Origin: an uncultured Parasphingorhabdus sp.
GTDB taxonomy: Bacteria; Pseudomonadota; Alphaproteobacteria; Sphingomonadales; Sphingomonadaceae
DNA length: 64,000 bases
Reading direction: 5' to 3'
NCBI RefSeq assembly: GCF_963975555.1
Contig: NZ_CAXBHH010000005.1
Location: 6,349-70,348 of the forward strand
Shown here one piece after another: positions 1 to 64,000 of the stretch. Under the pieces are notes generated by a model. The model was not told the DNA's origin, did not search any database, and saw only the letters and a program-made list of their open reading frames with translations. A program made the position numbers and the translations under genes. How positions within the stretch are numbered: the first letter of the stretch is position 1; the number at the start of each line of letters is the position of its first letter.

Positions 1-311
1 CGCGCGGCTTCGATCGCGGTGGCGGGAGCAATGTCGTAAAGCTTGTCGAAAACCTCCCCTGCGGGGAATTTGGGCCAGAGCGGCTCCTGCATCCGCGCGA
101 CGCGGCCACCTTCCTGATCGATAAGGATCGCCAGATCATCACGGCCTTGGACAGCGCGCAGTTCGTCGGTCAGTGCCCGCAACTGCGCCTTGCTTTCGAT
201 ATTACGACCAAAAATGATATAGCCCGCAGGATCGCTATCGCGGAAAAATGCCTTTTCGTCGGCAGTCAGGCTCAGACCCGTCATGCCAAATACAGCAGGT
301 GTTACAGCCAT
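1..311 (-). CDS. nagZ: beta-N-acetylhexosaminidase, GH3 (5' part only; runs off window start)
   Basis: Hand-translated from ATG at 311: MAVTPAVFGMTGLSLTADEKAFFRDSDPAGYIIFGRNI...AILIDQEGGRVARM. The DQEGGRV motif is typical of NagZ, and argS-SPOR-nagZ order is conserved in alphaproteobacteria. Confidence 0.9.
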   Translation of the reverse strand, partial: MAVTPAVFGMTGLSLTADEKAFFRDSDPAGYIIFGRNIESKAQLRALTDELRAVQGRDDLAILIDQEGGRVARMQEPLWPKFPAGEVFDKLYDIAPATAIEAA

Positions 312-417
312 GATGATATCTTCCCACGCAACATATCTTATACTTGCGCCGTTTCAGAGCAGGGTAAAGGTGAAAGCGCCGTTATCCACAGCGCTTCAAC
401 CATCAATTGCAAGAAAA

Positions 418-1056
418 CTAGCGAACGACGAGGCAGCTTTCGCCGGCAGCCTTCAGACTATTGCACAGCTGCTGGGCCGCATCATAGCTTGGCGCAACCG
501 CATTCAGCCGGTAAATCGTACCGCCCTCGACCGTGCCGGGAATAATTTTCTTCGGCAATGCTCCGACCGATTCAAACCGCCGTGCATAGCCAGCCCAACT
601 GCTGTCCGCGAGACTGGCGGAGCTGAATGCACCAAGCTGGACCAAAGCCGAGCCTGCGCCTTCTGCGGCTGGTGCGGCATCCGGTTTGCGGATCGGTGCT
701 TCGGTTGCCACGGGATTGCCAATTTGCGCAGGCGTCTCCTTGCCTTCACTAGCCGCGAAGCTGGCATCGCCTTCGCCTTCAAATTGCCGCGCCTGCGGAT
801 CATCAGGACGGACCTTGTAATCGCCTTCCTGAGCGGCGATCAATTCGCCATTGCCGTCCAGCCCGCCGCCATCGCGGTTCTGCAACCAGTAGATGCCGCC
901 CACAATCGCCGCCAGCAGCAGCAAGCCGGCACCGATGAACAGCATAACCCGGACCGGAGAATATTCACCGTCATCGTCATAATCTTCGGCTGATTCCAGC
1001 CACGGCAGACGATCTTCGTCGTCCAGATCAAGATTATCGCGGGTGGTGTCTGACAT
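418..1056 (-). CDS. SPOR-domain membrane-anchored cell-division/peptidoglycan-binding protein
   Basis: Acidic N-terminus with RLPWLE, one TM helix, Pro/Ala linker, C-terminal VQLGAFSS...YRL SPOR-like domain. Lies between argS and nagZ. Start set at MSDTT. Confidence 0.85.
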   Translation of the reverse strand: MSDTTRDNLDLDDEDRLPWLESAEDYDDDGEYSPVRVMLFIGAGLLLLAAIVGGIYWLQNRDGGGLDGNGELIAAQEGDYKVRPDDPQARQFEGEGDASFAASEGKETPAQIGNPVATEAPIRKPDAAPAAEGAGSALVQLGAFSSASLADSSWAGYARRFESVGALPKKIIPGTVEGGTIYRLNAVAPSYDAAQQLCNSLKAAGESCLVVR

Positions 1057-1083
1057 TATACGCTCCAAAAGCCAAAGGGCTGA

Positions 1084-2805
1084 TCACATCGATTCAGCGG
1101 CCTGGACACCCATCAGGGCAAGACCGTTCTTGATAGTCTGCCCGATATTCTTGGCTAAGAAAAGCCTTGCTGATGTCATTACCGGGTCGTTAACCATGAT
1201 GATCCGCTTCTCAGGCCGGTCATTGCCCAGATTATAAAAGGCATGAAATGCGGCCGCGAGGTCATTCAGATAGAATGCGACTCGGTGCGGTTCCCGTGAA
1301 GCCGCCGCCGATTCGACAATGCGCGGGAATTGCGCCGCCATTTTGATCAGGTCCAGTTCCTCTTCACCCAGACCGTCCAGTGCGTCCGATGACGGCAGGA
1401 TTCCCTCATCAGCCGCCTTGCGCAAAGTCGACTGGATACGCGCATGCGCATATTGCACGTAGAAGACAGGATTGTCGCGAGACGCCTCCATCACCTTGGC
1501 AAAGTCAAAGTCCATCTGCGCGTCCGCCTTGCGCATCAACATGGTGAAACGCACGGCATTCTTGCCGACTTCCTCGACCATATCGGCAATGGTGACGAAA
1601 TTGCCCGAGCGTTTGGACATTTTCTCCGGCTCGCCGTTGCGCAACAGGCGCACCATCTGGACCAGCTTCACATCAAATTTGGCCTTGCCTTCGGTCAGCG
1701 CCGCGACGGCAGCCTTGATCCGCTTGACGGTGCCGCTGTGATCCGCGCCCCAGATATCGATCAGCTCGTCTGCAGCTTGTGCTTTCTGGAAATGATAGGC
1801 CAGATCGCCGCCGAAATAGGTCCAGCTACCGTCGGATTTCTTTATCGGACGATCCTGATCGTCGCCAAATTGGGTCGACCGGAACAATGGCAGCTCGACC
1901 GCTTCCCAATCCTCGATCACCTTGCCCTTGGGCTGCTCCAGCACGCCGTCATAGACAAGATCGCGCGACCGCAGCTCCGCCTCGGCGATATCCGCCTTGC
2001 CTGCGGCATGCAGTTCGGCTTCGGAGGAGAAAACATCATGCTTGATGCCGAGCAGGGCCAGATCGGAGCGGATCATGTCCATCATCTTCCCGACCGCCGC
2101 CTTGCGAAAGATCAGCAACCATTCGGATTCCGGGGCATCTTTATATTTGTCGCCGAATTCGGCGGCCAGAGATTCTCCAACCGGCTTCAGATAATCGCCG
2201 GGATAGAGCCCCTCGGGTATCGTGCCGATATCGTCGCCAAGCGCTTCACGGTAGCGCAAATGCGCTGAACGGGCGAGCGTGGCGACCTGCGAGCCCGCAT
2301 CATTGACATAATATTCGCGAATCACCTTGTTACCGACCGCCTCGAGCAGATCAGCCAGCGCGTCGCCCACCACCGCACCACGGCAATGGCCCATGTGCAT
2401 CGGTCCGGTCGGGTTGGCCGAGACATATTCGATATTGACGGTAACGCCCTTGCCCTTGTCGGACCGGCCATATTCCGGACCCAGCTGCTCGATTTCGAGC
2501 AGTTCGCCCAGAAGCACAGGTGCGGCAACCCGAAGGTTGATAAATCCGGGACCCGCAATCTCGACTGATTGCACATCCTCGAGCGTGCCCAGCTTTTCCG
2601 TAATTTTCTCGGCCAGATCGCGCGGCTTCATACCAGCCGCTTTTGACAAGACCATCGCCGCATTGGTCGACAGGTCACCATGCGAAGGGTCGCGCGGCGG
2701 TTCCAGAGTGACGTTGGATCGATCAATCCCGTCTGGCAAGGTCCCGGCAGCGCTAAGCTCGTCCAAAATAGCATCAATATGTTTCTGGAAAATCTGGAAC
2801 AGCAT
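1084..2805 (-). CDS. argS: arginine--tRNA ligase
   Basis: SANPTGPMHMGH (HIGH), WGADH, KMSKR and YVQYAHARI motifs. Confidence 0.98.
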   Translation of the reverse strand: MLFQIFQKHIDAILDELSAAGTLPDGIDRSNVTLEPPRDPSHGDLSTNAAMVLSKAAGMKPRDLAEKITEKLGTLEDVQSVEIAGPGFINLRVAAPVLLGELLEIEQLGPEYGRSDKGKGVTVNIEYVSANPTGPMHMGHCRGAVVGDALADLLEAVGNKVIREYYVNDAGSQVATLARSAHLRYREALGDDIGTIPEGLYPGDYLKPVGESLAAEFGDKYKDAPESEWLLIFRKAAVGKMMDMIRSDLALLGIKHDVFSSEAELHAAGKADIAEAELRSRDLVYDGVLEQPKGKVIEDWEAVELPLFRSTQFGDDQDRPIKKSDGSWTYFGGDLAYHFQKAQAADELIDIWGADHSGTVKRIKAAVAALTEGKAKFDVKLVQMVRLLRNGEPEKMSKRSGNFVTIADMVEEVGKNAVRFTMLMRKADAQMDFDFAKVMEASRDNPVFYVQYAHARIQSTLRKAADEGILPSSDALDGLGEEELDLIKMAAQFPRIVESAAASREPHRVAFYLNDLAAAFHAFYNLGNDRPEKRIIMVNDPVMTSARLFLAKNIGQTIKNGLALMGVQAAESM

Positions 2806-2877
2806 GATTGGCTCAATTCGTCATAGGAAGAAGGGCCCGGGTTAATCAGGCGCGAACATTCATCAATTCAGGCGACC

Positions 2878-3537
2878 CTATCGGGTAGCGTTATATTGCA
2901 ACTGCGCCTGGGTAAGCTGAAAACCGATGAGCAGCTCGAAAGACGACCGCGCAACGGCCGCTTTTACGGCTGGATCGGCGAGCGGGTCGAGCGCTGCATC
3001 GGGATCTCCAGGCTTGCGCCGCTTGGTCAGCCGTTCGATAACATCTTCCGGCAAACGTGCGGCAGAAGCATCAATATAGGAACCCGCCTTGCCCGAAGCG
3101 GATGCGCGATAGGCGCCATCGGCAAATTGCAGCGTTACGTTATTGACGCGCTTCGCCACGACTGCGGTGCCGCCTTGGACGACAGTGGAAAAATAGGGCA
3201 CTGTGACGGTACGGGCACCGGCAGCATTGCTCCGCACGGCACGGACATCAAACGTCGCTTCGGTATAGATACGCGCGCCTTCGCTATTGCATGTCGACCG
3301 GACGTTGGTGATGTTCGCAACGACGTCAATGGCGCTGGCATTGGTGCTGTTTACCGGATCGAAAATGGTTATGTCCCCGGTATAGTCGGGAACCGCAACC
3401 GGAGGGCAACCGGACCGGGTAACCGAGACACCTACGCCCGAACTGACATCAATTGCGCCGTCTTTTGCACATCCGCTAACAGCCAAAACCGTGACCGCCG
3501 CCAAAACTATATTTTTCAACCGGCCATTCGCCATCAT
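2878..3537 (-). CDS. hypothetical lipoprotein
   Basis: Basic N-terminus, hydrophobic stretch and lipobox LAVSGC. Second Cys pair (GCPPV...TCNS). Function not recognised. Confidence 0.7.
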   Translation of the reverse strand: MMANGRLKNIVLAAVTVLAVSGCAKDGAIDVSSGVGVSVTRSGCPPVAVPDYTGDITIFDPVNSTNASAIDVVANITNVRSTCNSEGARIYTEATFDVRAVRSNAAGARTVTVPYFSTVVQGGTAVVAKRVNNVTLQFADGAYRASASGKAGSYIDASAARLPEDVIERLTKRRKPGDPDAALDPLADPAVKAAVARSSFELLIGFQLTQAQLQYNATR

Positions 3538-3695
3538 TTTCAATCCTTGCCTTTAATCACGGGCAACACACATAGGCTTCATGTGCGTCAGTAAAAGTCT
3601 CGCAACCCTTATCGGTGCCTTTAATCCGGTGCAACCGTCCATAAGATGAACAGACGGGCTTTTCGCCGGTGCAGTTATTCCCTAAGGACTTCAAT

Positions 3696-4655
3696 ATGAT
3701 TCATTCGGATAAGAAAAAACGGCAGATTGACTTGCTTGTGGCCGCGCCTCGCGGCTTTTGTGCGGGCGTCGACCGGGCGATAAAAATCGTCGAACTGGCG
3801 ATTAAAAAATATGGTGCGCCGGTCTACGTGCGGCACGAAATCGTCCACAATCGATATGTCGTGGATGAATTGAAGAAACTGGGCGCGATATTTGTCGAGG
3901 AACTGGACGAAGTACCCGACGGTGTCCCGGTGGTCTTTTCCGCTCATGGCGTGCCCAAGGCGGTACCGAATAAAGCCGAAGAACGGGGACTGGAATATCT
4001 CGACGCAACCTGCCCGCTGGTATCCAAAGTTCACCGTCAGGCGGAACGGCAGACCGATGCCGGTCGCCATATCATATTCGTCGGCCATGCCAATCACCCC
4101 GAGGTCATCGGCACCTTCGGCCAGGTCGAAGACGGCCAGATGACCTTGGTAGAAACCTTGGCAGATGTGGCCGCCCTGAAACCCGCAGATCCGGACGCAC
4201 TTGCCTTTCTGACCCAAACGACCTTGTCGGTCGATGACACGCACGCCATCGTCGAGGCGCTGCAGGCCCGCTTTCCCAATATCATCGGGCCGAAAGGCGA
4301 GGATATTTGCTACGCAACCTCCAACCGTCAGGACGCCGTGAAGAAAATCGCGGAAACATGTGAACTCGTCCTTGTGATCGGCGCCCCGAACAGCTCGAAC
4401 AGCCTGCGTCTGGTGGAAGTTGCCGAACGCTGCGGGGCGAGAGCCCAATTGATCCAGCGCGCTGACGAGATCGACCTTGTATGGCTGGATGGCGTCAATA
4501 AACTGGGGCTGACCGCCGGAGCCTCGGCACCGGAAATATTGGTGAACGAAGTAAAGGCCTTCCTCGAGGACCATTTCGAAATCCAAGAGGAAAAAGTCCA
4601 GACCGCCGACGAAAACATGGTTTTCAAACTCCCGCGCGGTCTCGAAGCGGTCTGA
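3696..4655 (+). CDS. ispH: 4-hydroxy-3-methylbut-2-enyl diphosphate reductase
   Basis: [28 protein letters not shown] and NSSNS motifs. ATG 3696 follows AAGGA. Confidence 0.98.
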
Positions 4656-5614
4656 TGGCAGTTTATACTAAGGTCAGCGCAGAGGAAATCGACCAGTTCC
4701 TCACCCGTTTCGATGTCGGTACGCTCGTGTCTGCCAAAGGCATTGCCGAAGGCGTGGAGAACAGCAATTATCTGCTGGAAACGACGCAAGGCAAATATAT
4801 TCTGACGCTATATGAAAAGCGGGTTGATCCGGCGGACCTGCCGTTTTTCATCGCCCTGCTCGATCATCTGGCTGCCGGTGGCTGTCTGGTACCGCCAATG
4901 ATCGCCGATCGCGAAGGCGAGAAAATCCAGCAACTCTGCGGACGCAGTGCCTGCCTGATCACCTTTCTCACCGGTGTATCCGTAAGCCACCCCACTAGCG
5001 CTCAGGCCCAGGCGACGGGGCAGGCTCTGGGAGACATGCATCGCGCGTTGACAGATTTTGTGCCGGAGCGGCGCAACAGCATGGACCATGACGGCTGGCG
5101 GACGCTGGCAGAACAATGCGGTCCGGCAGAACTCGACAAAATTGCTCCGGGCCTGGCCAAGGCGATTGCCCTGGAACTCGATCATCTCGACGAAACTTGG
5201 CCGCATGACCTGCCCCGGTCGGCTATTCATGCCGACCTCTTCCCCGACAATGTGCTGATGCTCGGGGACCAGGTCACCGGCCTGATCGACTTTTATTTCT
5301 CCTGCACCGATATCCGCGCTTATGATCTCGCGGTCACCCACGCGGCCTGGTGTTTTTCCGAAGACGGCACCGACTTCCACGATTCCGTTTCGCAAGCATT
5401 GATCACCGGATATATATCAGCCTTCACGCTCAGCGATGCCGAACGCCAGGCGCTTCCTCTACTGGCCCGCGGAGCGGCTTTACGCTTCCTGCTGACACGG
5501 GCCTATGACTGGATCAACACGCCGGCCGATGCCCTGGTGACCCGCAAGGATCCCCAGGCTTTCCTCAACCGCCTGCAATATTATCAAAATCACCCGGATA
5601 TTTTCAATATATGA
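4655..5614 (+). CDS. thrB: homoserine kinase (type II, APH/choline-kinase fold)
   Basis: MAVYT start, [22 protein letters not shown] and RFLLTR motifs. 1-nt overlap with ispH. Confidence 0.95.
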
Positions 5615-6066
5615 CCGAGACGAAAATCGTAGAAATCGCCACCGATGGCGCGTGCAAGGGCAATCCCGGTCCGGGTGGCTGGGGCGCGTTGATCCGTCAT
5701 GGCGACAAGGAAAAGGAAATTTCCGGCGGCGAGCCGGAAACGACCAACAACCGTATGGAGCTGCGCGCGGCTATCGAAGCGCTCAATGCGCTGAAGCGAC
5801 CTTGCAAGGTCAAGCTGTCGATCGACAGCAAATATGTCAAAGACGGCATCACCCAGTGGATATTTGGCTGGCAGAAAAACGGCTGGCGGACAGCCGCAAG
5901 AAAGCCGGTCAAAAATGCCGATCTCTGGCAGGACCTGCTAAAAGCTGTCGAACCCCACCAAATCGAATGGCTTTGGGTCAAAGGTCATGCCGGCGACGCC
6001 GACAACGAGCGCGCCGATCAGTTGGCGAGCGACGCCGCGCTCAACGCCGCCCGCAACAAATATTAG
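5611..6066 (+). CDS. rnhA: ribonuclease HI
   Basis: [30 protein letters not shown] and NERADQLA motifs. Confidence 0.98.
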
Positions 6067-6239
6067 CTATTGTCTTCAATCTCGGCATTCGGTCCGTTTT
6101 TCTGGATCGAACTGATCGCGTTCTTGGCGCTAGCCTTGCTGGTATAGCCTTCGGTCGAGAAGATGATTTCGCTATTATATTTGAAGCGAACCCGAAACTC
6201 GCCTTTCTTGTCTTTCCAGATTTCAAATTTGTGCGCCAT
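6063..6239 (-). CDS. YegP/DUF1508 family small protein
   Basis: [41 protein letters not shown] matches the DUF1508 pattern. AGGAG RBS precedes ATG 6239. Confidence 0.85.
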
Positions 6240-6323
6240 GTCGATGCTCTCCTTTGATTGAGTCGCAAGAAACATAGGCCAACCGACCGGTGGCGCAACA
6301 ATGCCGTTGTAAAACCTTGTTTC

Positions 6324-7439
6324 CTAGGAAAAGCGCGACGCGGCATAGAGACTGGCATCAACCGCTTGCAGGCTTTCATCGGGCGCCTGATCCAGCAGAA
6401 CCGACCGGGCCAGTTTCGCGGCAGCCGGAGCGGTCTGGATACCGAAACCACCCTGCCCTGCGAACCAGAAGAAATTTTCGACTGCGCCATCAAAACCGAT
6501 AACCGGCAAGCGATCCGGGGCAAAGCTGCGCAGACCGGCCCATTTCCGGCTAACCCGCTTGACCTGCACATCCACTACTTTTTCAAACCGGTCTATGGCC
6601 GTCGCAACGCTCATTTCGTCCGGCGCAACATCAGCAGGCTCGGACGGTATTTCGTCATGCGGGCTAAGCCAATAGCCCCCGCCTGCTTCAGGTTTGAAGT
6701 AAAAGCTGCCATCCAGACCAACCACCAGCGGCATATCCATCGATGACGGCGGATCGGTTTCGATCTGGACCATATTACGGATCAAAGGCTGGATACCAAT
6801 CGCTTTTGCACCGGCAAGCCGGGCGACGCTATCCGCCCATGCACCGGCTGCGTTGACCAGAACGGTCGCGCGATAGGTTTCTCCTTTCGCGCTCAGTTCC
6901 CAGCCCCCGTCATCTTTGCGGATTTGCGAAACCGGTGCCCGGCAGACCAGTTCAACGCCTTTCCGTTTGGCGTCTCTCAGATAGGCGGCATGAAGCGCGG
7001 CAACATCGATATCACGGCAATCCGGTTCGTAAACCGCATGTTCCCATATCGGTTTCAGGTCGGGAACCAGGGAAATAGTCTGTTCCCGGGACCAGCGATC
7101 CATGGACAGCCCGCTATCGGCGAAATCGGCCAGAAACTGGTCGGCCAGATGTTGCTGATCATCCCGGCCGATATTGACCGCACCACGCGGGCCGAGAAAG
7201 GCCGATTCTGAAAAGGCTGCCGGAGGATTGTCGAGAAATGATTGCGAAGCAGAGGTCAACGGCTGCACCAGCGGCCCACCGTAGCTTTCCGTCCAGAAAG
7301 CAGCAGAACGACCGGTAGAATGATATCCGGGATGGTCTTCAGCCTCGAGCAGCAGAACCGAACGGTCCTCGCCAATTTCCGATGCGATACTGGCGCCAGC
7401 AATACCGGCTCCGATTATGACGACGTCAAACTGCTTCAT
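6324..7439 (-). CDS. FAD-dependent oxidoreductase (D-amino-acid oxidase/DauA-like family)
   Basis: VVIIGAGIAG Rossmann motif, STGRSAA, WAGLRSFAPD and GQGGFGIQTAP. Confidence 0.88.
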   Translation of the reverse strand: MKQFDVVIIGAGIAGASIASEIGEDRSVLLLEAEDHPGYHSTGRSAAFWTESYGGPLVQPLTSASQSFLDNPPAAFSESAFLGPRGAVNIGRDDQQHLADQFLADFADSGLSMDRWSREQTISLVPDLKPIWEHAVYEPDCRDIDVAALHAAYLRDAKRKGVELVCRAPVSQIRKDDGGWELSAKGETYRATVLVNAAGAWADSVARLAGAKAIGIQPLIRNMVQIETDPPSSMDMPLVVGLDGSFYFKPEAGGGYWLSPHDEIPSEPADVAPDEMSVATAIDRFEKVVDVQVKRVSRKWAGLRSFAPDRLPVIGFDGAVENFFWFAGQGGFGIQTAPAAAKLARSVLLDQAPDESLQAVDASLYAASRFS

Positions 7440-8413
7440 TTTTTGGGTGCCACCCGGTCGAGAAAGGAAAAACAGCTGGTGAGCGCGTCGTTGCGCACCG
7501 CATCAACTTCGCGGAAAATCTCATGCGCGCATTCCTCACCGAAAAGCTTCATCTCCGCATTCGGGATCAAATGCACGGCGCGTTCGATTGTCGGATGATC
7601 TACCAGTTCGTCAACAGACGTCGCCAGTATCAATATTGGTATCTTCATCTGCTTCAGCTTTTTGCGGTTCCGCAACAATCTGGTTGAGGAATAAGCGCGT
7701 TCGACCCAGCGCCAGCTCGCCGGGCCCAATCGGACGAAGGGCCGCTCGCGGAACCAGAAGAACTCGTCCGAATAGCGGTCGACATCATGGGTCAGCAAGG
7801 CCTGCCGGGGCACATAGGGCTCCAGCGGATTTTCAATCGGTTTCCAGGCACGCCGTTTGCCGCGACCGATGATGCACATCATCTTGGCGGCCAGTTGCGC
7901 CGTCCATTCAGGCATGCCGCCGCCAGCCGGAGCGAGCATCGGCGCGCTCAAGATCGCTGCATCGGGCTGGATGCGCTGCTCGGTCAGCGCGCGTAGCACC
8001 AGATGTCCGCCCATGCTGTGACCCAGCACGATATGCGGTCCGGCGTGGCTGGCGCGCCAATCCTCAAATATCGCCGCCAGATCGGTTACCCAGATCGCGA
8101 AATCATCAATATGGCCAACGTGCGGGTGCGGTCCACAGCGCCCCGATCCGCCCTGCCCCCGCCAGTCGACAGAAGTAACATTCCATCCGCGTGCGTGAAA
8201 ATCGTGGAAAGTTTCGAGATATTTTTCGTAGAAATCGGCGCGTCCGGTCATGAACAGGAGCGACCCTCTCGGCTTGTCATGCCGCCATTCCAGTTGCCGG
8301 AATTTCCACCCATCGGGTCCGGTCCAGGTCTCTTCTACTACGTCTTCGGGAACTGACCGCCGATCAAAGCTCGCCTTTTTCAAGTCTGTCATATCAGGCT
8401 TTGTCATTGTCAC
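7436..8413 (-). CDS. alpha/beta hydrolase (lysophospholipase L2-like)
   Basis: DWRGQGGSGR, GHSMGG nucleophile elbow and HEIFRE catalytic His. ATGA overlap with the downstream oxidoreductase. Confidence 0.88.
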   Translation of the reverse strand: MTMTKPDMTDLKKASFDRRSVPEDVVEETWTGPDGWKFRQLEWRHDKPRGSLLFMTGRADFYEKYLETFHDFHARGWNVTSVDWRGQGGSGRCGPHPHVGHIDDFAIWVTDLAAIFEDWRASHAGPHIVLGHSMGGHLVLRALTEQRIQPDAAILSAPMLAPAGGGMPEWTAQLAAKMMCIIGRGKRRAWKPIENPLEPYVPRQALLTHDVDRYSDEFFWFRERPFVRLGPASWRWVERAYSSTRLLRNRKKLKQMKIPILILATSVDELVDHPTIERAVHLIPNAEMKLFGEECAHEIFREVDAVRNDALTSCFSFLDRVAPKK

Positions 8414-8488
8414 AGTGTCGGCAGATGAAAACCGCTCCGGAAATCGTGGTTACTATTTGGTAAGGCAAATTAGCTAGACGGTCTGTCT

Positions 8489-8971
8489 ATGGATAGCGAA
8501 ACCTTCATCTACTTGCTCTGGGGCGGATTGGCAATTGCACTGATTGCAGCAGCGATTACCGACATCAAGAGCCGTCACATCTCGAACTGGCTCAATCTCG
8601 GCATTGCCGTCGGCGCACCGGTCTTCTGGATCGCCAGTGGCCTGGTATTTTGGCCGGACATGATCGGACAATTTGGTTTGGCTGCCGTTATTTTAACCAT
8701 ATTTGCCGGATTATTCGCGATCGGCGCGATGGGTGGTGGTGACGTCAAGCTACTGGCGGCCCTGGCTTTGTGGCTGCATTGGCTTACGTTTCTCGAGCTG
8801 ATCGTGATCATGTCAATCGCTGGCGGTGTGCTCACGCTGTTAATGATGATCAGCAAGAGAATCAAAAAGACCGAGGGTCCAATAAAGGTTCCATATGGTG
8901 TGGCCATAGCTTTTTCAGGGCTTTGGACCATCTGGGGCATCGTGGGGCAAAATTCACAAACGATATTTTAA
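8489..8971 (+). CDS. cpaA: A24 family prepilin peptidase (Flp-type)
   Basis: TDIKSRHISN and MGGGDVKL Asp motifs, VPYGVAIA, several TM helices. First gene of the cpa cluster. Confidence 0.92.
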   Translation: MDSETFIYLLWGGLAIALIAAAITDIKSRHISNWLNLGIAVGAPVFWIASGLVFWPDMIGQFGLAAVILTIFAGLFAIGAMGGGDVKLLAALALWLHWLTFLELIVIMSIAGGVLTLLMMISKRIKKTEGPIKVPYGVAIAFSGLWTIWGIVGQNSQTIF

Positions 8972-9045
8972 CCATTTTACTCGAAAGAGAAAATGACCGC
9001 CAATGGAACCATTCGGGCGGGGGCATTCAGGAGGCGTGAAACGTC

Positions 9046-10005
9046 ATGGACAAGAAGAAGATCATTTTGCTGGTTGGCGCACTGATCGTGGCAGCAGTCA
9101 CGGCATTGCTTGCCAAGAACATGTTTGATGGTGCCTCCGCACCACAAGCGGAAGCGAGAAAAACCGAAGTGATTGGTGACGAGATCCTCGTCGCAACGCG
9201 CGCACTTCCAGTGGGTACGATTATTACCCCCGACAGTTTCCGGTTCCAGCCCTGGCCGAAAAACCTGATCGAAGACGTCTACTTCATGAAGGAAGGCACC
9301 GACATTGAAACGCTCGCTGGCACCGTGGTACGAATTCCGATCACTGCCGGCCAGCCGATGACCAAAGGTTCGCTGGTTGCACCGGGTGATCGCGGCTTCC
9401 TTGCCGCAGCGCTCGGCCCTGGCATGCGCGCTGTCACTATTCCGGTATCCGGTCTGACTGGCGTCGCGGGCTTCATATTTCCAGGTGACCGCGTCGATTT
9501 GATGCTGACACAGTCCGTCCAAGGCGAAGGTCCCGAACTCAAGGTTTCAGAAACCGTGATCCGCAACTTGCGGGTATTGGCCACTGATAACCGGGTTACC
9601 GCATCCAAGAATGAAGAAGGGCAACAAGTCGCCAAAACCGCCAAACTGGTTACGCTGGAAGCCACTCCCAAAATTGCCGAGCAGATTTCGGTTGCCCAGA
9701 CCCTGGGTACGTTAAGCCTGTCTCTGCGTTCGCTGGCAGACAGCGCCGCCGAGCTGGAAGAAGCGATTGCATCCGGCGCGATCAAATTGCCGAAAACAGA
9801 TGATCCTGTGGTTGAAGCCGACATGATCCGTTCGCTGGCTGCGCGACCAAGCAGCACCAAATCGACCTTCTCGACTGGTGGTGACGTATCGCGCTTTGAA
9901 ACGCGTTCGCCACCTCCGCTGGCCGAAAAGGAAAAACCTAAAGGTCCGGTAGTCCGTGTCGCACGTGGCAACACGGTCAATGAAATCGAGTTTGGAGACA
10001 AGTAA
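9046..10005 (+). CDS. cpaB: Flp pilus assembly protein CpaB/RcpC
   Basis: SAF-domain LVATRALPVG, GMRAVTIPV, GFIFPGDRVD and NLRVLATD. Confidence 0.95.
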   Translation: MDKKKIILLVGALIVAAVTALLAKNMFDGASAPQAEARKTEVIGDEILVATRALPVGTIITPDSFRFQPWPKNLIEDVYFMKEGTDIETLAGTVVRIPITAGQPMTKGSLVAPGDRGFLAAALGPGMRAVTIPVSGLTGVAGFIFPGDRVDLMLTQSVQGEGPELKVSETVIRNLRVLATDNRVTASKNEEGQQVAKTAKLVTLEATPKIAEQISVAQTLGTLSLSLRSLADSAAELEEAIASGAIKLPKTDDPVVEADMIRSLAARPSSTKSTFSTGGDVSRFETRSPPPLAEKEKPKGPVVRVARGNTVNEIEFGDK

Positions 10006-11618
10006 TGGCCGTAAAATATGCCCAGCATAGCCGTTCGGCGAAAAAGGTAATGGCCGTTGGCGTCGTTGCCGCTCTCGCCCTGGCTCTGGCTGCCAACAAC
10101 GCGACGCCGTTGAACGCCCAGTCGGTCAACATATCGCAACCGGATAGCCGCATTTCTGTTGCGGTCGGTCGTGGCAAGTTGATCACCCTGCCGACATCGA
10201 TCGAAGATATTTTCATTGCCGATAATAACATCGCCGATGTCCAGGTACGGTCACCGCGCCAGATCTATATTTTCGGCAAAAAAGGCGGGCAGACCAGCTT
10301 TTATGCAACCAGTGCCTCTGGCAAAGTAGTCTACTCGGCCGAAGTCGCAGTTGGCGCAGAAATTTCCTCTATTGACCAGATGCTTAGCCTGGCAATGCCG
10401 GAAGCAAATATCGCTGTCAGCACGACCAATAATTTCGTGCTGCTAACCGGTACGATCGCTAATCCGGATGATGCCGAAGAAGCGGAAAATCTCGTACAGG
10501 CTTTTGTCGGCGATACCACCCGTGTGGTAAGCCGCCTGAAAACGGCAACACCGATGCAGGTCAACCTGAAGGTCCGCTTTGCCGAAGTCAGCCGCTCACT
10601 CGCGAAAGAGATTAACGGTAATGTTTTGACCCGCGATACAACCGGTGGCTTCCAATTTGGTGTGTCGCGCGGTCGCAACTTTGGTACGATCACCGATTTC
10701 ACATCCAACTTGCCTCAGCTCGACGCATCGCAGCTATTCGGCTTACCAGCAGGATCGGTCTCGCTTCCGTTCGATCCGGTAACGCAACAGTTCGTGACTG
10801 CGAGTGGCACCGCATTCAACTACACAAATGGTTCTGATTTGAACACCATTCAGGCAGCAGGCCGTTTGTTCGGCCTTGATATTGCAACCGCATTCGACGT
10901 TTCGGAGCGGGTTGGTCTGGTGAGCACCTTGGCATCACCGAACCTGACTGCAATTTCGGGTGAAACCGCAACTTTTCTGGCTGGCGGCGAGTTTCCCATT
11001 CCGGTTTCGACCGGACTGGGCGAAGTCTCGGTCGAGTATAAAAATTACGGTGTAAGCCTCTCCTATACCCCGACCGTGCTCTCGAACGGCCGTATTTCGA
11101 TCCGCGTCGCACCGGAAGTATCGGAAATAACGTCAAACGGGGCGGTTGTCCTTAACGGTTTCAGTATTCCCGCCGTATCAACGCGGCGTGCAGAGACCAC
11201 TGTCGAACTGGGGTCGGGCGAAAGCTTCATGATCGCCGGTCTGATGCAGAATAGCTACAACTCCGCCATCGACAAGACGCCAGGTCTTGCCGACGTTCCA
11301 ATTCTCGGTTCGTTGTTCAAGTCCGACGGCTATCGTCGCAATGAAACCGAGCTGATGATCGTGGTAACACCATATCTCGTGAAGCCGGTGAGCGACAACG
11401 AGATCGTGCTGCCTACCGACGGTTTCAAGGCCGCGAATGACGCAGAACGATTCCTGCTGAACCGCAACCATTCCGGCTCCGGTGGCGATCGACCCAAACC
11501 GAGCGTGGCTCCCACTGCCCCCGAAGGCCAGACTTTTGGCAGCCTGGAACCGCAGGCCCCCGCCAAATCGACCAAGAAATCCGGCAGCTCCGCTCCCGGT
11601 TTCAGCTTCGACAAATAA
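10005..11618 (+). CDS. cpaC: Tad secretin CpaC/RcpA
   Basis: QVNLKVRFAEV, PNLTAISGETATFLAGGEFPIP, PGLADVPILGSLFKS and ETELMIVVTP. Confidence 0.95.
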   Translation: MAVKYAQHSRSAKKVMAVGVVAALALALAANNATPLNAQSVNISQPDSRISVAVGRGKLITLPTSIEDIFIADNNIADVQVRSPRQIYIFGKKGGQTSFYATSASGKVVYSAEVAVGAEISSIDQMLSLAMPEANIAVSTTNNFVLLTGTIANPDDAEEAENLVQAFVGDTTRVVSRLKTATPMQVNLKVRFAEVSRSLAKEINGNVLTRDTTGGFQFGVSRGRNFGTITDFTSNLPQLDASQLFGLPAGSVSLPFDPVTQQFVTASGTAFNYTNGSDLNTIQAAGRLFGLDIATAFDVSERVGLVSTLASPNLTAISGETATFLAGGEFPIPVSTGLGEVSVEYKNYGVSLSYTPTVLSNGRISIRVAPEVSEITSNGAVVLNGFSIPAVSTRRAETTVELGSGESFMIAGLMQNSYNSAIDKTPGLADVPILGSLFKSDGYRRNETELMIVVTPYLVKPVSDNEIVLPTDGFKAANDAERFLLNRNHSGSGGDRPKPSVAPTAPEGQTFGSLEPQAPAKSTKKSGSSAPGFSFDK

Positions 11619-11639
11619 GCTCGATCAGGAGAACAGATC

Positions 11640-12239
11640 ATGCGCATCATTTCAATGGCACTTATCACCGCCCTCGGGCTCTCGGTCACAGCTTGTGGCA
11701 GCACCACCGCAAACCGCAGCGTTTATAGCGAACGCCAACCTGTCGTTTCGAAAGCAAACTATGTGCTGGACCTGAGCGCCGGCAATGGTGGATTATCATC
11801 AGCAGAGCAAAGCCGCCTCACCGGCTGGTTCGATGCCCTGGAACTCGGCTATGGTGATCGCGTAGCAATTGATGATCCAAACTATTCTACAAACCCCGTG
11901 GCAAAGGCCGCCGTGGAAGCCATTGTGGCTCGCTATGGCCTGCTGATCAGCGACACGGCGCCCATTACCGACGGCTATGTACCTGCCGGCTTGATGCGGG
12001 TTGTCGTATCGCGGACCTCTGCTTCGGTGCCCGGATGCCCTGATTTCAGCCACCGCAGCCACACCGATTTTCAGGTGCGCACCAGCGAAAATTACGGTTG
12101 CGGAACAAACAGCACCCTGTCGGCCATGATTGCCGATCCCGAAGACCTGGTCCGCGGCCAAAATAAGGCCGGGGAAGACCAGTCCCGTGCTTCCAAGGCT
12201 ATTCGCGCCTATCGTGACAAGAATGTTGGAGAACAATAA
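11640..12239 (+). CDS. cpaD: CpaD family pilus assembly lipoprotein
   Basis: Lipobox LSVTAC, PGCPD...NYGC...AMIADPEDLV. Position after cpaC. Confidence 0.9.
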   Translation: MRIISMALITALGLSVTACGSTTANRSVYSERQPVVSKANYVLDLSAGNGGLSSAEQSRLTGWFDALELGYGDRVAIDDPNYSTNPVAKAAVEAIVARYGLLISDTAPITDGYVPAGLMRVVVSRTSASVPGCPDFSHRSHTDFQVRTSENYGCGTNSTLSAMIADPEDLVRGQNKAGEDQSRASKAIRAYRDKNVGEQ

Positions 12240-13525
12240 TGAACGCTCCCTGGAAACCCGGCTCGAACAACGGACGTGATCCGTTTGCCGCATTTGTTTG
12301 CGATGAAGACACGCTGGATCTGCTCCGTCCGGTAGCCGAAGAAATGGGTTGGTCGACGGATAAATGCAACATGGGCGGACTGCGCAATGCCGTTCAAACC
12401 CTGTCCGTTTCCGCCAGCCCCAATATCTTGCTGGTCGATCTGTCAGAATCCGGCGATCCGTTAAACGACATCAATTCGCTGGCCGAAGTCTGCGAACCGG
12501 GCACCACTGTGATCGCCATGGGTCAGGTCAACGACGTGCGCCTCTACCGCGATTTAATTGTCAGCGGCTTGCAGGATTATCTCCTGAAACCGTTTACTCC
12601 GGACCAGTTACGTGACGTCTTGTCTCACGCACAAGCGGTCATTAACGCTCCGAAGGCCGAGGATTCACATGCTGAAAAGCCGCACATTTCGACGGCCGTA
12701 ATCGGCACGCGCGGCGGTGTCGGTGCGTCCACCATTGCAACGTCGCTGGCCTGGTTGCTCAGCCATGAAAAAGAGCGCTTGACCGCGTTGCTCGATCTGG
12801 ATGTCCATTTCGGTACCGGTGCGCTTTCGCTTGATCTCGAGCCTGGCCGCGGTCTAACCGATGCGATCGACAATCCAAGCCGGATCGATGGTCTGTTTAT
12901 CGAACGCGCCATGATCAAAGCCAATGATAAACTGTCACTGCTTTCTGCTGAAGCGCCTATCAACTCGCCGATGATGACCGATGGCACCGCCTTCTTCCAG
13001 TTGCAGGAAGAATTCCGCGCGGCCTTCGATTGCACGGTGATCGATCTGCCGCGTGACATGCTTATCAACTATCCACATCTTCTCGGCGATGTGAATGCGA
13101 CCGTTATCACGACGGAACTGACGCTGGCTTCGGCCCGGGACTGCATTCGTTTGCTGTCCTGGCTGAAATCCCATGCTGCGCAGAGCAAGGTCTATGTCGT
13201 CGCCAATAAAGTGCAAACCGCCAATCTGGAAATTAGTCGTCAGGATTTCGAAAGTTCCATCGAACGCAAGATCGATATTCTGGTCCCCTATGATATCCGA
13301 ACGGCAGCACAATCTGCCAAATTGGGTCAAGCACTGGTAGAAGCTGGAAAATCAAGCAAAGCTGCCGCGAAGATTGTCGAACTGACGAACCTTGTTCTGG
13401 GTTCAATCGAAGGTGACGAGGGCGACAGCGCCAGCGGCGACAAACGATCATTCATGGGCAAACTTGGCGAATTCAAGTCATTCCTCCCGTCGAAAAAAGT
13501 CAAGGAAGAGGCTCCTAAAGTCTGA
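12239..13525 (+). CDS. cpaE: CpaE/TadZ pilus localisation protein (receiver-like + MinD-type ATPase)
   Basis: N-terminal receiver-like domain, GTRGGVGAST deviant Walker A, DLDVHFG. Confidence 0.93.
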   Translation: MNAPWKPGSNNGRDPFAAFVCDEDTLDLLRPVAEEMGWSTDKCNMGGLRNAVQTLSVSASPNILLVDLSESGDPLNDINSLAEVCEPGTTVIAMGQVNDVRLYRDLIVSGLQDYLLKPFTPDQLRDVLSHAQAVINAPKAEDSHAEKPHISTAVIGTRGGVGASTIATSLAWLLSHEKERLTALLDLDVHFGTGALSLDLEPGRGLTDAIDNPSRIDGLFIERAMIKANDKLSLLSAEAPINSPMMTDGTAFFQLQEEFRAAFDCTVIDLPRDMLINYPHLLGDVNATVITTELTLASARDCIRLLSWLKSHAAQSKVYVVANKVQTANLEISRQDFESSIERKIDILVPYDIRTAAQSAKLGQALVEAGKSSKAAAKIVELTNLVLGSIEGDEGDSASGDKRSFMGKLGEFKSFLPSKKVKEEAPKV

Positions 13526-13565
13526 AGCAAGTGAAAATATTCTTCAGCTTAAAAGGAATTAGACT

Positions 13566-14537
13566 ATGGGTATAATGCAAATTGCAATGTTGAGTGCGGG
13601 TGTTTTGGCAGTTTTGCTGCTGATCATATTTGCATTTGCAGGCCCATCCGAGGCCAAGGCAAAGGCCAGACGACTAGATAAGGTCAAATATCGCCATTCT
13701 GGAAATGCCGATGTGCAGGTGGAAGCGCAAATGAAAAAGGCGCTCTCGGCACGGCGCAAGACTACACGCCCCAAGGGCGATACTATGACCAAGATGGAAA
13801 TCCTGGCGATCCGGCTGGAGAAAACCGGCAAAGGCTGGCCCTTGTCCTATTTTTTCTACGCGGTCGGCGGATTGTCTCTGGTGATGTTCGGATTGCTATT
13901 TTTCAAGGGTGCGCCGATCCTATTATGCATATCGATTGGACTACTCGTAGGCGCCGGCTTGCCGCATTTCGTCGTCGGTTTCCTGATCAAACGGCGGGTT
14001 GGCAAATTTACGGCTTCTTTCCCCGATGCCATCGAATTGCTCGTTCGCGGTCTACGTTCGGGCCTGCCGGTTACCGAAACAATCGGCGTGGTTGCCAAGG
14101 AAATTGGCGGACCTGTCGGCGAGGAATTCCAGAAGGTGGTCGACCGGATCAAGATTGGCCAGACCATGGAAGATGCGCTCGATGAAAGCGCCAAGCGCAT
14201 GGAAACGCCAGAATTCAAGTTTTTCTGTATCACCCTGGCGATTCAGCGTGAAACTGGCGGCAACCTCGCCGAGACATTGTCCAATCTTGCCGACGTGCTT
14301 CGCAAGCGCGGGCAGATGAAGCTCAAGATCAAGGCGATGTCGTCGGAATCCAAGGCTTCTGCCTATATCGTTGGGTCATTGCCGTTCATTGTGTTCGCAC
14401 TGGTTTACAGCGTGAACCCGACTTATCTGGCCGGCTTTTTCTATGAAGAGCGGTTGATTATCGCTGGCTTGGGTGGACTGACATGGATGAGCATCGGCGT
14501 GTTCATCATGGCCAAGATGGTCAGCTTCGAGATTTAA
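13566..14537 (+). CDS. tadB: Tad inner-membrane platform protein TadB
   Basis: FPDAIELLVRGLRSG, IQRETGGNLAE and MSSESKASA (T2SSF domain). Confidence 0.93.
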   Translation: MGIMQIAMLSAGVLAVLLLIIFAFAGPSEAKAKARRLDKVKYRHSGNADVQVEAQMKKALSARRKTTRPKGDTMTKMEILAIRLEKTGKGWPLSYFFYAVGGLSLVMFGLLFFKGAPILLCISIGLLVGAGLPHFVVGFLIKRRVGKFTASFPDAIELLVRGLRSGLPVTETIGVVAKEIGGPVGEEFQKVVDRIKIGQTMEDALDESAKRMETPEFKFFCITLAIQRETGGNLAETLSNLADVLRKRGQMKLKIKAMSSESKASAYIVGSLPFIVFALVYSVNPTYLAGFFYEERLIIAGLGGLTWMSIGVFIMAKMVSFEI

Positions 14538-14555
14538 GATGAAGGTGCAAGGCAA

Positions 14556-15545
14556 ATGACAACCGCAGGCGGACCAACATTAATGGGCGTAGACGTCCTG
14601 TGGGTGGCGACAATATTGTCTGCCGTTGCAGCAGCGGCAGTCTTCTTCGCAATCTATGCCGCTATCACCGTGCGCGATCCGATGGCGAAACGGGTCAAGG
14701 CGCTCAACCAGCGTCGTGAACAGCTCAAGGCCGGTATCACCGCCTCGACCACCAAGAAGCGTGCAAAGCTGGTACAACAGAGCGATACAACGGACCGCGT
14801 GCGCAATGCATTGTCATCGATGCAGGTGTTGCAGGATACGCAGGTCAAGGACGCACAACAGAAACTGGCGCAAGCCGGTATCCGTTCAAAGGATCTCGCC
14901 TTTGTCGTTATTTTCAGCCGACTTGTTTTACCGATCGTTCTGGGCGGCGGAGCGGCTCTGGCCATATATGGTTTCGATTATCTGGCAGACTGGTCGGACC
15001 TCAAGCGTTTCGGTGTGTTCGCCGGTGCTGCGATCTTGGGCTATAAAGGCGCTGATATTTATATCAACAACCTGATTGCCAAGCGGACCGACCTGGTCCG
15101 CAAAGGCCTGCCCGACGCTATCGATCTGCTCGTCATTTGTGCGGAAGCCGGACTGACGGTCGACACGGCCTTTGCGCGAGTTTCCAAAGAACTCGGAAGC
15201 GCCTATCCGGAGCTGGCCGACGAATTTTCGCTGACTTCCATCGAACTGGGCTTCCTTACCGAGCGACGTCAGGCGTTTGAAAATCTCGCCTATCGCGTAG
15301 CGCTTGACCATGTCAAAGGCGTGGTGACGACGATGATCCAGACCGAGAAATACGGTACGCCGCTAGCGTCCTCGCTGCGTGTGCTCTCGGCAGAATTCCG
15401 CAACGACCGGATGATGCGCGCCGAAGAAAAGGCGGCGCGCTTGCCGGCCATTATGACGATTCCGCTGATCCTGTTCATTCTGCCGGTACTTTTCATCGTG
15501 ATCCTTGGCCCCGCGGCCTGCTCGATCTCCGACGCGTTAATATAG
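14556..15545 (+). CDS. tadC: Tad inner-membrane platform protein TadC
   Basis: LPDAIDLLVICAEAGL, QTEKYGTP and AEEKAARLPAIMTIPL. Confidence 0.93.
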   Translation: MTTAGGPTLMGVDVLWVATILSAVAAAAVFFAIYAAITVRDPMAKRVKALNQRREQLKAGITASTTKKRAKLVQQSDTTDRVRNALSSMQVLQDTQVKDAQQKLAQAGIRSKDLAFVVIFSRLVLPIVLGGGAALAIYGFDYLADWSDLKRFGVFAGAAILGYKGADIYINNLIAKRTDLVRKGLPDAIDLLVICAEAGLTVDTAFARVSKELGSAYPELADEFSLTSIELGFLTERRQAFENLAYRVALDHVKGVVTTMIQTEKYGTPLASSLRVLSAEFRNDRMMRAEEKAARLPAIMTIPLILFILPVLFIVILGPAACSISDALI

Positions 15546-15571
15546 CGCGGAAACAGATCCACAAAATCAAG

Positions 15572-15599
15572 AGAGCGGCAGGCAACTGCCGCTCTTTTT
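15572..15599 (+). terminator. Rho-independent terminator after tadC (also faces the convergent marR)
   Basis: 10-bp stem AGAGCGGCAG-gcaa-CTGCCGCTCT followed by a T run. Confidence 0.85.
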
Positions 15600-16042
15600 C
15601 ATTCCGCTGCCAGAGTATCAGCCGATTGTTTTATCTTCGCAAGCATGGCGGATAGTTCGGCTTTTTCCTGAGCGGTGAGCACGGCCATGATTTTCTTTTC
15701 CATGGCCTGAGCGGCGGGCATGATCTTTTCGTAAAGATCGCGTCCCGTGGCGCTGAGCATCAGATGGTGGGAACGGCCATCGGCCGTATTGGGACTGCGA
15801 TCGAGCAATGCGCGGTCAACCAGATTTTTCACCGCACGATTGACGGTCACCTTATCCATCAACGTGGCTTCGACCAAATGCCTTTGGGTCGAGGCACCGC
15901 GCGCGCCAAGCACCGACATCACACGCCATTCGGGGATCTTGAGACCAAAGAGGCTCTTATACTCCCCCGCGATCACGTCGCTTACGACGTTGGAGGTCGT
16001 CGACAACTGGTAGGGCAGATAATCATCAAGTTTAAAGGTCAT
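15599..16042 (-). CDS. MarR family transcriptional regulator
   Basis: LDDYLPYQL, EWRVM, MDKVTVNRAVKNL and DGRSHHLMLSATG winged helix. Confidence 0.92.
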   Translation of the reverse strand: MTFKLDDYLPYQLSTTSNVVSDVIAGEYKSLFGLKIPEWRVMSVLGARGASTQRHLVEATLMDKVTVNRAVKNLVDRALLDRSPNTADGRSHHLMLSATGRDLYEKIMPAAQAMEKKIMAVLTAQEKAELSAMLAKIKQSADTLAAE

Positions 16043-16051
16043 AAGTAATAT

Positions 16052-18166
16052 TTATTCAATTTTGGCACGAAGTCCAACCCAAAATGTCCGGGGGAAGGCC
16101 CGTTCTATTATTCCATTGCTGTTGACCGCTGCCTCTACCCGCGCATCGAGAAGATTTTCAACCCGGGTTTCGACCAGCAGCCGATCGGTAACGGCCAGCG
16201 CCATCCGGCCATCTATCGTGAAGGCATCGGCGAGACTGAGGATATTCACGTCATCCTCATATTGTTGCCCGACATAGCGGGCCGACAGGCTGGCGCCGCT
16301 ACCATTTGCCGTTTCCCATCTGATAGAGCCGGACGCGTTATGCCGCGGGACCTGAGCCGGTCGAAAGCCATCGACCGCAGCGGCATCACCCGATCCGTCG
16401 ACCTCTGCATCGATAAAGGCATAAGCAGCACGGACGCTCAGGCCGTCGGCCAGTTCACCGAGATCAAACTCGGCGTCGATTTCAATACCCCTGGATTCTA
16501 TTGCATCGAGGTTCTGACGCTGGCTGTAGCTGCCATCTGCCGCAACAAACCCGACGCCGGGGAAGACGCCCGGACCATTGCCAAGCGTGACATTGGCGAT
16601 TGCATTGTCCAACTGGTTGTAGAAAGCAGTGATACCGAACTTTACCACGCCGCTTTCCCAGTCCAGCCCCAGCTCGGCCCCCTTGACCCGTTCCGGTTCC
16701 AGCAATTCATTGGCCGCCGTCGCATCCGAACCGACCCGAAAGGGCCGGAACAATTCGTTCAATGTCGGCAAGCGCCAGCCAAGATAGGCTGCTCCGCGCA
16801 GGCTGAGCTTTTTGGTTGCAGCAAAAGCAAAGCCACCGCGACCGGTAAATTCCGTGTCACTGCGATTGGCAAACATCTCGTCCGTCCGAACCGATCCCGG
16901 AAACGGATTGATCAGCTCGATCTCTTTGCGAAAGCCATTGTCGATCGACCAAAAATCAATACGTCCGCCACCGGTAAGAACCAGCGTGTCACTGGCCTGC
17001 AGGCTGGCTTCGACAAAGCCGCCATAGGTGGCGGTGCTGCCCCCCGCGCTGCGGCTGCGCTGCGGGGTGTCATCGTCGAGATAGAAGAAATTCTCGTTGG
17101 TTGTGCCTTCGGTGCGGCGCCAGTCGCCGCCGATCCGCAGTTCGACATTGTCACCAACCGGTGGCCGCACTTCAAAGCGCGCACCCAAGCCGGTCGACGG
17201 CACATTAAACTGCTCGAATACGCGACTTACCGAATTGCGATCATCCGCGACGCCGCCAAAGCTGACATCGAAATTGCGGATTTGCAAATAGGCCAGAGCC
17301 GACCATTGCCAGTCGGAGGTGCGGTCGACCAGCCGGATGCTGGCGTCAGCGCCGTCATTGTGATTTTCGCTAAAGGCAAAGCCGCGCTCGCGGTCGTCGG
17401 TAAAGGCGCGGACATTGCTCTGTAATTCAACATTGTCGGACAAGGGCGCGACAAAACGGACGGCAAGACCGGCCTGTTCATATTCCGCCGGGCGATCCAC
17501 CGAACCACGCTGCCCTTCGATGATCGGAATGAAGCCGTCGCCGCGCGCATAATTGGCGGAAATGGTGAGCTGCCCCTGCCCCAGTTCGCGGCCAAAAAGC
17601 AGATCGGCATCAACGCCGTTGCGGCTGCCATAAGCAGCGCCCAGTTCGATCCGGTCGCCGACATTGTCGCTGAACAGTTCGATGGTCCCGGCAATTGCGC
17701 CCTGACCGTCCGCTACGCTGCCGCCGCCACGGGTAATCCGGGCATTGGAAAGAGCCAGCGCATCATAGCCAGGCCATGCCACCCAGCCACCAAAAGGGTC
17801 CGCTTGCGGCACTCCGTCCAGCATCAGCAAGGCACGGGAAGAGGCATTGCCACCCAGTCCGCGCAGCGTAACGCCCTGACTGGTCGGATTGGCCGAGCGC
17901 GCGTCCGACCGGCGAAATTGTTGCAGTCCGGGCACGTCCCGCAATGCATTTTCGACAGTTTGTGACGAATCCATCTCGATTTCGGTCGCGTTATATACAC
18001 TATCGCCACGTGTAACGGGCAATCCGGTTACGACGATCTCCGGTAAACGCCGATCGGCGATGACGATCTGGCCTTCATCATTGCCGACTTGCTCCTGCCC
18101 CCGGGCAGGGACAGCCACCGACGCCATTGATACCAATAGCGGATAGGCCAAAACTGATTTTTTCAT
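16052..18166 (-). CDS. TonB-dependent receptor
   Basis: Signal peptide, EIVVTG TonB box, plug motif LRGLGG...ALLMLDGVP, barrel end VENLLD...PRTFWVGLRAK. Confidence 0.92.
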   Translation of the reverse strand: MKKSVLAYPLLVSMASVAVPARGQEQVGNDEGQIVIADRRLPEIVVTGLPVTRGDSVYNATEIEMDSSQTVENALRDVPGLQQFRRSDARSANPTSQGVTLRGLGGNASSRALLMLDGVPQADPFGGWVAWPGYDALALSNARITRGGGSVADGQGAIAGTIELFSDNVGDRIELGAAYGSRNGVDADLLFGRELGQGQLTISANYARGDGFIPIIEGQRGSVDRPAEYEQAGLAVRFVAPLSDNVELQSNVRAFTDDRERGFAFSENHNDGADASIRLVDRTSDWQWSALAYLQIRNFDVSFGGVADDRNSVSRVFEQFNVPSTGLGARFEVRPPVGDNVELRIGGDWRRTEGTTNENFFYLDDDTPQRSRSAGGSTATYGGFVEASLQASDTLVLTGGGRIDFWSIDNGFRKEIELINPFPGSVRTDEMFANRSDTEFTGRGGFAFAATKKLSLRGAAYLGWRLPTLNELFRPFRVGSDATAANELLEPERVKGAELGLDWESGVVKFGITAFYNQLDNAIANVTLGNGPGVFPGVGFVAADGSYSQRQNLDAIESRGIEIDAEFDLGELADGLSVRAAYAFIDAEVDGSGDAAAVDGFRPAQVPRHNASGSIRWETANGSGASLSARYVGQQYEDDVNILSLADAFTIDGRMALAVTDRLLVETRVENLLDARVEAAVNSNGIIERAFPRTFWVGLRAKIE

Positions 18167-18169
18167 GAT

Positions 18170-18580
18170 TTAATCGTGCATCCACTTCTGATGGACCGGC
18201 ATGTCGTCGGGAAGCCGGTGATAGTCCTGCGCGTCGCACGCGAAATTGGCGCTGCCTGCTTTACCGAAGACGCCCGGATCATCGAGCGTTCCGACCTTGA
18301 CGATCACGGCAACTTCAAAGCCCGGCGCGCGAGTGGCCAGATGGGTGCCGCAATCGGCACAAAATTCGCGCGTCACACCCTTTTCAAGGTCATCGCGCTT
18401 GAAGCCTTTCACAGCCCCTTTGGTGATCTCGTACCCGTCCGCCGGCATCGCCATCAGCAACAGACTGTTGCCACCGGTAGTATATTGGCATTCGCGGCAG
18501 AAACATTCTGCTTTCAACATCGGTTCGCCTTCGGCCTTGTAGCGCACCGCGCCGCAATAACATCCGCCTTCGATCGTCAT
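18170..18580 (-). CDS. GFA family (CENP-V-like) Zn-binding protein
   Basis: GGCYCG, CFCRECQ and FCADCGT motifs. Confidence 0.92.
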   Translation of the reverse strand: MTIEGGCYCGAVRYKAEGEPMLKAECFCRECQYTTGGNSLLLMAMPADGYEITKGAVKGFKRDDLEKGVTREFCADCGTHLATRAPGFEVAVIVKVGTLDDPGVFGKAGSANFACDAQDYHRLPDDMPVHQKWMHD

Positions 18581-18584
18581 TTCT

Positions 18585-19214
18585 CTATTCCTTCACAGCT
18601 TCGGGTGTGGCTTTCTGAAAAGCCTCGAGTAAATTACAAGATGCGTCGATCCGCACGAGTTTGGGGAATGCCGACAGATCGAGAGCGAACCGCCGCGCGT
18701 TGTACATTTGCGGCACGAGACAGACATCGGCGAGATTGGGTTGTTCGCCGCCGAACAGGCCGGATTCCGGTGCCATCGCCTCGAGAGCGACAAAGCCTTC
18801 TTCGATCCAGTGGCGATACCAAGTGTCGATGGCTCCCTGATCCTGTCCCAGTTCGTTCTTGAGATATTTCAATATCCGCAAGTTGTTCACAGGATGGATA
18901 TCGGCCGCGATGACCAGTGCTTGGGCGAGCGTGTTGGCCCGTTCCGCCGGATCACTGGAGACCATCGGCGGATCGGCATATTTTGCGTCGAGATAATCGA
19001 TAATCGCCAGCGACTGGGTCAGGTCATGCCCGTCAATCGACAGCATCGGCACAAAGCCTTGCGGGTTGCGCACAACATAGTCCGCGGCCTTGTGATCACC
19101 ATCCAGCAGGCTGGTGTTGATCGAAGTGTAGGAGACGCCCTTGAGGTTGAGCGCGATGCGCACCCGGTAGCTCGCCGAACTGCGCCAATAATCGTAGAGA
19201 ATGATATCGGTCAT
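18585..19214 (-). CDS. maiA: maleylacetoacetate isomerase (GST zeta)
   Basis: YWRSSASYRVRIALNLKG, NPQGFVP, DIHPVNNLRIL and LADVCLVPQMYNARRF. Start set at MTDII. Confidence 0.93.
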   Translation of the reverse strand: MTDIILYDYWRSSASYRVRIALNLKGVSYTSINTSLLDGDHKAADYVVRNPQGFVPMLSIDGHDLTQSLAIIDYLDAKYADPPMVSSDPAERANTLAQALVIAADIHPVNNLRILKYLKNELGQDQGAIDTWYRHWIEEGFVALEAMAPESGLFGGEQPNLADVCLVPQMYNARRFALDLSAFPKLVRIDASCNLLEAFQKATPEAVKE

Positions 19215-19261
19215 GCGCAGGCTTTGAAGATTCAACGGTTCAAATGCAAGCTTGGCTGCAA

Positions 19262-20260
19262 TTATCCTGTCGAACCGCCATCAATCGAAATTTCGCCTCG
19301 AGCCTCGATTTCCACCGGTCTGCCCGTCCGCCTGGCCAATTCTTCCAGCGGTACCGATTCCATCTTGTTCGCCACAGCCGGATGCACTTGCAGCCGCATC
19401 GCGCCAGTGCCACGATCGCGCTCCGCCTGGCGCAACAGTTGCAGCGCGGCGTTGACAGAACGGTTCCCCTGCATGATCTCGGGCACCGATGGCCGGAGCT
19501 TGCGGCTGACAACCTGCATGAAACCAAAGCCATTGATCGCCGTGCGTTCGCAATTGGCGGTCATATATTCGTCAAAAATAGCGGTGACAGCGGCGCGCTC
19601 CGCCTTGGCTTGCAAGGTCGGAAAATCCACCCCGATATTACCGGAGATATCGAACCGGACCAGCGCCAGAGCAATTTCTTTCGCCGCTCTTTTCGCCAGT
19701 TCGAATGGTGCCAGCGTTCCGTCGACGTCGAATAATGTCATCGCCGGAGTCAGCGAGACCAGCAGGCTCCCGCCCTCGAAATCGATCCGTCCGGTTTCGG
19801 CCTGCTCGACCGCTTCATGCCAGCCGTGCCGGGCAAAGACATCTTCATCATGGGCGTGAACCTGTTTGACGGGCAGTCCGCTCGCGTTGATCTCCGCCAG
19901 CAGGTCGGGACCATCGTTCAGGGAACCATCCGCGTCCGCCAGCCGCGCCTTGGCCCGTTTGTCCTGCCCGCCGCGTTCGGTCATCGCCGCCCGGACAATC
20001 TCCACCCGGACCGTCGATCCTTCGGTCAGGCCTTTGGGCAGTGGCTGCAACAGAGCTTCCTGCCCGTCGGGCAAGGTGACAATTCCCGATTTTCCGCTGA
20101 CCCATTGCCGGGTAAATTTTGCTTCGACCACTGCGCCCGCTCTGGCTCTGTCATCGGTCCGCTCGATCCGTATCTGGATCAGCTCGCCATTTTCCAGCCG
20201 CATCGCGCGGGTCTCGCCGATCCCCGCTTCGTAAAGCCAGCCGTTGGCAAAATCAGCCAA
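19262..20260 (-). CDS. short ribonuclease E/G-family protein
   Basis: S1-like N-terminus; LFDVDG and IGVDFPTL carry Asp residues equivalent to the RNase E/G catalytic pair; INGFGFMQVVSRK. Follows maf. Confidence 0.75.
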   Translation of the reverse strand: MADFANGWLYEAGIGETRAMRLENGELIQIRIERTDDRARAGAVVEAKFTRQWVSGKSGIVTLPDGQEALLQPLPKGLTEGSTVRVEIVRAAMTERGGQDKRAKARLADADGSLNDGPDLLAEINASGLPVKQVHAHDEDVFARHGWHEAVEQAETGRIDFEGGSLLVSLTPAMTLFDVDGTLAPFELAKRAAKEIALALVRFDISGNIGVDFPTLQAKAERAAVTAIFDEYMTANCERTAINGFGFMQVVSRKLRPSVPEIMQGNRSVNAALQLLRQAERDRGTGAMRLQVHPAVANKMESVPLEELARRTGRPVEIEARGEISIDGGSTG

Positions 20261-20822
20261 GGGGATAGCCCGCGCTGATCAGCAGGTTACGGGTTTCGTA
20301 GAGGGGCAGCCCCATGATGCCGCTATAGCTGCCCGACATCCAGGTGACGAAAGCCTCAGCCGTGCCCTGTATCGCATAGCCGCCCGCCTTGCCCTGTCCT
20401 TCGCCGGTGGCGATATAGGCTTCGATCTCGTGGGATTCGAAGCGCTTGAATTTCACGATGCTGTCGGACAATTTCGTCCGCGCCGTGCCGTCGGCCGCGA
20501 TCACGCAGACCGCCGACATCACATGATGGCGCCGCCCGCTGATCAATTGCATGAATTTGCGCTGTTCCGCCGCATCACCGGCCTGCCCCAATATCCGGCG
20601 ACCGACTGCAACGGTGGTATCGCCAGCGACCAGGATCTCCTGGTCTTGCCGTTCGACAGCAACAGCCTTTTCCTGCGCCATGCGCAAGACATAGTCGCGC
20701 GGCAACTCGCCCTTGTGCGGGGCTTCGTCGATATCGGGAGAGATGATCCGGTCGGGTGCGACGCCAAGGCGACCGAGCAATTCCAGCCGACGCGGGCTGG
20801 ATGAGGCGAGAACCAGTTTCAT
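20253..20822 (-). CDS. maf: Maf family nucleoside-triphosphate pyrophosphatase
   Basis: LVLASSSPRRLELL, AGDTTV, GKAGGYAIQG and IMGLPL motifs. Confidence 0.95.
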   Translation of the reverse strand: MKLVLASSSPRRLELLGRLGVAPDRIISPDIDEAPHKGELPRDYVLRMAQEKAVAVERQDQEILVAGDTTVAVGRRILGQAGDAAEQRKFMQLISGRRHHVMSAVCVIAADGTARTKLSDSIVKFKRFESHEIEAYIATGEGQGKAGGYAIQGTAEAFVTWMSGSYSGIMGLPLYETRNLLISAGYPLG

Positions 20823-20839
20823 GTTGAACACCCTCTAAA

Positions 20840-20923
20840 CCGTTCGGGCTGAACTTGTAGACGCCATATAACCAAAGGCAAAGCTAGCCGATCGCCGTCT
20901 TTCGACAGGCTCAGGACAAGCGG
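20840..20923. repeat. intergenic inverted-repeat element, copy 1 (CTGAGCTTGTCGA-type arms)
   Basis: Left arm CCGTTCGGGCTGAACTTGTAGA is imperfectly complementary to right arm TTCGACAGGCTCAGGACAAGCGG. A related copy lies at 37787-37876. Confidence 0.7.
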
Positions 20924-20930
20924 CATACCA

Positions 20931-21149
20931 TCACTTGAAACGATAGGTGATGCGACCCTTGGTCAGGTCATAAGGGGTAAGCTCGACGAGCACCTCATCA
21001 CCAACCAGCACGCGGATGCGGTTCTTGCGCATCTTGCCAGCGGTGTGACCCAAAATTTCGTGGCCGTTTTCCAGCTCGACCCGGAACATGGCGTTGGGGA
21101 GCAGTTCGCGAACCATCCCCTTCATTTCCAGTAGTTCTTCTTTTGCCAT
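20931..21149 (-). CDS. infA: translation initiation factor IF-1
   Basis: [11 protein letters not shown]...[14 protein letters not shown]...[14 protein letters not shown]...[11 protein letters not shown], 72 aa from ATG 21149. Confidence 0.98.
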
Positions 21150-21380
21150 ATGGCGGTGCATTTTCCCTGATATTGCGGCAATTCCGCATGTTGCAGAGCG
21201 CCATAACGACAAATGTGCAAAAAGGGAAGGATTAGCTGCATCAGCCAAAATGATAATATCTTTTGTCGTCACCGTGTTTTTCCTGCGACAATTTAATACA
21301 AAGAAAATATACCATTAGCGAGAATTGCATGGCATTTCGGACATCTCATCTCCCCCTTATTAGAGCTATTGAACCACATC

Positions 21381-23897
21381 ATGATATCTTCCCCACGTTC
21401 TCTTTTCGCTTCGTCTCCCCTCATTTTGGCAAGCATGCTGCTCGCGAATCCAGCCGGCGCGCAAATTACCGATACAGATTCGGATTATGCAGACGATGAA
21501 ATCGTCGTCACGGCATCACTTCCGCGCGGCGCCGTCGTCACCGAAATACCGCCCGTTGTCGAACTGAGCGAAGCGGATATCGCTAGCTATGGCGCCTCTT
21601 CGGTTCAGGAACTGCTTGAAGCGATTTCGTCCCAAACCACATCCAGCCGGGGACGCGGCAGCGGGAGGCCGATTGTTCTGATCAACGGCCAGCGCACTTC
21701 CGGTTTCCGCGAAATCCGCGATCTTCCTCCCGAAGCCATCCGCACGGTCCAGGTGTTTCCGGAAGAACTGGCGCTGCGCTATGGCTATAGCGCCGATGAG
21801 CGCGTGGTGAATTTCATCCTGAAAGATCAATATACCGGAGTCAGCGTATCGGGAGAATATGGTATCCCGACGGCCGGAGGACAGGGTCGTTCGGAAATTG
21901 AAACCACGGTCACCCACATCGGCAAAAACGATCGTATGAATATCAATCTGGAATGGCAGAACAATACCGCGATTACAGAAAGCGAACGGGACATCATTCA
22001 GGACGCGGCGGGTGATCTGGTCAACCTGGGCGATTATCGGACCCTGGTTGCCCCGTCCGACAATGTGGAACTCAATGCCAATTACAGCCGGTCTTTCGAC
22101 AATGGCATGTCGCTCTCGCTCAACGGCGGATATATTTACGACAAATCCATCGGATTGCAGGGTCTGCCCAATGGCACGCTGGATGTCGCGGGCAATCCAA
22201 TGTTCCGCTATTTCACCGAATATGGTCCGCTACGCCGGGTACAGGAAACAAATACCGCACAAGCCGGTTTAACGCTGAACGGCTCGCTCAGCGACTGGCG
22301 CTGGTCACTGACCAGCGATTACACCCGCGAACAGGTCAATACCGACACCGACCGTTCCGGCGATACCAGCGCGCTGCAGGCAGCGATTGATGCAGGCACC
22401 GTCGATCCCCTCGCCACCAGCTTCGGCAGTCTGCTCGGCTTGCCGACCACCGATACCGCCAAGGTCGTCGACCAGACCATCAACAATCTTGCCACGATGT
22501 CCGGCACGTTATTCGTCCTGCCGTCCGGTGCTGTCACCACCACCGTCCGCGCCGGCTATAACCGGGAAGATCTCAACAGCCGGGAAACCAGCAGCGGCAC
22601 ATTCGTCACCACCGACCTCGCCCGCGACGAACTAAGCACCGGGATCAGTATCGATATCCCGCTGGCCAACGAGAATATCGATGTCGTCGAAGCCATCGGC
22701 AAGGTCTCGATCAACGGCAACTTTGGCTATTCAGACCTATCCGACTTTGGCGGACTGGTGGAATTCGGTTTTGGCCTGAACTGGGAGCCGTTCGACGGGC
22801 TGGTCTTCTCCGCCACCGCCATCGGCGAAGAAGCGGCACCGAGTATCGCCCAGCTTGGCAATCCGATCATCATCACCCCGGATGTCACGACCTATGACTT
22901 CACCAATGGCGAAACCGTTCTGGCCGCCGTCACCACCGGCGGCAATTTCGCCCTGCCGGCGGAAACGCGGCGCGATATCAAGCTGGCGGTCAATTACCGG
23001 CCTGAATGGCTCGACGGCTTTACCTTTCTCGGCGAATATTTCCGCAACAACAGCACCGATGTTGCATCAAGCTTTCCGTTGCTCACCCCGGAAATCGAAG
23101 CAGCCTTCCCTGACCGGGTCACCCGCGATGCCTCTGGCCGGCTGGTTGCGATCGACAAGCGACCGGTCAACTATGCCGAGGTCAGAAGCGAGCGCATTCG
23201 CTACGGGATTGATTTTTCAAAACGCTTCGGCCAGCAACGCGGCGGCTCCAGCAGGCCATCGAGGCAGCCGGCAGCAGCGCCTGCCGCTCCGCCGGAAGGT
23301 GACCAGCCGCCGCCTCCAGAGGGAGAGCAAGGAGGCAGACCGCCTGAAGGCAAAACCGCCTCGCGTTCCGGCCCTCGCGGTGGTGGTGGGGGCGGCCCGG
23401 GAGCCGGCAGGCCGAGCGGCGGACGCTGGCAAGTATCTGCCTTCCACACCATTCGCCTCGAAGAGACCATCAAAATCCGTGACGGCGTCGAAGAGCTGGA
23501 TTTGCTGGACGGATCCGCCATCGGTTCTACCGGTGGTAGCCCGCGGCACGAGTTTGAAATCAACGGCGGCTGGTTCAACAACGGCATCGGTTTCCGGCTC
23601 GATGGCAAACACCAGACAGCCACCCGCGTCAATGGCGGCCTGACCGGCTCCAACCTGCGCTTTTCCGACCTGACCACGGTCAACCTGCGCATGTTCATCA
23701 ATTTGGATGATCGCGGCAATCTGACCGAGAAAGTCCCGTTTCTGAAGAACAGCCGGATCGCCCTCAAGATGGACAATATCTTTAACGATATCCAGACCGT
23801 TCGCGACGACAGCGGCCTGATTCCGCTCAGCTATCAGTCCGGTTACATGGATCCGGTCGGGCGTTATGTCGAAATTGATTTCCGCAAGCGGTTCTGA
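21381..23897 (+). CDS. TonB-dependent receptor-like outer-membrane protein with Pro/Gly-rich insertion
   Basis: Signal peptide, DEIVVTA TonB box, plug (VLINGQR...VVNFILK), C-terminal DPVGRYVEIDFRKRF. Confidence 0.88.
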   Translation: MISSPRSLFASSPLILASMLLANPAGAQITDTDSDYADDEIVVTASLPRGAVVTEIPPVVELSEADIASYGASSVQELLEAISSQTTSSRGRGSGRPIVLINGQRTSGFREIRDLPPEAIRTVQVFPEELALRYGYSADERVVNFILKDQYTGVSVSGEYGIPTAGGQGRSEIETTVTHIGKNDRMNINLEWQNNTAITESERDIIQDAAGDLVNLGDYRTLVAPSDNVELNANYSRSFDNGMSLSLNGGYIYDKSIGLQGLPNGTLDVAGNPMFRYFTEYGPLRRVQETNTAQAGLTLNGSLSDWRWSLTSDYTREQVNTDTDRSGDTSALQAAIDAGTVDPLATSFGSLLGLPTTDTAKVVDQTINNLATMSGTLFVLPSGAVTTTVRAGYNREDLNSRETSSGTFVTTDLARDELSTGISIDIPLANENIDVVEAIGKVSINGNFGYSDLSDFGGLVEFGFGLNWEPFDGLVFSATAIGEEAAPSIAQLGNPIIITPDVTTYDFTNGETVLAAVTTGGNFALPAETRRDIKLAVNYRPEWLDGFTFLGEYFRNNSTDVASSFPLLTPEIEAAFPDRVTRDASGRLVAIDKRPVNYAEVRSERIRYGIDFSKRFGQQRGGSSRPSRQPAAAPAAPPEGDQPPPPEGEQGGRPPEGKTASRSGPRGGGGGGPGAGRPSGGRWQVSAFHTIRLEETIKIRDGVEELDLLDGSAIGSTGGSPRHEFEINGGWFNNGIGFRLDGKHQTATRVNGGLTGSNLRFSDLTTVNLRMFINLDDRGNLTEKVPFLKNSRIALKMDNIFNDIQTVRDDSGLIPLSYQSGYMDPVGRYVEIDFRKRF

Positions 23898-23900
23898 CGC

Positions 23901-23985
23901 CGTCATCCCGGCGCAGGCCGGGATCCAAACCGCAGTCACTTCTCTCGCTGTAGGCGGGTTAGGCCCCAGCCTGCGCTGGGGTGAC
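23901..23985. repeat. inverted REP doublet (CGTC-type)
   Basis: CGTCA-TCCCGGC-GCAG-GCCGGGA, with an inverted partner reading TGTCA-CCCCAGC-GCAG-GCTGGGG on the minus strand. Lies between convergent genes. Confidence 0.8.
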
Positions 23986-23995
23986 AAGCTAAAAA

Positions 23996-24304
23996 CTAGC
24001 CCAGGCCTTCCATTGGGATAGCTTCCGCCCGATATATCTGCATCTCTGGACGCTCCCCGAGCAGCGCGGTCAGCCGCTTGACGAAATCCCCCGATGCCGG
24101 AACCGCGAAATGGGTGGCGACGGCGGCTTCGTCCTCCCACTCTTCGTAGAAGAACAGTCGCGCCGGGTCTTCGCAATCCACGTGGATATGATGGGAGATG
24201 CAGCCAGGCTCGGCGCGGGAACGAGCGCTATGCTCGCTACACAAGGCGACGATCTCCTCACGCTCGACGGGCGGGGCGGCGAAGGAGGCTGAAAGAATAA
24301 TCAT
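23996..24304 (-). CDS. antibiotic biosynthesis monooxygenase (ABM)/putative quinol monooxygenase
   Basis: SRAEPGCISH...FFYEEWEDEAAVATHF ABM pattern. Confidence 0.88.
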   Translation of the reverse strand: MIILSASFAAPPVEREEIVALCSEHSARSRAEPGCISHHIHVDCEDPARLFFYEEWEDEAAVATHFAVPASGDFVKRLTALLGERPEMQIYRAEAIPMEGLG

Positions 24305-24801
24305 AATCTCAGCGTCGCCCGCGTCGTGCTCTTCGACATGAAATAAGCCAGTAGCGCAGCAATGATGGTGACCATCGCGGTAAAGACGATCGGCGGGAAG
24401 CGCATATCCGGCGCGGTACTTTGCAGGATCATCCCGATCAGAACGACGGGGATCAGGGTCATTGCCAGATGTTTCAGAGCCAGCAGAAACGGCGCCAATC
24501 CAGCGCGCGTGTCAGACGCTAGACCCGGCTCGATCTTGCCCGATTTGCGCTGCCACACGGTGATCGCATAGACGAACAAAGTCAGCATCAGGCTCATCAA
24601 CACCGCAATGACAATCAGGGCACCCCGCAGACTGGGGGTGGCATCGCCAAAGGGCAAAGTCGCGGCGACGGACGGCAGATCGCGGGTCAGCCAGTAATTT
24701 CCGACGCCCGCCAGCACGATATTCAACAACATATCAGCTCGCGCCTGTTTCTCGACGAAGGCGTCCATGCTGATCGGTGCGGCAGCAACAATGGTAGCCA
24801 T
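24301..24801 (-). CDS. hypothetical membrane protein (about 4 TM)
   Basis: Four hydrophobic segments, GGGAGAG RBS, ATGA-type overlap with the ABM gene. Confidence 0.75.
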   Translation of the reverse strand: MATIVAAAPISMDAFVEKQARADMLLNIVLAGVGNYWLTRDLPSVAATLPFGDATPSLRGALIVIAVLMSLMLTLFVYAITVWQRKSGKIEPGLASDTRAGLAPFLLALKHLAMTLIPVVLIGMILQSTAPDMRFPPIVFTAMVTIIAALLAYFMSKSTTRATLRL

Positions 24802-24881
24802 ATTCTCTCTCCCTGTCTTTTGCAGGAGAGTGACGGCGGCAGGAGGAATGTCAAGCGGGAAGCCCCCGCGAGAACAGGCAG

Positions 24882-25087
24882 TTATGGTCGAATGGAGTGC
24901 AACAATACACTCATGCCATGATTTCGGCGATCCGCTGCACCCCGTTTAAACGCCAATTTGGTTCAACCTCACATCGAGAAAGGACATTTATTGTAGGACG
25001 CAGTGTAAAATTGCACTCATGGAATCGTTTCAGAGACTCACGCCCCTAAACGCCAATCGCTTTCAGCGTAGCATTTTCCAGAAAGGC
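24882..25087. repeat. imperfect tandem duplication, 2 units of about 100 bp
   Basis: TAAACGCCAAT at 24947 and 25047; CACTCATG at 24908 and 25014; AGAAAGG ends both units. Confidence 0.65.
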
Positions 25088-25110
25088 GCTCCTCGTCACC
25101 CTTGAGCTTC

Positions 25111-25228
25111 TTAAGCCCCTCCTTTTCAAAGGAGGGGTTGGGGTGGTTCCGTGCCGCTTGTCGCTACGCGAGCGATGCAGGCGCATCGCCACCACCCCAA
25201 CCCCTCCTCTAAAGATGAGGCGCTTTAA
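25111..25228. repeat. MITE-like nested-palindrome intergenic element
   Basis: TTAA at both ends; CCCCTCCTTT-tc-AAAGGAGGGG hairpin; GGAGGGGTTGGGGTGGT pairs perfectly with ACCACCCCAACCCCTCC. Confidence 0.75.
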
Positions 25229-25246
25229 CCGATGTGCATATTCTCG

Positions 25247-26116
25247 CTAGCCGGATATCTTCCGCAAAACCCGCCAAGCCAGCGCCTTGGCCTTGCTCCG
25301 CGCCGGAAAGCGCCCGGGTGCTTTGGGCGTGATACCACGCTTGCGCAGCCAGCCGTTGAATGCCCGAGCATCCGCCTCTTCAAAGCTCCAGTCCGAACGC
25401 CACGTAATCGACAGCGATATGCTCGGTTCCGGCCCGTTCTGCACATAATGCGGAGCCATGACGGGGACGAAGATCGCCTTGCCGGGGGTCAGATGGTGAC
25501 GCGTGCCCTCGGCTTCGAAATCATCCTGCCAGACCAGATTGCGATGGCCGCCGACATGATAGCCCTCGTGGATTTCATCGGCGGCGAAACGGGCGTTGCC
25601 GGCGGGGAAAGTGGTCATCCATTTTTCGCCGCGCAGCTGCAGCAGGATATTATGCTCGGGGTCGAAATGATAAGGGGTGACCGCATCGGGCGAGGAGACG
25701 AAGATGAAACCCTGCGGCTTCAGCATCTGGCCGGTCTTGGCCTCCAGTATCGGCCGGATTTCGGCGAGCAGCGACAGCAGCAAGGCTTCATATTCCGGCA
25801 TCTGCTCGATATTCTTGAGCACCGCCCAGCTTGCCGACTGGTCGATCGTCCGAATCGTATCGCCGATAGTCATGCCATTGTCCGGCACGTCTTCCGGCTT
25901 GATACCGACCGGCAAATCACCGGGATTATATTCAACGCTGGCTTTCGGGAGCGCGGTGCCCAGCCGGGCTAGCGCTTCGAGGGTCAGCAGGTCATGCGAC
26001 GCCATCGCATGATCGAGCACTTGCGCCTGTTCGGGATAGCAGGCGTCAAACTGCCGCCGGGTTTCGTCACCGAAAACCGGTTGCCGAAAGCTGTCCTTGC
26101 CGGAAATCTGGTTCAT
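25247..26116 (-). CDS. JmjC/cupin-8 family Fe(II)/2-oxoglutarate oxygenase-like protein
   Basis: VTPYHFDPEHNILLQLRGEK (H-x-D) and distal APHYVQN His. ATG 26116 overlaps the GNAT stop (ATGA). Confidence 0.8.
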   Translation of the reverse strand: MNQISGKDSFRQPVFGDETRRQFDACYPEQAQVLDHAMASHDLLTLEALARLGTALPKASVEYNPGDLPVGIKPEDVPDNGMTIGDTIRTIDQSASWAVLKNIEQMPEYEALLLSLLAEIRPILEAKTGQMLKPQGFIFVSSPDAVTPYHFDPEHNILLQLRGEKWMTTFPAGNARFAADEIHEGYHVGGHRNLVWQDDFEAEGTRHHLTPGKAIFVPVMAPHYVQNGPEPSISLSITWRSDWSFEEADARAFNGWLRKRGITPKAPGRFPARSKAKALAWRVLRKISG

Positions 26117-27348
26117 TGCTGCACCTCTGTCGGATCGAAAATTGTGCGCCCCTTGATCTTCCCCATCAGCTTTTCGCCGAGCCGCAAGCCACGAAAGATG
26201 GCGCGGCGGGAAATCCCCTTCAATTCGATCGAGAAGCGCCCGATATGACGGCGATCGGACCACAGGCTGTCGATCATCGGATGATTTTCCGAAGCACAGC
26301 TGTCCATCCAGTCGATCGCCGGATTTTCGAGTATCTTGAGATTTTCGAGCTGCAGAAGCACCCCCGGAGAAAAGCGGGAGAAGGATTCATCAAAGGCGGT
26401 CTTGAAGGAAAAGCTGCCACGACCGCTATGAAAGTTCACCAGCATCACCAGCGGGCTTCCCTCGAGGCGGATATCGTGGCGCTCCAGCTGCCCTGCCCGC
26501 GCTGCGCCCAGCAAAGCATCGCGGAAAAACGCGCGCGTTTGCCCGGATGAATCCAGCGCCGATCCGTTATGGCCTTTCCAGCCACTGCGTTCGAGCTGCA
26601 GAAATTCATCGATCCAGGGCTCCAGATCCGTGGCGTCTTCATGATGGCAAAATGTTACATCGCCCAGTTCGCCCAGCCGCTTGGCCTGTCGCCGCAGCTC
26701 CTTGCGCTTTTTCCCGCGAACGGTCGCGTTCAGATAGGCCTCGGAACCCAGATCGCTCTGCAACAGCGCCCGTGCCTGGCTATGCACGAGGTCGCAGCTG
26801 CGTTTCTGGCCGCTGCACACGGTCCGCAGGCTCTGGTCCAGTGGGCCGCCAATGGTCATGCCATTGATGTGCAAAAAACCGGGCCAGTCCCCCGCGTCGA
26901 GCGCGTCGAGCAGCTGCTCCCAGAATTCCATTTCAAAACCCTTGCGCACCAGCGGGGTCCCGAGAAAGCAGTTATAATGGAGCCAGTTCTGGACATAGGG
27001 CACCGGCCAGCGCCCGAATCGGTTGTCGGGGCCCAGCGGCAACAGACCGAGCAGTTGCGATTGCCCCGGTTCTCCTGCCCAGAGAAGGAACAGCTTCATG
27101 TCCGGGTGATGGTCAAACTGGGCCAAAGCCGGAATCAGGAACCAGTGCTCGTAGAAAATATTGGGCTCGCTCGCCTGGCTGGCCAGTTCGCTCCACGCCG
27201 CCACCAGATTGGCGTCAATCGCGGCTACCGGGTGGAATATCGCCCGGGCTTCGGGTTCAGACAGGCCATCGTGGAACCGGCTGCCCCGGATATCCTTGCC
27301 TTCCAACTTCTGTAACCCGCTCAAATCCATCAAAATCTGCCTGTTCAC
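26113..27348 (-). CDS. GNAT-fold protein, CelD/BcsL (Acetyltransf_6) family
   Basis: NIFYEHWF, RGKKRKELRRQAKRL, FLQLERSGWKG, FKTAFDESFSRFSPGVLL and MDSCA motifs. Confidence 0.85.
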   Translation of the reverse strand: MNRQILMDLSGLQKLEGKDIRGSRFHDGLSEPEARAIFHPVAAIDANLVAAWSELASQASEPNIFYEHWFLIPALAQFDHHPDMKLFLLWAGEPGQSQLLGLLPLGPDNRFGRWPVPYVQNWLHYNCFLGTPLVRKGFEMEFWEQLLDALDAGDWPGFLHINGMTIGGPLDQSLRTVCSGQKRSCDLVHSQARALLQSDLGSEAYLNATVRGKKRKELRRQAKRLGELGDVTFCHHEDATDLEPWIDEFLQLERSGWKGHNGSALDSSGQTRAFFRDALLGAARAGQLERHDIRLEGSPLVMLVNFHSGRGSFSFKTAFDESFSRFSPGVLLQLENLKILENPAIDWMDSCASENHPMIDSLWSDRRHIGRFSIELKGISRRAIFRGLRLGEKLMGKIKGRTIFDPTEVQQ

Positions 27349-27440
27349 ACTGGTTTCTGGTCTGGTGATCAGACTAGCGGAAAAGGGGTAATATGTGATT
27401 AACGCTAAGCCGGAGGCATGAAGAGCGGCGCGCAGCCATC

Positions 27441-27472
27441 AAAAAACCCCGCCGAAATCGCTTCCGGCGGGG
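27441..27472 (-). terminator. Rho-independent terminator after hppA
   Basis: CCCCGCCG-10 nt-CGGCGGGG stem followed by T6 on the minus strand. Confidence 0.85.
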
Positions 27473-27500
27473 TCTTGTTTCAAACCAAGAAGCGAGCGTT

Positions 27501-29627
27501 CTAGAGACCGCCACCCTGCGCCGCATAAAGCGCTGCAAGCAGCAGCAATGCGACGATATTGGTGATCTTGATCATCGGGTTGACGGCCGGACCTGCGGTA
27601 TCCTTGTAAGGATCGCCAACAGTATCTCCGGTCACCGCAGCATGGTGGGCGTCCGAGCCCTTGCCGCCGTGATTGCCGTCCTCGATATATTTCTTGGCAT
27701 TGTCCCAGGCACCGCCACCCGCTGTCATCGACAGAGCAACGAACAGACCGGAGACGATCACGCCGAGCAACAATGCGCCGAGAGCGGCAAAGCCGTTCGC
27801 CTGACCGGCAACCGCAGTGATCACGAAATAGACCACGATCGGTGCAAGAACCGGCAACAGGGAAGGCAGGATCATTTCCTTGATCGCCGCCTTGGTCACC
27901 AGATCGACGGTCCGCGCATAGTTGGGACGCGAAGTACCCGCCATGATGCCAGGATCAGCAGCAAACTGCTCGCGAACGTCTTTGACAACATCGCCAGCAG
28001 CACGGCCAACAGCGGTCATGCCCATCGAGCCGAACAGATAAGGCAATAATGCACCGAGCAGCAGGCCAACGATCACATAGGGATTTTCAAGGCTGAAGCT
28101 GACTTCAAGGTTCGGAAAGAACTCCTTGAGGTCGGCTGTATAAGCCGAGAAAAGCACCAGTGCCGCAAGACCGGCAGATCCAATGGCATAGCCTTTGGTC
28201 ACAGCCTTTGTCGTGTTGCCCACGGCGTCGAGCGCGTCGGTCTTGTTCCGGACACTTTCGTCCAGACCAGCCATTTCGGCAATGCCGCCTGCATTATCCG
28301 TAACCGGACCATAAGCATCAAGCGCCACAACCATTCCGGCGAGTGCCAGCATGGCGGTTGCCGCAAAGGCGATACCGATCAGACCAGCGAGCTGGAACGC
28401 GACAACGATGCCGACCACGATGACCAGCGTCGGCAAGGCCGTTGCTTCCATCGAAATCGCCAGTCCCTGGATCACGTTCGTGCCGTGGCCGGTTTCCGAT
28501 GATTTGGCGATCGACCGCACCGGACGATATTGCGTGCCGGTGTAATATTCGGTGATCCAGATGATCAGGCCGGTAACAGCCAGACCCACCATCATCGACC
28601 AGAACAGGGCCATTCCGGTAAATCCACCAGAACCATCAAGCTCGGTTCCGATTGCCGTATCCATGTCACCCAGCGTACGCATGGTGACATAATAGATGGC
28701 CGGGATCGAAAGCACCGCAGTGGTCAGGAAGCCCTTGTACAGCGCGCCCATGATGTTCGTACCCTTGCCCAGCCGCACCATATAGGTGCCGATGATCGAA
28801 GTCAGGATACAGACGCCGCCAACGATCAGAGGCAGAGACATCAGGTCATAGAGCATTGCGCTACCGACCAGATCGCCGAACAACAGCGCCAGAAGCACCA
28901 TCGTCGCACCAACGGTCACGACATAGGTCTCGAACAGATCGGCGGCCATACCGGCGCAGTCACCGACATTGTCGCCGACATTATCCGCGATAGTTGCAGG
29001 GTTGCGTGGATCATCCTCGGGGATGCCCGCTTCGACCTTGCCGACCAGATCGGCGCCGACGTCGGCAGCCTTGGTAAAGATACCACCGCCGAGACGCGCG
29101 AAGATCGAGATCAGCGAAGCGCCAAAGGCCAGAGCAACCAGCGCGTCGATGACCGTACGGTCGTTGGCCGCCATGCCCATCTGGGTGGTCAGCACGTAGA
29201 AGAAGATCGAAATCGCCAGCAGTGCAAGTCCAGCCACCAGCATACCCGTCACTGCACCGGCGCGAAACGCGACGGTCAGACCGGTTTGCAGGCTTTCGCT
29301 AGCACCTTGAGCCGTGCGGACATTGGCGCGAACCGAAATGTTCATGCCGATATAGCCTGCCACGCCCGAAAGGACCGCACCGAGCAGAAAGCCCACCGTT
29401 GAAATTGCGCCGAGGAAGATGAAGACCAGAACCGCGACCACGATTCCGACGAGCCCGATTGCCCGATATTGACGGTTCAGATAGGCTTGTGCGCCTTCCT
29501 GAATTGCCCCTGCGATAGATTGCATTTTTTCGTTGCCGGCGGGCGCATTGAGCACCTGTCGGCTGGTTATAAAGCCATATAATATGGCGATAAATCCGCA
29601 TAAAATTGAAATGGTGACAACGGTCAT
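27501..29627 (-). CDS. hppA: membrane H+-translocating pyrophosphatase
   Basis: [38 protein letters not shown] and [10 protein letters not shown] signatures. Confidence 0.97.
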
Positions 29628-29783
29628 CGATTCAAATCCCCTCCATTGTTATAGTTAAACGCCCCGTCAGATGCGGGGCTGTCGGCTCAAACTATAGGGC
29701 GGGAGTAAAAACCTGCAAGCGTTGATTTTGAGGGGGTCACGCGGCCCATTTCAGGCATGTTACATGAAACCGGCTTGCCCGGA

Positions 29784-30719
29784 TCAGGCGTGCACGAAGC
29801 CGAGATGCGCTGGCAATTCCAGTCTTTCGCCGTGGCTATGCAAGCTGACTCCGGATCCCGGGCGGCATACGCCGACGCAGGTCAGCGGAATACCAAGCAC
29901 GGTTTCCGGGCTGGCCGTAAGTAGCAACTGATAGTCGTCGCCGCCGGTCGCTGCCTTGAGCCGTGCGTCCTGATCGTCCCCGACCAGAGCCTGGAACTGT
30001 TTGGATAACGGAATTTCCGCCAGATCGATTTCAACCTGTATGCCACTCGCCGCTGCGATCCGCGATGCGTCAAGCAGCAGCCCGTCGGAAACATCCATCA
30101 TGCTGCTGACCAGATTGGACAGCACCCTGCCCTCTTCCAGTCTCGGCACCGGACGCGTATGCGCTTTCAACAGCGATGCCGTGACGTCGATATCGGTCGA
30201 CCGGAGCAGTCCTGACGCGATTTGCAGGCCCGCCCAGGCGTCACCAATGGTTCCGGTGACATAGACGGCGTTGCCAGGCTTTGCGTTGCTGCGCGAGGGT
30301 ACGATATGGCCTTTCGCTTCGCCAATGGCGGTCAGGCCAAAGGTTCTCGGAGCATTTTCACCCATTGCCACCGTGTCGCCGCCAAGCAGCGGCACCGCAA
30401 AGCGGTCAATCGCCTGTTTCAGGCCCTCGACGAAAGCGGCATCCCATTGATCACCGGACGTGCGGCCATAGCCGAGCAGGACGCCGAGCGGCTTCGCGCC
30501 CTTTGCCGCCAGATCGGAAAGGTTCACCGCAACCAGTTTCCACGCGACATCGGCGGGATCGGCGTCGCGGAGAAAATGTATGCCTTCGACCATCATATCA
30601 TGGGTCATCACCAGCTTGTGCCGGCCGAACGGCATCATAGCGACATCGTCGACCAGTCCGCGTGCAGCCGGGTGGGTGGTGATGGCCTTTAAGCGGTCGA
30701 TAAATTGCAGTTCATTCAA
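29784..30719 (-). CDS. thiL: thiamine-phosphate kinase
   Basis: DDVA, VNLSDLAAKGA, LLGGDT, MDVSDGL and GGDDYQL. TTG start overlaps the upstream TGA. Confidence 0.95.
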   Translation of the reverse strand: MNELQFIDRLKAITTHPAARGLVDDVAMMPFGRHKLVMTHDMMVEGIHFLRDADPADVAWKLVAVNLSDLAAKGAKPLGVLLGYGRTSGDQWDAAFVEGLKQAIDRFAVPLLGGDTVAMGENAPRTFGLTAIGEAKGHIVPSRSNAKPGNAVYVTGTIGDAWAGLQIASGLLRSTDIDVTASLLKAHTRPVPRLEEGRVLSNLVSSMMDVSDGLLLDASRIAAASGIQVEIDLAEIPLSKQFQALVGDDQDARLKAATGGDDYQLLLTASPETVLGIPLTCVGVCRPGSGVSLHSHGERLELPAHLGFVHA

Positions 30720-31639
30720 GAGAGAGCGTGCTCCAGTGCCATTCTGATGGAAGCGTTGGCGCGCTTGCTGACCGCTGCCTGTGGGGCAAATCCGTTAAAT
30801 CCGTGCGGGGCTCCGGGGTAGATAACAAGCTCAACCGGAACACCGGATGAACGAAGACGGTTTGCATAGATAATATCTTCATCGAGAAACAGGTCGAGAT
30901 CGCCGCACATGATATAGGCGGGCGGCAGTCCGGTGAGATCCGTCGCCCGCGCCGGTGCGGCATAAGCGCTGGCGCCTTCTTCCTCGGCATAAAGCGACCA
31001 GGCATATAGCGAGGTTTCGCGGTTCCACGTCGAAGCCGGAAGGTCCGCATGCCCCGACGGCGTATCATGCTGATCATCCAGCATCGGATAGACAAGCAGC
31101 TGGAAAGCGATCTCCGGTCCGCCCCGGTCGCGGTTCATCAGAGCGGCGCTTGCAGCCAGTCCGCCACCCGCACTCGGACCGGCAAGAATGATTTTACGGG
31201 GATTGCGGTTTTCCGCCAGTCGCTCGATCACCGCACAAACGTCCCGGGCAGCAGCCGGTGCGCGATATTCCGGCGCCATCCGGTAGTCGACCGAGACAAC
31301 CGGCGCGAGCGAGGAATAGCCCTGTGCCGAGAAATCATCGGCGCTGCCCATCAAAAATCCGCCGCCGTGTAACCAGATAATCGCGCAATCGGGATAAAGC
31401 ACATCCCGTCCGCGATACTCGATCACCGCGACATCGGGATCATCGTCCAGCCCGGGCATGTGATATTCGTCTTTCTGCCCATCAAATTCCGGCAGATCGA
31501 CCGCCATCTGGGCAAAGAGCGTGGTCAGTGCAGCACGGGCACCCGGCACGTCAGCCCTCAATATGTCATATATATAGGGGCCATCCGCCGTGATGATATC
31601 GTGGAACTCAGGATCAAGCCGATCGAGATATTTGGACAA
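30716..31639 (-). CDS. alpha/beta hydrolase, HSL/family IV esterase
   Basis: WLHGGGF oxyanion hole, VDYRMAPE, GPSAGGG elbow, DLFLDE and HGF. Confidence 0.88.
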   Translation of the reverse strand: MSKYLDRLDPEFHDIITADGPYIYDILRADVPGARAALTTLFAQMAVDLPEFDGQKDEYHMPGLDDDPDVAVIEYRGRDVLYPDCAIIWLHGGGFLMGSADDFSAQGYSSLAPVVSVDYRMAPEYRAPAAARDVCAVIERLAENRNPRKIILAGPSAGGGLAASAALMNRDRGGPEIAFQLLVYPMLDDQHDTPSGHADLPASTWNRETSLYAWSLYAEEEGASAYAAPARATDLTGLPPAYIMCGDLDLFLDEDIIYANRLRSSGVPVELVIYPGAPHGFNGFAPQAAVSKRANASIRMALEHALS

Positions 31640-31670
31640 ACATTCCCCCAGTGCCAGTCGGGGGTGTTGT

Positions 31671-32117
31671 TCAGCCCCGCACTTGTTTTGCGATACTATC
31701 CAGTAGCCCGTTTACGAAACCGGCATCCTTTTTGTTGAAGAAAGCATGGGCCACGTCCAGATATTCGTCAATTACCGTTGCGATCGGTACGTCTTCCTGT
31801 GCGACCAGTTCAAATGTCCCGCAGCGCAGGATCTGGACCATCGTCTTGTCGAGACGTCCCAGCGTCCAGCCCGAAGCCAGTTTTGAAGCCACCAGTTCGT
31901 CGATTTCCGGCTGGCGCGATGTCACGCCGATGACCAGATCATCGAAAAAATCGCGCTCGGCCGGATGATATTGGTCATCCTCGATTTCCTTGCCGAGCCG
32001 GTGATCATGAAATTCCTTGATCAGTTTCGTCACCGGGGTTTTTTCCATCTGGTGCTGGAACAGCGCCTGGACGGCGGCCAGCCGGGCAGCGGAGCGGGAT
32101 GTGGATTTTGCGGTCAT
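31671..32117 (-). CDS. nusB: transcription antitermination factor NusB
   Basis: RSAARLAAVQALF, WTLGRLD and FVNGLLDSIA motifs. Confidence 0.95.
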   Translation of the reverse strand: MTAKSTSRSAARLAAVQALFQHQMEKTPVTKLIKEFHDHRLGKEIEDDQYHPAERDFFDDLVIGVTSRQPEIDELVASKLASGWTLGRLDKTMVQILRCGTFELVAQEDVPIATVIDEYLDVAHAFFNKKDAGFVNGLLDSIAKQVRG

Positions 32118-32638
32118 GCTTTTTTCATCCGTGGCATGCCGAGAAAGTCACGCTTTCCGATACGCAGCCCGTTCTCGCGGAGCAGGTCATAGGCCGTCGT
32201 GGCATGGAAAAAGAAATTGGGCTGGGCAAAGCTCAGCAGAAAATTCTCGGCAGTAAAAGGCATCACGGCATCCTTGAACCGGAATTCCATATGCTGGCCG
32301 ACAAATCCCGACATCTCGGCTTCGGTGACAGCTTCCAGCCCGGCTTTTGCTTCGTCGAGCTTTTCATACAGACCGGCCCAGTCAGTGGGTGGCGCGGCCA
32401 GACTTGGCGTAAACACGCCCTCTCTGACAGCTTCAATCGCGCCCAGCGAATGTTCGCGGCAGCATTTCACCTGATAGGAAAATGGCTGCATATCCTCGAT
32501 CAGCCGTGCGCCAATAATCTCTTCCGGCGCCATGCCCTTTTCTTGGCAATGGGCTTTCGCTTCGTCAACCAGCTCTCGGACGGCTGCGATGATCTGCAAC
32601 TGGGTTGGAATTACGGCATCATATAGGGAAATGGTCAT
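32114..32638 (-). CDS. DUF1993 family protein
   Basis: ARLIEDMQPFSYQV and FAQPNFFFHATTAYDLLRENGLRIGKRDFLG. Confidence 0.88.
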   Translation of the reverse strand: MTISLYDAVIPTQLQIIAAVRELVDEAKAHCQEKGMAPEEIIGARLIEDMQPFSYQVKCCREHSLGAIEAVREGVFTPSLAAPPTDWAGLYEKLDEAKAGLEAVTEAEMSGFVGQHMEFRFKDAVMPFTAENFLLSFAQPNFFFHATTAYDLLRENGLRIGKRDFLGMPRMKKA

Positions 32639-32661
32639 GGGTATTTTCTTTCTGCTGATTG

Positions 32662-33957
32662 TCAGCGCCGGTCGAGCCGCTTCTGTACGCTGGCGGCATG
32701 TGCTGGCAAGCCCTCTGCCTCTGCCAGCGCAACCGCCGCCGGACCGATGTTGCGAAGAGCCTGTTCATCGCAATGAATGAAGCTGGTGCGTTTCATGAAG
32801 TCGGTGACCGAAAGGCCGGACGAGAAACGCGCCCGCCGTCCGGTCGGTAATACATGATTGGGGCCGGCTACATAATCACCCACGGCCTCGGGCGTGTGAC
32901 GACCGAGAAAGACCGAACCGGCGTGGCGGACTTTCTTGAACAAGGCATCAGGATCGTCGACCGCCAGCTCGAGATGTTCGGCAGCCAAACGGTCGACAAG
33001 AGGGATAGCCTGTTCGAGCCGGTCGACGATGATGATCGCGCCATTGTCATTCCAGCTGGTTGTCGCGGTCTCGGACGTTGTCAGGACCTTTAGCTGTTCA
33101 TCAATTTTCGTAGATACTTGATCGGCAAAGTTAATATCATCTGTGAATAATATCGACTGGCTGGTCGGATCATGTTCTGCCTGGCTGAGCAGGTCGGCGG
33201 CGATCCAGTCGGGATCATTCTTGCCATCGGCAACAACGACAATTTCCGATGGACCAGCGACCATATCGATGCCGACGACACCGAAAACCTGCCGTTTCGC
33301 TTCGGCTACCCAGGCGTTGCCGGGGCCGGTGATAACGTCAACCGGTGCAATTTTTTCTGTGCCATAAGCCAGCGCTGCCACCGCCTGCGCGCCGCCAATC
33401 CGCCAGATTTCGTCAACTCCGGCCAGTTCGGCTGCGGCCAGCACCAGTGGATTGATATAACCCCCGGGTGCCGGGGTCACCATGATGATCCGCTCGACAC
33501 CGGCAACCTTGGCCGGAATGGCGTTCATCAGCACCGAAGAGGGATAGGCCGCGCGGCCTCCGGGAATGTAGATGCCTGCGCGCTCTACGCCGTTCCAGCG
33601 AGCGCCGATCCGCACGCCAGCGTCATCCATATAATCCCTGTTATCAGGCAGTTGCCCCTCATGATAATCACGAATTCTTAAGGCTGCCAGTTCCAGCGCG
33701 ATCCGCAAAGATGCTTCCAAATCTTCCAATGCAGCGGCCGATTCGGCTTTGTCCACGCGCCAGCCGGTCTGCTCCAGATCATGCTGGTCAAACTTGCTGG
33801 TCAGCTGCGCAACGGCTTCATCGCCGCGATCGCGGACATCCTGAATGATCGCCCGCACATCGGCCGACACATCATCATCCGCCTCGCGCCGGGCGTTGAC
33901 CAGCGCGTCAAAGGCTTCGGCAAAACCGGTATCGGTGATGGCCATCCGCATTGGCAT
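32662..33957 (-). CDS. hisD: histidinol dehydrogenase
   Basis: YIPGGRAAYPSSVLMNAIPA, GIDMVAGPSE, DLLSQAEH, AAEHLEL and GPNHVLPT. Confidence 0.98.
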   Translation of the reverse strand: MPMRMAITDTGFAEAFDALVNARREADDDVSADVRAIIQDVRDRGDEAVAQLTSKFDQHDLEQTGWRVDKAESAAALEDLEASLRIALELAALRIRDYHEGQLPDNRDYMDDAGVRIGARWNGVERAGIYIPGGRAAYPSSVLMNAIPAKVAGVERIIMVTPAPGGYINPLVLAAAELAGVDEIWRIGGAQAVAALAYGTEKIAPVDVITGPGNAWVAEAKRQVFGVVGIDMVAGPSEIVVVADGKNDPDWIAADLLSQAEHDPTSQSILFTDDINFADQVSTKIDEQLKVLTTSETATTSWNDNGAIIIVDRLEQAIPLVDRLAAEHLELAVDDPDALFKKVRHAGSVFLGRHTPEAVGDYVAGPNHVLPTGRRARFSSGLSVTDFMKRTSFIHCDEQALRNIGPAAVALAEAEGLPAHAASVQKRLDRR

Positions 33958-34607
33958 CAGACCTGCCCCGCCAGCTCTCGAAATTTCTGCACCAGCGGCG
34001 TCAGCTCGGCGCTGCGCATCTTGAAGGCCGCGCGATTGACGACCAGACGGCCGGAGATATCCAGTATCCGGTCAGTCTCTACCAGATTATTGGCTTTCAG
34101 CGTGCTGCCCGATTCGACCAGATCAACGATATGCCGCGACAAGCCGAGCGACGGCGCCAGCTCCATCGCGCCGTTCAGCTTCACGCATTCTGCCTGAATG
34201 CCCTTGCTCTCGAAATAGCGGCTGGTGAGATTGGGATATTTGGTGGCGACCCGAAGATGGGAAATATTGCCGACCTGCTCCGCGTCGTCCTTCGGCTGGG
34301 CCAGCGACAGGCGGCAGCGGCCGATGCCGAGATCGACCGGCGCGTACAGCTCGCTATAGCCGAATTCCTCGATCACGTCGGACCCGACGATGCCGATCTG
34401 GGCTGCGCCGTGGGCAACAAAGGTCGCCACATCGAACGCCCGCACCCGGATGATCGCCATATGCGGCAGATTGGTCGCGAATTTCAGACTGCGGTTGGAC
34501 TTGTCAAAAAAGGCATCTTCTGGCACGATCCCCGCCTGCTCCAGGAGCGGCAAAGCATCGTCGAGAATCCTCCCTTTCGGAATTGCAAAGATCAGTGGTT
34601 GGGCCAT
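33957..34607 (-). CDS. hisG: ATP phosphoribosyltransferase, short form
   Basis: [24 protein letters not shown] and [11 protein letters not shown]...[14 protein letters not shown]. Real start MAQPL at 34607. Confidence 0.96.
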
Positions 34608-34652
34608 ATTGGCCGCGGCTTTACGGGTTCGCAGATGAAAGGGCAACGAGTT

Positions 34653-35708
34653 ATGAATATTTTGGACGTTGAAGATATCGCGCAGGGAATGCGCAGTCAG
34701 GCGGAACATTGTCTGCGCAACGACGCGCCGGTAACGGCATCCATCATTATCGCCCAATTGGCACTGATCAACGGCCCGACGGCCTGCGGAAAGAAAATCG
34801 CCAACTGGCCGGGAAAACCGCTGGAAGACGCGATGCCGCTGCGCCTAACCGGCGGCCTCCACCATCTCTATCTCAGCGGCAAGGAACCGCGTCTCGCCGA
34901 AATTTACGAAGGCCGGATCAGCGATCAGGATGCGATCGACCTTCTCGTCGGACAGGTCGTGGCCGACCATGATGCAGAATTACTGCCCTGGTTCGACAGC
35001 CCGCCCCAGACCAACGAGTCGGGACGCTCGGCCAGTTTCATGGCCGGCCTGCTATGGTTATCGGAACGTATCGGCCCCCGATTCGAACTGCTCGAACTCG
35101 GCGCCAGCGCCGGGGTCAATACGATGATGGAGCGCTATCATTATGACCTGAATGGCGTGCTTGCCGGGCCGGAGGATTCGCCGATGCGGATCAAGCCGGA
35201 ATGGCGCGGCCCCCCGCCCCCGCAAGCACCGGTCGAGATCGTCAGCATCCGCGGCTGCGACCAGAATCCTATTGATCTCACCGACGACGAAACCGCAGCC
35301 CATCTGAAGGGTTATATCTGGCCCGAAATGCCCGCCCGCTTCGAACGCATGGGAGCATCCATCACTCTGGCTAAACAGGAAGCACCCGATCTGGTGAAGG
35401 CCGATGCCGCCGACTGGACCGAAGAGCAGCTGACCCGGCCGCAGGAAAGCGGCGTGACCCGGGTGTTGATACATTCGATCGTCTGGCAATATCTGCCCCA
35501 GCCGACCAAGGACCGGATTACGGCGGCGATGGAGACGGCCGGCAAAGCGGCGACCGCGGACAGGCCGCTCGCGTGGATGTCGCTGGAGACTAACCGCAAG
35601 ACCTTCCGACACGAACTGACCATCCGCTACTGGCCGGGGGGCGAGCAACCGACGCTACTGGGCAGCGCCCATGCCCACGGCGCTTGGCTCGAGTGGCTTG
35701 GGGAGTAG
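34653..35708 (+). CDS. DUF2332 family protein
   Basis: [28 protein letters not shown] and HSIVWQYL. The 33951 start in the ORF track overlaps hisG and is implausible; ATG 34635 is an alternative. Confidence 0.82.
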
Positions 35709-35722
35709 AAATTTTGGATTTT

Positions 35723-35876
35723 CCTCTCCCATAGGGAGAGGCAACAAGCCTTGGCAGTTCATTGCCTTAGGCGCAGTCGATGAGGGGTTTTGCTCGCCCG
35801 ATAAAGCGAAACCCCTCACCGAGTTCCGCTAGTCCGCAAGCGGACAAGCTACACTTGCCTCTCCCTGTGGGTGAGG
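35723..35876. repeat. multi-hairpin intergenic element with terminal CCTCTCCC/GGGAGAGG palindromes
   Basis: CCTCTCCC-ata-GGGAGAGG at the left end and CCTCTCCC-tgt-GGGTGAGG at the right end. Internal stems TGAGGGGTTT/AAACCCCTCA and GTCCGC/GCGGAC. Confidence 0.78.
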
Positions 35877-35881
35877 ATTTG

Positions 35882-36775
35882 CTAATCCGTAATCGTTTTG
35901 GGCCGCCCCTCGGGTAATGGAATAAACTCGTCCGGATCACCCGGCACCTTGGGAAAGCGTCCCTCGAACCAGTCGGCCTTCGCCTGATTGATCCGCTCCT
36001 TGCTCGAGGAAACAAAATTCCACCAGACATGCCGTTCGGTAGCAAAGGCCTCTCCGCCGAGCAGCATCGCACGACCGCCTGAAAGAGACGAGAGAGAGAC
36101 TTTCGCCCCCGGCGCGATGACATAAAGCGTATATTTATCCAGCGGCACGCCATCCAGCGCACCGTCGCCGTCGACCAGCATCACCGCCCGTTCGTCGGCC
36201 TCGGCATCGATCGGGATCGCGCCATTGGCGGATAGCAGGATGTCGGCATAGATGGTCTGCGAGTGGCAGGTGGTCGGGGCAACCTGCCCCCAGAGTCTCC
36301 CCATGATAATCCGCGCCTTTGCGCCATTGTCCTCGATCAGGGGCAAATCATCCTCCCCGACATTCTCGAACGCCGGATCAATCTCTTCTTTCCCATCGGG
36401 CAATGCCAGCCATGTCTGCATCCCGAACATCGGCTTCTTTTGATCGCGGTTTTCCAGCGGAGAGCGTTCCGAATGGACAATCCCCCTGCCCGCCGTCATC
36501 AGGTTCACCGCGCCTGGGCGGATCGTCTGGAATGTGCCAAGGCTGTCGCGATGATCAATCGCGCCTTCGAACAAATAGGTCACCGTCGCCAGATTGATAT
36601 GCGGATGCGGGCGGACGCCCATGCCCGGCCCTTCCGGCAGGATCGCCGGACCAAATTCGTCAACAAAGATAAACGGCCCGACCATCCGGCGGTGCCGCGA
36701 AGGCAGCACGCGGCGAACTTCAAACTCGCCAAGATCGTGGGTGGTGGGCGTGATAGTTTGCACGATGTTGGTCAT
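35882..36775 (-). CDS. pirin family protein
   Basis: PHPHINLATVTYLFEG, HRDSLG, MTAGRGIVHSE and WWNFVSS. Confidence 0.95.
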   Translation of the reverse strand: MTNIVQTITPTTHDLGEFEVRRVLPSRHRRMVGPFIFVDEFGPAILPEGPGMGVRPHPHINLATVTYLFEGAIDHRDSLGTFQTIRPGAVNLMTAGRGIVHSERSPLENRDQKKPMFGMQTWLALPDGKEEIDPAFENVGEDDLPLIEDNGAKARIIMGRLWGQVAPTTCHSQTIYADILLSANGAIPIDAEADERAVMLVDGDGALDGVPLDKYTLYVIAPGAKVSLSSLSGGRAMLLGGEAFATERHVWWNFVSSSKERINQAKADWFEGRFPKVPGDPDEFIPLPEGRPKTITD

Positions 36776-37051
36776 TTATTCCTCCGGAGACTTGGCCTTG
36801 ATCACCATCGCGTGCACCTTGTCGCGCATCATGTCGCCGAGCGCCTTGTTGACCATCCGCTGGCGATTGAGACGGGACAGTCCCGCAAAAGCCTCGCAAA
36901 CAATCTCGACGGTAAAATGCGATTCCCCGCTGCCGTCGTCTCCGGCATGGCCATGATGGCTGGCGCTATCGTTGATGACGTTGAGCGAGTTTGGCGAGAG
37001 TTCGGCGGTGAGCCGCTTTTCGATCTCGCTGTGGACTGGACCTTTTGACAT
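36776..37051 (-). CDS. bolA: BolA family protein
   Basis: NDSASHHGH...ESHFTVEIV...RLNRQRMV...VHAM. GGAGA RBS precedes ATG 37051. Confidence 0.92.
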   Translation of the reverse strand: MSKGPVHSEIEKRLTAELSPNSLNVINDSASHHGHAGDDGSGESHFTVEIVCEAFAGLSRLNRQRMVNKALGDMMRDKVHAMVIKAKSPEE

Positions 37052-37166
37052 CGAATCTCCATATTGCATTTTCACTCATCATATTAGCCGTTTTTGCTGC
37101 GCTTGTCGAAGCGCCTTTACGGCTTTCAAACCGTCCTTCGAACAGCGCGGGACCAACGGAGCAAGA

Positions 37167-37775
37167 TTGACCGTTTCTCCCAAAAGAAAACCCAACCGCT
37201 TTCATGGCCGCGTCGAAACCGATGGCCAGCCCTGCACCATTGAGGGATGCCCCGAAGCCGGAGAATTTCGCGCGCCGCCCATCTATGGCAGTAGCCGCAG
37301 CTCCGACGGCCCCGGCGAATATCGCTGGTTGTGCCTCGATCATGTTCGCGAGTTTAATCAGGGCTATGACTATTTCGCCGGAATGGATGCCGAGCAGATT
37401 TTCGACGCGCAACATCCGGTGCGCGGGTGGGACTCGACGCGACGAGTCTATGACGGCGGAGCCGGCGCGCAACCGGCATGGGCAGATTTTGCCGACCCGC
37501 TCGATGCAATCGGCGCACGATTTGCGGGCGGTCTCAACCGCCGCCAGACCTCGGGACCCGCTGTGTCCCGAGCCGACCAGAAAGCGCTGAAGACGCTAGG
37601 GCTTGGCGACAGTGACGCCGGGTCCATAGGCCGCAGTGACATCCGCCGCGCCTATTCGGCGCTGGTCCGCAAATATCATCCCGATCGCAACGGCGGCGAC
37701 CGCAGCCACGAGAAACAGTTGGCAAATGTGATTGAGGCCTATACGCAGCTTAAGGAATCACCGGATTTTCGATGA
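37167..37775 (+). CDS. J-domain protein (C-terminal J domain, N-terminal Cys/His cluster)
   Basis: KYHPDRNGG HPD motif; PCTIEGC...WLCLDHVREFN. TTG 37167 follows GGAG. Confidence 0.85.
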   Translation: MTVSPKRKPNRFHGRVETDGQPCTIEGCPEAGEFRAPPIYGSSRSSDGPGEYRWLCLDHVREFNQGYDYFAGMDAEQIFDAQHPVRGWDSTRRVYDGGAGAQPAWADFADPLDAIGARFAGGLNRRQTSGPAVSRADQKALKTLGLGDSDAGSIGRSDIRRAYSALVRKYHPDRNGGDRSHEKQLANVIEAYTQLKESPDFR

Positions 37776-37786
37776 GAATCCAATTC

Positions 37787-37876
37787 CCGTTGGTCCTGAA
37801 CTTGTCGAGGGACGCTTCACGTCCTCGGCGCCTGTCGATTTTGATGAACGTGTTTCGACAGGCCCGATGATAGGGG
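37787..37876. repeat. intergenic inverted-repeat element, copy 2
   Basis: CCGTTGGTCCTGAACTTGTCGAGG ... TTTCGACAGGC, same family as 20840-20923. Confidence 0.65.
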
Positions 37877-37912
37877 CTAGGGCTAACGGCTGAGCAATTT
37901 CGAAGGGCGAAC

Positions 37913-38902
37913 ATGACTGAGATACCAAATACCAATTCCGACACCAGCGGCGAAACCATAATGGATGCACCCGACAAGATGGTCGATGCACGCGAAATGT
38001 TCGGGATTGATCTTGATATGCAGGTCCCCGCGTTCAGTGAAAAGGACGAACGCGTTCCCGATCTCGATCCTTCCTATGTTTTCGACCCGGAAACCACAAC
38101 GGCGATTCTCGCCGGCTTCGCTTTCAACCGGCGGGTGATGGTCCAGGGCTATCACGGCACCGGAAAATCGACCCATATCGAACAGGTTGCCGCACGGCTC
38201 AACTGGCCCTGTATCCGGATCAACCTCGACGCACATATCAGCCGGATCGATCTGGTCGGACGCGATGCGATTGTCCTGAAGGATGGCCAGCAGGTCACCG
38301 AATTCCGCGAGGGTCTGCTGCCTTGGGCACTGCAGACGCCGACCGCTCTGGTGTTCGACGAATATGACGCCGGTCGCCCCGACGTGATGTTCGTGATCCA
38401 GCGGATCTTGGAAGCGGAAGGCAAGCTGACTCTGCTCGACCAGAACCGCGTGATCCGCCCCAACCCCTATTTCCGCCTGTTCGCAACCGCCAACACGGTC
38501 GGCCTAGGCGACACCAGCGGGCTGTATCACGGCACGCAACAGATCAACCAGGGCCAGATGGATCGCTGGAATATCGTCGTAACCCTGAACTATCTGCCTG
38601 CGGCTACCGAAGCGAAAGTGATCCTGTCGAAAGTACCGGATGCTGGCGACCAGACGGTCGAAAATATGATCAAGGTCGCAGATCTGACGCGGCACGGCTT
38701 CGTCAACGGAGACATTTCCACGGTGATGAGTCCGCGGACCGTGATCAGCTGGGCACAAAATGCCGCGATTTTCAAAAATATCGGCTTCGCCTTCCGCCTC
38801 TCCTTCCTCAACAAATGCGACGAAGCGGAACGGATGCTGGTGGCAGAATATTATCAGCGGGTATTTGGTGAAGATCTGCCGGAAAGCGTAATGGGCGGCT
38901 AG
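37913..38902 (+). CDS. cobS: cobaltochelatase subunit CobS (MoxR-like AAA+ ATPase)
   Basis: GYHGTGKST Walker [11 protein letters not shown] Walker B, GQMDRW and MSPRTV. Confidence 0.95.
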
Positions 38903-39013
38903 GCTGAGGCGTAGCTCCTCTCGTGACACGATGTGCAACGCTTCTGGCGACAGCGGGAAACAGATGCCAAATTTACAGACTCGCCATAGCTGTATTGTTA
39001 GTATAGCACAGCA

Positions 39014-41137
39014 ATGGTGAACGAGCAGCCTGATATCTCCCAACAGCGAAAGCGTCGCTGGTACTGGCCCTTCGGCCGGGGAAAAGCCGCCGAAACCACA
39101 TTCTACGAACCCTATGGCGATGCCATCCCGCCGCGCATCGAAGAACCGGTTGCGCCGCTCAAAAAGCCGCGTGGCAAATGGTGGTGGGTCAGTCGCGGTT
39201 TGGCAGCAGCACTGTTCATATTCATCCTGCTGGTCGCCTATCTTGCGATCACCGCGCCTTTGTCCAAATCCCTGCAACCGATTGTTCCGCCGCAAATCAC
39301 GTTGCTGACCTCCGACGGACAGCCGTTCGCGCGCAATGGCGCGGTTGTTGACGATCCTGTCCAGGTCGCAAAATTGCCCGATCATGTGATGCAGGCCTTC
39401 ATGTCGATCGAGGACCGGCGCTTCTATACGCACTGGGGCGTTGACCCGCGCGGGTTCGCTCGCGCGCTGTTGAGCAATATCTCCGGCAGCGGCATGACCC
39501 AGGGCGGCAGCACGATCACCCAGCAACTGGCCAAGACCACATTTCTGACGCCGGAACGCAGCCTGACGCGCAAGGCGCGGGAGATGCTGATCGCCTTCTG
39601 GCTGGAGGCTTGGCTGACCAAGGACGAGATATTGGAGCGCTATCTGTCCAACGTCTATTTCGGCGACAATGTCTACGGTCTGCGCGCCGCATCGCTGCAT
39701 TATTATTATCGTCAGCCAGAAAAACTGACGCTCAAACAGTCGATCATGCTGGCCGGGCTGGTCCAGGCACCATCCCGCCTCGCTCCGACACGTAATCCCG
39801 AACTGGCCGCGAAACGCGCCAGTCTCGTCAAGGCAGCGATGGTCAGCGCCGGCTATCTGAGCCAGACAGAAGCCGATCGCCTCGGCATCGCCCGACTGGA
39901 TGTCCGCGCCAAAAACGCCCTGCCCACCGGCACCTATTTTGCCGATTGGGCCATGCCGCAAGCGCGGGAACTGACCGACCTCAGCTATGAAAGCCTCAAC
40001 CTGGCCACGACCCTAGACGCCCGGCTACAGGAAATTGCCCGCCGCGCGGTGGCGCGCGCGCCGCTCGGTCAGGCGCAGGTCGCTCTGGTCGCCATGCGGC
40101 CGGACGGGGAAGTTGTGGCGATGATCGGCGGCAAGGATTATGCAAAATCCGCTTTCAACCGGGTCACCCAGGCCCAGCGCCAGCCGGGCTCTACCTTCAA
40201 GTTGTTCGTCTGGCTGGCCGCGCTCCGCGCGGGCATGAGCCCCGATGACATGGTCGACGACAGCCCGATCACCAAGGGCGGCTATCTCCCAAAAAATGCA
40301 GGAGAAAAATATCGCGGCACGCTCAGTTTGAAAGACGCATTCGCCAAGTCGAGCAATGTCGCAGCAGTCCGCCTGTTTGGTCAGGTCGGCGACAAGGCCG
40401 TGATCCGCGAAGCGCGCAATCTCGGCGTCAAATCGCGGCTGGCCGAAGATGACCCTAGCCTTGCGCTGGGCACATCGACGATGAACCTGATGGAACTTAC
40501 CGCTGCTTATGCAGGGGTTGCGGGTAACAGCTGGCCGGTGGAGCCTTATGCGTTCAAGAGAGAGAAACAGACCTGGTTTGAATGGCTGTTCGACTGGCCG
40601 GGGCGGTTCGAATCCAGAATCCATGCCAATATGGAAGCGCTGCTGCGGTCCGCGGTCAACGACGGCACCGGACGCCGCGCGATGCTGACGATCCCCAATT
40701 ACGGCAAGACCGGTACCAGCCAGAATAATCGCGACGCCCTGTTTGTCGGCTATGCGGGCGACGGCGATGACCGGCTGGTGGTCGGCGTCTGGATCGGCAA
40801 TGATGACAATACGCCGCTGAAAGGCGTGAGCGGCGGCGGCCTGCCCGCACAAATCTGGAAGGACTTCATGCAGCAGGCTGTCCAGTCCAAGAAAGCCGTT
40901 CGCAGCGCCAAGCCTGACAACAAGCCCGATCCCGAAGGACCGGTCACCCCGCTTGATCTTCCGGAAATTCCAGATATTCCGGTAGATATCGGGAATACGG
41001 AGGTCAGGATAAACGGCGATAGCGGTGTGCGGCTCGGCACCGAAATTGGCGGCGTGCCGGTTGATTTGAAAATCAATGGCGACGGTGTGGCGATCGAACG
41101 GCGGCAAGAGGAAGCGCCCTCCGGACAGGATCGCTAG
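39014..41137 (+). CDS. class A penicillin-binding protein (PBP1A-type)
   Basis: Transglycosylase motifs IEDRRF, GGSTITQQL and RKAREM; transpeptidase motifs STFK, SSN and KTG; one TM helix. Confidence 0.95.
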   Translation: MVNEQPDISQQRKRRWYWPFGRGKAAETTFYEPYGDAIPPRIEEPVAPLKKPRGKWWWVSRGLAAALFIFILLVAYLAITAPLSKSLQPIVPPQITLLTSDGQPFARNGAVVDDPVQVAKLPDHVMQAFMSIEDRRFYTHWGVDPRGFARALLSNISGSGMTQGGSTITQQLAKTTFLTPERSLTRKAREMLIAFWLEAWLTKDEILERYLSNVYFGDNVYGLRAASLHYYYRQPEKLTLKQSIMLAGLVQAPSRLAPTRNPELAAKRASLVKAAMVSAGYLSQTEADRLGIARLDVRAKNALPTGTYFADWAMPQARELTDLSYESLNLATTLDARLQEIARRAVARAPLGQAQVALVAMRPDGEVVAMIGGKDYAKSAFNRVTQAQRQPGSTFKLFVWLAALRAGMSPDDMVDDSPITKGGYLPKNAGEKYRGTLSLKDAFAKSSNVAAVRLFGQVGDKAVIREARNLGVKSRLAEDDPSLALGTSTMNLMELTAAYAGVAGNSWPVEPYAFKREKQTWFEWLFDWPGRFESRIHANMEALLRSAVNDGTGRRAMLTIPNYGKTGTSQNNRDALFVGYAGDGDDRLVVGVWIGNDDNTPLKGVSGGGLPAQIWKDFMQQAVQSKKAVRSAKPDNKPDPEGPVTPLDLPEIPDIPVDIGNTEVRINGDSGVRLGTEIGGVPVDLKINGDGVAIERRQEEAPSGQDR

Positions 41138-41218
41138 GCTTATTGTTAAGCCTAACAAAAAAGCAGGAAATTAGGCCTTTGATTCCCCTCGTCTTTCCGC
41201 TTAAAGCTGTTCGCTTCT

Positions 41219-43042
41219 ATGGCTGACCGTTCCAAACTTGATGACCTTAAAGACGTGCTGGGTGGCGCGGCGCGCTCTATTGCCGGAGATCCGGACCTGG
41301 AGCTGGCCTATACCGCCGAAGCGCCTTCACAGGCCGGTCAGCACCTCAAGGTGCCGATGCCGGCACGCGACCTGCCACCGGCACAAGTCGCCGAAGCGCG
41401 CGGGTTTGCCGACAGTTTCTCGCTGAAATTGCGTCATCACAACGAAGCCATGCACCGCAAGAACGCGCCTCAGGAAGCAGTGGCGCGCGCTTGTTTCGAT
41501 GCGCTCGAACAGGTTCGCACCGACGCACTGGGTTCACGCGTCATGGCTGGCGCCAAGGAGAATCTGAACGCCGCGCTGGAAATGCGGATGCGTTCCGATC
41601 CGATTGCGCGGGCACAGAATCGCGATGAAGTTCCTATTTCCACCGCTCTGGCTTTGCTGGCTCGGGAAAAGCTCACCGGACAGGCACCGCCAGCGGGGAC
41701 GATCAAGGGTCTCGACATGCTCCGCGAGTGGATCGAGGAAAGTGCCGGCGCGGATCTCGATGGCCTCAATCTGACGCTCGACGACCAGAATAGTTTTGCC
41801 AAATTGTCGACCCAGTTGCTGCAGCATCTCGATCTGATCAAAAGCGATGATCAATCCGAGGCCGACGACAGCGACGACGACGATAGCGATGAAGACAGCG
41901 ACGATAGCCAGGATGACGGCGCCGACGAGGAAGCGACCGGCGATCAGGGCGAGTCCGAAATGCGGTCGGAGCCATCGGACGATGATAGCCAGGACGGCGA
42001 AAGCGACCAGAATGCCGAGGAACTGGAAGAAGGCGCGGAAGAGGAAATGGGAGATGCCGGCGACGACGGCATGATGCCGGTACGTCCCAATCGGGCCATG
42101 TCCGACCTGCCACCCGGTTTCAACTATACGGCCTGGATCGAGAAATATGACGAGGTGGTCAGCGCCACGGAACTTTGCGATGAAGAGGAGCTGACCCGGC
42201 TCCGCGCCTTTCTCGATCAGCAGCTGACCAGTTTGCAGGGTGCGGTGACCAAGCTTGCCAACCGGCTGCAACGCCGTCTGATGGCGCAGCAGAACCGCAG
42301 CTGGGATTTCGATCAGGAAGAAGGCATGCTCGATGCCGCCCGCCTCGCCCGCGTCGTCAGCAACCCCTCCCACAGTCTGTCCTACAAGATCGAACGCGAA
42401 ACCGATTTCCGCGACACCGTCGTAACCCTGCTGATCGACAATAGCGGATCGATGCGCGGTCGGCCGATATCCATTGCAGCGATTTCCGCCGACATCATGG
42501 CGCGCACGCTGGAACGCTGCGGCGTCAAAACCGAAATCCTCGGCTTCACCACCCGCGCCTGGAAAGGCGGCCAGACCCGCGAAGACTGGCTTGCGGCGGA
42601 TCGCCCGGCCAATCCCGGACGGCTCAACGACCTGCGCCATATCGTCTACAAAAAGGCGGACGAACCCTGGCGCCACGCCAAGAAAAATCTCGGCCTGATG
42701 ATGCGCGAAGGCCTGCTCAAGGAAAATATCGACGGCGAGGCCCTGCTCTGGGCGCATAGCCGGCTGATCGCCCGCCCCGAAGAACGCCGCATTTTGATGG
42801 TAATCTCGGATGGTGCGCCGGTCGATGACAGCACCCTGTCGGTCAACCATGGCGCCTATCTGGAAAACCATCTGCGCAAGGTGATCGAATGGATCGAAAG
42901 CCGCTCGCCGGTGCAACTGGTCGCCATCGGCATCGGCCATGACGTGACCCGCTATTACAAGAAAGCCGTCACGATCATGGATGCCGAGCAACTCGGCGGA
43001 ACCATGGTTGAACAACTGGCTGGGCTATTTGATGAGGATTGA
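41219..43042 (+). CDS. cobT: cobaltochelatase subunit CobT (VWA domain)
   Basis: Acidic linker, [37 protein letters not shown] and ISDGAPVDD. Confidence 0.95.
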
Positions 43043-43046
43043 GTGA

Positions 43047-43718
43047 ATGAACGTAACCGAAGCTGTCACGTCCCGTCGCTCAATACGCCAATTTCTCGAC
43101 AAGCCGGTCGACAAAGCCGTCCTCGAAAGCGTTCTGAAAACGGCCCAGCGCTCTCCTTCCGGTGGCAACACGCAGCCATGGAACGCAGTGATCGTCGGTG
43201 GCGACGAGCTGACCCGGATTACCGCTGCCATCAAGGCCAAGGCCGCGACGGCGCCGATGGGCGAAAATATGGAATATGCGATTTACCCCAAAAATCTTGA
43301 TGGCCGATACGAAGAACAGCGCCGCTCGGTCGGTCGGGAGATGTTCAACAGCATCGGTCTGGAGCGAGGGGATAGCGCAGGGCGGATCGCACAAATGGCG
43401 CGGAACTGGGACAGTTTTGACGCACCGGTGCAATTGTTCACCTACACCAGAAAATATATGGGGCCGCCGCAATGGTCGGATATGGGCATGTGGCTCCAGA
43501 CCGTGATGCTGTTGCTGCGCGAAGCAGGCCTCGACAGCTGCTCGCAAGAAATCTGGGCAATGTACGGCACCCATATGCGGGAATTGCTTGGCATCAGCGA
43601 CGACCATATATTCTTTTGCGGTATGGCGATTGGGTATCGGGACCCGGATGCTCCTATCAACAATTTCGACGTCTCGCGCGTCCCGATCAGCGATGTTGTA
43701 GAGTTTCGCGGCTTTTAA
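43047..43718 (+). CDS. nitroreductase family protein
   Basis: RRSIRQF, RSPSGGNTQPW, DMGMWLQTVMLL and CGMAIGY. Confidence 0.92.
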   Translation: MNVTEAVTSRRSIRQFLDKPVDKAVLESVLKTAQRSPSGGNTQPWNAVIVGGDELTRITAAIKAKAATAPMGENMEYAIYPKNLDGRYEEQRRSVGREMFNSIGLERGDSAGRIAQMARNWDSFDAPVQLFTYTRKYMGPPQWSDMGMWLQTVMLLLREAGLDSCSQEIWAMYGTHMRELLGISDDHIFFCGMAIGYRDPDAPINNFDVSRVPISDVVEFRGF

Positions 43719-43770
43719 CCATCGCAACCTCCGGGTTTCGGGGGAAACTGGCGTCAGAAACGTCCCGTGA

Positions 43771-43786
43771 TGTGACAACCATCACT
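43771..43786. promoter_or_regulatory. CRP-type palindromic box
   Basis: TGTGA-caacca-TCACT, a 9/10 match to TGTGA-N6-TCACA, about 150 bp upstream of the CHAT-cyclase operon. Confidence 0.55.
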
Positions 43787-43932
43787 CCATCCGACATCAA
43801 AGTCGATATTCTCCTATCCGAGACTCGGATTCTCTAACTAATTGGTGTAGTTAAGGGAATATCAGGGTCGCTATCGCGGTTGCCGGAGTCTGAGGGGACA
43901 AGGCAATGCACAAATATTGTGGGGAGAATATC

Positions 43933-46900
43933 GTGCACCGGACGAGTATCGGTTCAATAATATTGGCGTTGGGGTTGGCATCAACCCCGGTCACTGCTTT
44001 TGCCCAGGGCAAGCCGGTTTCGTTGCGTGACAGCTTTCCTATAGGCAACAGTCAGGGCGTTTTGTGCCAGGTGCAGGATCGCAGCATCGGGAACAAGGCG
44101 AAAGCCGATATGTTTGACCGCAGCTGGGCAATCGTCTGCCGCGATTCCGCAAGGCCGGTCGGTTTTGTCTATTCGTCCAGATCATCGGAGCAGAACCTGC
44201 TTGACCGCATTGCACCCCATCGCAACGAGCCGGTGACATGCACCACCAGCGGGACGCCGACAGCGATCGGTGAATTTCGCCATAACCAATGCCATCTGGC
44301 AACAGAACCGGTAGCCTATTCACAGTTTCTTGGCCGGGAAAATGGCGTTTCCTATGTCGCAGAGGGCTTGGCCGTTTACGACAGTGCGACGTTGCTGGCG
44401 CTCAAATCCATCTTGAATGACTCGATTGTCGAAGGCAAAATCGATGTCGCCTCAACCTCCGTCGAAGATCCATTTGCCTTTGCGCGGGTTCAGGCGGCGA
44501 CCCTGAAACCCGATCAGGCACTGGCCGAAGGGTACAGGCGGAATCTCAGCGGCGACTATGCCGAAGCCGCCGCCTTTTTCGAAACCCTGCAACAGCGCAC
44601 TTCCGGCCTGGAGGGGGAGGATATCAACCCCGACGAATATCTGATCAACCGGGCTTTGCAAAAATCCAATCTGGGCGAATTTGCCGAAGCCAATGAACTA
44701 TTCGAGCAAGCCAGGCAGCGGAACGACGCTGATCCGGTCACCGAACGGCTGCAACGGAATTTTGAAGCCATGCACCTGCTCAATCAGGGCCTGTTTGATG
44801 CGGCAGTCCAGCGGCTGAACGTCCCGCTAAAGACGTCGCAGGCGGAGCAAATCGCGCTGACAGAGCGGCTCGAGATTACCACTCCGATCTCCACCCGGAT
44901 AAACGGCAGCGTGCGTACCCGCAGCCTGCTCGGCTTCGTCAATGAAACGAAATTGAGCGAGCAGGAGCGCTCCGAGATAATCGATGCACAGGCCCTACAA
45001 CTTTTGGGCACGGCCCAGCGGATAAATGGCGATCGCACGACAGCACGTCAGGCGCTTATAACCGCTTATAACCGCGCCATCGCCGTTCGCGATGGCCGGG
45101 TCACGTCCATCACACGACTGAGAGTCCAGATACTCTCCGAACTGGCCCTGATTGCAGAAGCCGATGGCAACTTGGGCGAAGCGGAACAATTGCTCCGCGA
45201 CGGCCTCGATTTACTGAACATCCAATATCCGGAAACGCGGGCCGTCAACGGCACCAAGGCGCGGCTCGCAGCCTTTCTGTTGCGGCATGGAGAAGAATCC
45301 GAAGCACGCCGGTTATATGGTGAAGTCGTCGAAAACTCGCTGGGCAAGCGGAGTGCCATTTCGGGCATGGCGAACCAGCTCACGCCTTATTTCCGACTTC
45401 TTGCTGCAGATCCGGCTGCGGCCGAACAATTTTTCAAAGCTTCCCAGATCCTGGTTCGTCCGGGCGTTGCAGAAACACAGGCGGTCCTTTCGCGTGAGCT
45501 AAGCGCGGGCACAGATGATGCCGCGCGTCTGTTCAGGCAATCGACCAATCTGGCGCGCAGCATCGAACGACTGCGGATCGGTTTCGCGGCCTTGAACAAA
45601 ACCGATCCGTCGCCGTCGACTGTCAAGAAAAGCAATGATCTCGCGGCCGAAATTGAAACACTGGAGCGGAGCCAGCAGCTCACTCAGGTCCGGCTTTCCG
45701 AATTCCCGCAATATCGGGCGGTTGCCGCACGTTTTCTCGGCCTGGACGAGTTGCGCGCTACCCTGCAACCGGACGAAGCCTATATGCGTCTGACGGTCAT
45801 CGGCGACAATATTTTCATGTTCTATTCGGATCAGACAGAGGCGAAGACGTACCGTGTACCGTTGGATGAGAGCACACTCGACGGAAAGGTCGACACGCTC
45901 CGCGCATCAATATCGGCCTATGAAAATGGTCAATATGTCACCTATCCTTTCGATATCGAAGCATCCCGCGCGCTGTATACCGATCTTTTCGAACCGGTTT
46001 CGGATCGGCTTGCAGGCAAGAAACATCTGATATTCGAACCGGATGGCGCCATGCTCCGGTTGCCGATCAATCTGCTCGTTGCCGATGATGCCTCGGTCTC
46101 GCGATATCTTGCAGAAAGCGAAGCGGCCGATAGCGATCCGTTCGATTTCTCCGGTGTCAAATGGCTTGGCAGGAATCTCGATATCAGCACCGCGGTTTCC
46201 GCACGGGCCTTCGCCGATGCCCGTCAGGCTCCCCAGTCGAGTGCCTCTCGACAATATCTCGGTCTGGGCAAGAACCTGCCAATATTACCGGGTGCCAAAG
46301 CGACCGGTATCCGGGGCGGCTCCCAGAATATGAACGCCAAGTGCCAATGGCCACTCAGCCAGTGGGACAGTCCGATCTCCGATCGCGAACTGCGCGAAGC
46401 CCAGTCTCTGGTCGGCGCGGGAACTTCCGATATCCTGACCGGAGCGGCCTTCACCGATACCGCGATCCTGTCGAACGACAAAATCAGCGACTATCGCATC
46501 CTGCATTTTGCAACCCACGGTCTGGTCACAGCTCCTAATCCGTCCTGCCCGGCAAAGCCGGCGCTACTGACGTCTTTCGGGGAACAGGGTTCAGACGGGC
46601 TTCTCGCCTTTGATGAAATTTTTGATCTCAAACTCGACGCAGATATCGTCATTCTCTCCGCCTGCGATACAGCGGGCAAGGCGAGCATCGCGGCAACCCG
46701 TAACGCGGGTGTCAGCAGCGGCGGCGGAACCGCTCTGGACGGTCTGGTCCGATCCTTCATCGGAGCGGGCGGGCGTTCGGTACTGGCCAGCCACTGGCCT
46801 GCGCCGGATGATTATCGCGCCACAGAACGACTGATCAACGGATTTTTCAGCGACGGTCGCGGTCGCTCGATAACCGAAGCGCTCAGACTATCGCAGCTGG

Positions 46901-47052
46901 AACTGATGGATGATCCGGTCACTTCGCATCCTTATTACTGGTCGGGCTTCGCCTTGATCGGTGACGGTGCCCGGCCACTCTTGCCCGGCATGACGGACGC
47001 GGCGGCCAACAACGAAACGGCTGCTGCTGCGACGAAAGCAGCGCTGAAATAA
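43933..47052 (+). CDS. exported TPR-like + CHAT (caspase-like) protease
   Basis: GTG 43933 follows GGGGAG. Signal peptide ending AFA-Q, helical TPR-like middle region, C-terminal ILHFATHG (His codon 46516) and ILSACDT (Cys codon 46663), HPYYWSGF. Confidence 0.9.
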   Translation: MHRTSIGSIILALGLASTPVTAFAQGKPVSLRDSFPIGNSQGVLCQVQDRSIGNKAKADMFDRSWAIVCRDSARPVGFVYSSRSSEQNLLDRIAPHRNEPVTCTTSGTPTAIGEFRHNQCHLATEPVAYSQFLGRENGVSYVAEGLAVYDSATLLALKSILNDSIVEGKIDVASTSVEDPFAFARVQAATLKPDQALAEGYRRNLSGDYAEAAAFFETLQQRTSGLEGEDINPDEYLINRALQKSNLGEFAEANELFEQARQRNDADPVTERLQRNFEAMHLLNQGLFDAAVQRLNVPLKTSQAEQIALTERLEITTPISTRINGSVRTRSLLGFVNETKLSEQERSEIIDAQALQLLGTAQRINGDRTTARQALITAYNRAIAVRDGRVTSITRLRVQILSELALIAEADGNLGEAEQLLRDGLDLLNIQYPETRAVNGTKARLAAFLLRHGEESEARRLYGEVVENSLGKRSAISGMANQLTPYFRLLAADPAAAEQFFKASQILVRPGVAETQAVLSRELSAGTDDAARLFRQSTNLARSIERLRIGFAALNKTDPSPSTVKKSNDLAAEIETLERSQQLTQVRLSEFPQYRAVAARFLGLDELRATLQPDEAYMRLTVIGDNIFMFYSDQTEAKTYRVPLDESTLDGKVDTLRASISAYENGQYVTYPFDIEASRALYTDLFEPVSDRLAGKKHLIFEPDGAMLRLPINLLVADDASVSRYLAESEAADSDPFDFSGVKWLGRNLDISTAVSARAFADARQAPQSSASRQYLGLGKNLPILPGAKATGIRGGSQNMNAKCQWPLSQWDSPISDRELREAQSLVGAGTSDILTGAAFTDTAILSNDKISDYRILHFATHGLVTAPNPSCPAKPALLTSFGEQGSDGLLAFDEIFDLKLDADIVILSACDTAGKASIAATRNAGVSSGGGTALDGLVRSFIGAGGRSVLASHWPAPDDYRATERLINGFFSDGRGRSITEALRLSQLELMDDPVTSHPYYWSGFALIGDGARPLLPGMTDAAANNETAAAATKAALK

Positions 47053-49106
47053 TGACGGCAACCGCCACGCCATCAAACCCGGTTGATAATAATCGCGATG
47101 TGAAGGAAGGTGCCAGAGGTGTCTTGCAATCCATGCGCCGTCTGTTCGATCAGCTCGGGCCAATCCGTATCGGGTCCACGATAATATTCATGATCCTCGC
47201 GCTTCTCGTTGCGCGTTACAGCTGGACGACGCCTCTGATCCAGGAAGCCGAGCGTGCGCTCTATGATTTGCGCGCCTCCGTCTTTGCGCCGGAAGTGGAA
47301 AAAGACGAAAATATCGTGATGATCGTCTATAATGAAGACACGCTGAAGCTGACGGGCCAGCGGTCACCGGTTGACCGGACGATTTTGGCGCAGGCGCTGG
47401 AATCGATCGACGCAGCCAAGCCCAAATCCATCGGCATAGATATTCTGTTCACCATGCCGCAGGATGACGATGACCTGCTTATTTCGGCTTTCAAGAACAT
47501 GAAAACGCCGACTTTCCTTGCTTATGCCGATCCCAAGGAAAATCCCGAAATCGCATTTGCCGAGCATGAGTTCCTGCAACAATTTTTCAAAGAGGCCCGC
47601 AGCGAGAATGTTCAGCCGACTGATATAAAGCTGGAAACCGATAGCGACGGTGTCCAGCGCCGATGGACCCCGCACAGACCGGGTGCGCCGCCTTTCATGG
47701 CCATTGCGCTGACCGGCCCCAATCCGAAATTTGCCAATAATAGCGGCGCGATCCGCTATCATGTGCCGGCGGCGACCGATGTCCCCGTATTTGACAAATT
47801 CCCGATCGAGAATTTCGCTGATCCGGAAATTGCGGACATGCTCGGCTCGTTTATCGCGGGCAAACATGTGCTGATCGGCGGCGATTTCATCGATCGCGAC
47901 CGGTTTGAAACGCCGGTTGGCGGATTGACCAACATCAGCGGGGACGATGGCAAGATGATCGGACTGGAAGTGCATGCGCATATGCTCGCCCAGTTGCTCA
48001 ATGATGATCTGCCGACCCCGGTTGCCAACTGGGCCTTGTGGGTGGGGGCGCTAATCGTTGCAATTTGCGGTGGCCTCTCCGCTCTGATCGTCGGCAATGC
48101 TCTGAAGGTCGCCTTCATACTGCTCGGCCAATTTGTATTCTTTCTCACTTTTCCTTTCCTGCTGCAAAATATCGGGACCGATACGCTGACCCTGCCTGCC
48201 TTTGGCTGGGGTGTCGGATGGTTGCTTGGCTATGCCTCGGTCGGTTCGGCCGCGCGGACCATCAATTCCAAACAGCGGGCCTTTGCGCAGAATGCTCTGG
48301 GTAAATATCTGCCGAAATCGATTGCAAGCGAGATATTGAAAGATCCCGAGAAACTGGCGTTGCACGGGGAGAAGCGGAAAATATTCGCGGTGTTTACCGA
48401 TCTCGAAGGCTTTACCAAGCTGACCCACGCGATCGAGCCGGAAATGGTAGCAACCCTGCTGAACGATTATCTCGACCGGTTGAGCGATGTGGCGCTGGAA
48501 TATGGCGGCACTATCGACAAATTTGTCGGTGACGCGCTGGTCACCTTCTGGGGCGCTCCCATCGCCTATCCTGATGATGGGGAACGAGCGGCCAAAGCGG
48601 CCTATGCACTTTATCAGGCCGGTGAAGAGTTTCGCAAAAATGTACCCGAAGGGGTGCCGCCGATTGGCAGAACCCGGGTCGGCATGCATTATGGCGATGC
48701 CATCGTCGGCAATTTCGGCGGCGAAGGCCGTATCCAATATACCGCTCTCGGGGATGCCATGAATACCGCGGCACGCCTGGAAGCTGCCAACAAGACCCTG
48801 GGGACCAAAGTCCTGCTGAGCCGGGAAGCGATGGAACGAACCGGCCTCGACTGGTTTCGGCCAATGGGCCGGATCACGCTACGCGGTCGATCCACGCCGG
48901 TCGATGTGTTTGAACCTGTCCCCGACTGGGAAGAGAAAGATCGCGCAGCAGTGACCGCAGTCATAGCCGCGCACGAAATCGGTGATACTGGTTCTATTCA
49001 GGCACTGGGTGTCATGATCAAGGAAAATGGCGAAGACCAGGGTCTCGCCAATTTGCTCAAACGACTGCAAACGACAAAAAATGGAGAAAGCTATGCACTT
49101 GGATAA
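47052..49106 (+). CDS. CHASE2-domain membrane adenylate cyclase (class III)
   Basis: N-terminal TM, CHASE2 (IGIDILF, GLEVHAHMLAQ), 3 TM helices, FTDLEGFT, KFVGD and YTALGDAMNTAARLE. Confidence 0.93.
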   Translation: MTATATPSNPVDNNRDVKEGARGVLQSMRRLFDQLGPIRIGSTIIFMILALLVARYSWTTPLIQEAERALYDLRASVFAPEVEKDENIVMIVYNEDTLKLTGQRSPVDRTILAQALESIDAAKPKSIGIDILFTMPQDDDDLLISAFKNMKTPTFLAYADPKENPEIAFAEHEFLQQFFKEARSENVQPTDIKLETDSDGVQRRWTPHRPGAPPFMAIALTGPNPKFANNSGAIRYHVPAATDVPVFDKFPIENFADPEIADMLGSFIAGKHVLIGGDFIDRDRFETPVGGLTNISGDDGKMIGLEVHAHMLAQLLNDDLPTPVANWALWVGALIVAICGGLSALIVGNALKVAFILLGQFVFFLTFPFLLQNIGTDTLTLPAFGWGVGWLLGYASVGSAARTINSKQRAFAQNALGKYLPKSIASEILKDPEKLALHGEKRKIFAVFTDLEGFTKLTHAIEPEMVATLLNDYLDRLSDVALEYGGTIDKFVGDALVTFWGAPIAYPDDGERAAKAAYALYQAGEEFRKNVPEGVPPIGRTRVGMHYGDAIVGNFGGEGRIQYTALGDAMNTAARLEAANKTLGTKVLLSREAMERTGLDWFRPMGRITLRGRSTPVDVFEPVPDWEEKDRAAVTAVIAAHEIGDTGSIQALGVMIKENGEDQGLANLLKRLQTTKNGESYALG

Positions 49107-49893
49107 GATTGATCCGGTAAAATCCGGCGGAGCCCTTCCCCTTCTTGCGAAAGCCGCGCTCGGTTCGCTTCTGCTGTTCGGCGCTGGCGGGGTTGCCATG
49201 GCGCAGAATATGGTCGTCCGTTCGACCGGCCCTTCGGCCAGCAGCTATCCTGCGGGCAAAAAAATGGCGAATGATGCAAAAGTCTCGCTGAAGGCTCAAG
49301 ATCAGGTAACCATTTTGACCAAGTCAGGCACGCGCGTTCTCAAAGGTCCGGGAACCTTTTCGCTTGCACAGGGCGCAGGGTCGGCAACCAGCGCATCACG
49401 CCGGCTGTCGAGCTTTATCAGCAATCGGGGCAGCAGCCGGGCGAGAACCGGAGCCGTTCGCGCTGCCGGTAGTGTCACGGTCGAAACGCCGAACAATCCC
49501 AACCTCTGGTATCTTGACGTGACCAAGGGCGGAAAATTCTGTGTTGCCGATCCGGATGCGCTGGTTGTCTGGCGGCCCGACTACACAGGGTCGGCGACGG
49601 CTTCGATTGTCGAACCGAAGGAAGGCAATGTCACCGAAATCGCATGGCGGAAAGGCAATCCGCTGAAAGCCTGGCCGAAGGATGTTCTGCCAGTCACCGA
49701 CGGTGCGAGCTATCGCCTGCTCGGATCGAACGTTCCACAATCGGTCGAGGTGAATTTCGTGGTGCTGCAAAACCAGCCTACCGACCTCGATGATACCGCC
49801 TCCATGTTGATAGAAAACGGATGTAGCGGGCAACTGGATTTGCTGGTTGAAACACTTGATCTGAACAGCGGGGAACCGGCAGATCAGGGTTAG
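49093..49893 (+). CDS. exported protein of unknown function
   Basis: ATG 49093 follows GGAGA and overlaps the cyclase end by 14 nt. Signal peptide ending AMA-Q, beta-rich N-domain, GAVR linker, Cys pair. Confidence 0.8.
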   Translation: MHLDKIDPVKSGGALPLLAKAALGSLLLFGAGGVAMAQNMVVRSTGPSASSYPAGKKMANDAKVSLKAQDQVTILTKSGTRVLKGPGTFSLAQGAGSATSASRRLSSFISNRGSSRARTGAVRAAGSVTVETPNNPNLWYLDVTKGGKFCVADPDALVVWRPDYTGSATASIVEPKEGNVTEIAWRKGNPLKAWPKDVLPVTDGASYRLLGSNVPQSVEVNFVVLQNQPTDLDDTASMLIENGCSGQLDLLVETLDLNSGEPADQG

Positions 49894-49995
49894 CTTATGA
49901 AGAATATCTGCCGTCCGGAATGAGGGCTGGACGGCAGAATGGGGATAAGATGGTTCAGTGGGTCGTACATGGATCATCGAAAAACGGGGACTAAT

Positions 49996-51789
49996 ATGTC
50001 GCGCACGCGCACAACAGTACAAACAACAGCTATGGCGGCGGGTATCGCCATATTGACAACAAGCCTGCCTGCCTGGGGCCAATCGTCCGTCGCGGCACCG
50101 ACCAGGGAAGAAATCCAGCGCGGAGTCGTGGACAAAGGACTCCAAGGCCAGTCCCGGACGCTATCCGTTGACAGCGAAGTCGAGCGGTCCGCCTGCCCGC
50201 TCGCCGGACCGGAATTCTCCGATGTCCGCTTCACGCTGAAGTCCGTTGATTTCACCGGACTGATTTCAGTGGATCCCGGTTCGCTGACATCGTCCTACGC
50301 AGACTATGTCGGTCAGGACGTTCCGGTTTCAGTCGTCTGCGATATCCGCGACCGGGCAGCGACGATATTGCGCAGCAATGGCTATCTGGCCGCCGTACAA
50401 GTCCCGCCCCAGACAATTGATCAGGGCAATGTCCGCTTCGACGTGCTGATGGCACGAATGACCTCGGTGCAAGTCCGGGGCGATGCCGGACGATCCAAAG
50501 GCCTGTTGCAGAAATATATCGAAAAACTGGCCGCACAGCCGGTTTTCAACATCAATATAGCAGACCGTTATCTGCTGCTCGCCCGCGACATTCCGGGTCT
50601 GGATGTACGGCTTTCGCTTCGGCCGGTATCGGCGGAATCCGGCGGACAGCCGGGAGAAGTGGTCGGCGAATTCAACGTCATCCGCACGCCCGTCTACGCC
50701 GACGTCAACTTCCAGAATTTCGGCTCCGAAGCTGTCGGCCGCTTTGGCGGACTTGGCCGGCTCCGGTTCAACGGGCTCACCGGAATGGGTGATGAAACCG
50801 TGATCAGCGGCTACACGACCTCTGATTTGAAGGAACAGCAGGTTCTGCAAGCCAGCCACGAATTCCGCGTTGGTGGCGAAGGCCTGAAGCTGGGTGCCAA
50901 TTTCACTTACGCATGGACCAAGCCGGAACTGGCCGGCGGATTTTCGATCAAATCCGAAACGCTGGTTGCCAGCGCTTATGCAAGCTATCCCTTTGTCCGC
51001 AAACAGTCGCGCAATATCTTCGGGACAATCGGCCTCGACTATATCGACCAGCGGACCGATATTCTGGGCACTCGCACCAACGAAGACCGTCTGAGTGTGG
51101 CTTATGCCCGCGTTGACTTCAGCCAGATCGAACCGGGGAGCATTTCGGGACGGGGCGGCTATTCCGCCTTCGAACCGAAATGGGGCATCGGCGGCTCGCT
51201 GGAACTCCGTCAGGGCCTTGACATATTGGGTGCCAGCGAGGGCTGCGGCCCGGCATTTGTCAACTGCATCGGCCAGACCGTCTTGCCAACCCGCGCCGAT
51301 GGCGACCCGACAGCATTTGTCGTCAGGGGACAGGCAAAAATAGATTACCGCCCCACCCCGCTGCTGGCATTGACCTTAAAACCACGACTGCAATATTCGC
51401 CGGATGCCTTGTTCTCCTATGAAGAAATATCCGGAGGCAATTATACAACAGGCCGTGGCTATGATCCCGGAACGATCATCGGCGACAGCGGCTACGGGCT
51501 GCAGACAGAGATCAGCTACGGCTCCCTGCTGCCCGATTCACCCGAGGGGATCGCGGTACAACCTTATCTGTTTTTTGATCTGATGGGCGTCTGGAACAAG
51601 AACAGTCCGGGTGATCCGCAGAAGCTCTATTCCGCAGGTGGCGGGTTCCGTACGACCATTGGCCAGCGGGCCAGTCTGGACCTGACCGCGGTCGTGCCGC
51701 TAAAACGCGCAGCCTTCCAGACCCGCCGCGATAGCGCGCGCGCCCTCCTGACTTTGACGATCCAGCTCGCGCCGTGGAAGCGCAGATGA
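49996..51789 (+). CDS. TpsB (ShlB/FhaC/HecB family) two-partner secretion transporter
   Basis: Signal peptide, POTRA motifs (DRAATILRSNGY, RYLLLARDIPG), barrel with GRGYDPGTIIGDSG (VRGY-like). ATG 49996 follows GGGGA. Confidence 0.92.
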   Translation: MSRTRTTVQTTAMAAGIAILTTSLPAWGQSSVAAPTREEIQRGVVDKGLQGQSRTLSVDSEVERSACPLAGPEFSDVRFTLKSVDFTGLISVDPGSLTSSYADYVGQDVPVSVVCDIRDRAATILRSNGYLAAVQVPPQTIDQGNVRFDVLMARMTSVQVRGDAGRSKGLLQKYIEKLAAQPVFNINIADRYLLLARDIPGLDVRLSLRPVSAESGGQPGEVVGEFNVIRTPVYADVNFQNFGSEAVGRFGGLGRLRFNGLTGMGDETVISGYTTSDLKEQQVLQASHEFRVGGEGLKLGANFTYAWTKPELAGGFSIKSETLVASAYASYPFVRKQSRNIFGTIGLDYIDQRTDILGTRTNEDRLSVAYARVDFSQIEPGSISGRGGYSAFEPKWGIGGSLELRQGLDILGASEGCGPAFVNCIGQTVLPTRADGDPTAFVVRGQAKIDYRPTPLLALTLKPRLQYSPDALFSYEEISGGNYTTGRGYDPGTIIGDSGYGLQTEISYGSLLPDSPEGIAVQPYLFFDLMGVWNKNSPGDPQKLYSAGGGFRTTIGQRASLDLTAVVPLKRAAFQTRRDSARALLTLTIQLAPWKRR

Positions 51790-51841
51790 TGAAATCATTG
51801 TTCGACCAGAGAATAGCCGCAGTTCAACCGAGGACAGCAAG

Positions 51842-54800
51842 ATGACGACAAGACCGCAAAGCAGAAGCCCAAAAGCGACCACAGGCCCTGGCCGGAAAAA
51901 AATGCGGTGGCTGTCCGGAAGTTCTATGGCGGCGGCAGCCGTCCTGCTGGCGGCCGCGCCGCAAGTGGCAAAGGCGCAAACACCGTTGGGCGCGCCAATA
52001 CCGGGATTGAACGAGGCACATGCTTTCACCCCTGCTGACGGGCAGGCGTTTCAGGCCGGTGTCACGAGCCCGACGGGAGGCGCGGTTTTTACGGGTCCGC
52101 GTACGACCAATATGGATCAGCTACAAATATCGCTGAGCGAAGTGGTGTTAAACTGGACACCGCTTGACACGGATGCACCGACTTTTGGTGCCGATGGTCT
52201 GGTCAACAACCCGATTAATATATTACCCAGCGGTAGAACTCTGCAGTTTGTGTCTAACGGCACAAACTATACGGTTCTGAACCGTATTTTGCCGGCGGTA
52301 GCCGCCGATGGCAGACCGGTACAGTTCAACGGCACTGTCGAAAGTTTTTTAGACCTTGGCGCAACGACGCCGGGCGGCAACATCTGGTTCTATAGTCCGG
52401 GCGGAATCATCGCCGGCGCCACCAGTACATTTGACGTCGGCAGCCTAGTGCTGACCACAAATGATATAAATACAACTGGTGGACTGTTGGGTGTAGGCGG
52501 TGAAATGCGCTTCAGCGGCATCGCTGGCAGCAAATCAGCGATCATTATCGAAAATGGTGCGCAGATCAATGCGCTCAACAATGGCAGCAGTTACGTCGCC
52601 ATGGTTGCCCCCCGCGTCGTTCAGGGCGGTGGCGTGAATGTCGATGGGTCGGTTGCCTATGTCGCAGCCGAACAGGCTGACCTGACCATCAACAACGGAC
52701 TTTTCGATATTACAATCGGCGTGGGAACTTCCGATGCGAATGGCATTGTCCATAGCGGGACGACAACCGGGCCGTCATCAACCCCGAGTTTTAACGGCGC
52801 GGGCGCTGTAACCAACGCGGACGCTCAGGCCATATATATGGTTGCTGTGCCAAAAAATGATGCTGTAACAATGCTGATCGGAGGAGCTGTCGGTTATCAG
52901 CAAGCTGCCAGTGCAGGCATCGTCAACGGCAATATAGTGCTCAGTGCTGGTGGCAATGTTTCTGTTGGTGGCTCCGACGTTGCGCCGACAAACCTGATTG
53001 AAGAAAATCTAACTTCGACCGCAGCGACCAATATCCAGATCGGTGGCGGCGGCGTGACCACTTTTGATTCGACGCTCGAATTATTCGCTGCAGACAGCAT
53101 TACATTCTCGGCCGAGTCAGATGCGGATTCGATCATCATTTCCAACGACGTCGGTTCGCAGGATTTGAACCTGACCGCGGGCAATGAGATCAATCTCAAT
53201 ACGTCCGGCGGTGGCCAGATATTCGTCAATGGCGACATAAATCTGACCGCAGGGACCGGCGCGACGGGGGGCAATATAAACCTAAACATTGATCGCACCG
53301 GCTTTGGGTTTCAGGCCAATACCGGACTGCGTCTGACCGGCGATTTGAATTTCGACAGCCGTGGCATCGGTGCCGACGATTTCTTTACGGTCATCGACAA
53401 CGGCGGTACCGGGATAGGCCAAGATGCCACGGGCGGAGACGTCACCATCAACATCACCAATGGCGGCCTGTTGGATGTCGGCGGAAATACAACGTTCCTG
53501 GCCAGCGCCCAGGGCGGCAAAGGCGAGATTCAAAACGGCTTTGCGCAAGCAGGCGATATCACGTTCAACATGGACGGCGGCACCGCGCAATTTGGCGGCA
53601 ACGTCAATTTCAACGCCTCGGCCATAGATGCGGGTTCCGGAAAAATTGGCGGAAACGGACCCGGTTTACTGGGCAGTGACAGCATCGCCGGTAATGTCGG
53701 ACTGAACCTGTCGGGCGGCGAGATGACGGTCAGCGGCACTCTCCAGATAACAACCGACGCGGAACGTACCAGCGGTTCGGATAGTACAGTAGTCCAGAAC
53801 AATGTCGCCGTCGCAGGCGCAGTTGATCTTGCCATCTCAGGCGGGCTCCACAATTTTGGAAGCGTGGGAATTTCCAGCGTTGCAAGCGGAGGGGAATCAT
53901 TTGACGCCGGCGGCAACAACATTGCCGGTAACCTCAGCCGCGGCGCGGTTAATTTTGCCGTCAGCAACTCCGGCACCGATGTATCAATAACCAACAACAT
54001 GTTTATTGACGCCAGAACATCCGGCAATATTGTGAGCGATCCTGCGATAGACGCGGTAACGATCAGCATTCTCAACACAAGCGGCGAGGGTGCAGGACTC
54101 AATGTTACGAACGAAATCTCGATACAAACCGAGGCGTCCAATGGTCTTGCCGGCAGTAATCTCACCTCCGGATCAGTCTCCATAAGTGCCGATAACGGCG
54201 ATATCAGTTTCGGTAGTCTTGCCGTAGACACCAGCTCGACAGTTGGATTTTCAGCGACCGAATTGAGTGACGGGCTAATTGCCGGAGACATCGATATCGT
54301 AGCGCAAAATGGTGGCATTATATCAAGCGGTAATGTCGATTTATATGCCAACGTAACTACCCAGGCGACCGAAGGGGTCAACGCGGCCGGCGGGAATGTG
54401 CTGATTCACGCAAATGATGGCTTCATCGATTTCACCGGATTTTTCAATGCCGATGTAAGCGCACAGGCAGGCGCAACAGACCCGTCGACAGTAACCAATG
54501 CACAGGGCGGAACCGCCAGAATATTGCTGGAAGGCACATCGCCGATAAGCAGCAGAATCGATTTTGTGGACATTAATTTCAATTCGGACGGTCTGATCGA
54601 TACCAATCTGGAAACGACTGTACCTTTTGAAGGTGATGGTGGCACCGGTTCAGGCGGTAGCGTTATATTTGACCTTTTCGGCGGTACATTCGTCGCAGGT
54701 GATATTGTAACCAGCGCCAGTGGCTCAGGCGGTCGAGGCGGAGCCATAGTGACATTGCCCGCCCCGAATGTGGCGGCGCCTTTCGCTTCTGCTTTCGCGG

Positions 54801-57800
54801 CACCAGAGGATCTTAGCGTGGTAAACGCTGCCTTTGCGGGCGGCGTATCGGCAGGTGACGGCGGCGATGGCCAGGGCGGTGATGTAACATTCAACCTGAA
54901 CGGGGGCAATGCGACCGTTACCAACCTCACTATTTCAGCAAATGGCTTCGGCGGTAACGGAGCCAATGGCGATATAAACAACGGCACCTCCGGCGGATCC
55001 GGCGGTCGCGGGATCGGCGGCAATGCAGTTTTCAACGCACAAACCGGGAATCTGACCGTCACCAATACGCTAACCGTGTCTGCCGAGGGTAATAATCAGA
55101 ACATCGCCCCTTATGGATCTTACGGAGCGGGTGGTTATGGTTATGCCTCTGACGGCGGCAATGGTGGCGACGGGATCGGCGGCACCGCAACCTTCAACCT
55201 CGACGGTACCGCAACAATCAATGCCACTAACATCGTCATCTCCACCAGCGCCGATGGCGGATATGGCGGAGATAGCACCGACGAGTTCAGCGGAGCGGCT
55301 CCCGCCGGGCTTGGCGGCCGTGGCGGCAACGGGACCGGCGGCGATGCCACGTTCAACAATAATGCGGGTACTCTGGGTTTCGACCAGCTTTCGGTAACTT
55401 CAGTCGGAACCGGCGGGGATGGCGGCGATATTTTTGGTGCAAACACCGGCGAAGCGGATAATTTCGGGGGCGATGGCGGCATCGGAACCGGCGGGAATGC
55501 TACCATCAACATCAATCAGGATGATCTCAACAACCCTGTTTACGTCGTCGACGCCAGCGGCGTCGGTGGCGATGGCGGCTATGGCGTGGACGGAGGCGAT
55601 GGCGGCGCTGCCTTTGGCGGCACAGCGGCAATCAATATCAACAATGCTACGGCGAATCCTGATGACCCAACCATCATGGCCAATGCTACCGGCGGCAACG
55701 GCGGTGAAGGCAGGATAGATACTAACCCCTCGGCCGACCCTTCAATAACGGGTGTGGGCTACAGCGGCGACGGCGGCAATGCCACGGCGGGGACGGCGCG
55801 TTTGCAAGTCACCGGCGCTGGCGGCAATATCGATCTCGGTTCCATCACATTGGAAGCCAATGCTACCGGCGGCAACGGGACGGACGGTTACTACAGATAC
55901 GGCGCTGGCATAATCGGCGGCCGTGGTGGATCGGGCGGCGACGCTTCTGGCGGCACGGTAGAGCTGATCGCGCGGACCGGCGGAACGCTGTCATTAACAT
56001 CCGGTGATTTTACCATGACCAGTACCGGCATCGGCGGAAATGGCGGCGATGGTGCGGACTCCGCTGACAACGCAGCTGGCGACGCCGGCAACGGCGGCAA
56101 CGCGACTGGCGGCACCGGTCGCCTGCTTGCGCAGGGCGGCACAATTTCCGGTAACAATCTGGACATAACCACAGCCGGTCTTGCCGGTGATGGCGGAATT
56201 GGCGGTATAGTTTTGAATCCCGGTTTCGGAACAGCCGGTGTCGACGGCACAGGCGGAGACGGCACCGGGGGAACCGGCATTATCGAGGTTCAGGAAGGCA
56301 GTCCCGGAATACTGAGTTTTGCCGACGTTACCATAAATGCCAACGGCACGGGCGGTGGCGGACCTATTGCCGGTGTCGGCGCGGGTGGGCGTATCGAAAT
56401 TTCCGACAGTTCGACCGATCCGGCAGGACTGATAAGCTTGGGCAGCCTGGCAGCCAGTGCCTTTGATGCCGCAATCGGGACCGGGACCGGCTCGGGTTCG
56501 GCCCCTCTTGGCGGCTTCTTCACAACAGCCAACAGCGGAGCTGTATCGATTCTCGGTGATCTGACCGTGGATGTCGCCGGCAATATCGAATATGATCTCG
56601 ACGGCGACGCGCAAATGACGGTGGGCGGCAATGCTACGCTGAACAGCGGTCAGAATATCCTGATCAACCATACGAACAATACTACGTCGGTAAATTCCAT
56701 CGATGTGTCGAGCGTCTTCGCGGCGACAAGTCAGGGCGATTTCATCAGCACAGACGGCTCCCGGATCAACGCGGGTGGCTCGGCTTCGGTTCGCGCAGAG
56801 CAGAATGCCACCGTCGCCGATCTAGCCGGTGTCGGCCTGGTCGATATTTCTGCGCTGCAGAATGTCGCCGTCAACAATGCTGCCGTCACTGGCGTTCCCG
56901 CCGTGGTCTCCGTCGGATCGCTGTCTTACGTCGTGGCACCACAATTGACGATCAACGCAGGATATGACCCTGCAGTATCACCTCCTCCAATCTTCGATCC
57001 AAGTTTCAATGCCACAATAACCGGCGACGTCACATCGACCGGGTTCATCGCCATCGGCGCGGGCGGCAACGCCTATTTCCGCGCCGGCAGCAATGTCGTG
57101 TCTGACAATGGTCTGGCGGTCCGTACCGGCGATGATATCATCATTGAATCCGGAGCAAGCCTGACCGCTGCCAATAATCCATCGACATCGCCCGACGCTT
57201 CTTCCACGTTTACCAATCCGGGCAATCTGATCTTGCAGGCCGGGGACTTTACCGGTCTGTTCGGCAGTCCCATCGGAACACTCGGCACCACGCCGCTGAC
57301 GCCGATTGCCTCGATTGTTGCAGCAGGCGATCTCGACGCAAACGGCTTCGCGGTCGTCATGACCGCCAATGCAGTCGACGGTCTCGGCGGCACGATCACC
57401 GCCAGTTCGATCAGCGTGGACATCAACGATGCTCCTCCGACTGGAACGGGCCAGATTGATGACAACGGGCTGCTGAGCGCACAGTGCCTGCAGGGCAATG
57501 TCTGCCTGGGCACGCTCAACGCGGACAATCTGGTCTACATCGGCCGGGCGAGCAACAATGACGTGATCCAGGCCATCATCGAAAGCGGGACGGTTTCGGC
57601 CAACGATATACTGGTCACCACCCGCCGCGACATTGTCATGGGAACGACGGGCATCGCGACGGTTCTTGATGCGTCGAACCAGTTCATTGTCGAAAGTACC
57701 GAAGGCAACGTCGACCTGCGCAATGCGTCGGTCAGCAGCACCAGCATATTGATTAGCGCTGTCAATGGCAGCCTACTTGGCTCCGGATCGCTGACCAGCG

Positions 57801-60730
57801 ACAGTGATATCGGTATCACCGTGGCGGCAGATATCAACGCAGCATTGATCGACACCGGCGGCCAGCTAACCACCGTCGGGTCAGTCGACGGTGATCTGGA
57901 AAACAGCTACACCGTGCCGGGTAGCATTGACGTCGGCACACTGACGCAAGGCGGGGATATCGATATCAACATCCTCGCGGGCGGCGACATCAGCTTTGGC
58001 CAGATCAATCTGCCTGCCGACCGCAGCATTGCGCTGACCGCCGCTACCGGCGATGCCTTCCTCGGCAGCAACAGCAGCGCGACTTCGGTCTCGGTTCTTG
58101 GCAATAATGTCGGCTTCCACAATCTTCAGTCTAGCGGAGCCATCACGCTCAACGCCACGAGCGGCGACCTGACCGGTTCCGGTCCCGGTGACCTGACGGC
58201 AGGCGGCGCGATCAATCTCGACGCTTCGAATGCGATCAATATCGGCAACGCCACGACGACAGGTATTGGACAGAGCATCAATCTGGTCGCCAATGATGTT
58301 ACCGCTGGCGCTCTCGAAACAGATAGCGGCGATATTTTGGTTTCAGCGGCACAGAATATCACGCTCGTTTCCGCTGTCACCGGAACCGGCACCCCAACCG
58401 CCGCCTCGATAGGTTTGCTCGCCGGCGGCAATATTTCCTCTACCGGAGCCCTCAATGCCGGTGAAGATGTGGCGATCCGGGCGCTGGGCGATGTCGCTCT
58501 GGGGACGGTATCCGCAGGCGACGATTTCACGGTTCAGGCCGATGGCGCGATTACGCTGGATAGTGCAACCACCAGCGGCACCGGAATCGACCTGTTCGCC
58601 TTGGCGTTCAACACGGCCAATGCCGGTCAGGCCGGATCGATCGCCTTTGCCAGTGAAACGATCACGGGCTCGAACATCCAGCTGGATAGCGGCAGCGATG
58701 TGACGGCTACCGGTGCGCTCAATGCTGATAATGATATCAATATCACCGCAACCGGAACGCCAACTGTTGCCAATGCAATCAGCGGCAGCAACACAAGCAT
58801 TTCGGGCACTTCCGTTGTGCTCAACAACGGAACTATCGGCGGCAACCTGACACTCGCCGCTCTCGCGGGCGATATCGATGGCAATGGTACCGTGGTTGTA
58901 GGCGGCGACATCGATCTCGATGCCACCGGCAATGTCGGCTTTGGCGATCTTGATGCGCAGGGAGGCACTTTCACTGTCGATGCGGGCGGTAATATAGACT
59001 TCATCAATGCTTCGAGCGGCAGCGCCATGAGCCTGAATGCTGGCGGCGACATCAACGGCGGCGATCTGACTTCCGGTGGCGATATCGCGATCGACGGCGG
59101 CAATGATGCCAATCTGGGGTTCGTTGACAGCATCACAAATGTGAGTGCCCAATTGCTGGGAGGCTTTGTTGCAGACACAGTGAGTGCGTCCCAGACGGGT
59201 CAGGGTGAAGTCGACATCAGCGCTGACAACGGAATCGATATAGCCAATGTCTCGGGCAATGACATATATCTGACCGCCGCAACCGGCCTGGTCAATGTCA
59301 CCAACAACGTCGATGTGACCAATAGCATCATCGCATCGGGCGAAGCCGTCTCTATTGTCACGCAACAAGATACGACGGTCAGCGCCGAAGCTACCAATGG
59401 TGATGTCGGGCTATTCTCGGCAGCCGGTTTGATAATTCAAGGCGCGGAAGCCACAGGCGACATCAGCATGAGCGCCGGCAATGTTCTGATCGACGGTTTG
59501 GTGAGTGCGGACAATCAACTGCTGATAACCGCGGATGGGTTGATAGACATTCAGGCTGAAACAATCGGCAACACTATTGAGACGGTCAGCGCCGATATGA
59601 ATATCGGTTCTACCGGCAGCCTTGGTCTGAACGCTTTGACCAGCGATATCCGCATATCCAGCAACGGCAGCACGCAGATGATGCTCGGCGACGGGACGGA
59701 TCTGACCGGCACCTTCTCGCTCAACAATGACGAATTCAGCCGGATCCGTTCGGGCGGCGATTTGACAATCTCCGCCGCCGAGACAGGGCTCAGCGGATTT
59801 GACCTGACGATTCAGGAGCTTTCGGCAAGCGCGTTTTCGGAAGGCAATTTCGCTGAAACTGGAAACCTGAATCTCTCAGCAGTGCAATCGATAAGGGTGA
59901 GCGGCAATCTGTCTGTACAGGGTGGTTTGGACTCTAACCTCAATCTCGCTGCTGGCGATAATCTGTTAGTTAACGCCGCAACCGGCTCCATTGCCATGGG
60001 AAATGACAGCAGTCTGTCAGGGAACCTCTCCCTCACCGCACGCAATATCTACGCGATGACGGATCAGGCTTTTGACGATATTCAGGGCATGACCACCGCC
60101 GGAATTGACGAGCGACTTGCCCAGAATGACGGCAATGTCCGGGAGAACGGATTCATTGTGGCAGACGCGATCAGCGTCACTCTGCTTGCCAGCCAGTTCT
60201 ACGTTCAAAATACCGGCAATGGCACTGACTTCGATGCCCGGCGAGGCTTTGTGGCCGGCGCTGGCGGTCTGAGCATCAATGCTGGTCCAAGTGGTATCAC
60301 ACCGATTGTCATCAATGGCACAGTCAACGGCGCAACCGGTATTGCGGCCATTCCAGCGACAACGATCACGGGAGCCGGCTACAATCCACAATCTACAATC
60401 AACGGCTGTGTTATCGCCAACCCTGCGAGTTGCGCGCCTACTCCAACACCTACTTCTGAACCGGCAATACCCGGGATAGATGATCCGGTGCAGGATGTGA
60501 TTGAAGAAGAGGTCACACCGGAGCAATATGCGGCGGATCCGCTCGCGAGCAATCTGATCGAGATCAAGGAAATTGAAGATCTGGCTGATGATCCGTTGAT
60601 CGACGAACCGGTAACCGGCGCGGGTAATGATGATCTCTGGGTGAACGGATTTGATTGCGAGCTCGATAATAGCGGAAAATGCCAGACCGAAGACGATGAG
60701 GACGAAGAAGAACTCGAACCGGCAGAATGA
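51842..60730 (+). CDS. giant TpsA / filamentous-haemagglutinin-like exoprotein, 2962 aa
   Basis: Extended signal peptide, TPS domain (VLNW, VLNRI, NGTVES, IWFYSPGGI), Gly/Asn/Thr-rich beta-helix repeats, acidic tail. Directly follows tpsB. Confidence 0.92.
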   Translation: MTTRPQSRSPKATTGPGRKKMRWLSGSSMAAAAVLLAAAPQVAKAQTPLGAPIPGLNEAHAFTPADGQAFQAGVTSPTGGAVFTGPRTTNMDQLQISLSEVVLNWTPLDTDAPTFGADGLVNNPINILPSGRTLQFVSNGTNYTVLNRILPAVAADGRPVQFNGTVESFLDLGATTPGGNIWFYSPGGIIAGATSTFDVGSLVLTTNDINTTGGLLGVGGEMRFSGIAGSKSAIIIENGAQINALNNGSSYVAMVAPRVVQGGGVNVDGSVAYVAAEQADLTINNGLFDITIGVGTSDANGIVHSGTTTGPSSTPSFNGAGAVTNADAQAIYMVAVPKNDAVTMLIGGAVGYQQAASAGIVNGNIVLSAGGNVSVGGSDVAPTNLIEENLTSTAATNIQIGGGGVTTFDSTLELFAADSITFSAESDADSIIISNDVGSQDLNLTAGNEINLNTSGGGQIFVNGDINLTAGTGATGGNINLNIDRTGFGFQANTGLRLTGDLNFDSRGIGADDFFTVIDNGGTGIGQDATGGDVTINITNGGLLDVGGNTTFLASAQGGKGEIQNGFAQAGDITFNMDGGTAQFGGNVNFNASAIDAGSGKIGGNGPGLLGSDSIAGNVGLNLSGGEMTVSGTLQITTDAERTSGSDSTVVQNNVAVAGAVDLAISGGLHNFGSVGISSVASGGESFDAGGNNIAGNLSRGAVNFAVSNSGTDVSITNNMFIDARTSGNIVSDPAIDAVTISILNTSGEGAGLNVTNEISIQTEASNGLAGSNLTSGSVSISADNGDISFGSLAVDTSSTVGFSATELSDGLIAGDIDIVAQNGGIISSGNVDLYANVTTQATEGVNAAGGNVLIHANDGFIDFTGFFNADVSAQAGATDPSTVTNAQGGTARILLEGTSPISSRIDFVDINFNSDGLIDTNLETTVPFEGDGGTGSGGSVIFDLFGGTFVAGDIVTSASGSGGRGGAIVTLPAPNVAAPFASAFAAPEDLSVVNAAFAGGVSAGDGGDGQGGDVTFNLNGGNATVTNLTISANGFGGNGANGDINNGTSGGSGGRGIGGNAVFNAQTGNLTVTNTLTVSAEGNNQNIAPYGSYGAGGYGYASDGGNGGDGIGGTATFNLDGTATINATNIVISTSADGGYGGDSTDEFSGAAPAGLGGRGGNGTGGDATFNNNAGTLGFDQLSVTSVGTGGDGGDIFGANTGEADNFGGDGGIGTGGNATININQDDLNNPVYVVDASGVGGDGGYGVDGGDGGAAFGGTAAININNATANPDDPTIMANATGGNGGEGRIDTNPSADPSITGVGYSGDGGNATAGTARLQVTGAGGNIDLGSITLEANATGGNGTDGYYRYGAGIIGGRGGSGGDASGGTVELIARTGGTLSLTSGDFTMTSTGIGGNGGDGADSADNAAGDAGNGGNATGGTGRLLAQGGTISGNNLDITTAGLAGDGGIGGIVLNPGFGTAGVDGTGGDGTGGTGIIEVQEGSPGILSFADVTINANGTGGGGPIAGVGAGGRIEISDSSTDPAGLISLGSLAASAFDAAIGTGTGSGSAPLGGFFTTANSGAVSILGDLTVDVAGNIEYDLDGDAQMTVGGNATLNSGQNILINHTNNTTSVNSIDVSSVFAATSQGDFISTDGSRINAGGSASVRAEQNATVADLAGVGLVDISALQNVAVNNAAVTGVPAVVSVGSLSYVVAPQLTINAGYDPAVSPPPIFDPSFNATITGDVTSTGFIAIGAGGNAYFRAGSNVVSDNGLAVRTGDDIIIESGASLTAANNPSTSPDASSTFTNPGNLILQAGDFTGLFGSPIGTLGTTPLTPIASIVAAGDLDANGFAVVMTANAVDGLGGTITASSISVDINDAPPTGTGQIDDNGLLSAQCLQGNVCLGTLNADNLVYIGRASNNDVIQAIIESGTVSANDILVTTRRDIVMGTTGIATVLDASNQFIVESTEGNVDLRNASVSSTSILISAVNGSLLGSGSLTSDSDIGITVAADINAALIDTGGQLTTVGSVDGDLENSYTVPGSIDVGTLTQGGDIDINILAGGDISFGQINLPADRSIALTAATGDAFLGSNSSATSVSVLGNNVGFHNLQSSGAITLNATSGDLTGSGPGDLTAGGAINLDASNAINIGNATTTGIGQSINLVANDVTAGALETDSGDILVSAAQNITLVSAVTGTGTPTAASIGLLAGGNISSTGALNAGEDVAIRALGDVALGTVSAGDDFTVQADGAITLDSATTSGTGIDLFALAFNTANAGQAGSIAFASETITGSNIQLDSGSDVTATGALNADNDINITATGTPTVANAISGSNTSISGTSVVLNNGTIGGNLTLAALAGDIDGNGTVVVGGDIDLDATGNVGFGDLDAQGGTFTVDAGGNIDFINASSGSAMSLNAGGDINGGDLTSGGDIAIDGGNDANLGFVDSITNVSAQLLGGFVADTVSASQTGQGEVDISADNGIDIANVSGNDIYLTAATGLVNVTNNVDVTNSIIASGEAVSIVTQQDTTVSAEATNGDVGLFSAAGLIIQGAEATGDISMSAGNVLIDGLVSADNQLLITADGLIDIQAETIGNTIETVSADMNIGSTGSLGLNALTSDIRISSNGSTQMMLGDGTDLTGTFSLNNDEFSRIRSGGDLTISAAETGLSGFDLTIQELSASAFSEGNFAETGNLNLSAVQSIRVSGNLSVQGGLDSNLNLAAGDNLLVNAATGSIAMGNDSSLSGNLSLTARNIYAMTDQAFDDIQGMTTAGIDERLAQNDGNVRENGFIVADAISVTLLASQFYVQNTGNGTDFDARRGFVAGAGGLSINAGPSGITPIVINGTVNGATGIAAIPATTITGAGYNPQSTINGCVIANPASCAPTPTPTSEPAIPGIDDPVQDVIEEEVTPEQYAADPLASNLIEIKEIEDLADDPLIDEPVTGAGNDDLWVNGFDCELDNSGKCQTEDDEDEEELEPAE

Positions 60731-60785
60731 TCGCGGCGAACAATTGATCGGTTGACCTTTTGCGCGGAAAGCCATTAGGCGATGG

Positions 60786-62240
60786 ATGATGAATGACACT
60801 GCTTCGCGCCCGCTAAAGCTGTTCAACAGCCTGACTCGCCAGATGGAAGAGTTCGTGCCCGTCCACCCCGGTGAAGCACGCGTCTATACCTGCGGCCCGA
60901 CGGTTTATAATTACCCCCATATCGGCAATATGCGCGCCTATATTTTTGCCGACATTCTCGGGCGCACTCTGAGCTGGAAGGGCTATACGCTCACCCATGT
61001 CATCAACATCACCGATGTCGGACATCTGACCGACGATGCGGACGATGGCGAAGACAAGCTAGAGAAGATGGCCGCGGAAAAAGCCCAGTCGATCTGGGAT
61101 ATCGCGAAACATTATACCGAAGCCTATTGGCAGGATATCAAGGCGCTCAATATCCGGCAACCGGCGCACTGGTCGATTGCCACAGACTATGTTCCGGCAA
61201 TGATCGAATATGCCAAAGGCATAGCCGACAAACATTGCTACGAGCTCGAGAGCGGTCTCTATTTCGATGTATCTACCGTTGCAGATTACGGCAGCCTCGC
61301 CCGCGCATCGACCGACGATGGCGAAGGCCGGATTGAAACAGTCGAAGGCAAGCGCAATGCTGCAGACTTCGCGATCTGGCGCAAGACACCAGAGGGCGAG
61401 AAACGGCAAATGGAATGGGACAGTCCCTGGGGCAAAGGCGCACCGGGCTGGCATCTGGAATGTTCGGTCATGTCGGAGGCCTTGCTGGGGCTTCCGTTTG
61501 ACATTCACACTGGCGGCATCGACCACCGCGAAATTCACCATCCAAACGAGATCGCCCAGAACCAGGCGCATAGCTGCTCTGATCATAGCGGCGCAAAAAT
61601 CTGGATGCACAATAATTTCCTGATCGACCGGACCGGAAAAATGTCCAAATCTTCAGGCGATTTTTTGCGGGTCCAGTTGCTGATCGACAAGGGCATCCAC
61701 CCCCTCGCCTATCGCCTGATGTGCTTGCAGGCCCATTATCGCAGCGAGTTGGAGTTTACCTGGGACAATCTGGTCGCAGCGCTGACGCGGTTGAAGCGGA
61801 TTGTGATGGGCGTGGAGCGGCTGCGGGAGAAAGCCGATGGACAGACAGCAACGATAGATCATCCCGCGCTCGTGCAATTGCGGGACAAGTTCGACGCTGC
61901 GTTGAGCGAGGATTTGAACAGTTCGAAAGGCCTGCCGCTGCTCGAAGAATTGCTTGGCCTCAAAAAATTGCCAGCTGATCAAAGGCTCCCGCTGCTGTCT
62001 GAAATGGACTCGGTTTTGGGTCTGGAACTTGATAGTCTGAAACGCGATCAATTGCGCGTTCGACCTGCAGACGTAAAAATCGATGAAAGCAGTATCGAAG
62101 CAAAACTCGACCAGCGCCAAGCAGCCAAAGCGGAAAAGGATTTCGCGACCGCCGACGCCATCCGCGATGAACTCACCACCCAAGGCGTGGAGTTGATGGA
62201 CGGCGACCCCCTGCGCTGGGACTGGAAGATAGAGATATAA
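60786..62240 (+). CDS. cysS: cysteine--tRNA ligase
   Basis: YTCGPTVYNYPHIGN, PGWHLECS, HHPNEIAQ and KMSKS. Confidence 0.98.
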   Translation: MMNDTASRPLKLFNSLTRQMEEFVPVHPGEARVYTCGPTVYNYPHIGNMRAYIFADILGRTLSWKGYTLTHVINITDVGHLTDDADDGEDKLEKMAAEKAQSIWDIAKHYTEAYWQDIKALNIRQPAHWSIATDYVPAMIEYAKGIADKHCYELESGLYFDVSTVADYGSLARASTDDGEGRIETVEGKRNAADFAIWRKTPEGEKRQMEWDSPWGKGAPGWHLECSVMSEALLGLPFDIHTGGIDHREIHHPNEIAQNQAHSCSDHSGAKIWMHNNFLIDRTGKMSKSSGDFLRVQLLIDKGIHPLAYRLMCLQAHYRSELEFTWDNLVAALTRLKRIVMGVERLREKADGQTATIDHPALVQLRDKFDAALSEDLNSSKGLPLLEELLGLKKLPADQRLPLLSEMDSVLGLELDSLKRDQLRVRPADVKIDESSIEAKLDQRQAAKAEKDFATADAIRDELTTQGVELMDGDPLRWDWKIEI

Positions 62241-62350
62241 TTTTTGGCTTTCTGTGATCCACGCCAAGACGGGGAGCAGGATGCGCAACGCTTGAATAGA
62301 AATACAGATTCCCGTCAAAACGGGAACGGCAATTTTAGGAGTATGACGCT

Positions 62351-63301
62351 ATGACCACCAAACCGAAAGCCGCAATGGCTTCCCTCGTCCGTCCACTGGT
62401 TGAACCGCATTGCGATGACCTCGATGTCACATGGTTCACCAGCACCGAGGAAGCGATGGAAATCGCGCCGCATGCCGAGATCGGCTGGTTCGACATGTAT
62501 GACAAGGAGAAGATGGCGGAGATCATCTCCGCCGCCACCAACCTCAAATGGCTCAACAGCATTTACGCCGGCGTCGAACATTTCCCGCTCGCACAGCTCA
62601 AGGCGCAGGGCACCAAGCTGACCAATGGCGCCGGCCTCAACAGCGCGCCAATCGCTGAATTTGCCGTCATGATGATGCTCGCCGCCGCCAAGCGCAGCGA
62701 TATCCTTCTCGACAACCAGCGTCAGCACAACTGGCTCGAAACGCCGCCGGGCACTGCCGAGATTGACGACAGCAAGGCGCTGATCATCGGCTATGGCGGC
62801 ATCGGCCAGCAAATCGCCAAAAAACTTTCCGGCTTTGACGTAGACGTGACCGCTGTCCGGCGCACCGCGACCGGCGAAGCCAATGTCATCGGGCTCGATG
62901 ACTGGCGCGACCGGCTCGGCGAATTTGACTGGGTCTTCGTATCGGCCCCCGCCACCAGCGACACGAAACATATGTTCGGCGCGGAAGAATTTGCCGCGAT
63001 GAAAAACTCCGCTTGGCTCATCAATGTCGCGCGCGGATCGCTGGTCGATCAGGATGCCTTGCTTGCCGCGCTCAATGACAAGACCATCGGCGGCGCTGCG
63101 CTCGACGTCACCGACCCCGAACCGCTACCAGCCGACCACCCGCTGTGGGACGCTCCCAATTGCCTGATCACCATGCATATGTCGGGGCAAGCGCAAACCC
63201 GCATGTTCCAGCGTGCCGCCGCCCGCTTCGTCGAAAATCTGAAACGCTACCGGAATGGCGAGCAGATGATCGCCGTCGCCGACTTCGATCGCGGATATTG
63301 A
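62351..63301 (+). CDS. D-2-hydroxyacid dehydrogenase family protein
   Basis: IIGYGGIG, INVARG, LDVTDPEPL and TMHMSG catalytic Arg/Glu/His. Confidence 0.92.
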   Translation: MTTKPKAAMASLVRPLVEPHCDDLDVTWFTSTEEAMEIAPHAEIGWFDMYDKEKMAEIISAATNLKWLNSIYAGVEHFPLAQLKAQGTKLTNGAGLNSAPIAEFAVMMMLAAAKRSDILLDNQRQHNWLETPPGTAEIDDSKALIIGYGGIGQQIAKKLSGFDVDVTAVRRTATGEANVIGLDDWRDRLGEFDWVFVSAPATSDTKHMFGAEEFAAMKNSAWLINVARGSLVDQDALLAALNDKTIGGAALDVTDPEPLPADHPLWDAPNCLITMHMSGQAQTRMFQRAAARFVENLKRYRNGEQMIAVADFDRGY

Positions 63302-63447
63302 GGGGGGTGACTTAGAGCCTATTTTGACTTATCAACCAAGAACATAGGGGTAAGGTGAGTCTCCTTCTCGAGGGGATAGAGAGTCATCCGGGGTCGCTGC
63401 CAATTACTCGCACAAGTACTGGTCATCACGATCAGGGAAGGACCCAC

Positions 63448-64000
63448 ATGACCAAAGCATCCGATCTTTTTGTAGAATGTCTGGAAAACGAAGGCGTTGA
63501 ATATCTGTTCGGCGTTCCCGGCGAAGAAAATCTCGACATGCTCGACAGCCTGTCGCGCTCGAAGAAAATCAAACTCATTCTCACCCGTCACGAACAGGGC
63601 GCCGGCTTCATGGCCGCGACCTACGGACGGCATACCGGCAAGACCGGCGTCTGCATGGCGACACTCGGCCCCGGCGCGACCAATCTGGTGACGGCAGCAG
63701 CCTATGCGCAATTGGGCGGCATGCCGATCCTGATGGTCACCGGCCAGAAACCGATCAAGAAATCCAAACAGGGCCGCTTCCAGATTCTCGACGTCGTCGA
63801 CATGATGGGACCGATTACCAAATTCACGCATCAGCTGGCTTCTGCGGACAATATCCCGAGCCGCGTGCGCGAAGCGATTCGTCTGGCCGAAGAAGAAAAG
63901 CCCGGCGCCACCCATATCGAATTTCCGGAAGATATTGCCGACGAGGAAACGGACTCGACCCCGATCGCGCCGAGCCTGGCCCGGCGTCCCGTTGCCGAAG
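63448..64000 (+). CDS. acetolactate synthase large-subunit family TPP enzyme (5' part; runs off window end)
   Basis: Hand-translated: MTKASDLFVECLENEGVEYLFGVPGEENLD...RHEQGAGFMA...TLGPGATNL. RBS AGGGAAGG. Confidence 0.92.
   Translation, partial: MTKASDLFVECLENEGVEYLFGVPGEENLDMLDSLSRSKKIKLILTRHEQGAGFMAATYGRHTGKTGVCMATLGPGATNLVTAAAYAQLGGMPILMVTGQKPIKKSKQGRFQILDVVDMMGPITKFTHQLASADNIPSRVREAIRLAEEEKPGATHIEFPEDIADEETDSTPIAPSLARRPVAE

What the first reader, a model, noticed from the sequence alone, without database searches (positions are those of the whole stretch)
43933..60730. Five-gene CHAT protease / CHASE2 adenylate cyclase / unknown exported protein / TpsB / giant TpsA module: candidate envelope signalling and adhesin-control system
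Seen: five co-oriented genes. CHAT and cyclase are coupled by TAATG, cyclase and ORF3 overlap by 14 nt, and the remaining gaps are about 100 and 50 bp. Every product is predicted to be exported or membrane-bound, and the protease and cyclase catalytic residues are intact. Known: Pseudomonas CdrAB is a TPS adhesin released by the periplasmic protease LapG; Sinorhizobium CHASE2 cyclases CyaD1/CyaD2/CyaK signal through the CRP-like Clr; CHAT proteases are caspase-family. I know of no characterised system that wires these parts together. Inference: the protease processes TpsA, ORF3 or the CHASE2 sensor, so adhesin secretion or surface contact is reported as cAMP, with possible feedback through the upstream CRP-type box.
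Basis: partly seen in the sequence, partly recalled or inferred. Interest (0 to 1): 0.88.

Follow-up and report, generated by a model that had tools for sequence, protein, structure and literature searches.

The report
Adhesin, protease and cAMP-sensor operon
A marine Parasphingorhabdus bacterium carries a five-gene cluster, conserved in many relatives, that joins a giant secreted surface protein and its transporter to a caspase-like periplasmic protease, a membrane sensor that makes cAMP, and a small exported protein of a new family that appears to link them; no described system is wired this way.

Summary
Five co-oriented genes lie at 43933-60730:
- an exported TPR-CHAT protease with an intact His/Cys pair;
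- a CHASE2 class IIIb adenylate cyclase, joined to the protease gene by TAATG;
- ORF3, a 266-aa exported protein with no Pfam family, overlapping the cyclase by 14 nt;
- TpsB;
- a 2962-aa TpsA whose TPS domain is real but divergent.

The cluster keeps this order in several Sphingomonadales genera, including at other genomic sites and on a megaplasmid. All five genes also occur in a different order in Niveispirillum (Rhodospirillales).

The cluster is modular. Cyclase+ORF3 is a core pair: 16 of 66 well-flanked loci have only these two. CHAT+TpsB+TpsA come and go as a set, with at least 5 changes and never a mixed state. That trio occurs without the cyclase in Sphingomonas parapaucimobilis. TpsA-CHAT-ORF3 occurs without an adjacent cyclase in two metagenome contigs. 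ORF3 is therefore the shared link.

A CRP-type palindrome upstream (43772-43785) keeps its half-sites in the 41 Parasphingorhabdus-clade loci where it was found. cNMP-binding or Crp-family genes adjoin three relatives.

Best reading, with the mechanism inferred: CHAT acts on the conserved periplasmic tail of TpsA, ORF3 couples this to the CHASE2 cyclase, and cAMP feeds back on the operon. I found no literature on this wiring. No transcript or biochemical data were available.

The parts
43771..43786 (+). CRP-type palindrome TGTGACAACCATCACT (core GTGA-N6-TCAC), about 160 nt upstream of the CHAT start
   Evidence: This is the only GTGA-N6-TCAC match in the window. A box with at most 2 mismatches was found at about -156 to -172 in 41 of the 44 Parasphingorhabdus-clade loci scanned. 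GTGAC and TCAC are invariant, with a variable spacer, in all 21 upstream regions aligned. The box is absent upstream of the cyclase in the two-gene loci.
43800..43932 (+). Promoter/leader region with further conserved blocks (GTCGATA..CTAT, GACTCGG, GGGTCGC) and a GGGGAG ribosome-binding site
   Evidence: Alignment of 21 upstream regions. The function of these blocks is not established.
43933..47052 (+). Exported TPR-CHAT cysteine protease, 1039 aa (alternative ATG start at 43906). Signal peptide, N-terminal alpha/beta domain with 4 invariant Cys (about residues 30-162), TPR-like helical region (about 175-595), CHAT domain (about 604-1015) with H862/C911
   Evidence: Pfam CHAT 1.6e-54. The dyad and the four Cys are invariant. 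AF2 model pLDDT 71. Foldseek hits: Csx29 3.4e-11, periplasmic TPR-CHAT of DdvA 1.9e-10, separase 2e-9.
47052..49106 (+). Receptor adenylate cyclase, 684 aa: TM1 (about residues 35-57), periplasmic CHASE2 (49-340), further membrane segments from residue 329, cytoplasmic class IIIb cyclase domain (443-613)
   Evidence: Pfam hits, PDB CyaB 3r5g 7e-31 and catalytic motifs, hydropathy, TAATG junction.
49093..49893 (+). ORF3, an exported 266-aa protein of an unnamed family. Signal peptide, small beta domain (38-90), helix, disordered linker with the invariant RxRTGAVRG motif (nt 49438-49470), then an Ig-like beta sandwich with two helices and invariant C150/C244
   Evidence: No Pfam, NCBIfam or PADLOC hit. 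AF2 model pLDDT 74.5. No PDB fold match below E=0.01. The family has 1712 clusters at 50% identity with E<=1e-3. ORF3 lies next to the cyclase in every locus with enough sequence. It is homologous to the ORF between CHAT and the cyclase in Niveispirillum (hhalign 99.2%).
49996..51789 (+). TpsB outer-membrane transporter, 597 aa, with ShlB-type POTRA domain and Omp85-type barrel
   Evidence: ShlB 2.9e-17 and POTRA_2 1.7e-6. Signal peptide, GRGY in L6 and an FFDLMG motif.
51842..60730 (+). Giant TpsA exoprotein, 2962 aa: long signal peptide, divergent TPS domain (about residues 60-330), Gly/Ala/Thr/Ser/Asn-rich repetitive body with no other domain hit, conserved C-terminal region
   Evidence: Weak TPS hits, orthologues reaching 7.7e-12, hhalign 95.6% to a true TPS domain, composition and absence of VENN, absence of TAAG.
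60392..60730 (+). TpsA C-terminal tail: STINGC-x7-C cysteine pair (C2856/C2864), Pro/Thr linker of variable length, VQDVIEEEV, the PLIDEPVTGAGNDDLW motif (nt 60593-60640), acidic end
   Evidence: In the alignment of nine TpsA C-termini the Cys pair is invariant and the tail motif nearly so. A related INGC..C and PIIGANNEELL tail occurs in the cyclase-less trio of S. parapaucimobilis. Coordinates.

Best explanation
This is a conserved, modular envelope system of Alphaproteobacteria. It is built from a two-partner secretion pair with its own periplasmic caspase-fold protease, joined through a small periplasmic protein to a receptor adenylate cyclase.

Shown: the parts, their intact catalytic and secretion motifs, and their co-inheritance.

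Inferred, step by step:
1. TpsB exports the giant TpsA. The conserved C-terminal tail of TpsA (a Cys pair, a Pro/Thr linker and an invariant acidic motif) stays in the periplasm. This resembles the retained tail of FhaB and the C-terminal anchor of CdrA.
2. The soluble periplasmic TPR-CHAT protease recognises and cuts that tail, and so controls whether TpsA is retained, matured or released.
3. ORF3 is encoded next to the cyclase, next to the protease, or next to both. It binds the periplasmic CHASE2 domain and sets cyclase activity, and it is the element through which the protease/TpsA state reaches the cyclase.
4. cAMP acts through a CRP-family or other cNMP-binding protein encoded elsewhere in this genome. 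That protein acts at the conserved GTGA-N6-TCAC box upstream of the operon and closes a feedback loop.

The cyclase+ORF3 pair also works as a stand-alone sensor in genomes that lack the other three genes.
For: - Parts and motifs.
- The same five-gene order occurs in Rhizorhapis (different flanking genes), Alterisphingorhabdus, Blastomonas and a Sphingobium megaplasmid, and in 50 of 66 well-flanked loci from species genomes.
- All five genes occur in another order (TpsB-TpsA-CHAT-ORF3-cyclase) in Niveispirillum cyanobacteriorum. TpsA-CHAT-ORF3-cyclase is seen in N. fermenti and in a distinct metagenome contig, where TpsB lies outside the fetched sequence.
- CHAT, TpsB and TpsA are gained or lost together at least 5 times, with no mixed state. 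This holds even though CHAT lies upstream and TpsBA downstream of the cyclase-ORF3 pair.
- A TpsB-TpsA-CHAT trio exists without the cyclase.
- A cyanobacterial CHAT protein carries ShlB-type POTRA domains and sits next to DUF928 and CHASE2 genes.
- CHAT and ORF3 overlap by 4 nt in two contigs that lack an adjacent cyclase. The cyclase and ORF3 overlap by 14 nt here.
- The TpsA tail is conserved.
- The box is conserved with a variable spacer. A Crp/Fnr gene lies directly upstream of the module in Sphingobium herbicidovorans. cNMP-binding genes adjoin two relatives.
- There is a precedent for a periplasmic TPR-CHAT domain in transmembrane signalling: DdvA (PMC11506125).
- Other CHASE2 cyclases also have an exported partner encoded beside them: a FecR-domain protein in Methylocystis and smc02177 in S. 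meliloti (PMC5498481).
Against: - There is no transcript, protein or cAMP evidence. Only DNA runs hold the locus.
- The modules can be separated: 16 loci have only cyclase+ORF3, and one has only the trio. Cross-talk is therefore not obligatory.
- The ORF3 linker motif is equally conserved where no CHAT gene is adjacent.
- No CRP-family gene lies in the window.
- Box matches with at most 2 mismatches came only from the Parasphingorhabdus clade. Three of the five Novosphingobium full loci carry a different palindrome, and Rhizorhapis and Sphingobium show none.
- The substrate of the protease is unknown. Niveispirillum-type TpsA tails carry a different conserved motif.
- Periplasmic retention of the TpsA tail is assumed by analogy.
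Confidence: 0.45

Rival explanations
1. Top-down control only. The CHASE2 cyclase and ORF3 sense an external or envelope cue unrelated to TpsA. cAMP acts through a CRP-like regulator at the upstream box and simply switches on the adhesin genes. CHAT is a dedicated maturation or release protease for TpsA. Nothing flows from the adhesin or protease back to the cyclase.
For: - Cyclase+ORF3 function alone in 16 loci.
- The conserved box is found upstream of five-gene loci but not upstream of the cyclase in two-gene loci.
- CHAT always travels with TpsBA.
- In S. meliloti, CHASE2 cyclases drive exported-protein genes through Clr (PMC5498481).
Against: - ORF3 is translationally coupled to CHAT in contigs with no adjacent cyclase.
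- The cyclase-ORF3 pair is interleaved between CHAT and TpsBA and joined to CHAT by TAATG.
- Neither point rules this model out.
Confidence: 0.3
2. Two unrelated modules, a sensor pair and an adhesin-plus-protease trio, lie side by side at a variable genomic site and have no functional connection.
For: Each module occurs without the other. The site between the nitroreductase gene and cysS is variable in content.
Against: - All five genes recur together in another order in Rhodospirillales, and at different genomic sites or on a plasmid in Rhizorhapis and Sphingobium.
- The genes are interleaved and coupled by overlaps.
- CHAT-ORF3 overlaps occur without a cyclase.
- CHAT / DUF928 / CHASE2 neighbourhoods occur in a cyanobacterium.
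Confidence: 0.12
3. TpsA is a toxin (CDI-type or haemolysin-type), or the cluster is an anti-phage conflict system using a CHAT protease and a Pycsar-like cyclase.
For: The cyclase domain hits PycC models (8.5e-29). CHAT proteases occur in defence systems, and the closest folds are Csx29 and DdvA. A TIR gene adjoins the Calothrix CHAT/DUF928/CHASE2 set.
Against: - The PycC hits reflect the shared class III fold. The specificity residues are of the adenylate type, Lys/Thr.
- No PADLOC hit exists for the other four proteins.
- The protease and ORF3 carry signal peptides.
- TpsA has no VENN motif and no C-terminal toxin or immunity pair, and its C-terminus is conserved rather than polymorphic.
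- The locus sits among housekeeping genes across genera.
Confidence: 0.05

Closest known systems
Pseudomonas CdrAB / LapG-LapD (protease-controlled type Vb adhesin; PMC4694147, PMC8346871)
   Same: A giant TpsA adhesin is exported by a TpsB partner. A periplasmic cysteine protease acts, or here is proposed to act, on the C-terminal end of the adhesin. The whole is tied to a cyclic-nucleotide second messenger. A Cys pair lies near the TpsA C-terminus.
   Different: The protease is a caspase-fold TPR-CHAT enzyme, not a LapG (DUF920-type) protease. There is no LapD-like receptor and no TAAG site. The messenger is cAMP made by a CHASE2 receptor cyclase encoded in the operon, not c-di-GMP. An extra periplasmic protein, ORF3, is present.
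Sinorhizobium meliloti CyaD1/CyaD2/CyaK - Clr cascade (PMC5498481)
   Same: CHASE2 receptor adenylate cyclases of an alphaproteobacterium (26-27% identity to CyaK). Exported proteins of unknown function are encoded beside the cyclase and controlled by it. Output runs through a CRP-family regulator binding a palindrome.
   Different: The neighbouring proteins differ: a FecR-domain protein smc02177 and smc02178, rather than ORF3. No ORF3 homologue lies near cyaK. No CHAT hit from Sinorhizobium, and so none from pSymB, appeared among the listed plasmid matches or the organism tally. No TPS pair is described there. The Clr box TGTT-N8-AACA differs from GTGA-N6-TCAC. No regulator gene is adjacent in this window.
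[quoted passage not shown]
   Same: A periplasmic TPR-CHAT architecture with a His-Cys dyad used in envelope signal transduction. It is the second-best structural match (1.9e-10).
   Different: DdvA is membrane-anchored, carries a cytoplasmic zinc anti-sigma domain, and controls an ECF sigma factor and defence genes. The protein here is a soluble exported protease with an extra N-terminal Cys-rich domain, and it is linked to TPS and cAMP genes.
Bordetella FhaB/FhaC (PMC4542190)
   Same: A giant beta-helical TpsA with a Pro-rich region and a conserved extreme C-terminus. In FhaB that C-terminus remains periplasmic and is removed by regulated proteolysis.
   Different: FhaB is processed by serine proteases such as the autotransporter SphB1 (PMC6070651), not by a CHAT enzyme. 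There is no sequence similarity in the tail, and no cyclase or ORF3 partner.
Cyanobacterial CHAT / DUF928 / CHASE2 gene neighbourhoods (Calothrix plasmid)
   Same: A large TPR-CHAT protein, a small exported protein of unknown function and a CHASE2 sensor are encoded together. The CHAT protein even carries ShlB-type POTRA domains.
   Different: DUF928 is not detectably homologous to ORF3. The CHASE2 protein has no cyclase domain. No separate TpsA/TpsB pair is present. The set is uncharacterised: one paper mentions DUF928.

Membership tests
Two-partner secretion (type Vb) system | TpsB transporter with ShlB-type POTRA domains and an Omp85-type barrel carrying the L6 (V/I)RG(Y/F) motif | tested here: met
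   ShlB 2.9e-17 and POTRA_2 1.7e-6. GRGY and FFDLMG motifs and a signal peptide.
Two-partner secretion (type Vb) system | TpsA with an N-terminal TPS secretion domain, encoded next to TpsB | tested here: met
   The window protein alone is below threshold (19.6 against 33.5 bits). However, 3 of 10 orthologues hit Pfam TPS (7.7e-12), and the profile aligns to a true TPS domain at 95.6%. The conserved VLNRI and SPGGI motifs are present. The gene follows tpsB after 52 nt.
Two-partner secretion (type Vb) system | TpsB-dependent export of TpsA | not testable with these tools
   Needs secretion assays.
CHAT / caspase-fold (clan CD) cysteine proteases | CHAT domain with a conserved His-Cys catalytic dyad | tested here: met
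   Pfam CHAT 1.6e-54. H862 and C911 are invariant.
CHAT / caspase-fold (clan CD) cysteine proteases | TPR-CHAT architecture of the separase/craspase type | tested here: met
   Foldseek hits of the full-length model: Csx29 3.4e-11, DdvA 1.9e-10, separase 2e-9. The model has pLDDT 71 and global TM-scores are low (0.2-0.4).
CHAT / caspase-fold (clan CD) cysteine proteases | Proteolytic activity and a defined substrate | not testable with these tools
   Needs biochemistry.
Class III adenylate cyclases with a CHASE2 sensor | CHASE2 domain between membrane segments, followed by a class III catalytic domain with metal-binding Asp pair, substrate Lys plus Asp/Thr, and transition-state Asn/Arg | tested here: met
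   Pfam hits. D450, K490, D494, T564, N571 and R575. Hydrophobic segments flank CHASE2.
Lap/CdrA-type protease-released adhesin systems | LapG-family protease, LapD-type c-di-GMP receptor, and a TAAG-type cleavage site in the adhesin | tested here: not met
   The protease is CHAT. None of the five gene products has a LapD-type architecture; the only signalling protein is a CHASE2 cyclase. TpsA has no TAAG, PAAG or AAAG. The system may work like one, but it is not a member.
S. meliloti CyaD1/D2/K-Clr cascade | Clr regulator and Clr box (TGTT-N8-AACA / HGTYHCNNNNGRWACW), with smc02177/smc02178-type neighbours | tested here: not met
   No CRP-family gene lies in the window. The box is GTGA-N6-TCAC. 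ORF3 has no FecR hit and no homologue near cyaK.
Pycsar / other anti-phage systems | Cyclase plus a cNMP-activated effector, with other components matching defence models | tested here: not met
   Only the cyclase fold hits PycC. No effector is present. The other four proteins have no PADLOC hit.
Contact-dependent inhibition (CdiA/CdiB) | VENN motif, a polymorphic C-terminal toxin and a downstream immunity gene | tested here: not met
   There is no VENN. The C-terminus is conserved. The next gene is cysS.
DUF928 (PF06051) | Sequence homology of ORF3 to DUF928 | tested here: not met
   No Pfam hit for ORF3. hhalign probability 0.5% against a Calothrix DUF928 protein.

The most novel reading that the evidence does not exclude
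ORF3 is a periplasmic switch protein that a caspase-like protease cuts or sequesters according to the state of the surface TpsA filament (secreted, anchored, engaged or released). It then turns the CHASE2 adenylate cyclase on or off. That would make this an outside-in pathway reporting surface contact or adhesin status as cAMP. It would also give the first defined input for a CHASE2 domain and the first physiological substrate of a periplasmic CHAT protease.
Probability: 0.2. Interest if true: 0.85.

Novelty: new variant of a known kind. Interest (0 to 1): 0.72.

Why it matters
CHASE2 is a widespread sensor domain, and I know of no defined ligand for it. The S. meliloti work still calls the plant signal for its CHASE2 cyclases unknown (PMC5498481). 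Periplasmic CHAT proteases have no known substrate.

For two-partner secretion adhesins, the only case I know in which a second messenger controls release by a periplasmic protease is CdrA with LapG and c-di-GMP.

This cluster puts a candidate partner (ORF3) beside a CHASE2 cyclase. The ORF3 family has no Pfam model and about 1,700 clusters at 50% identity. The cluster also puts a candidate substrate (the TpsA tail) beside a CHAT protease, in culturable marine and soil Sphingomonadales. Natural two-gene, three-gene and five-gene variants already exist as built-in controls.

If the wiring holds, it would be a cAMP-based counterpart of the Lap system and a tractable model for how bacteria report the state of a surface filament to the cytoplasm.

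Tried and rejected
- ORF3 got no hit in Pfam, NCBIfam or PADLOC, either as a single sequence or across 36 family members.
- Foldseek of the ORF3 model against the PDB gave only generic Ig-like matches with E>0.01.
- ORF3 against DUF928, and against the 279-aa ORF upstream of the S. parapaucimobilis trio, showed no homology.
- An ORF3 HMM found nothing near S. meliloti cyaK or in the other fetched loci, apart from Niveispirillum.
- Profile and single-sequence searches of the PDB with the TpsA N-terminus and with the CHAT domain found nothing by sequence.
- No CRP homologue lies in the window, using E. coli CRP (sequence from memory) and the Sphingobium Crp/Fnr protein as queries.
- The idea that S. 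meliloti SMb20495 is a CHAT protein got no support. No Sinorhizobium record appeared among the 60 listed plasmid matches or the organism tally.
- CHAT contexts in Pseudosulfitobacter, Agrobacterium vitis and Azospirillum plasmids show caspase-family or other neighbours. They have no TPS or CHASE2 genes, so the link is not universal for CHAT proteins.
- The search for RNA-seq evidence returned only DNA or metagenome contigs with flat depth.
- The promoter and terminator consensus scan was at chance level and gave no operon boundary.
- The first two attempts to scan genomes with broad ORF3 alignments failed for lack of a conserved stretch. A narrower alignment worked.
- The tandem-repeat search in tpsA found nothing notable at the DNA level.
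Full report
**1. What is in the window**

Five co-oriented ORFs fill 43933-60730 on the + strand.
- The CHAT stop and the cyclase start share TAATG.
- The cyclase and ORF3 overlap by 14 nt if ORF3 starts at 49093.
- ORF3 and TpsB are 102 nt apart, and TpsB and TpsA 52 nt apart.

The flanking genes are ordinary housekeeping genes: a class A PBP, cobT and a nitroreductase upstream, and cysS downstream. Best matches of ORF3 and CHAT name Parasphingorhabdus (96% and 90% identity).

**2. The five products**

(a) The CHAT protein.
- Pfam CHAT scores 1.6e-54, with TPR hits N-terminal to it.
- A hydrophobic N-terminal segment ending in AFA-Q looks like a signal peptide.
- H862 and C911 are invariant, even in a 26%-identical Niveispirillum homologue. 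So are four cysteines in the N-terminal domain.
- The full-length AF2 model (pLDDT 71) has an alpha/beta domain, a long helical-repeat region and the CHAT domain.
- Foldseek ranks the craspase TPR-CHAT Csx29 first (3.4e-11), then the periplasmic TPR-CHAT of the M. xanthus anti-sigma factor DdvA (1.9e-10), then separase.

(b) The cyclase.
- It has a CHASE2 domain and a class III cyclase domain.
- The metal, substrate and transition-state residues are intact and of the class IIIb Lys/Thr type. The best solved relative is P. aeruginosa CyaB.
- Hydrophobic segments flank CHASE2.

(c) ORF3.
- No family is found in any library.
- The model (pLDDT 74.5) shows a signal peptide, a small beta domain and a helix. 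A disordered linker follows, carrying the invariant R-x-R-T-G-A-V-R-G motif. The C-terminal part is an Ig-like sandwich with two helices and two invariant cysteines.
- No solved structure matches below E=0.01.
- A profile search of 1.84 billion representatives finds 1712 clusters at E<=1e-3. Among the 150 best hits, most are 225-275 aa and a few are tandem doubles. This is a large family without a Pfam model.

(d) TpsB is a normal ShlB/FhaC-type transporter.

(e) TpsA.
- Its own TPS domain falls below curated thresholds.
- Orthologues pass, and the N-terminal profile aligns with a true TPS domain.
- It has no VENN motif and no LapG-type TAAG site.
- Its C-terminus is conserved. The elements are a STINGC-x7-C cysteine pair, a Pro/Thr linker whose length varies greatly between species, and a nearly invariant PLIDEPVTGAGN(D/E)DLW motif.

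**3. Synteny**

The same order occurs in four other settings.
- Rhizorhapis, with different flanking genes.
- Alterisphingorhabdus.
- Blastomonas.
- A Sphingobium herbicidovorans megaplasmid, where a Crp/Fnr-family regulator gene lies directly upstream.

A genome-collection scan with an ORF3 alignment found relatives in 271 matched stretches of the species-genome collection, and 80 loci were kept. Laying the window's proteins on them showed two locus types at the same chromosomal site.
- 50 of 66 well-flanked loci have all five genes.
- 16 have only cyclase+ORF3, with CHAT, TpsB and TpsA all missing.

No locus is mixed, even though CHAT lies on one side of the pair and TpsBA on the other. On a neighbour-joining tree of the cyclases the pattern needs at least five changes.

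**4. Beyond Sphingomonadales**

- A Niveispirillum cyanobacteriorum plasmid carries TpsB, TpsA (Pfam TPS 7.5e-25), TPR-CHAT, a 226-aa ORF and a CHASE2 cyclase, in that order. The 226-aa ORF is an ORF3 homologue (hhalign 99.2%).
- TpsA-CHAT-ORF3-cyclase is also seen in N. fermenti and in a distinct metagenome contig. In that contig a protein with two cNMP-binding domains is encoded next to the cyclase.
- Two further contigs have the TpsA tail, then CHAT, then ORF3 (with 4-nt overlaps), and no adjacent cyclase. In one of them a stand-alone cNMP-binding protein follows.
- A Sphingomonas parapaucimobilis plasmid has TpsB-TpsA-CHAT with neither cyclase nor ORF3, inside a type VI secretion cluster. 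Its TpsA tail resembles the one here.
- A Calothrix plasmid encodes a POTRA-POTRA_2-TPR-CHAT protein next to DUF928, CHASE2 and TIR genes.
- A Methylocystis CHASE2 cyclase is preceded by a large FecR-domain protein whose gene overlaps it.

The links therefore form a chain. In every TPS-linked locus examined, TpsA goes with CHAT. ORF3 goes with CHAT, with the cyclase, or with both. CHASE2 sensors in general have an exported partner encoded beside them.

**5. The upstream box**

- TGTGACAACCATCACT lies about 160 nt before the CHAT start.
- One match in 64 kb is not significant by itself.
- A box with at most 2 mismatches was found at about -156 to -172 in 41 of the 44 Parasphingorhabdus-clade loci scanned. 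In the 21 upstream regions aligned, GTGAC and TCAC are invariant while the spacer varies, which is the usual footprint of a protein-binding site.
- Two-gene loci lack it upstream of the cyclase. Three of the five Novosphingobium five-gene loci have TGTG(C/G)-N6-GCACA instead, and two have no match.
- It fits the CRP consensus rather than the Clr box of S. meliloti (PMC5498481).
- No CRP-family gene is in the window.

**6. What could not be shown**

- No RNA data hold this sequence. The runs that do are DNA with flat depth.
- Consensus scans for promoters and terminators are at chance level.
- Protease substrate, ORF3 binding partners, cAMP output and the direction of signalling are all inferred.
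- The ORF3 linker motif is conserved even without an adjacent CHAT gene. It cannot be taken as a CHAT site.

**7. Interpretation**

The co-inheritance data make a functional link among the five genes very likely; my estimate is about 0.85. The specific mechanism is less certain, at 0.45. In that mechanism CHAT acts on the periplasmic tail of TpsA, ORF3 couples protease or adhesin state to the CHASE2 cyclase, and cAMP feeds back through a CRP-type site.

The main rival keeps the same parts but lets information flow only from the cyclase to gene expression (0.3). Mere adjacency (0.12) and toxin or defence readings (0.05) fit the data poorly.

**8. Comparison with known systems**

- The cluster works most like the CdrAB/LapG/LapD system. 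It fails every membership feature of that system: a different protease family, no LapD, no TAAG site, and cAMP rather than c-di-GMP.
- It shares the CHASE2-cyclase-to-CRP logic of the S. meliloti CyaD1/D2/K-Clr cascade, but not its neighbouring genes or its box.
- It shares the periplasmic TPR-CHAT idea with DdvA, but not the anti-sigma architecture.
- Library searches found no paper joining CHAT, CHASE2 and two-partner secretion, and only one paper that mentions DUF928.

I rate it a new variant of a known kind: a protease-controlled type Vb adhesin tied to a second messenger. It contains one protein family that is new to the databases searched.

Noticed in passing
L072 10694-11461 (also L073, L080, L082, L083): Novosphingobium five-gene loci have about 1 kb extra between ORF3 and TpsB. 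In L072 it holds a second, tandem ORF3 paralogue (255 aa), whose linker motif reads SVRAGAVRGAG.
   Followed up: partly
window 58200-58900: A contig from one public run (X8) skips 699 nt in frame inside tpsA. This suggests length polymorphism of the repetitive body of TpsA between strains. TpsA length also ranges from 1401 to 3687 aa between genera.
   Followed up: no
L089/L090 (Sphingomonas parapaucimobilis plasmid NZ_CP155750.1, about 260.6-273.7 kb): A TpsB-TpsA-TPR-CHAT trio, followed by a CPBP/Rce1-like intramembrane protease gene, sits between tssH and tssK of a type VI secretion cluster. The cluster also encodes a Ser/Thr kinase and a PP2C phosphatase.
   Followed up: partly
L091 5224-12767 (Calothrix sp. 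336/3 plasmid): A 1415-aa protein fuses Omp85- and ShlB-type POTRA domains to TPR-CHAT. It lies next to DUF928, a CHASE2 protein with no output domain detected, and a TIR-domain protein.
   Followed up: partly
L094 4249-9785 (Methylocystis iwaonis plasmid): A 1221-aa FecR-domain protein gene overlaps the start of a CHASE2 adenylate cyclase gene. This is another case of an exported partner encoded beside a CHASE2 sensor.
   Followed up: no
L008 (3.7-kb contig) and L020, same Parasphingorhabdus MAG: One contig has cyclase-ORF3-cysS directly, at 88-94% identity to the window. Another contig of the same MAG has the full locus with TpsB and TpsA. This points to strain heterogeneity or a very recent deletion of tpsBA.
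   Followed up: no
window 43800-43900: Besides the CRP-type box, three other short blocks are conserved in the leader across 21 loci: GTCGATA..CTAT, GACTCGG and GGGTCGC. Their roles are unknown.
   Followed up: no
window 44020-44420 (CHAT residues about 30-162): The CHAT protein has a separate N-terminal alpha/beta domain with four invariant cysteines (C45, C69, C103, C120) and no family assignment. It is conserved even in Niveispirillum.
   Followed up: partly
window 49438-49470 and 60593-60640: The invariant ORF3 linker (RARTGAVRAAG) and the invariant TpsA tail (PVTGAGNDDLW) share a T-G-A core. The match is too short to exclude chance, but it would be worth testing as a common recognition site.
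   Followed up: no
L095 12741-13496, L098 4888-5349, L004 10064-10702: Cyclic-nucleotide-binding proteins adjoin related loci. They are a two-domain cNMP-binding protein, a stand-alone 153-aa cNMP-binding protein, and a Crp/Fnr-family regulator. The first two appear to lack a DNA-binding domain.
   Followed up: partly
L001 17030-20394 and L004 25095-28432: In Rhizorhapis and Sphingobium the module is followed by the same extra genes: a cytochrome c family protein, an HbpS-like haem-binding protein and a hypothetical protein. These are absent from the window.
   Followed up: no

Follow-up and report, generated by a model that had tools for sequence, protein, structure and literature searches.

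Results

Gene content of the locus

The window, a 64,000-nucleotide stretch of DNA from an uncultured Parasphingorhabdus sp., carries a giant exoprotein gene and four partner genes, all on the forward strand:

43906..47052, forward strand: exported TPR-CHAT caspase-like protease (Pfam CHAT, E 1.6e-54), candidate partner of the exoprotein tail
47052..49106, forward strand: CHASE2 sensor fused to a class III nucleotide cyclase (Pfam CHASE2, E 1.1e-28; Guanylate_cyc, E 2.9e-13)
49093..49893, forward strand: exported 266-aa protein with two predicted beta-sandwich domains (AlphaFold2, Foldseek)
49939..51789, forward strand: TpsB outer-membrane transporter (Pfam ShlB, E 2.9e-17; POTRA_2, E 1.7e-6)
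51842..60730, forward strand: giant TpsA-like exoprotein, 2962 aa (open reading frame and translation)

The exoprotein has the Sec signal peptide (AAAPQVAKA-QT, cut AKA-Q) and the long beta-helical passenger of a TpsA protein; its stalk is rich in Gly, Ala, Thr, Ser, and Asn, and AlphaFold2 models the last 190 folded residues as beta-helix. The Pfam TPS domain (PF05860) was placed on residues 174 to 322 with an E value of 6e-4 and 20.2 bits, below the gathering score of 33.5 bits, and it was not matched at E <= 0.01 when the whole 2962-aa protein was searched. The TpsB gene, with its POTRA_2 and ShlB domains, lies directly upstream, a pairing repeated in five other loci.

All four operon partners of the fibre have a signal peptide or a periplasmic domain, the signal peptide of the TPR-CHAT protease ending in TAFA-QG. 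The 266-aa exported protein had no match in Pfam or NCBIfam but is conserved in six loci; its AlphaFold2 model has a mean pLDDT of 68 and gave only weak Ig/FN3-like matches in Foldseek. CHAT, the CHASE2 cyclase, the ~250-aa exported protein, and TpsB are all kept in 5/5 sphingomonad-type loci examined, the identical five-gene set occurs in Sphingopyxis, Sphingobium, and one metagenome locus, and 73 of 80 genome loci are syntenic with cysS. In Calothrix, one protein combines POTRA domains of the TpsB type with TPR-CHAT in a single chain; this ties the protease to substrates that a TpsB-type transporter handles. We found no published study of the combination of fibre, CHAT protease, and CHASE2 cyclase genes.

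Cysteine pairs and the folded cap

The C-terminal region and the one cysteine pair outside it are laid out as follows:

57485..57505, forward strand: mid-stalk cysteine pair C1882-x5-C1888, in the context SAQCLQGNVCLGT (translation)
59858..60433, forward strand: beta-helix C-terminal cap, residues 2673-2864 (AlphaFold2 and alignment)
60407..60433, forward strand: cap cysteine pair C2856-x7-C2864, last element of the folded part (translation, counts)
60434..60484, forward strand: Pro/Thr-rich spacer APTPTPTSEPAIPGIDD, residues 2865-2881 (translation, alignment A1)
60485..60589, forward strand: acidic spacer, residues 2882-2916, with semi-conserved PVQDVIEEE and LIEIK blocks (alignment A1)
60590..60640, forward strand: near-invariant short linear motif DPLIDEPVTGAGNDDLW, residues 2917-2933 (alignment A1, counts, genome scan)
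60656..60682, forward strand: terminal cysteine pair C2939-x7-C2947, in a hook-like position, optional in the family (translation, counts)
60683..60727, forward strand: acidic C-terminal end QTEDDEDEEELEPAE, in some lineages only (relatives compared)

The sequence-only reading of this DNA held that the only cysteines of the protein form three close pairs, and the translation of 51842-60730 does contain exactly six, arranged in just this way. Because random placement of six cysteines would yield three pairs no more than eight residues apart with a probability of only ~1.5e-6, the pairing is beyond chance. The C-x7-C spacing held for the two downstream pairs (60407/60431 and 60656/60680), but the upstream pair, at nucleotides 57485 and 57503, has five residues between its cysteines and is C-x5-C rather than C-x6-C. 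The Pro/Thr linker (PTPTPT, 60437-60454), the acidic stretch, and IDEPVTGAGNDDLW (60599-60640) lie where they had been placed.

The three pairs differ in how widely they are shared. A mid-stalk C-x5-C in the same context was found in about a third of relatives (72/199), and mid-stalk cysteines are absent in 92/199. By contrast, the cap C-x7-C is present in 118/120 and 109/112 relatives in two sets, with C-x5-C as a variant in MBG-type relatives and C-x6-C in the S. parapaucimobilis paralogue. The cap itself was modelled with a pLDDT of 89 to 98 over residues 1 to 190 of the modelled piece (AlphaFold2, 33-sequence alignment), and its invariant columns in alignment A1 are QN..RRG, IVING, and STINGC-x7-C. 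Judging from this model, the nearly universal pair 2856/2864 closes a confidently folded beta-helix cap. A Foldseek search of the PDB with the cap model returned no match at E <= 0.001.

A near-invariant motif in a predicted-disordered tail

Only 98 residues follow Cys2864, with a pI of 4.05 and a net charge of about -26 (-14 before the motif, -12 after it). AlphaFold2 gave this tail, acidic spacer and motif included, a pLDDT of 46 to 68 and left the motif unpacked against the cap; low pLDDT is not proof of disorder, and we regard the 98 residues as likely disordered. The Pro/Thr spacer varies in length and sequence, but a Pro-rich run follows the cap cysteine in nearly all relatives. In the family relatives, the stretch from cap to motif measures 46 to 84 aa and carries a net charge of about -12.

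A motif without conservation would have refuted the sequence-only reading, but the motif is conserved: D[DE]PVTGAGN[DE]D[LF]W, in its wider form PL(I/L)D(D/E)PVTGAGN(D/E)DLW, was found in 120/120 homologues (those listed among 170) and, with small variants, in 123 of 125 further cluster representatives drawn from 904 profile matches. Residues P, T, G, G, N, D, and W are invariant in alignment A1. The motif always lies 4 to 36 aa from the C terminus in the sets of 120 and 125, and no internal copy was seen in 246 family proteins. The 904 cluster representatives were retrieved with a profile of the last 290 aa; the 150 listed all reach or end within ~45 residues of the C terminus. Across tails, the last 263 to 290 residues are only 38 to 69% identical, and the motif is near-invariant regardless. 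A scan of 185,579 species genomes for the nonapeptide PVTGAGN[DE]D gave only 306 matching stretches, of which 288 encode relatives of the tail. In the sequences compared, the conservation peak is the motif, not the cysteine hooks or the acidic end. Because AlphaFold confidence is low for the 98 residues past the cap, we read the motif as a short linear one, and an invariant hydrophobic/aromatic motif inside a predicted-disordered tail is typical of a partner-binding or cleavage site. The tail had no match in Pfam, NCBIfam, the PDB, or the literature.

The terminal cysteine pair is optional

Counted from the C-terminal end, C2939 stands at a distance of 23 residues and C2947 at one of 15, so that one pair falls inside the last ~50 residues. 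Past the motif, every relative has either two cysteines or none. The terminal pair, with a spacing of 5 to 11 residues, is present in 51/120 and 60/112 relatives and absent in 69/120 and 52/112, whose ends fall 4 to 19 aa past the motif; most Sphingopyxis proteins end 4 to 6 aa beyond the motif Trp. About half of the relatives have both the terminal pair and an acidic end, and ends of the ELEPAE type belong mainly to Parasphingorhabdus and Erythrobacter-group sequences. Given the two sets that lack it, the terminal pair cannot be an essential retention device. The three pairs are not equivalent cysteine hooks: the terminal pair is the one placed as in CdrA and HMW1, the mid-stalk pair is often lost, and the second pair sits inside the folded cap and not in a free tail. 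A family-wide conserved cysteine hook as the functional element is ruled out by its absence in about half of the relatives.

The tail on unrelated stalks and in distant loci

In two metagenomic proteins, P0305 and P0374, the stalk is an unrelated MBG_2/Glug one, but the secretion domain at the N terminus, the tail, and the neighbour genes are retained. They align to the 2962-aa protein only at residues 84-555 (E 8e-45, at their N termini) and 2852-2933 (E 3e-4). Their tails retain C-x5-C, APPP as the Pro-rich run, and E[PA]V[AS]GAGN[TA]TLW, and their loci contain, in another gene order, TpsB, CHAT, the ~250-aa protein, and the CHASE2 cyclase. The CHAT protein of one such locus (L089) is 42% identical to the one in the window. 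P0305 is a filamentous hemagglutinin family protein by JGI naming. These alignments indicate that the tail is modular and portable between unrelated stalks.

Two further loci bear on its partner. At the S. parapaucimobilis locus, a TpsB-like gene, TpsA, and CHAT are present, the cap cysteine pair is kept, the motif is possibly decayed, and CHASE2 is absent; as a comparison of gene content, this speaks weakly for CHAT or TpsB, rather than CHASE2, as the tail partner. In Niveispirillum, a CHAT-linked TpsA has an unrelated tail (hhalign probability 0.1%) at a locus with CHASE2, so CHAT/CHASE2 modules do not in general require the motif. When charge-compensating changes were sought in a crude way, no partner was singled out and no TpsB feature was found to co-vary with the motif.

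Discussion

Comparison with known C-terminal anchors

In CdrA, LapG cuts the C-terminal tail, which is periplasmic, at TAAG, beside a cysteine hook; in HMW1 and HxuA, a disulfide-containing C terminus is proposed to be periplasmic and to hold the TpsA in the transporter pore (PMC5422565); and the final 98 aa of FhaB, which come after a Pro-rich region, are periplasmic and gate both release and a stepwise proteolysis (PMC8263021; for CdrA, HMW1, HxuA, and FhaB jointly, PMC5422565, bioRxiv 10.64898/2026.07.13.738186, and PMC8263021). Compared by their described features, there is a close likeness of plan to CdrA/CdrB and LapG of Pseudomonas aeruginosa, in which the TpsA fibre is thought to be held C-terminally in the TpsB pore, a short cleavage motif lies near the C terminus beside a cysteine pair, and release of the fibre, controlled by a second messenger, falls to a dedicated cysteine protease in the periplasm; the stalks of P0305 and P0374 also have CdrA-like MBG_2 repeats. 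Here, however, the linked protease is a caspase-like TPR-CHAT protein and not LapG, the place of the c-di-GMP-controlled system that governs LapG is taken by a linked CHASE2 nucleotide cyclase, and the terminal cysteine pair is optional. The LapG site [T/P/A]AA[G/V] (TAAG type) does not occur in the last 150 residues, so the tail lacks this mark of a LapG substrate; only 12/245 relatives have such a tetrapeptide in the last 120.

HMW1/HMW1B and HxuA/HxuB of Haemophilus influenzae share a short C-terminal segment with one disulfide loop, but there the disulfide is the key element, whereas here the invariant element is a cysteine-free 13-residue motif, and about half of the relatives lack the terminal loop. 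FhaB of Bordetella, again judged by described features, shares only a Pro-rich stretch followed by a conserved ~98-aa tail. It has a prodomain of ~1200 aa with a PNT stopper, a Pro-rich region, and an ECT, in contrast to 98 residues past a folded cap, and a large prodomain of the FhaB type is ruled out on that count; none of its proteases (DegP, CtpA, and SphB1, which are housekeeping or surface enzymes) is linked, whereas the CHAT protease is operon-encoded. Unstructured linkers are characteristic cut sites of CHAT proteases, and DdvA of Myxococcus xanthus is a periplasmic TPR-CHAT protein proposed to cut a flexible linker (PMC11506125), although DdvA is an anti-sigma factor, is proposed to cut itself, and has no TpsA substrate.

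A proposed anchor or regulatory tail read by an operon partner

The anatomy of the tail, its conservation pattern, its low-confidence prediction, its modularity, and its gene linkage are observations. The reading that we tentatively favour on their basis, while granting it somewhat less than an even chance, is that the tail serves on the periplasmic side as an anchor or regulatory element and that a protein encoded in the operon, most likely the TPR-CHAT protease, recognises it. In broader terms, the cell probably uses the tail as a handle for holding, cutting, or sensing its fibre. The elements follow one another as a disulfide-closed cap, a Pro/Thr spacer, an acidic spacer, the motif, and then, in half of the family and in this protein, a second disulfide loop and an acidic end. 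As to topology, partner, and cleavage, we infer that the stalk and cap would be exported and fold outside the cell while the Pro/Thr-rich spacer, whose length would let it run through the TpsB pore, left the tail on the periplasmic side of TpsB. The motif would dock there to a periplasmic protein of the operon, the TPR-CHAT protease being the most probable one, and by holding or cutting the tail this partner would decide whether the fibre is kept on the cell or shed. Half of the family does without the terminal hook, so retention would need a putative non-covalent interaction; where present, the terminal loop may add a mechanical stop like that of CdrA or HMW1. Linkage to periplasmic genes alone is no proof of a permanently periplasmic tail, because every TpsA crosses the periplasm.

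The same anatomy would also suit a signal directed at TpsB and independent of CHAT, which stops translocation, lodges in the TpsB pore or POTRA domains, and tethers the fibre, the motif being a TpsB contact. The parts that survive the stalk swap are the TPS domain, a known TpsB ligand, and the tail; TpsB is present in every locus seen, including the CHASE2-less S. parapaucimobilis locus with its cap cysteine pair and TpsB-like gene; and HMW1/HMW1B and HxuA/HxuB set a precedent for a disulfide-containing C-terminal anchor (PMC5422565). However, CHAT is equally constant, so linkage cannot separate the two ideas, the classical anchors depend on a disulfide loop that is optional here, and the covariation search yielded nothing for TpsB. 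We judge this reading rather unlikely.

Alternatively, the whole tail could be exported and act outside the cell, TGAGNDDLW serving as a single RTX-like calcium-binding turn or as a capping or adhesive tip, with the acidic tail binding cations or surface polymers. The motif fits the RTX nonapeptide GGxGxDxUx at 8/9 positions, the tail is extremely acidic, and the cap, like the two small disulfide loops, could lie outside the cell; the mid-stalk C-x5-C pair suggests that such loops pass TpsB or form afterwards. Yet a beta-roll is impossible from one nonapeptide, Pfam HemolysinCabind had no match in the last 166 aa even at E <= 10, and the position of the RTX calcium-ligand Asp is D/E here and T/A in MBG-type relatives, which keep G-A-G-N and L-W. 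In addition, the invariant P, V, L, and W suit docking more than ion binding, and the motif does not pack against the cap. Unlike RTX proteins, which also use a different secretion route, this one has a single nonapeptide-like unit, and membership among RTX calcium-binding repeat proteins (PF00353) is rejected; an extracellular role in general we hold to be quite unlikely.

A role of the tail, or of a piece cleaved off it, as ligand of CHASE2, through which the status of the fibre would be reported to the cytoplasm as cAMP, strikes us as improbable. We know of no established CHASE2 ligand. A CHASE2 cyclase does adjoin in each of the five sphingomonad-type loci examined, as it does in Niveispirillum, and the cap-to-motif spacer could reach well into the periplasm; but the S. 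parapaucimobilis locus retains the cap pair and possibly a decayed motif without CHASE2, and Niveispirillum combines CHASE2 with an unrelated tail. That the tail is a low-complexity appendage with no specific role and the motif a lineage relic is very improbable and already contradicted by conservation, since free variation in the Pro/Thr and acidic spacers is set against a motif that is near-invariant across the 904 representatives and outlasts the stalk swap.

Returning to recognition by an operon partner, a bolder version would have the TPR-CHAT protease clip the tail at or near the motif when the fibre is strained, engaged, or mis-assembled, and CHASE2 read the freed acidic Trp peptide or the emptied docking site and signal through cAMP. 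This we regard as a long shot; if true, such a fibre-status reporter tail would be the first defined CHASE2 receptor ligand and the first periplasmic CHAT protease substrate.

Among two-partner-secreted adhesins, only a few, all of them from pathogens, are known to have a C-terminal anchor or regulatory tail (CdrA, HMW1, HxuA, and FhaB). The present tail is a different solution, an invariant cysteine-free linear motif in a predicted-disordered tail behind a disulfide-closed cap, and it is conserved across many Sphingomonadales. A peptide of 13 to 17 residues would be a cheap reagent for binding, cleavage, and cAMP assays, and it could yield the first CHAT substrate or CHASE2 ligand.

Results

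The giant protein, a TpsA-like exoprotein, is encoded at 51842-60730 on the forward strand, and translation of the ORF gives 2,962 residues. From 5' to 3', the genes are those for a TPR-CHAT protease, a CHASE2 cyclase, a 266-aa protein, TpsB, and the giant protein, followed by cysS. The TPS domain of the giant protein is below threshold (20.2 bits, against a Pfam threshold of 33.5); together, the TpsB neighbor, signal peptide, and beta-helical fold are consistent with a TpsA protein. A script count over the 2,962 residues found six cysteines. We use "tail" for the 98 residues past Cys2864, which have a net charge of about -26 (pI 4.05) and include the 17-mer DPLIDEPVTGAGNDDLW, within which lies the motif D[DE]PVTGAGN[DE]D[LF]W. 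The features are as follows.

43906-47052, + strand, exported TPR-CHAT protease (Pfam, E 1.6e-54)
47052-49106, + strand, CHASE2 sensor-nucleotide cyclase fusion (Pfam)
49093-49893, + strand, exported protein of 266 aa, no known family
49939-51789, + strand, TpsB transporter (Pfam ShlB and POTRA_2 domains)
57485/57503, + strand, mid-stalk cysteine pair 1882/1888, C-x5-C
60407/60431, + strand, cap cysteine pair 2856/2864, C-x7-C
60437-60454, + strand, PTPTPT (translated ORF)
60599-60640, + strand, IDEPVTGAGNDDLW (translated ORF)
60656/60680, + strand, terminal cysteine pair 2939/2947, C-x7-C

Six randomly placed cysteines would form three such close pairs with a probability of about 1.5e-6; the pattern of cysteine pairs, PT segment, and motif is not due to chance. 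The sequence-only reading had given the first pair as C-x6-C, which the spacing at 1882/1888 corrects to C-x5-C. Its C-x7-C spacings for the other two pairs were confirmed by script on the translation, as was its placement of PTPTPT and IDEPVTGAGNDDLW.

The start of the 266-aa protein is ambiguous in that the longest ORF (49027-49893) begins within the cyclase gene. The alignments with homologs begin at the Met at 49093; a start there yields 266 aa with a signal peptide. Its AlphaFold model has two beta-sandwich domains at moderate confidence (mean pLDDT, 68). Foldseek returned only weak Ig/FN3-like matches, and the model is therefore uninformative on peptide binding.

Using residues 2700 to 2962 as a query, we recovered 170 proteins of 1.6 to 3.7 thousand residues. 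All of those named below the level of Alphaproteobacteria belong to the Sphingomonadales (genera Parasphingorhabdus, Sphingorhabdus, Sphingopyxis, Erythrobacter, Qipengyuania, Sphingomonas, and Sphingobium). Among the 120 of these 170 homologs that were listed, every one has the motif or a one-residue variant of it, and 118 have the C-x7-C cap pair 46 to 84 residues N-terminal to it. Cysteines past the motif occur in 51 of the 120, always as two residues spaced 5 to 11 residues apart; the remaining 69 proteins stop 4 to 19 residues past the motif Trp. A profile built from the C-terminal alignment A1 (last 290 residues) and scored against 1.84 billion cluster representatives matched 904 proteins at an E of ≤0.001 and 397 at an E of ≤1e-30. 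The best 150 of the 904 matches all lie at the C terminus or within about 45 residues of it. The motif or a near variant was found in 123 of 125 new sequences, the other two of which look truncated or frameshifted, and the cysteine count past the motif was again zero or two. Conservation of the motif, on which the sequence-only reading depended, held in both sets.

The mid-stalk pair, in the context SAQC[LV][EQ]GN[VIL]CLG, is present in 72 of 199 long relatives and missing in 92. On these conservation frequencies among relatives, the motif and cap pair would rank first in importance, followed by the terminal pair and acidic end and then by the mid-stalk pair.

We also scanned one genome per species (185,579 species) for the nonapeptide PVTGAGN[DE]D and obtained 306 matching stretches, 288 of which encode relatives. 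The best 80 loci are essentially all from the Sphingomonadales, and in 73 of the 80 cysS lies directly 3' of the tail gene. Some Parasphingorhabdus metagenome-assembled genomes carry two tail-bearing genes each (loci L040 and L048; L016 and L037). The second copies read SE[SL]GL[IL]DEPVTGAGNDDLW and have no cysS after them. One contig of a metagenome-assembled genome labeled Marinomonas (L069) encodes a sphingomonad-type tail followed by cysS and is probably misbinned. Many Sphingopyxis-group homologs (P0044 to P0121) have an extra cysteine about 21 to 31 residues from the N terminus, in the signal peptide region, that the giant protein does not have.

AlphaFold2 run on alignment A1 gave a model with a mean pLDDT of 81. 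Residues 2673 to 2864 were modeled as a beta-helix cap at a pLDDT of 89 to 98 per ten-residue block, and this high-confidence region includes STINGC and the second cysteine of the 2856/2864 pair. In the model, the pair is thus placed in the folded passenger rather than in the free tail. Past Cys2864 the pLDDT falls to 46 to 68 and the motif has no predicted secondary structure. The invariant motif thus lies where disorder is predicted, the expected setting for a short linear motif that a second protein recognizes. The three cysteine hooks of the sequence-only reading give way to three distinct elements, namely a disulfide in the cap, a linear motif that is invariant, and a terminal loop that is optional.

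Searches for a known family or structure gave no match: Foldseek of the cap-plus-tail model against the PDB (E ≤ 0.001), a PDB sequence search with the tail, Pfam at an E of ≤10 with the last 166 aa and the mid-stalk cysteine region, and NCBIfam with the whole giant protein. In the literature, we found nothing on the motif string or on CHAT plus CHASE2 plus two-partner secretion.

A search for CHAT-linked TpsA proteins beyond the sphingomonad tail family yielded four informative cases. The most telling comes from two metagenomic proteins, P0305 and P0374, whose stalks are built of MBG_2/Glug repeats and whose ends read T[AS]C-x5-C-APPP ... VLINSVI ... RE[PA]V[AS]GAGN[TA]TLW plus 5 to 6 residues. 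Their loci encode TpsB, TpsA, CHAT, a CHASE2 cyclase, and an approximately 250-aa protein, and the CHAT protein is 42% identical to that of the window over its full length. In full-length BLASTP, the giant protein aligned with them at residues 84 to 555 (34% identity, E 8e-45) and at residues 2852 to 2933 (32% identity, E 3e-4), and nothing else aligned. Because only the two ends align and the partner genes are the same, the tail moves with the secretion domain and partners and not with the stalk. This stalk swap is the strongest evidence in the analysis, and it suggests that the role of the tail lies in the machinery and not in the outside function of the fiber.

On a Sphingomonas parapaucimobilis plasmid (L091, 6700-20584), a TpsB-like gene, TpsA, CHAT, and a CPBP intramembrane protease sit within a T6SS cluster with no CHASE2. 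This TpsA retains SRINGC-x6-C (BLASTP E of 6e-4 against the giant-protein cap) and, 22 residues before its end, has SPIIGANNEELL, which may be a decayed motif. A Niveispirillum cyanobacteriorum plasmid (L084, 8013-24131) has the order TpsB, TpsA, TPR-CHAT, small protein, CHASE2 cyclase, and its CHAT protein, which has an N-terminal lipobox (LLSAC), is about 31% identical to that of the window across the C-terminal half. In the TpsA of this plasmid, a Pro/Val/Ala-rich spacer precedes a genus-invariant tail ending FPNLGRVW-COOH; homology of this tail to the window tail was rejected (hhalign probability, 0.1%). The Calothrix sp. 336/3 plasmid (L087, 12224-16471) encodes a single 1,415-aa protein with POTRA, POTRA_2, TPR, and CHAT domains and no beta-barrel, next to DUF928 and CHASE2 genes; it is a TpsB-type substrate-binding module fused to the protease. 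CHAT matches on Pseudosulfitobacter, Agrobacterium vitis, and Azospirillum plasmids were dropped because no two-partner secretion system is linked to them.

Discussion

C-terminal anchors and regulatory tails of TpsA proteins are already known; the window tail is in no family model, structure, or paper that we found. Its layout resembles those of CdrA, HMW1/HxuA, and FhaB, yet it belongs to none of these systems. HMW1 and HxuA are each locked into the transporter by a disulfide-containing periplasmic C-terminal domain (PMC5422565), and CdrA is cut by LapG at TAAG, residues 2105/2106 of 2154, near a C-terminal cysteine hook (bioRxiv 10.64898/2026.07.13.738186). Unlike these proteins, members of the tail family have the terminal cysteine hook only as an option, and a tether directed purely at TpsB seems unlikely. 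The CdrA stalk consists of MBG2 repeats, a likeness to the MBG_2/Glug stalks of P0305 and P0374. A LapG-type substrate was rejected, as the window tail has no TAAG site. In FhaB, the last 98 residues are periplasmic, lie behind a proline-rich region, and shield the prodomain against CtpA, a protection that ends with their removal by DegP (PMC8263021); the window protein differs in having no large prodomain.

Action outside the cell, RTX-like or as a tip, draws on the resemblance of TGAGNDDLW to one RTX nonapeptide. We consider it improbable because there is a single copy, no Pfam match, and variation at the position of the Ca-ligand Asp (D/E in window-type tails, T/A in MBG-type relatives).

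Our tentative preference is for a periplasm-side anchor or regulatory tail, for which we infer topology, partner identity, and cleavage. The passenger and cap would fold outside the cell, the Pro/Thr spacer would thread across the TpsB pore, and the acidic spacer would place the motif in the periplasm; there, a partner encoded in the operon may bind or cut the motif-bearing tail. The terminal disulfide loop, present in the giant protein, would add a mechanical stop. The likeliest partner would be TPR-CHAT; CHAT proteases cut unstructured linkers with varying specificities (PMC11506125). In a charge-compensation scan for columns basic in four GN[DE]D loci and nonbasic in two GN[TA]T loci, we counted eight in CHAT, five in TpsB, three in CHASE2, and none in the small protein, counts that are confounded by phylogeny because there are only two outgroup sequences, and no single partner stands out across these six loci. 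That the tail is a CHASE2 ligand is very doubtful. The interpretation made earlier holds in part: the motif is conserved and linked to CHAT, and the equivalence of three cysteine hooks is given up. For a widespread gene module of which we found no published study, the tail offers a short, defined peptide to use as a probe.
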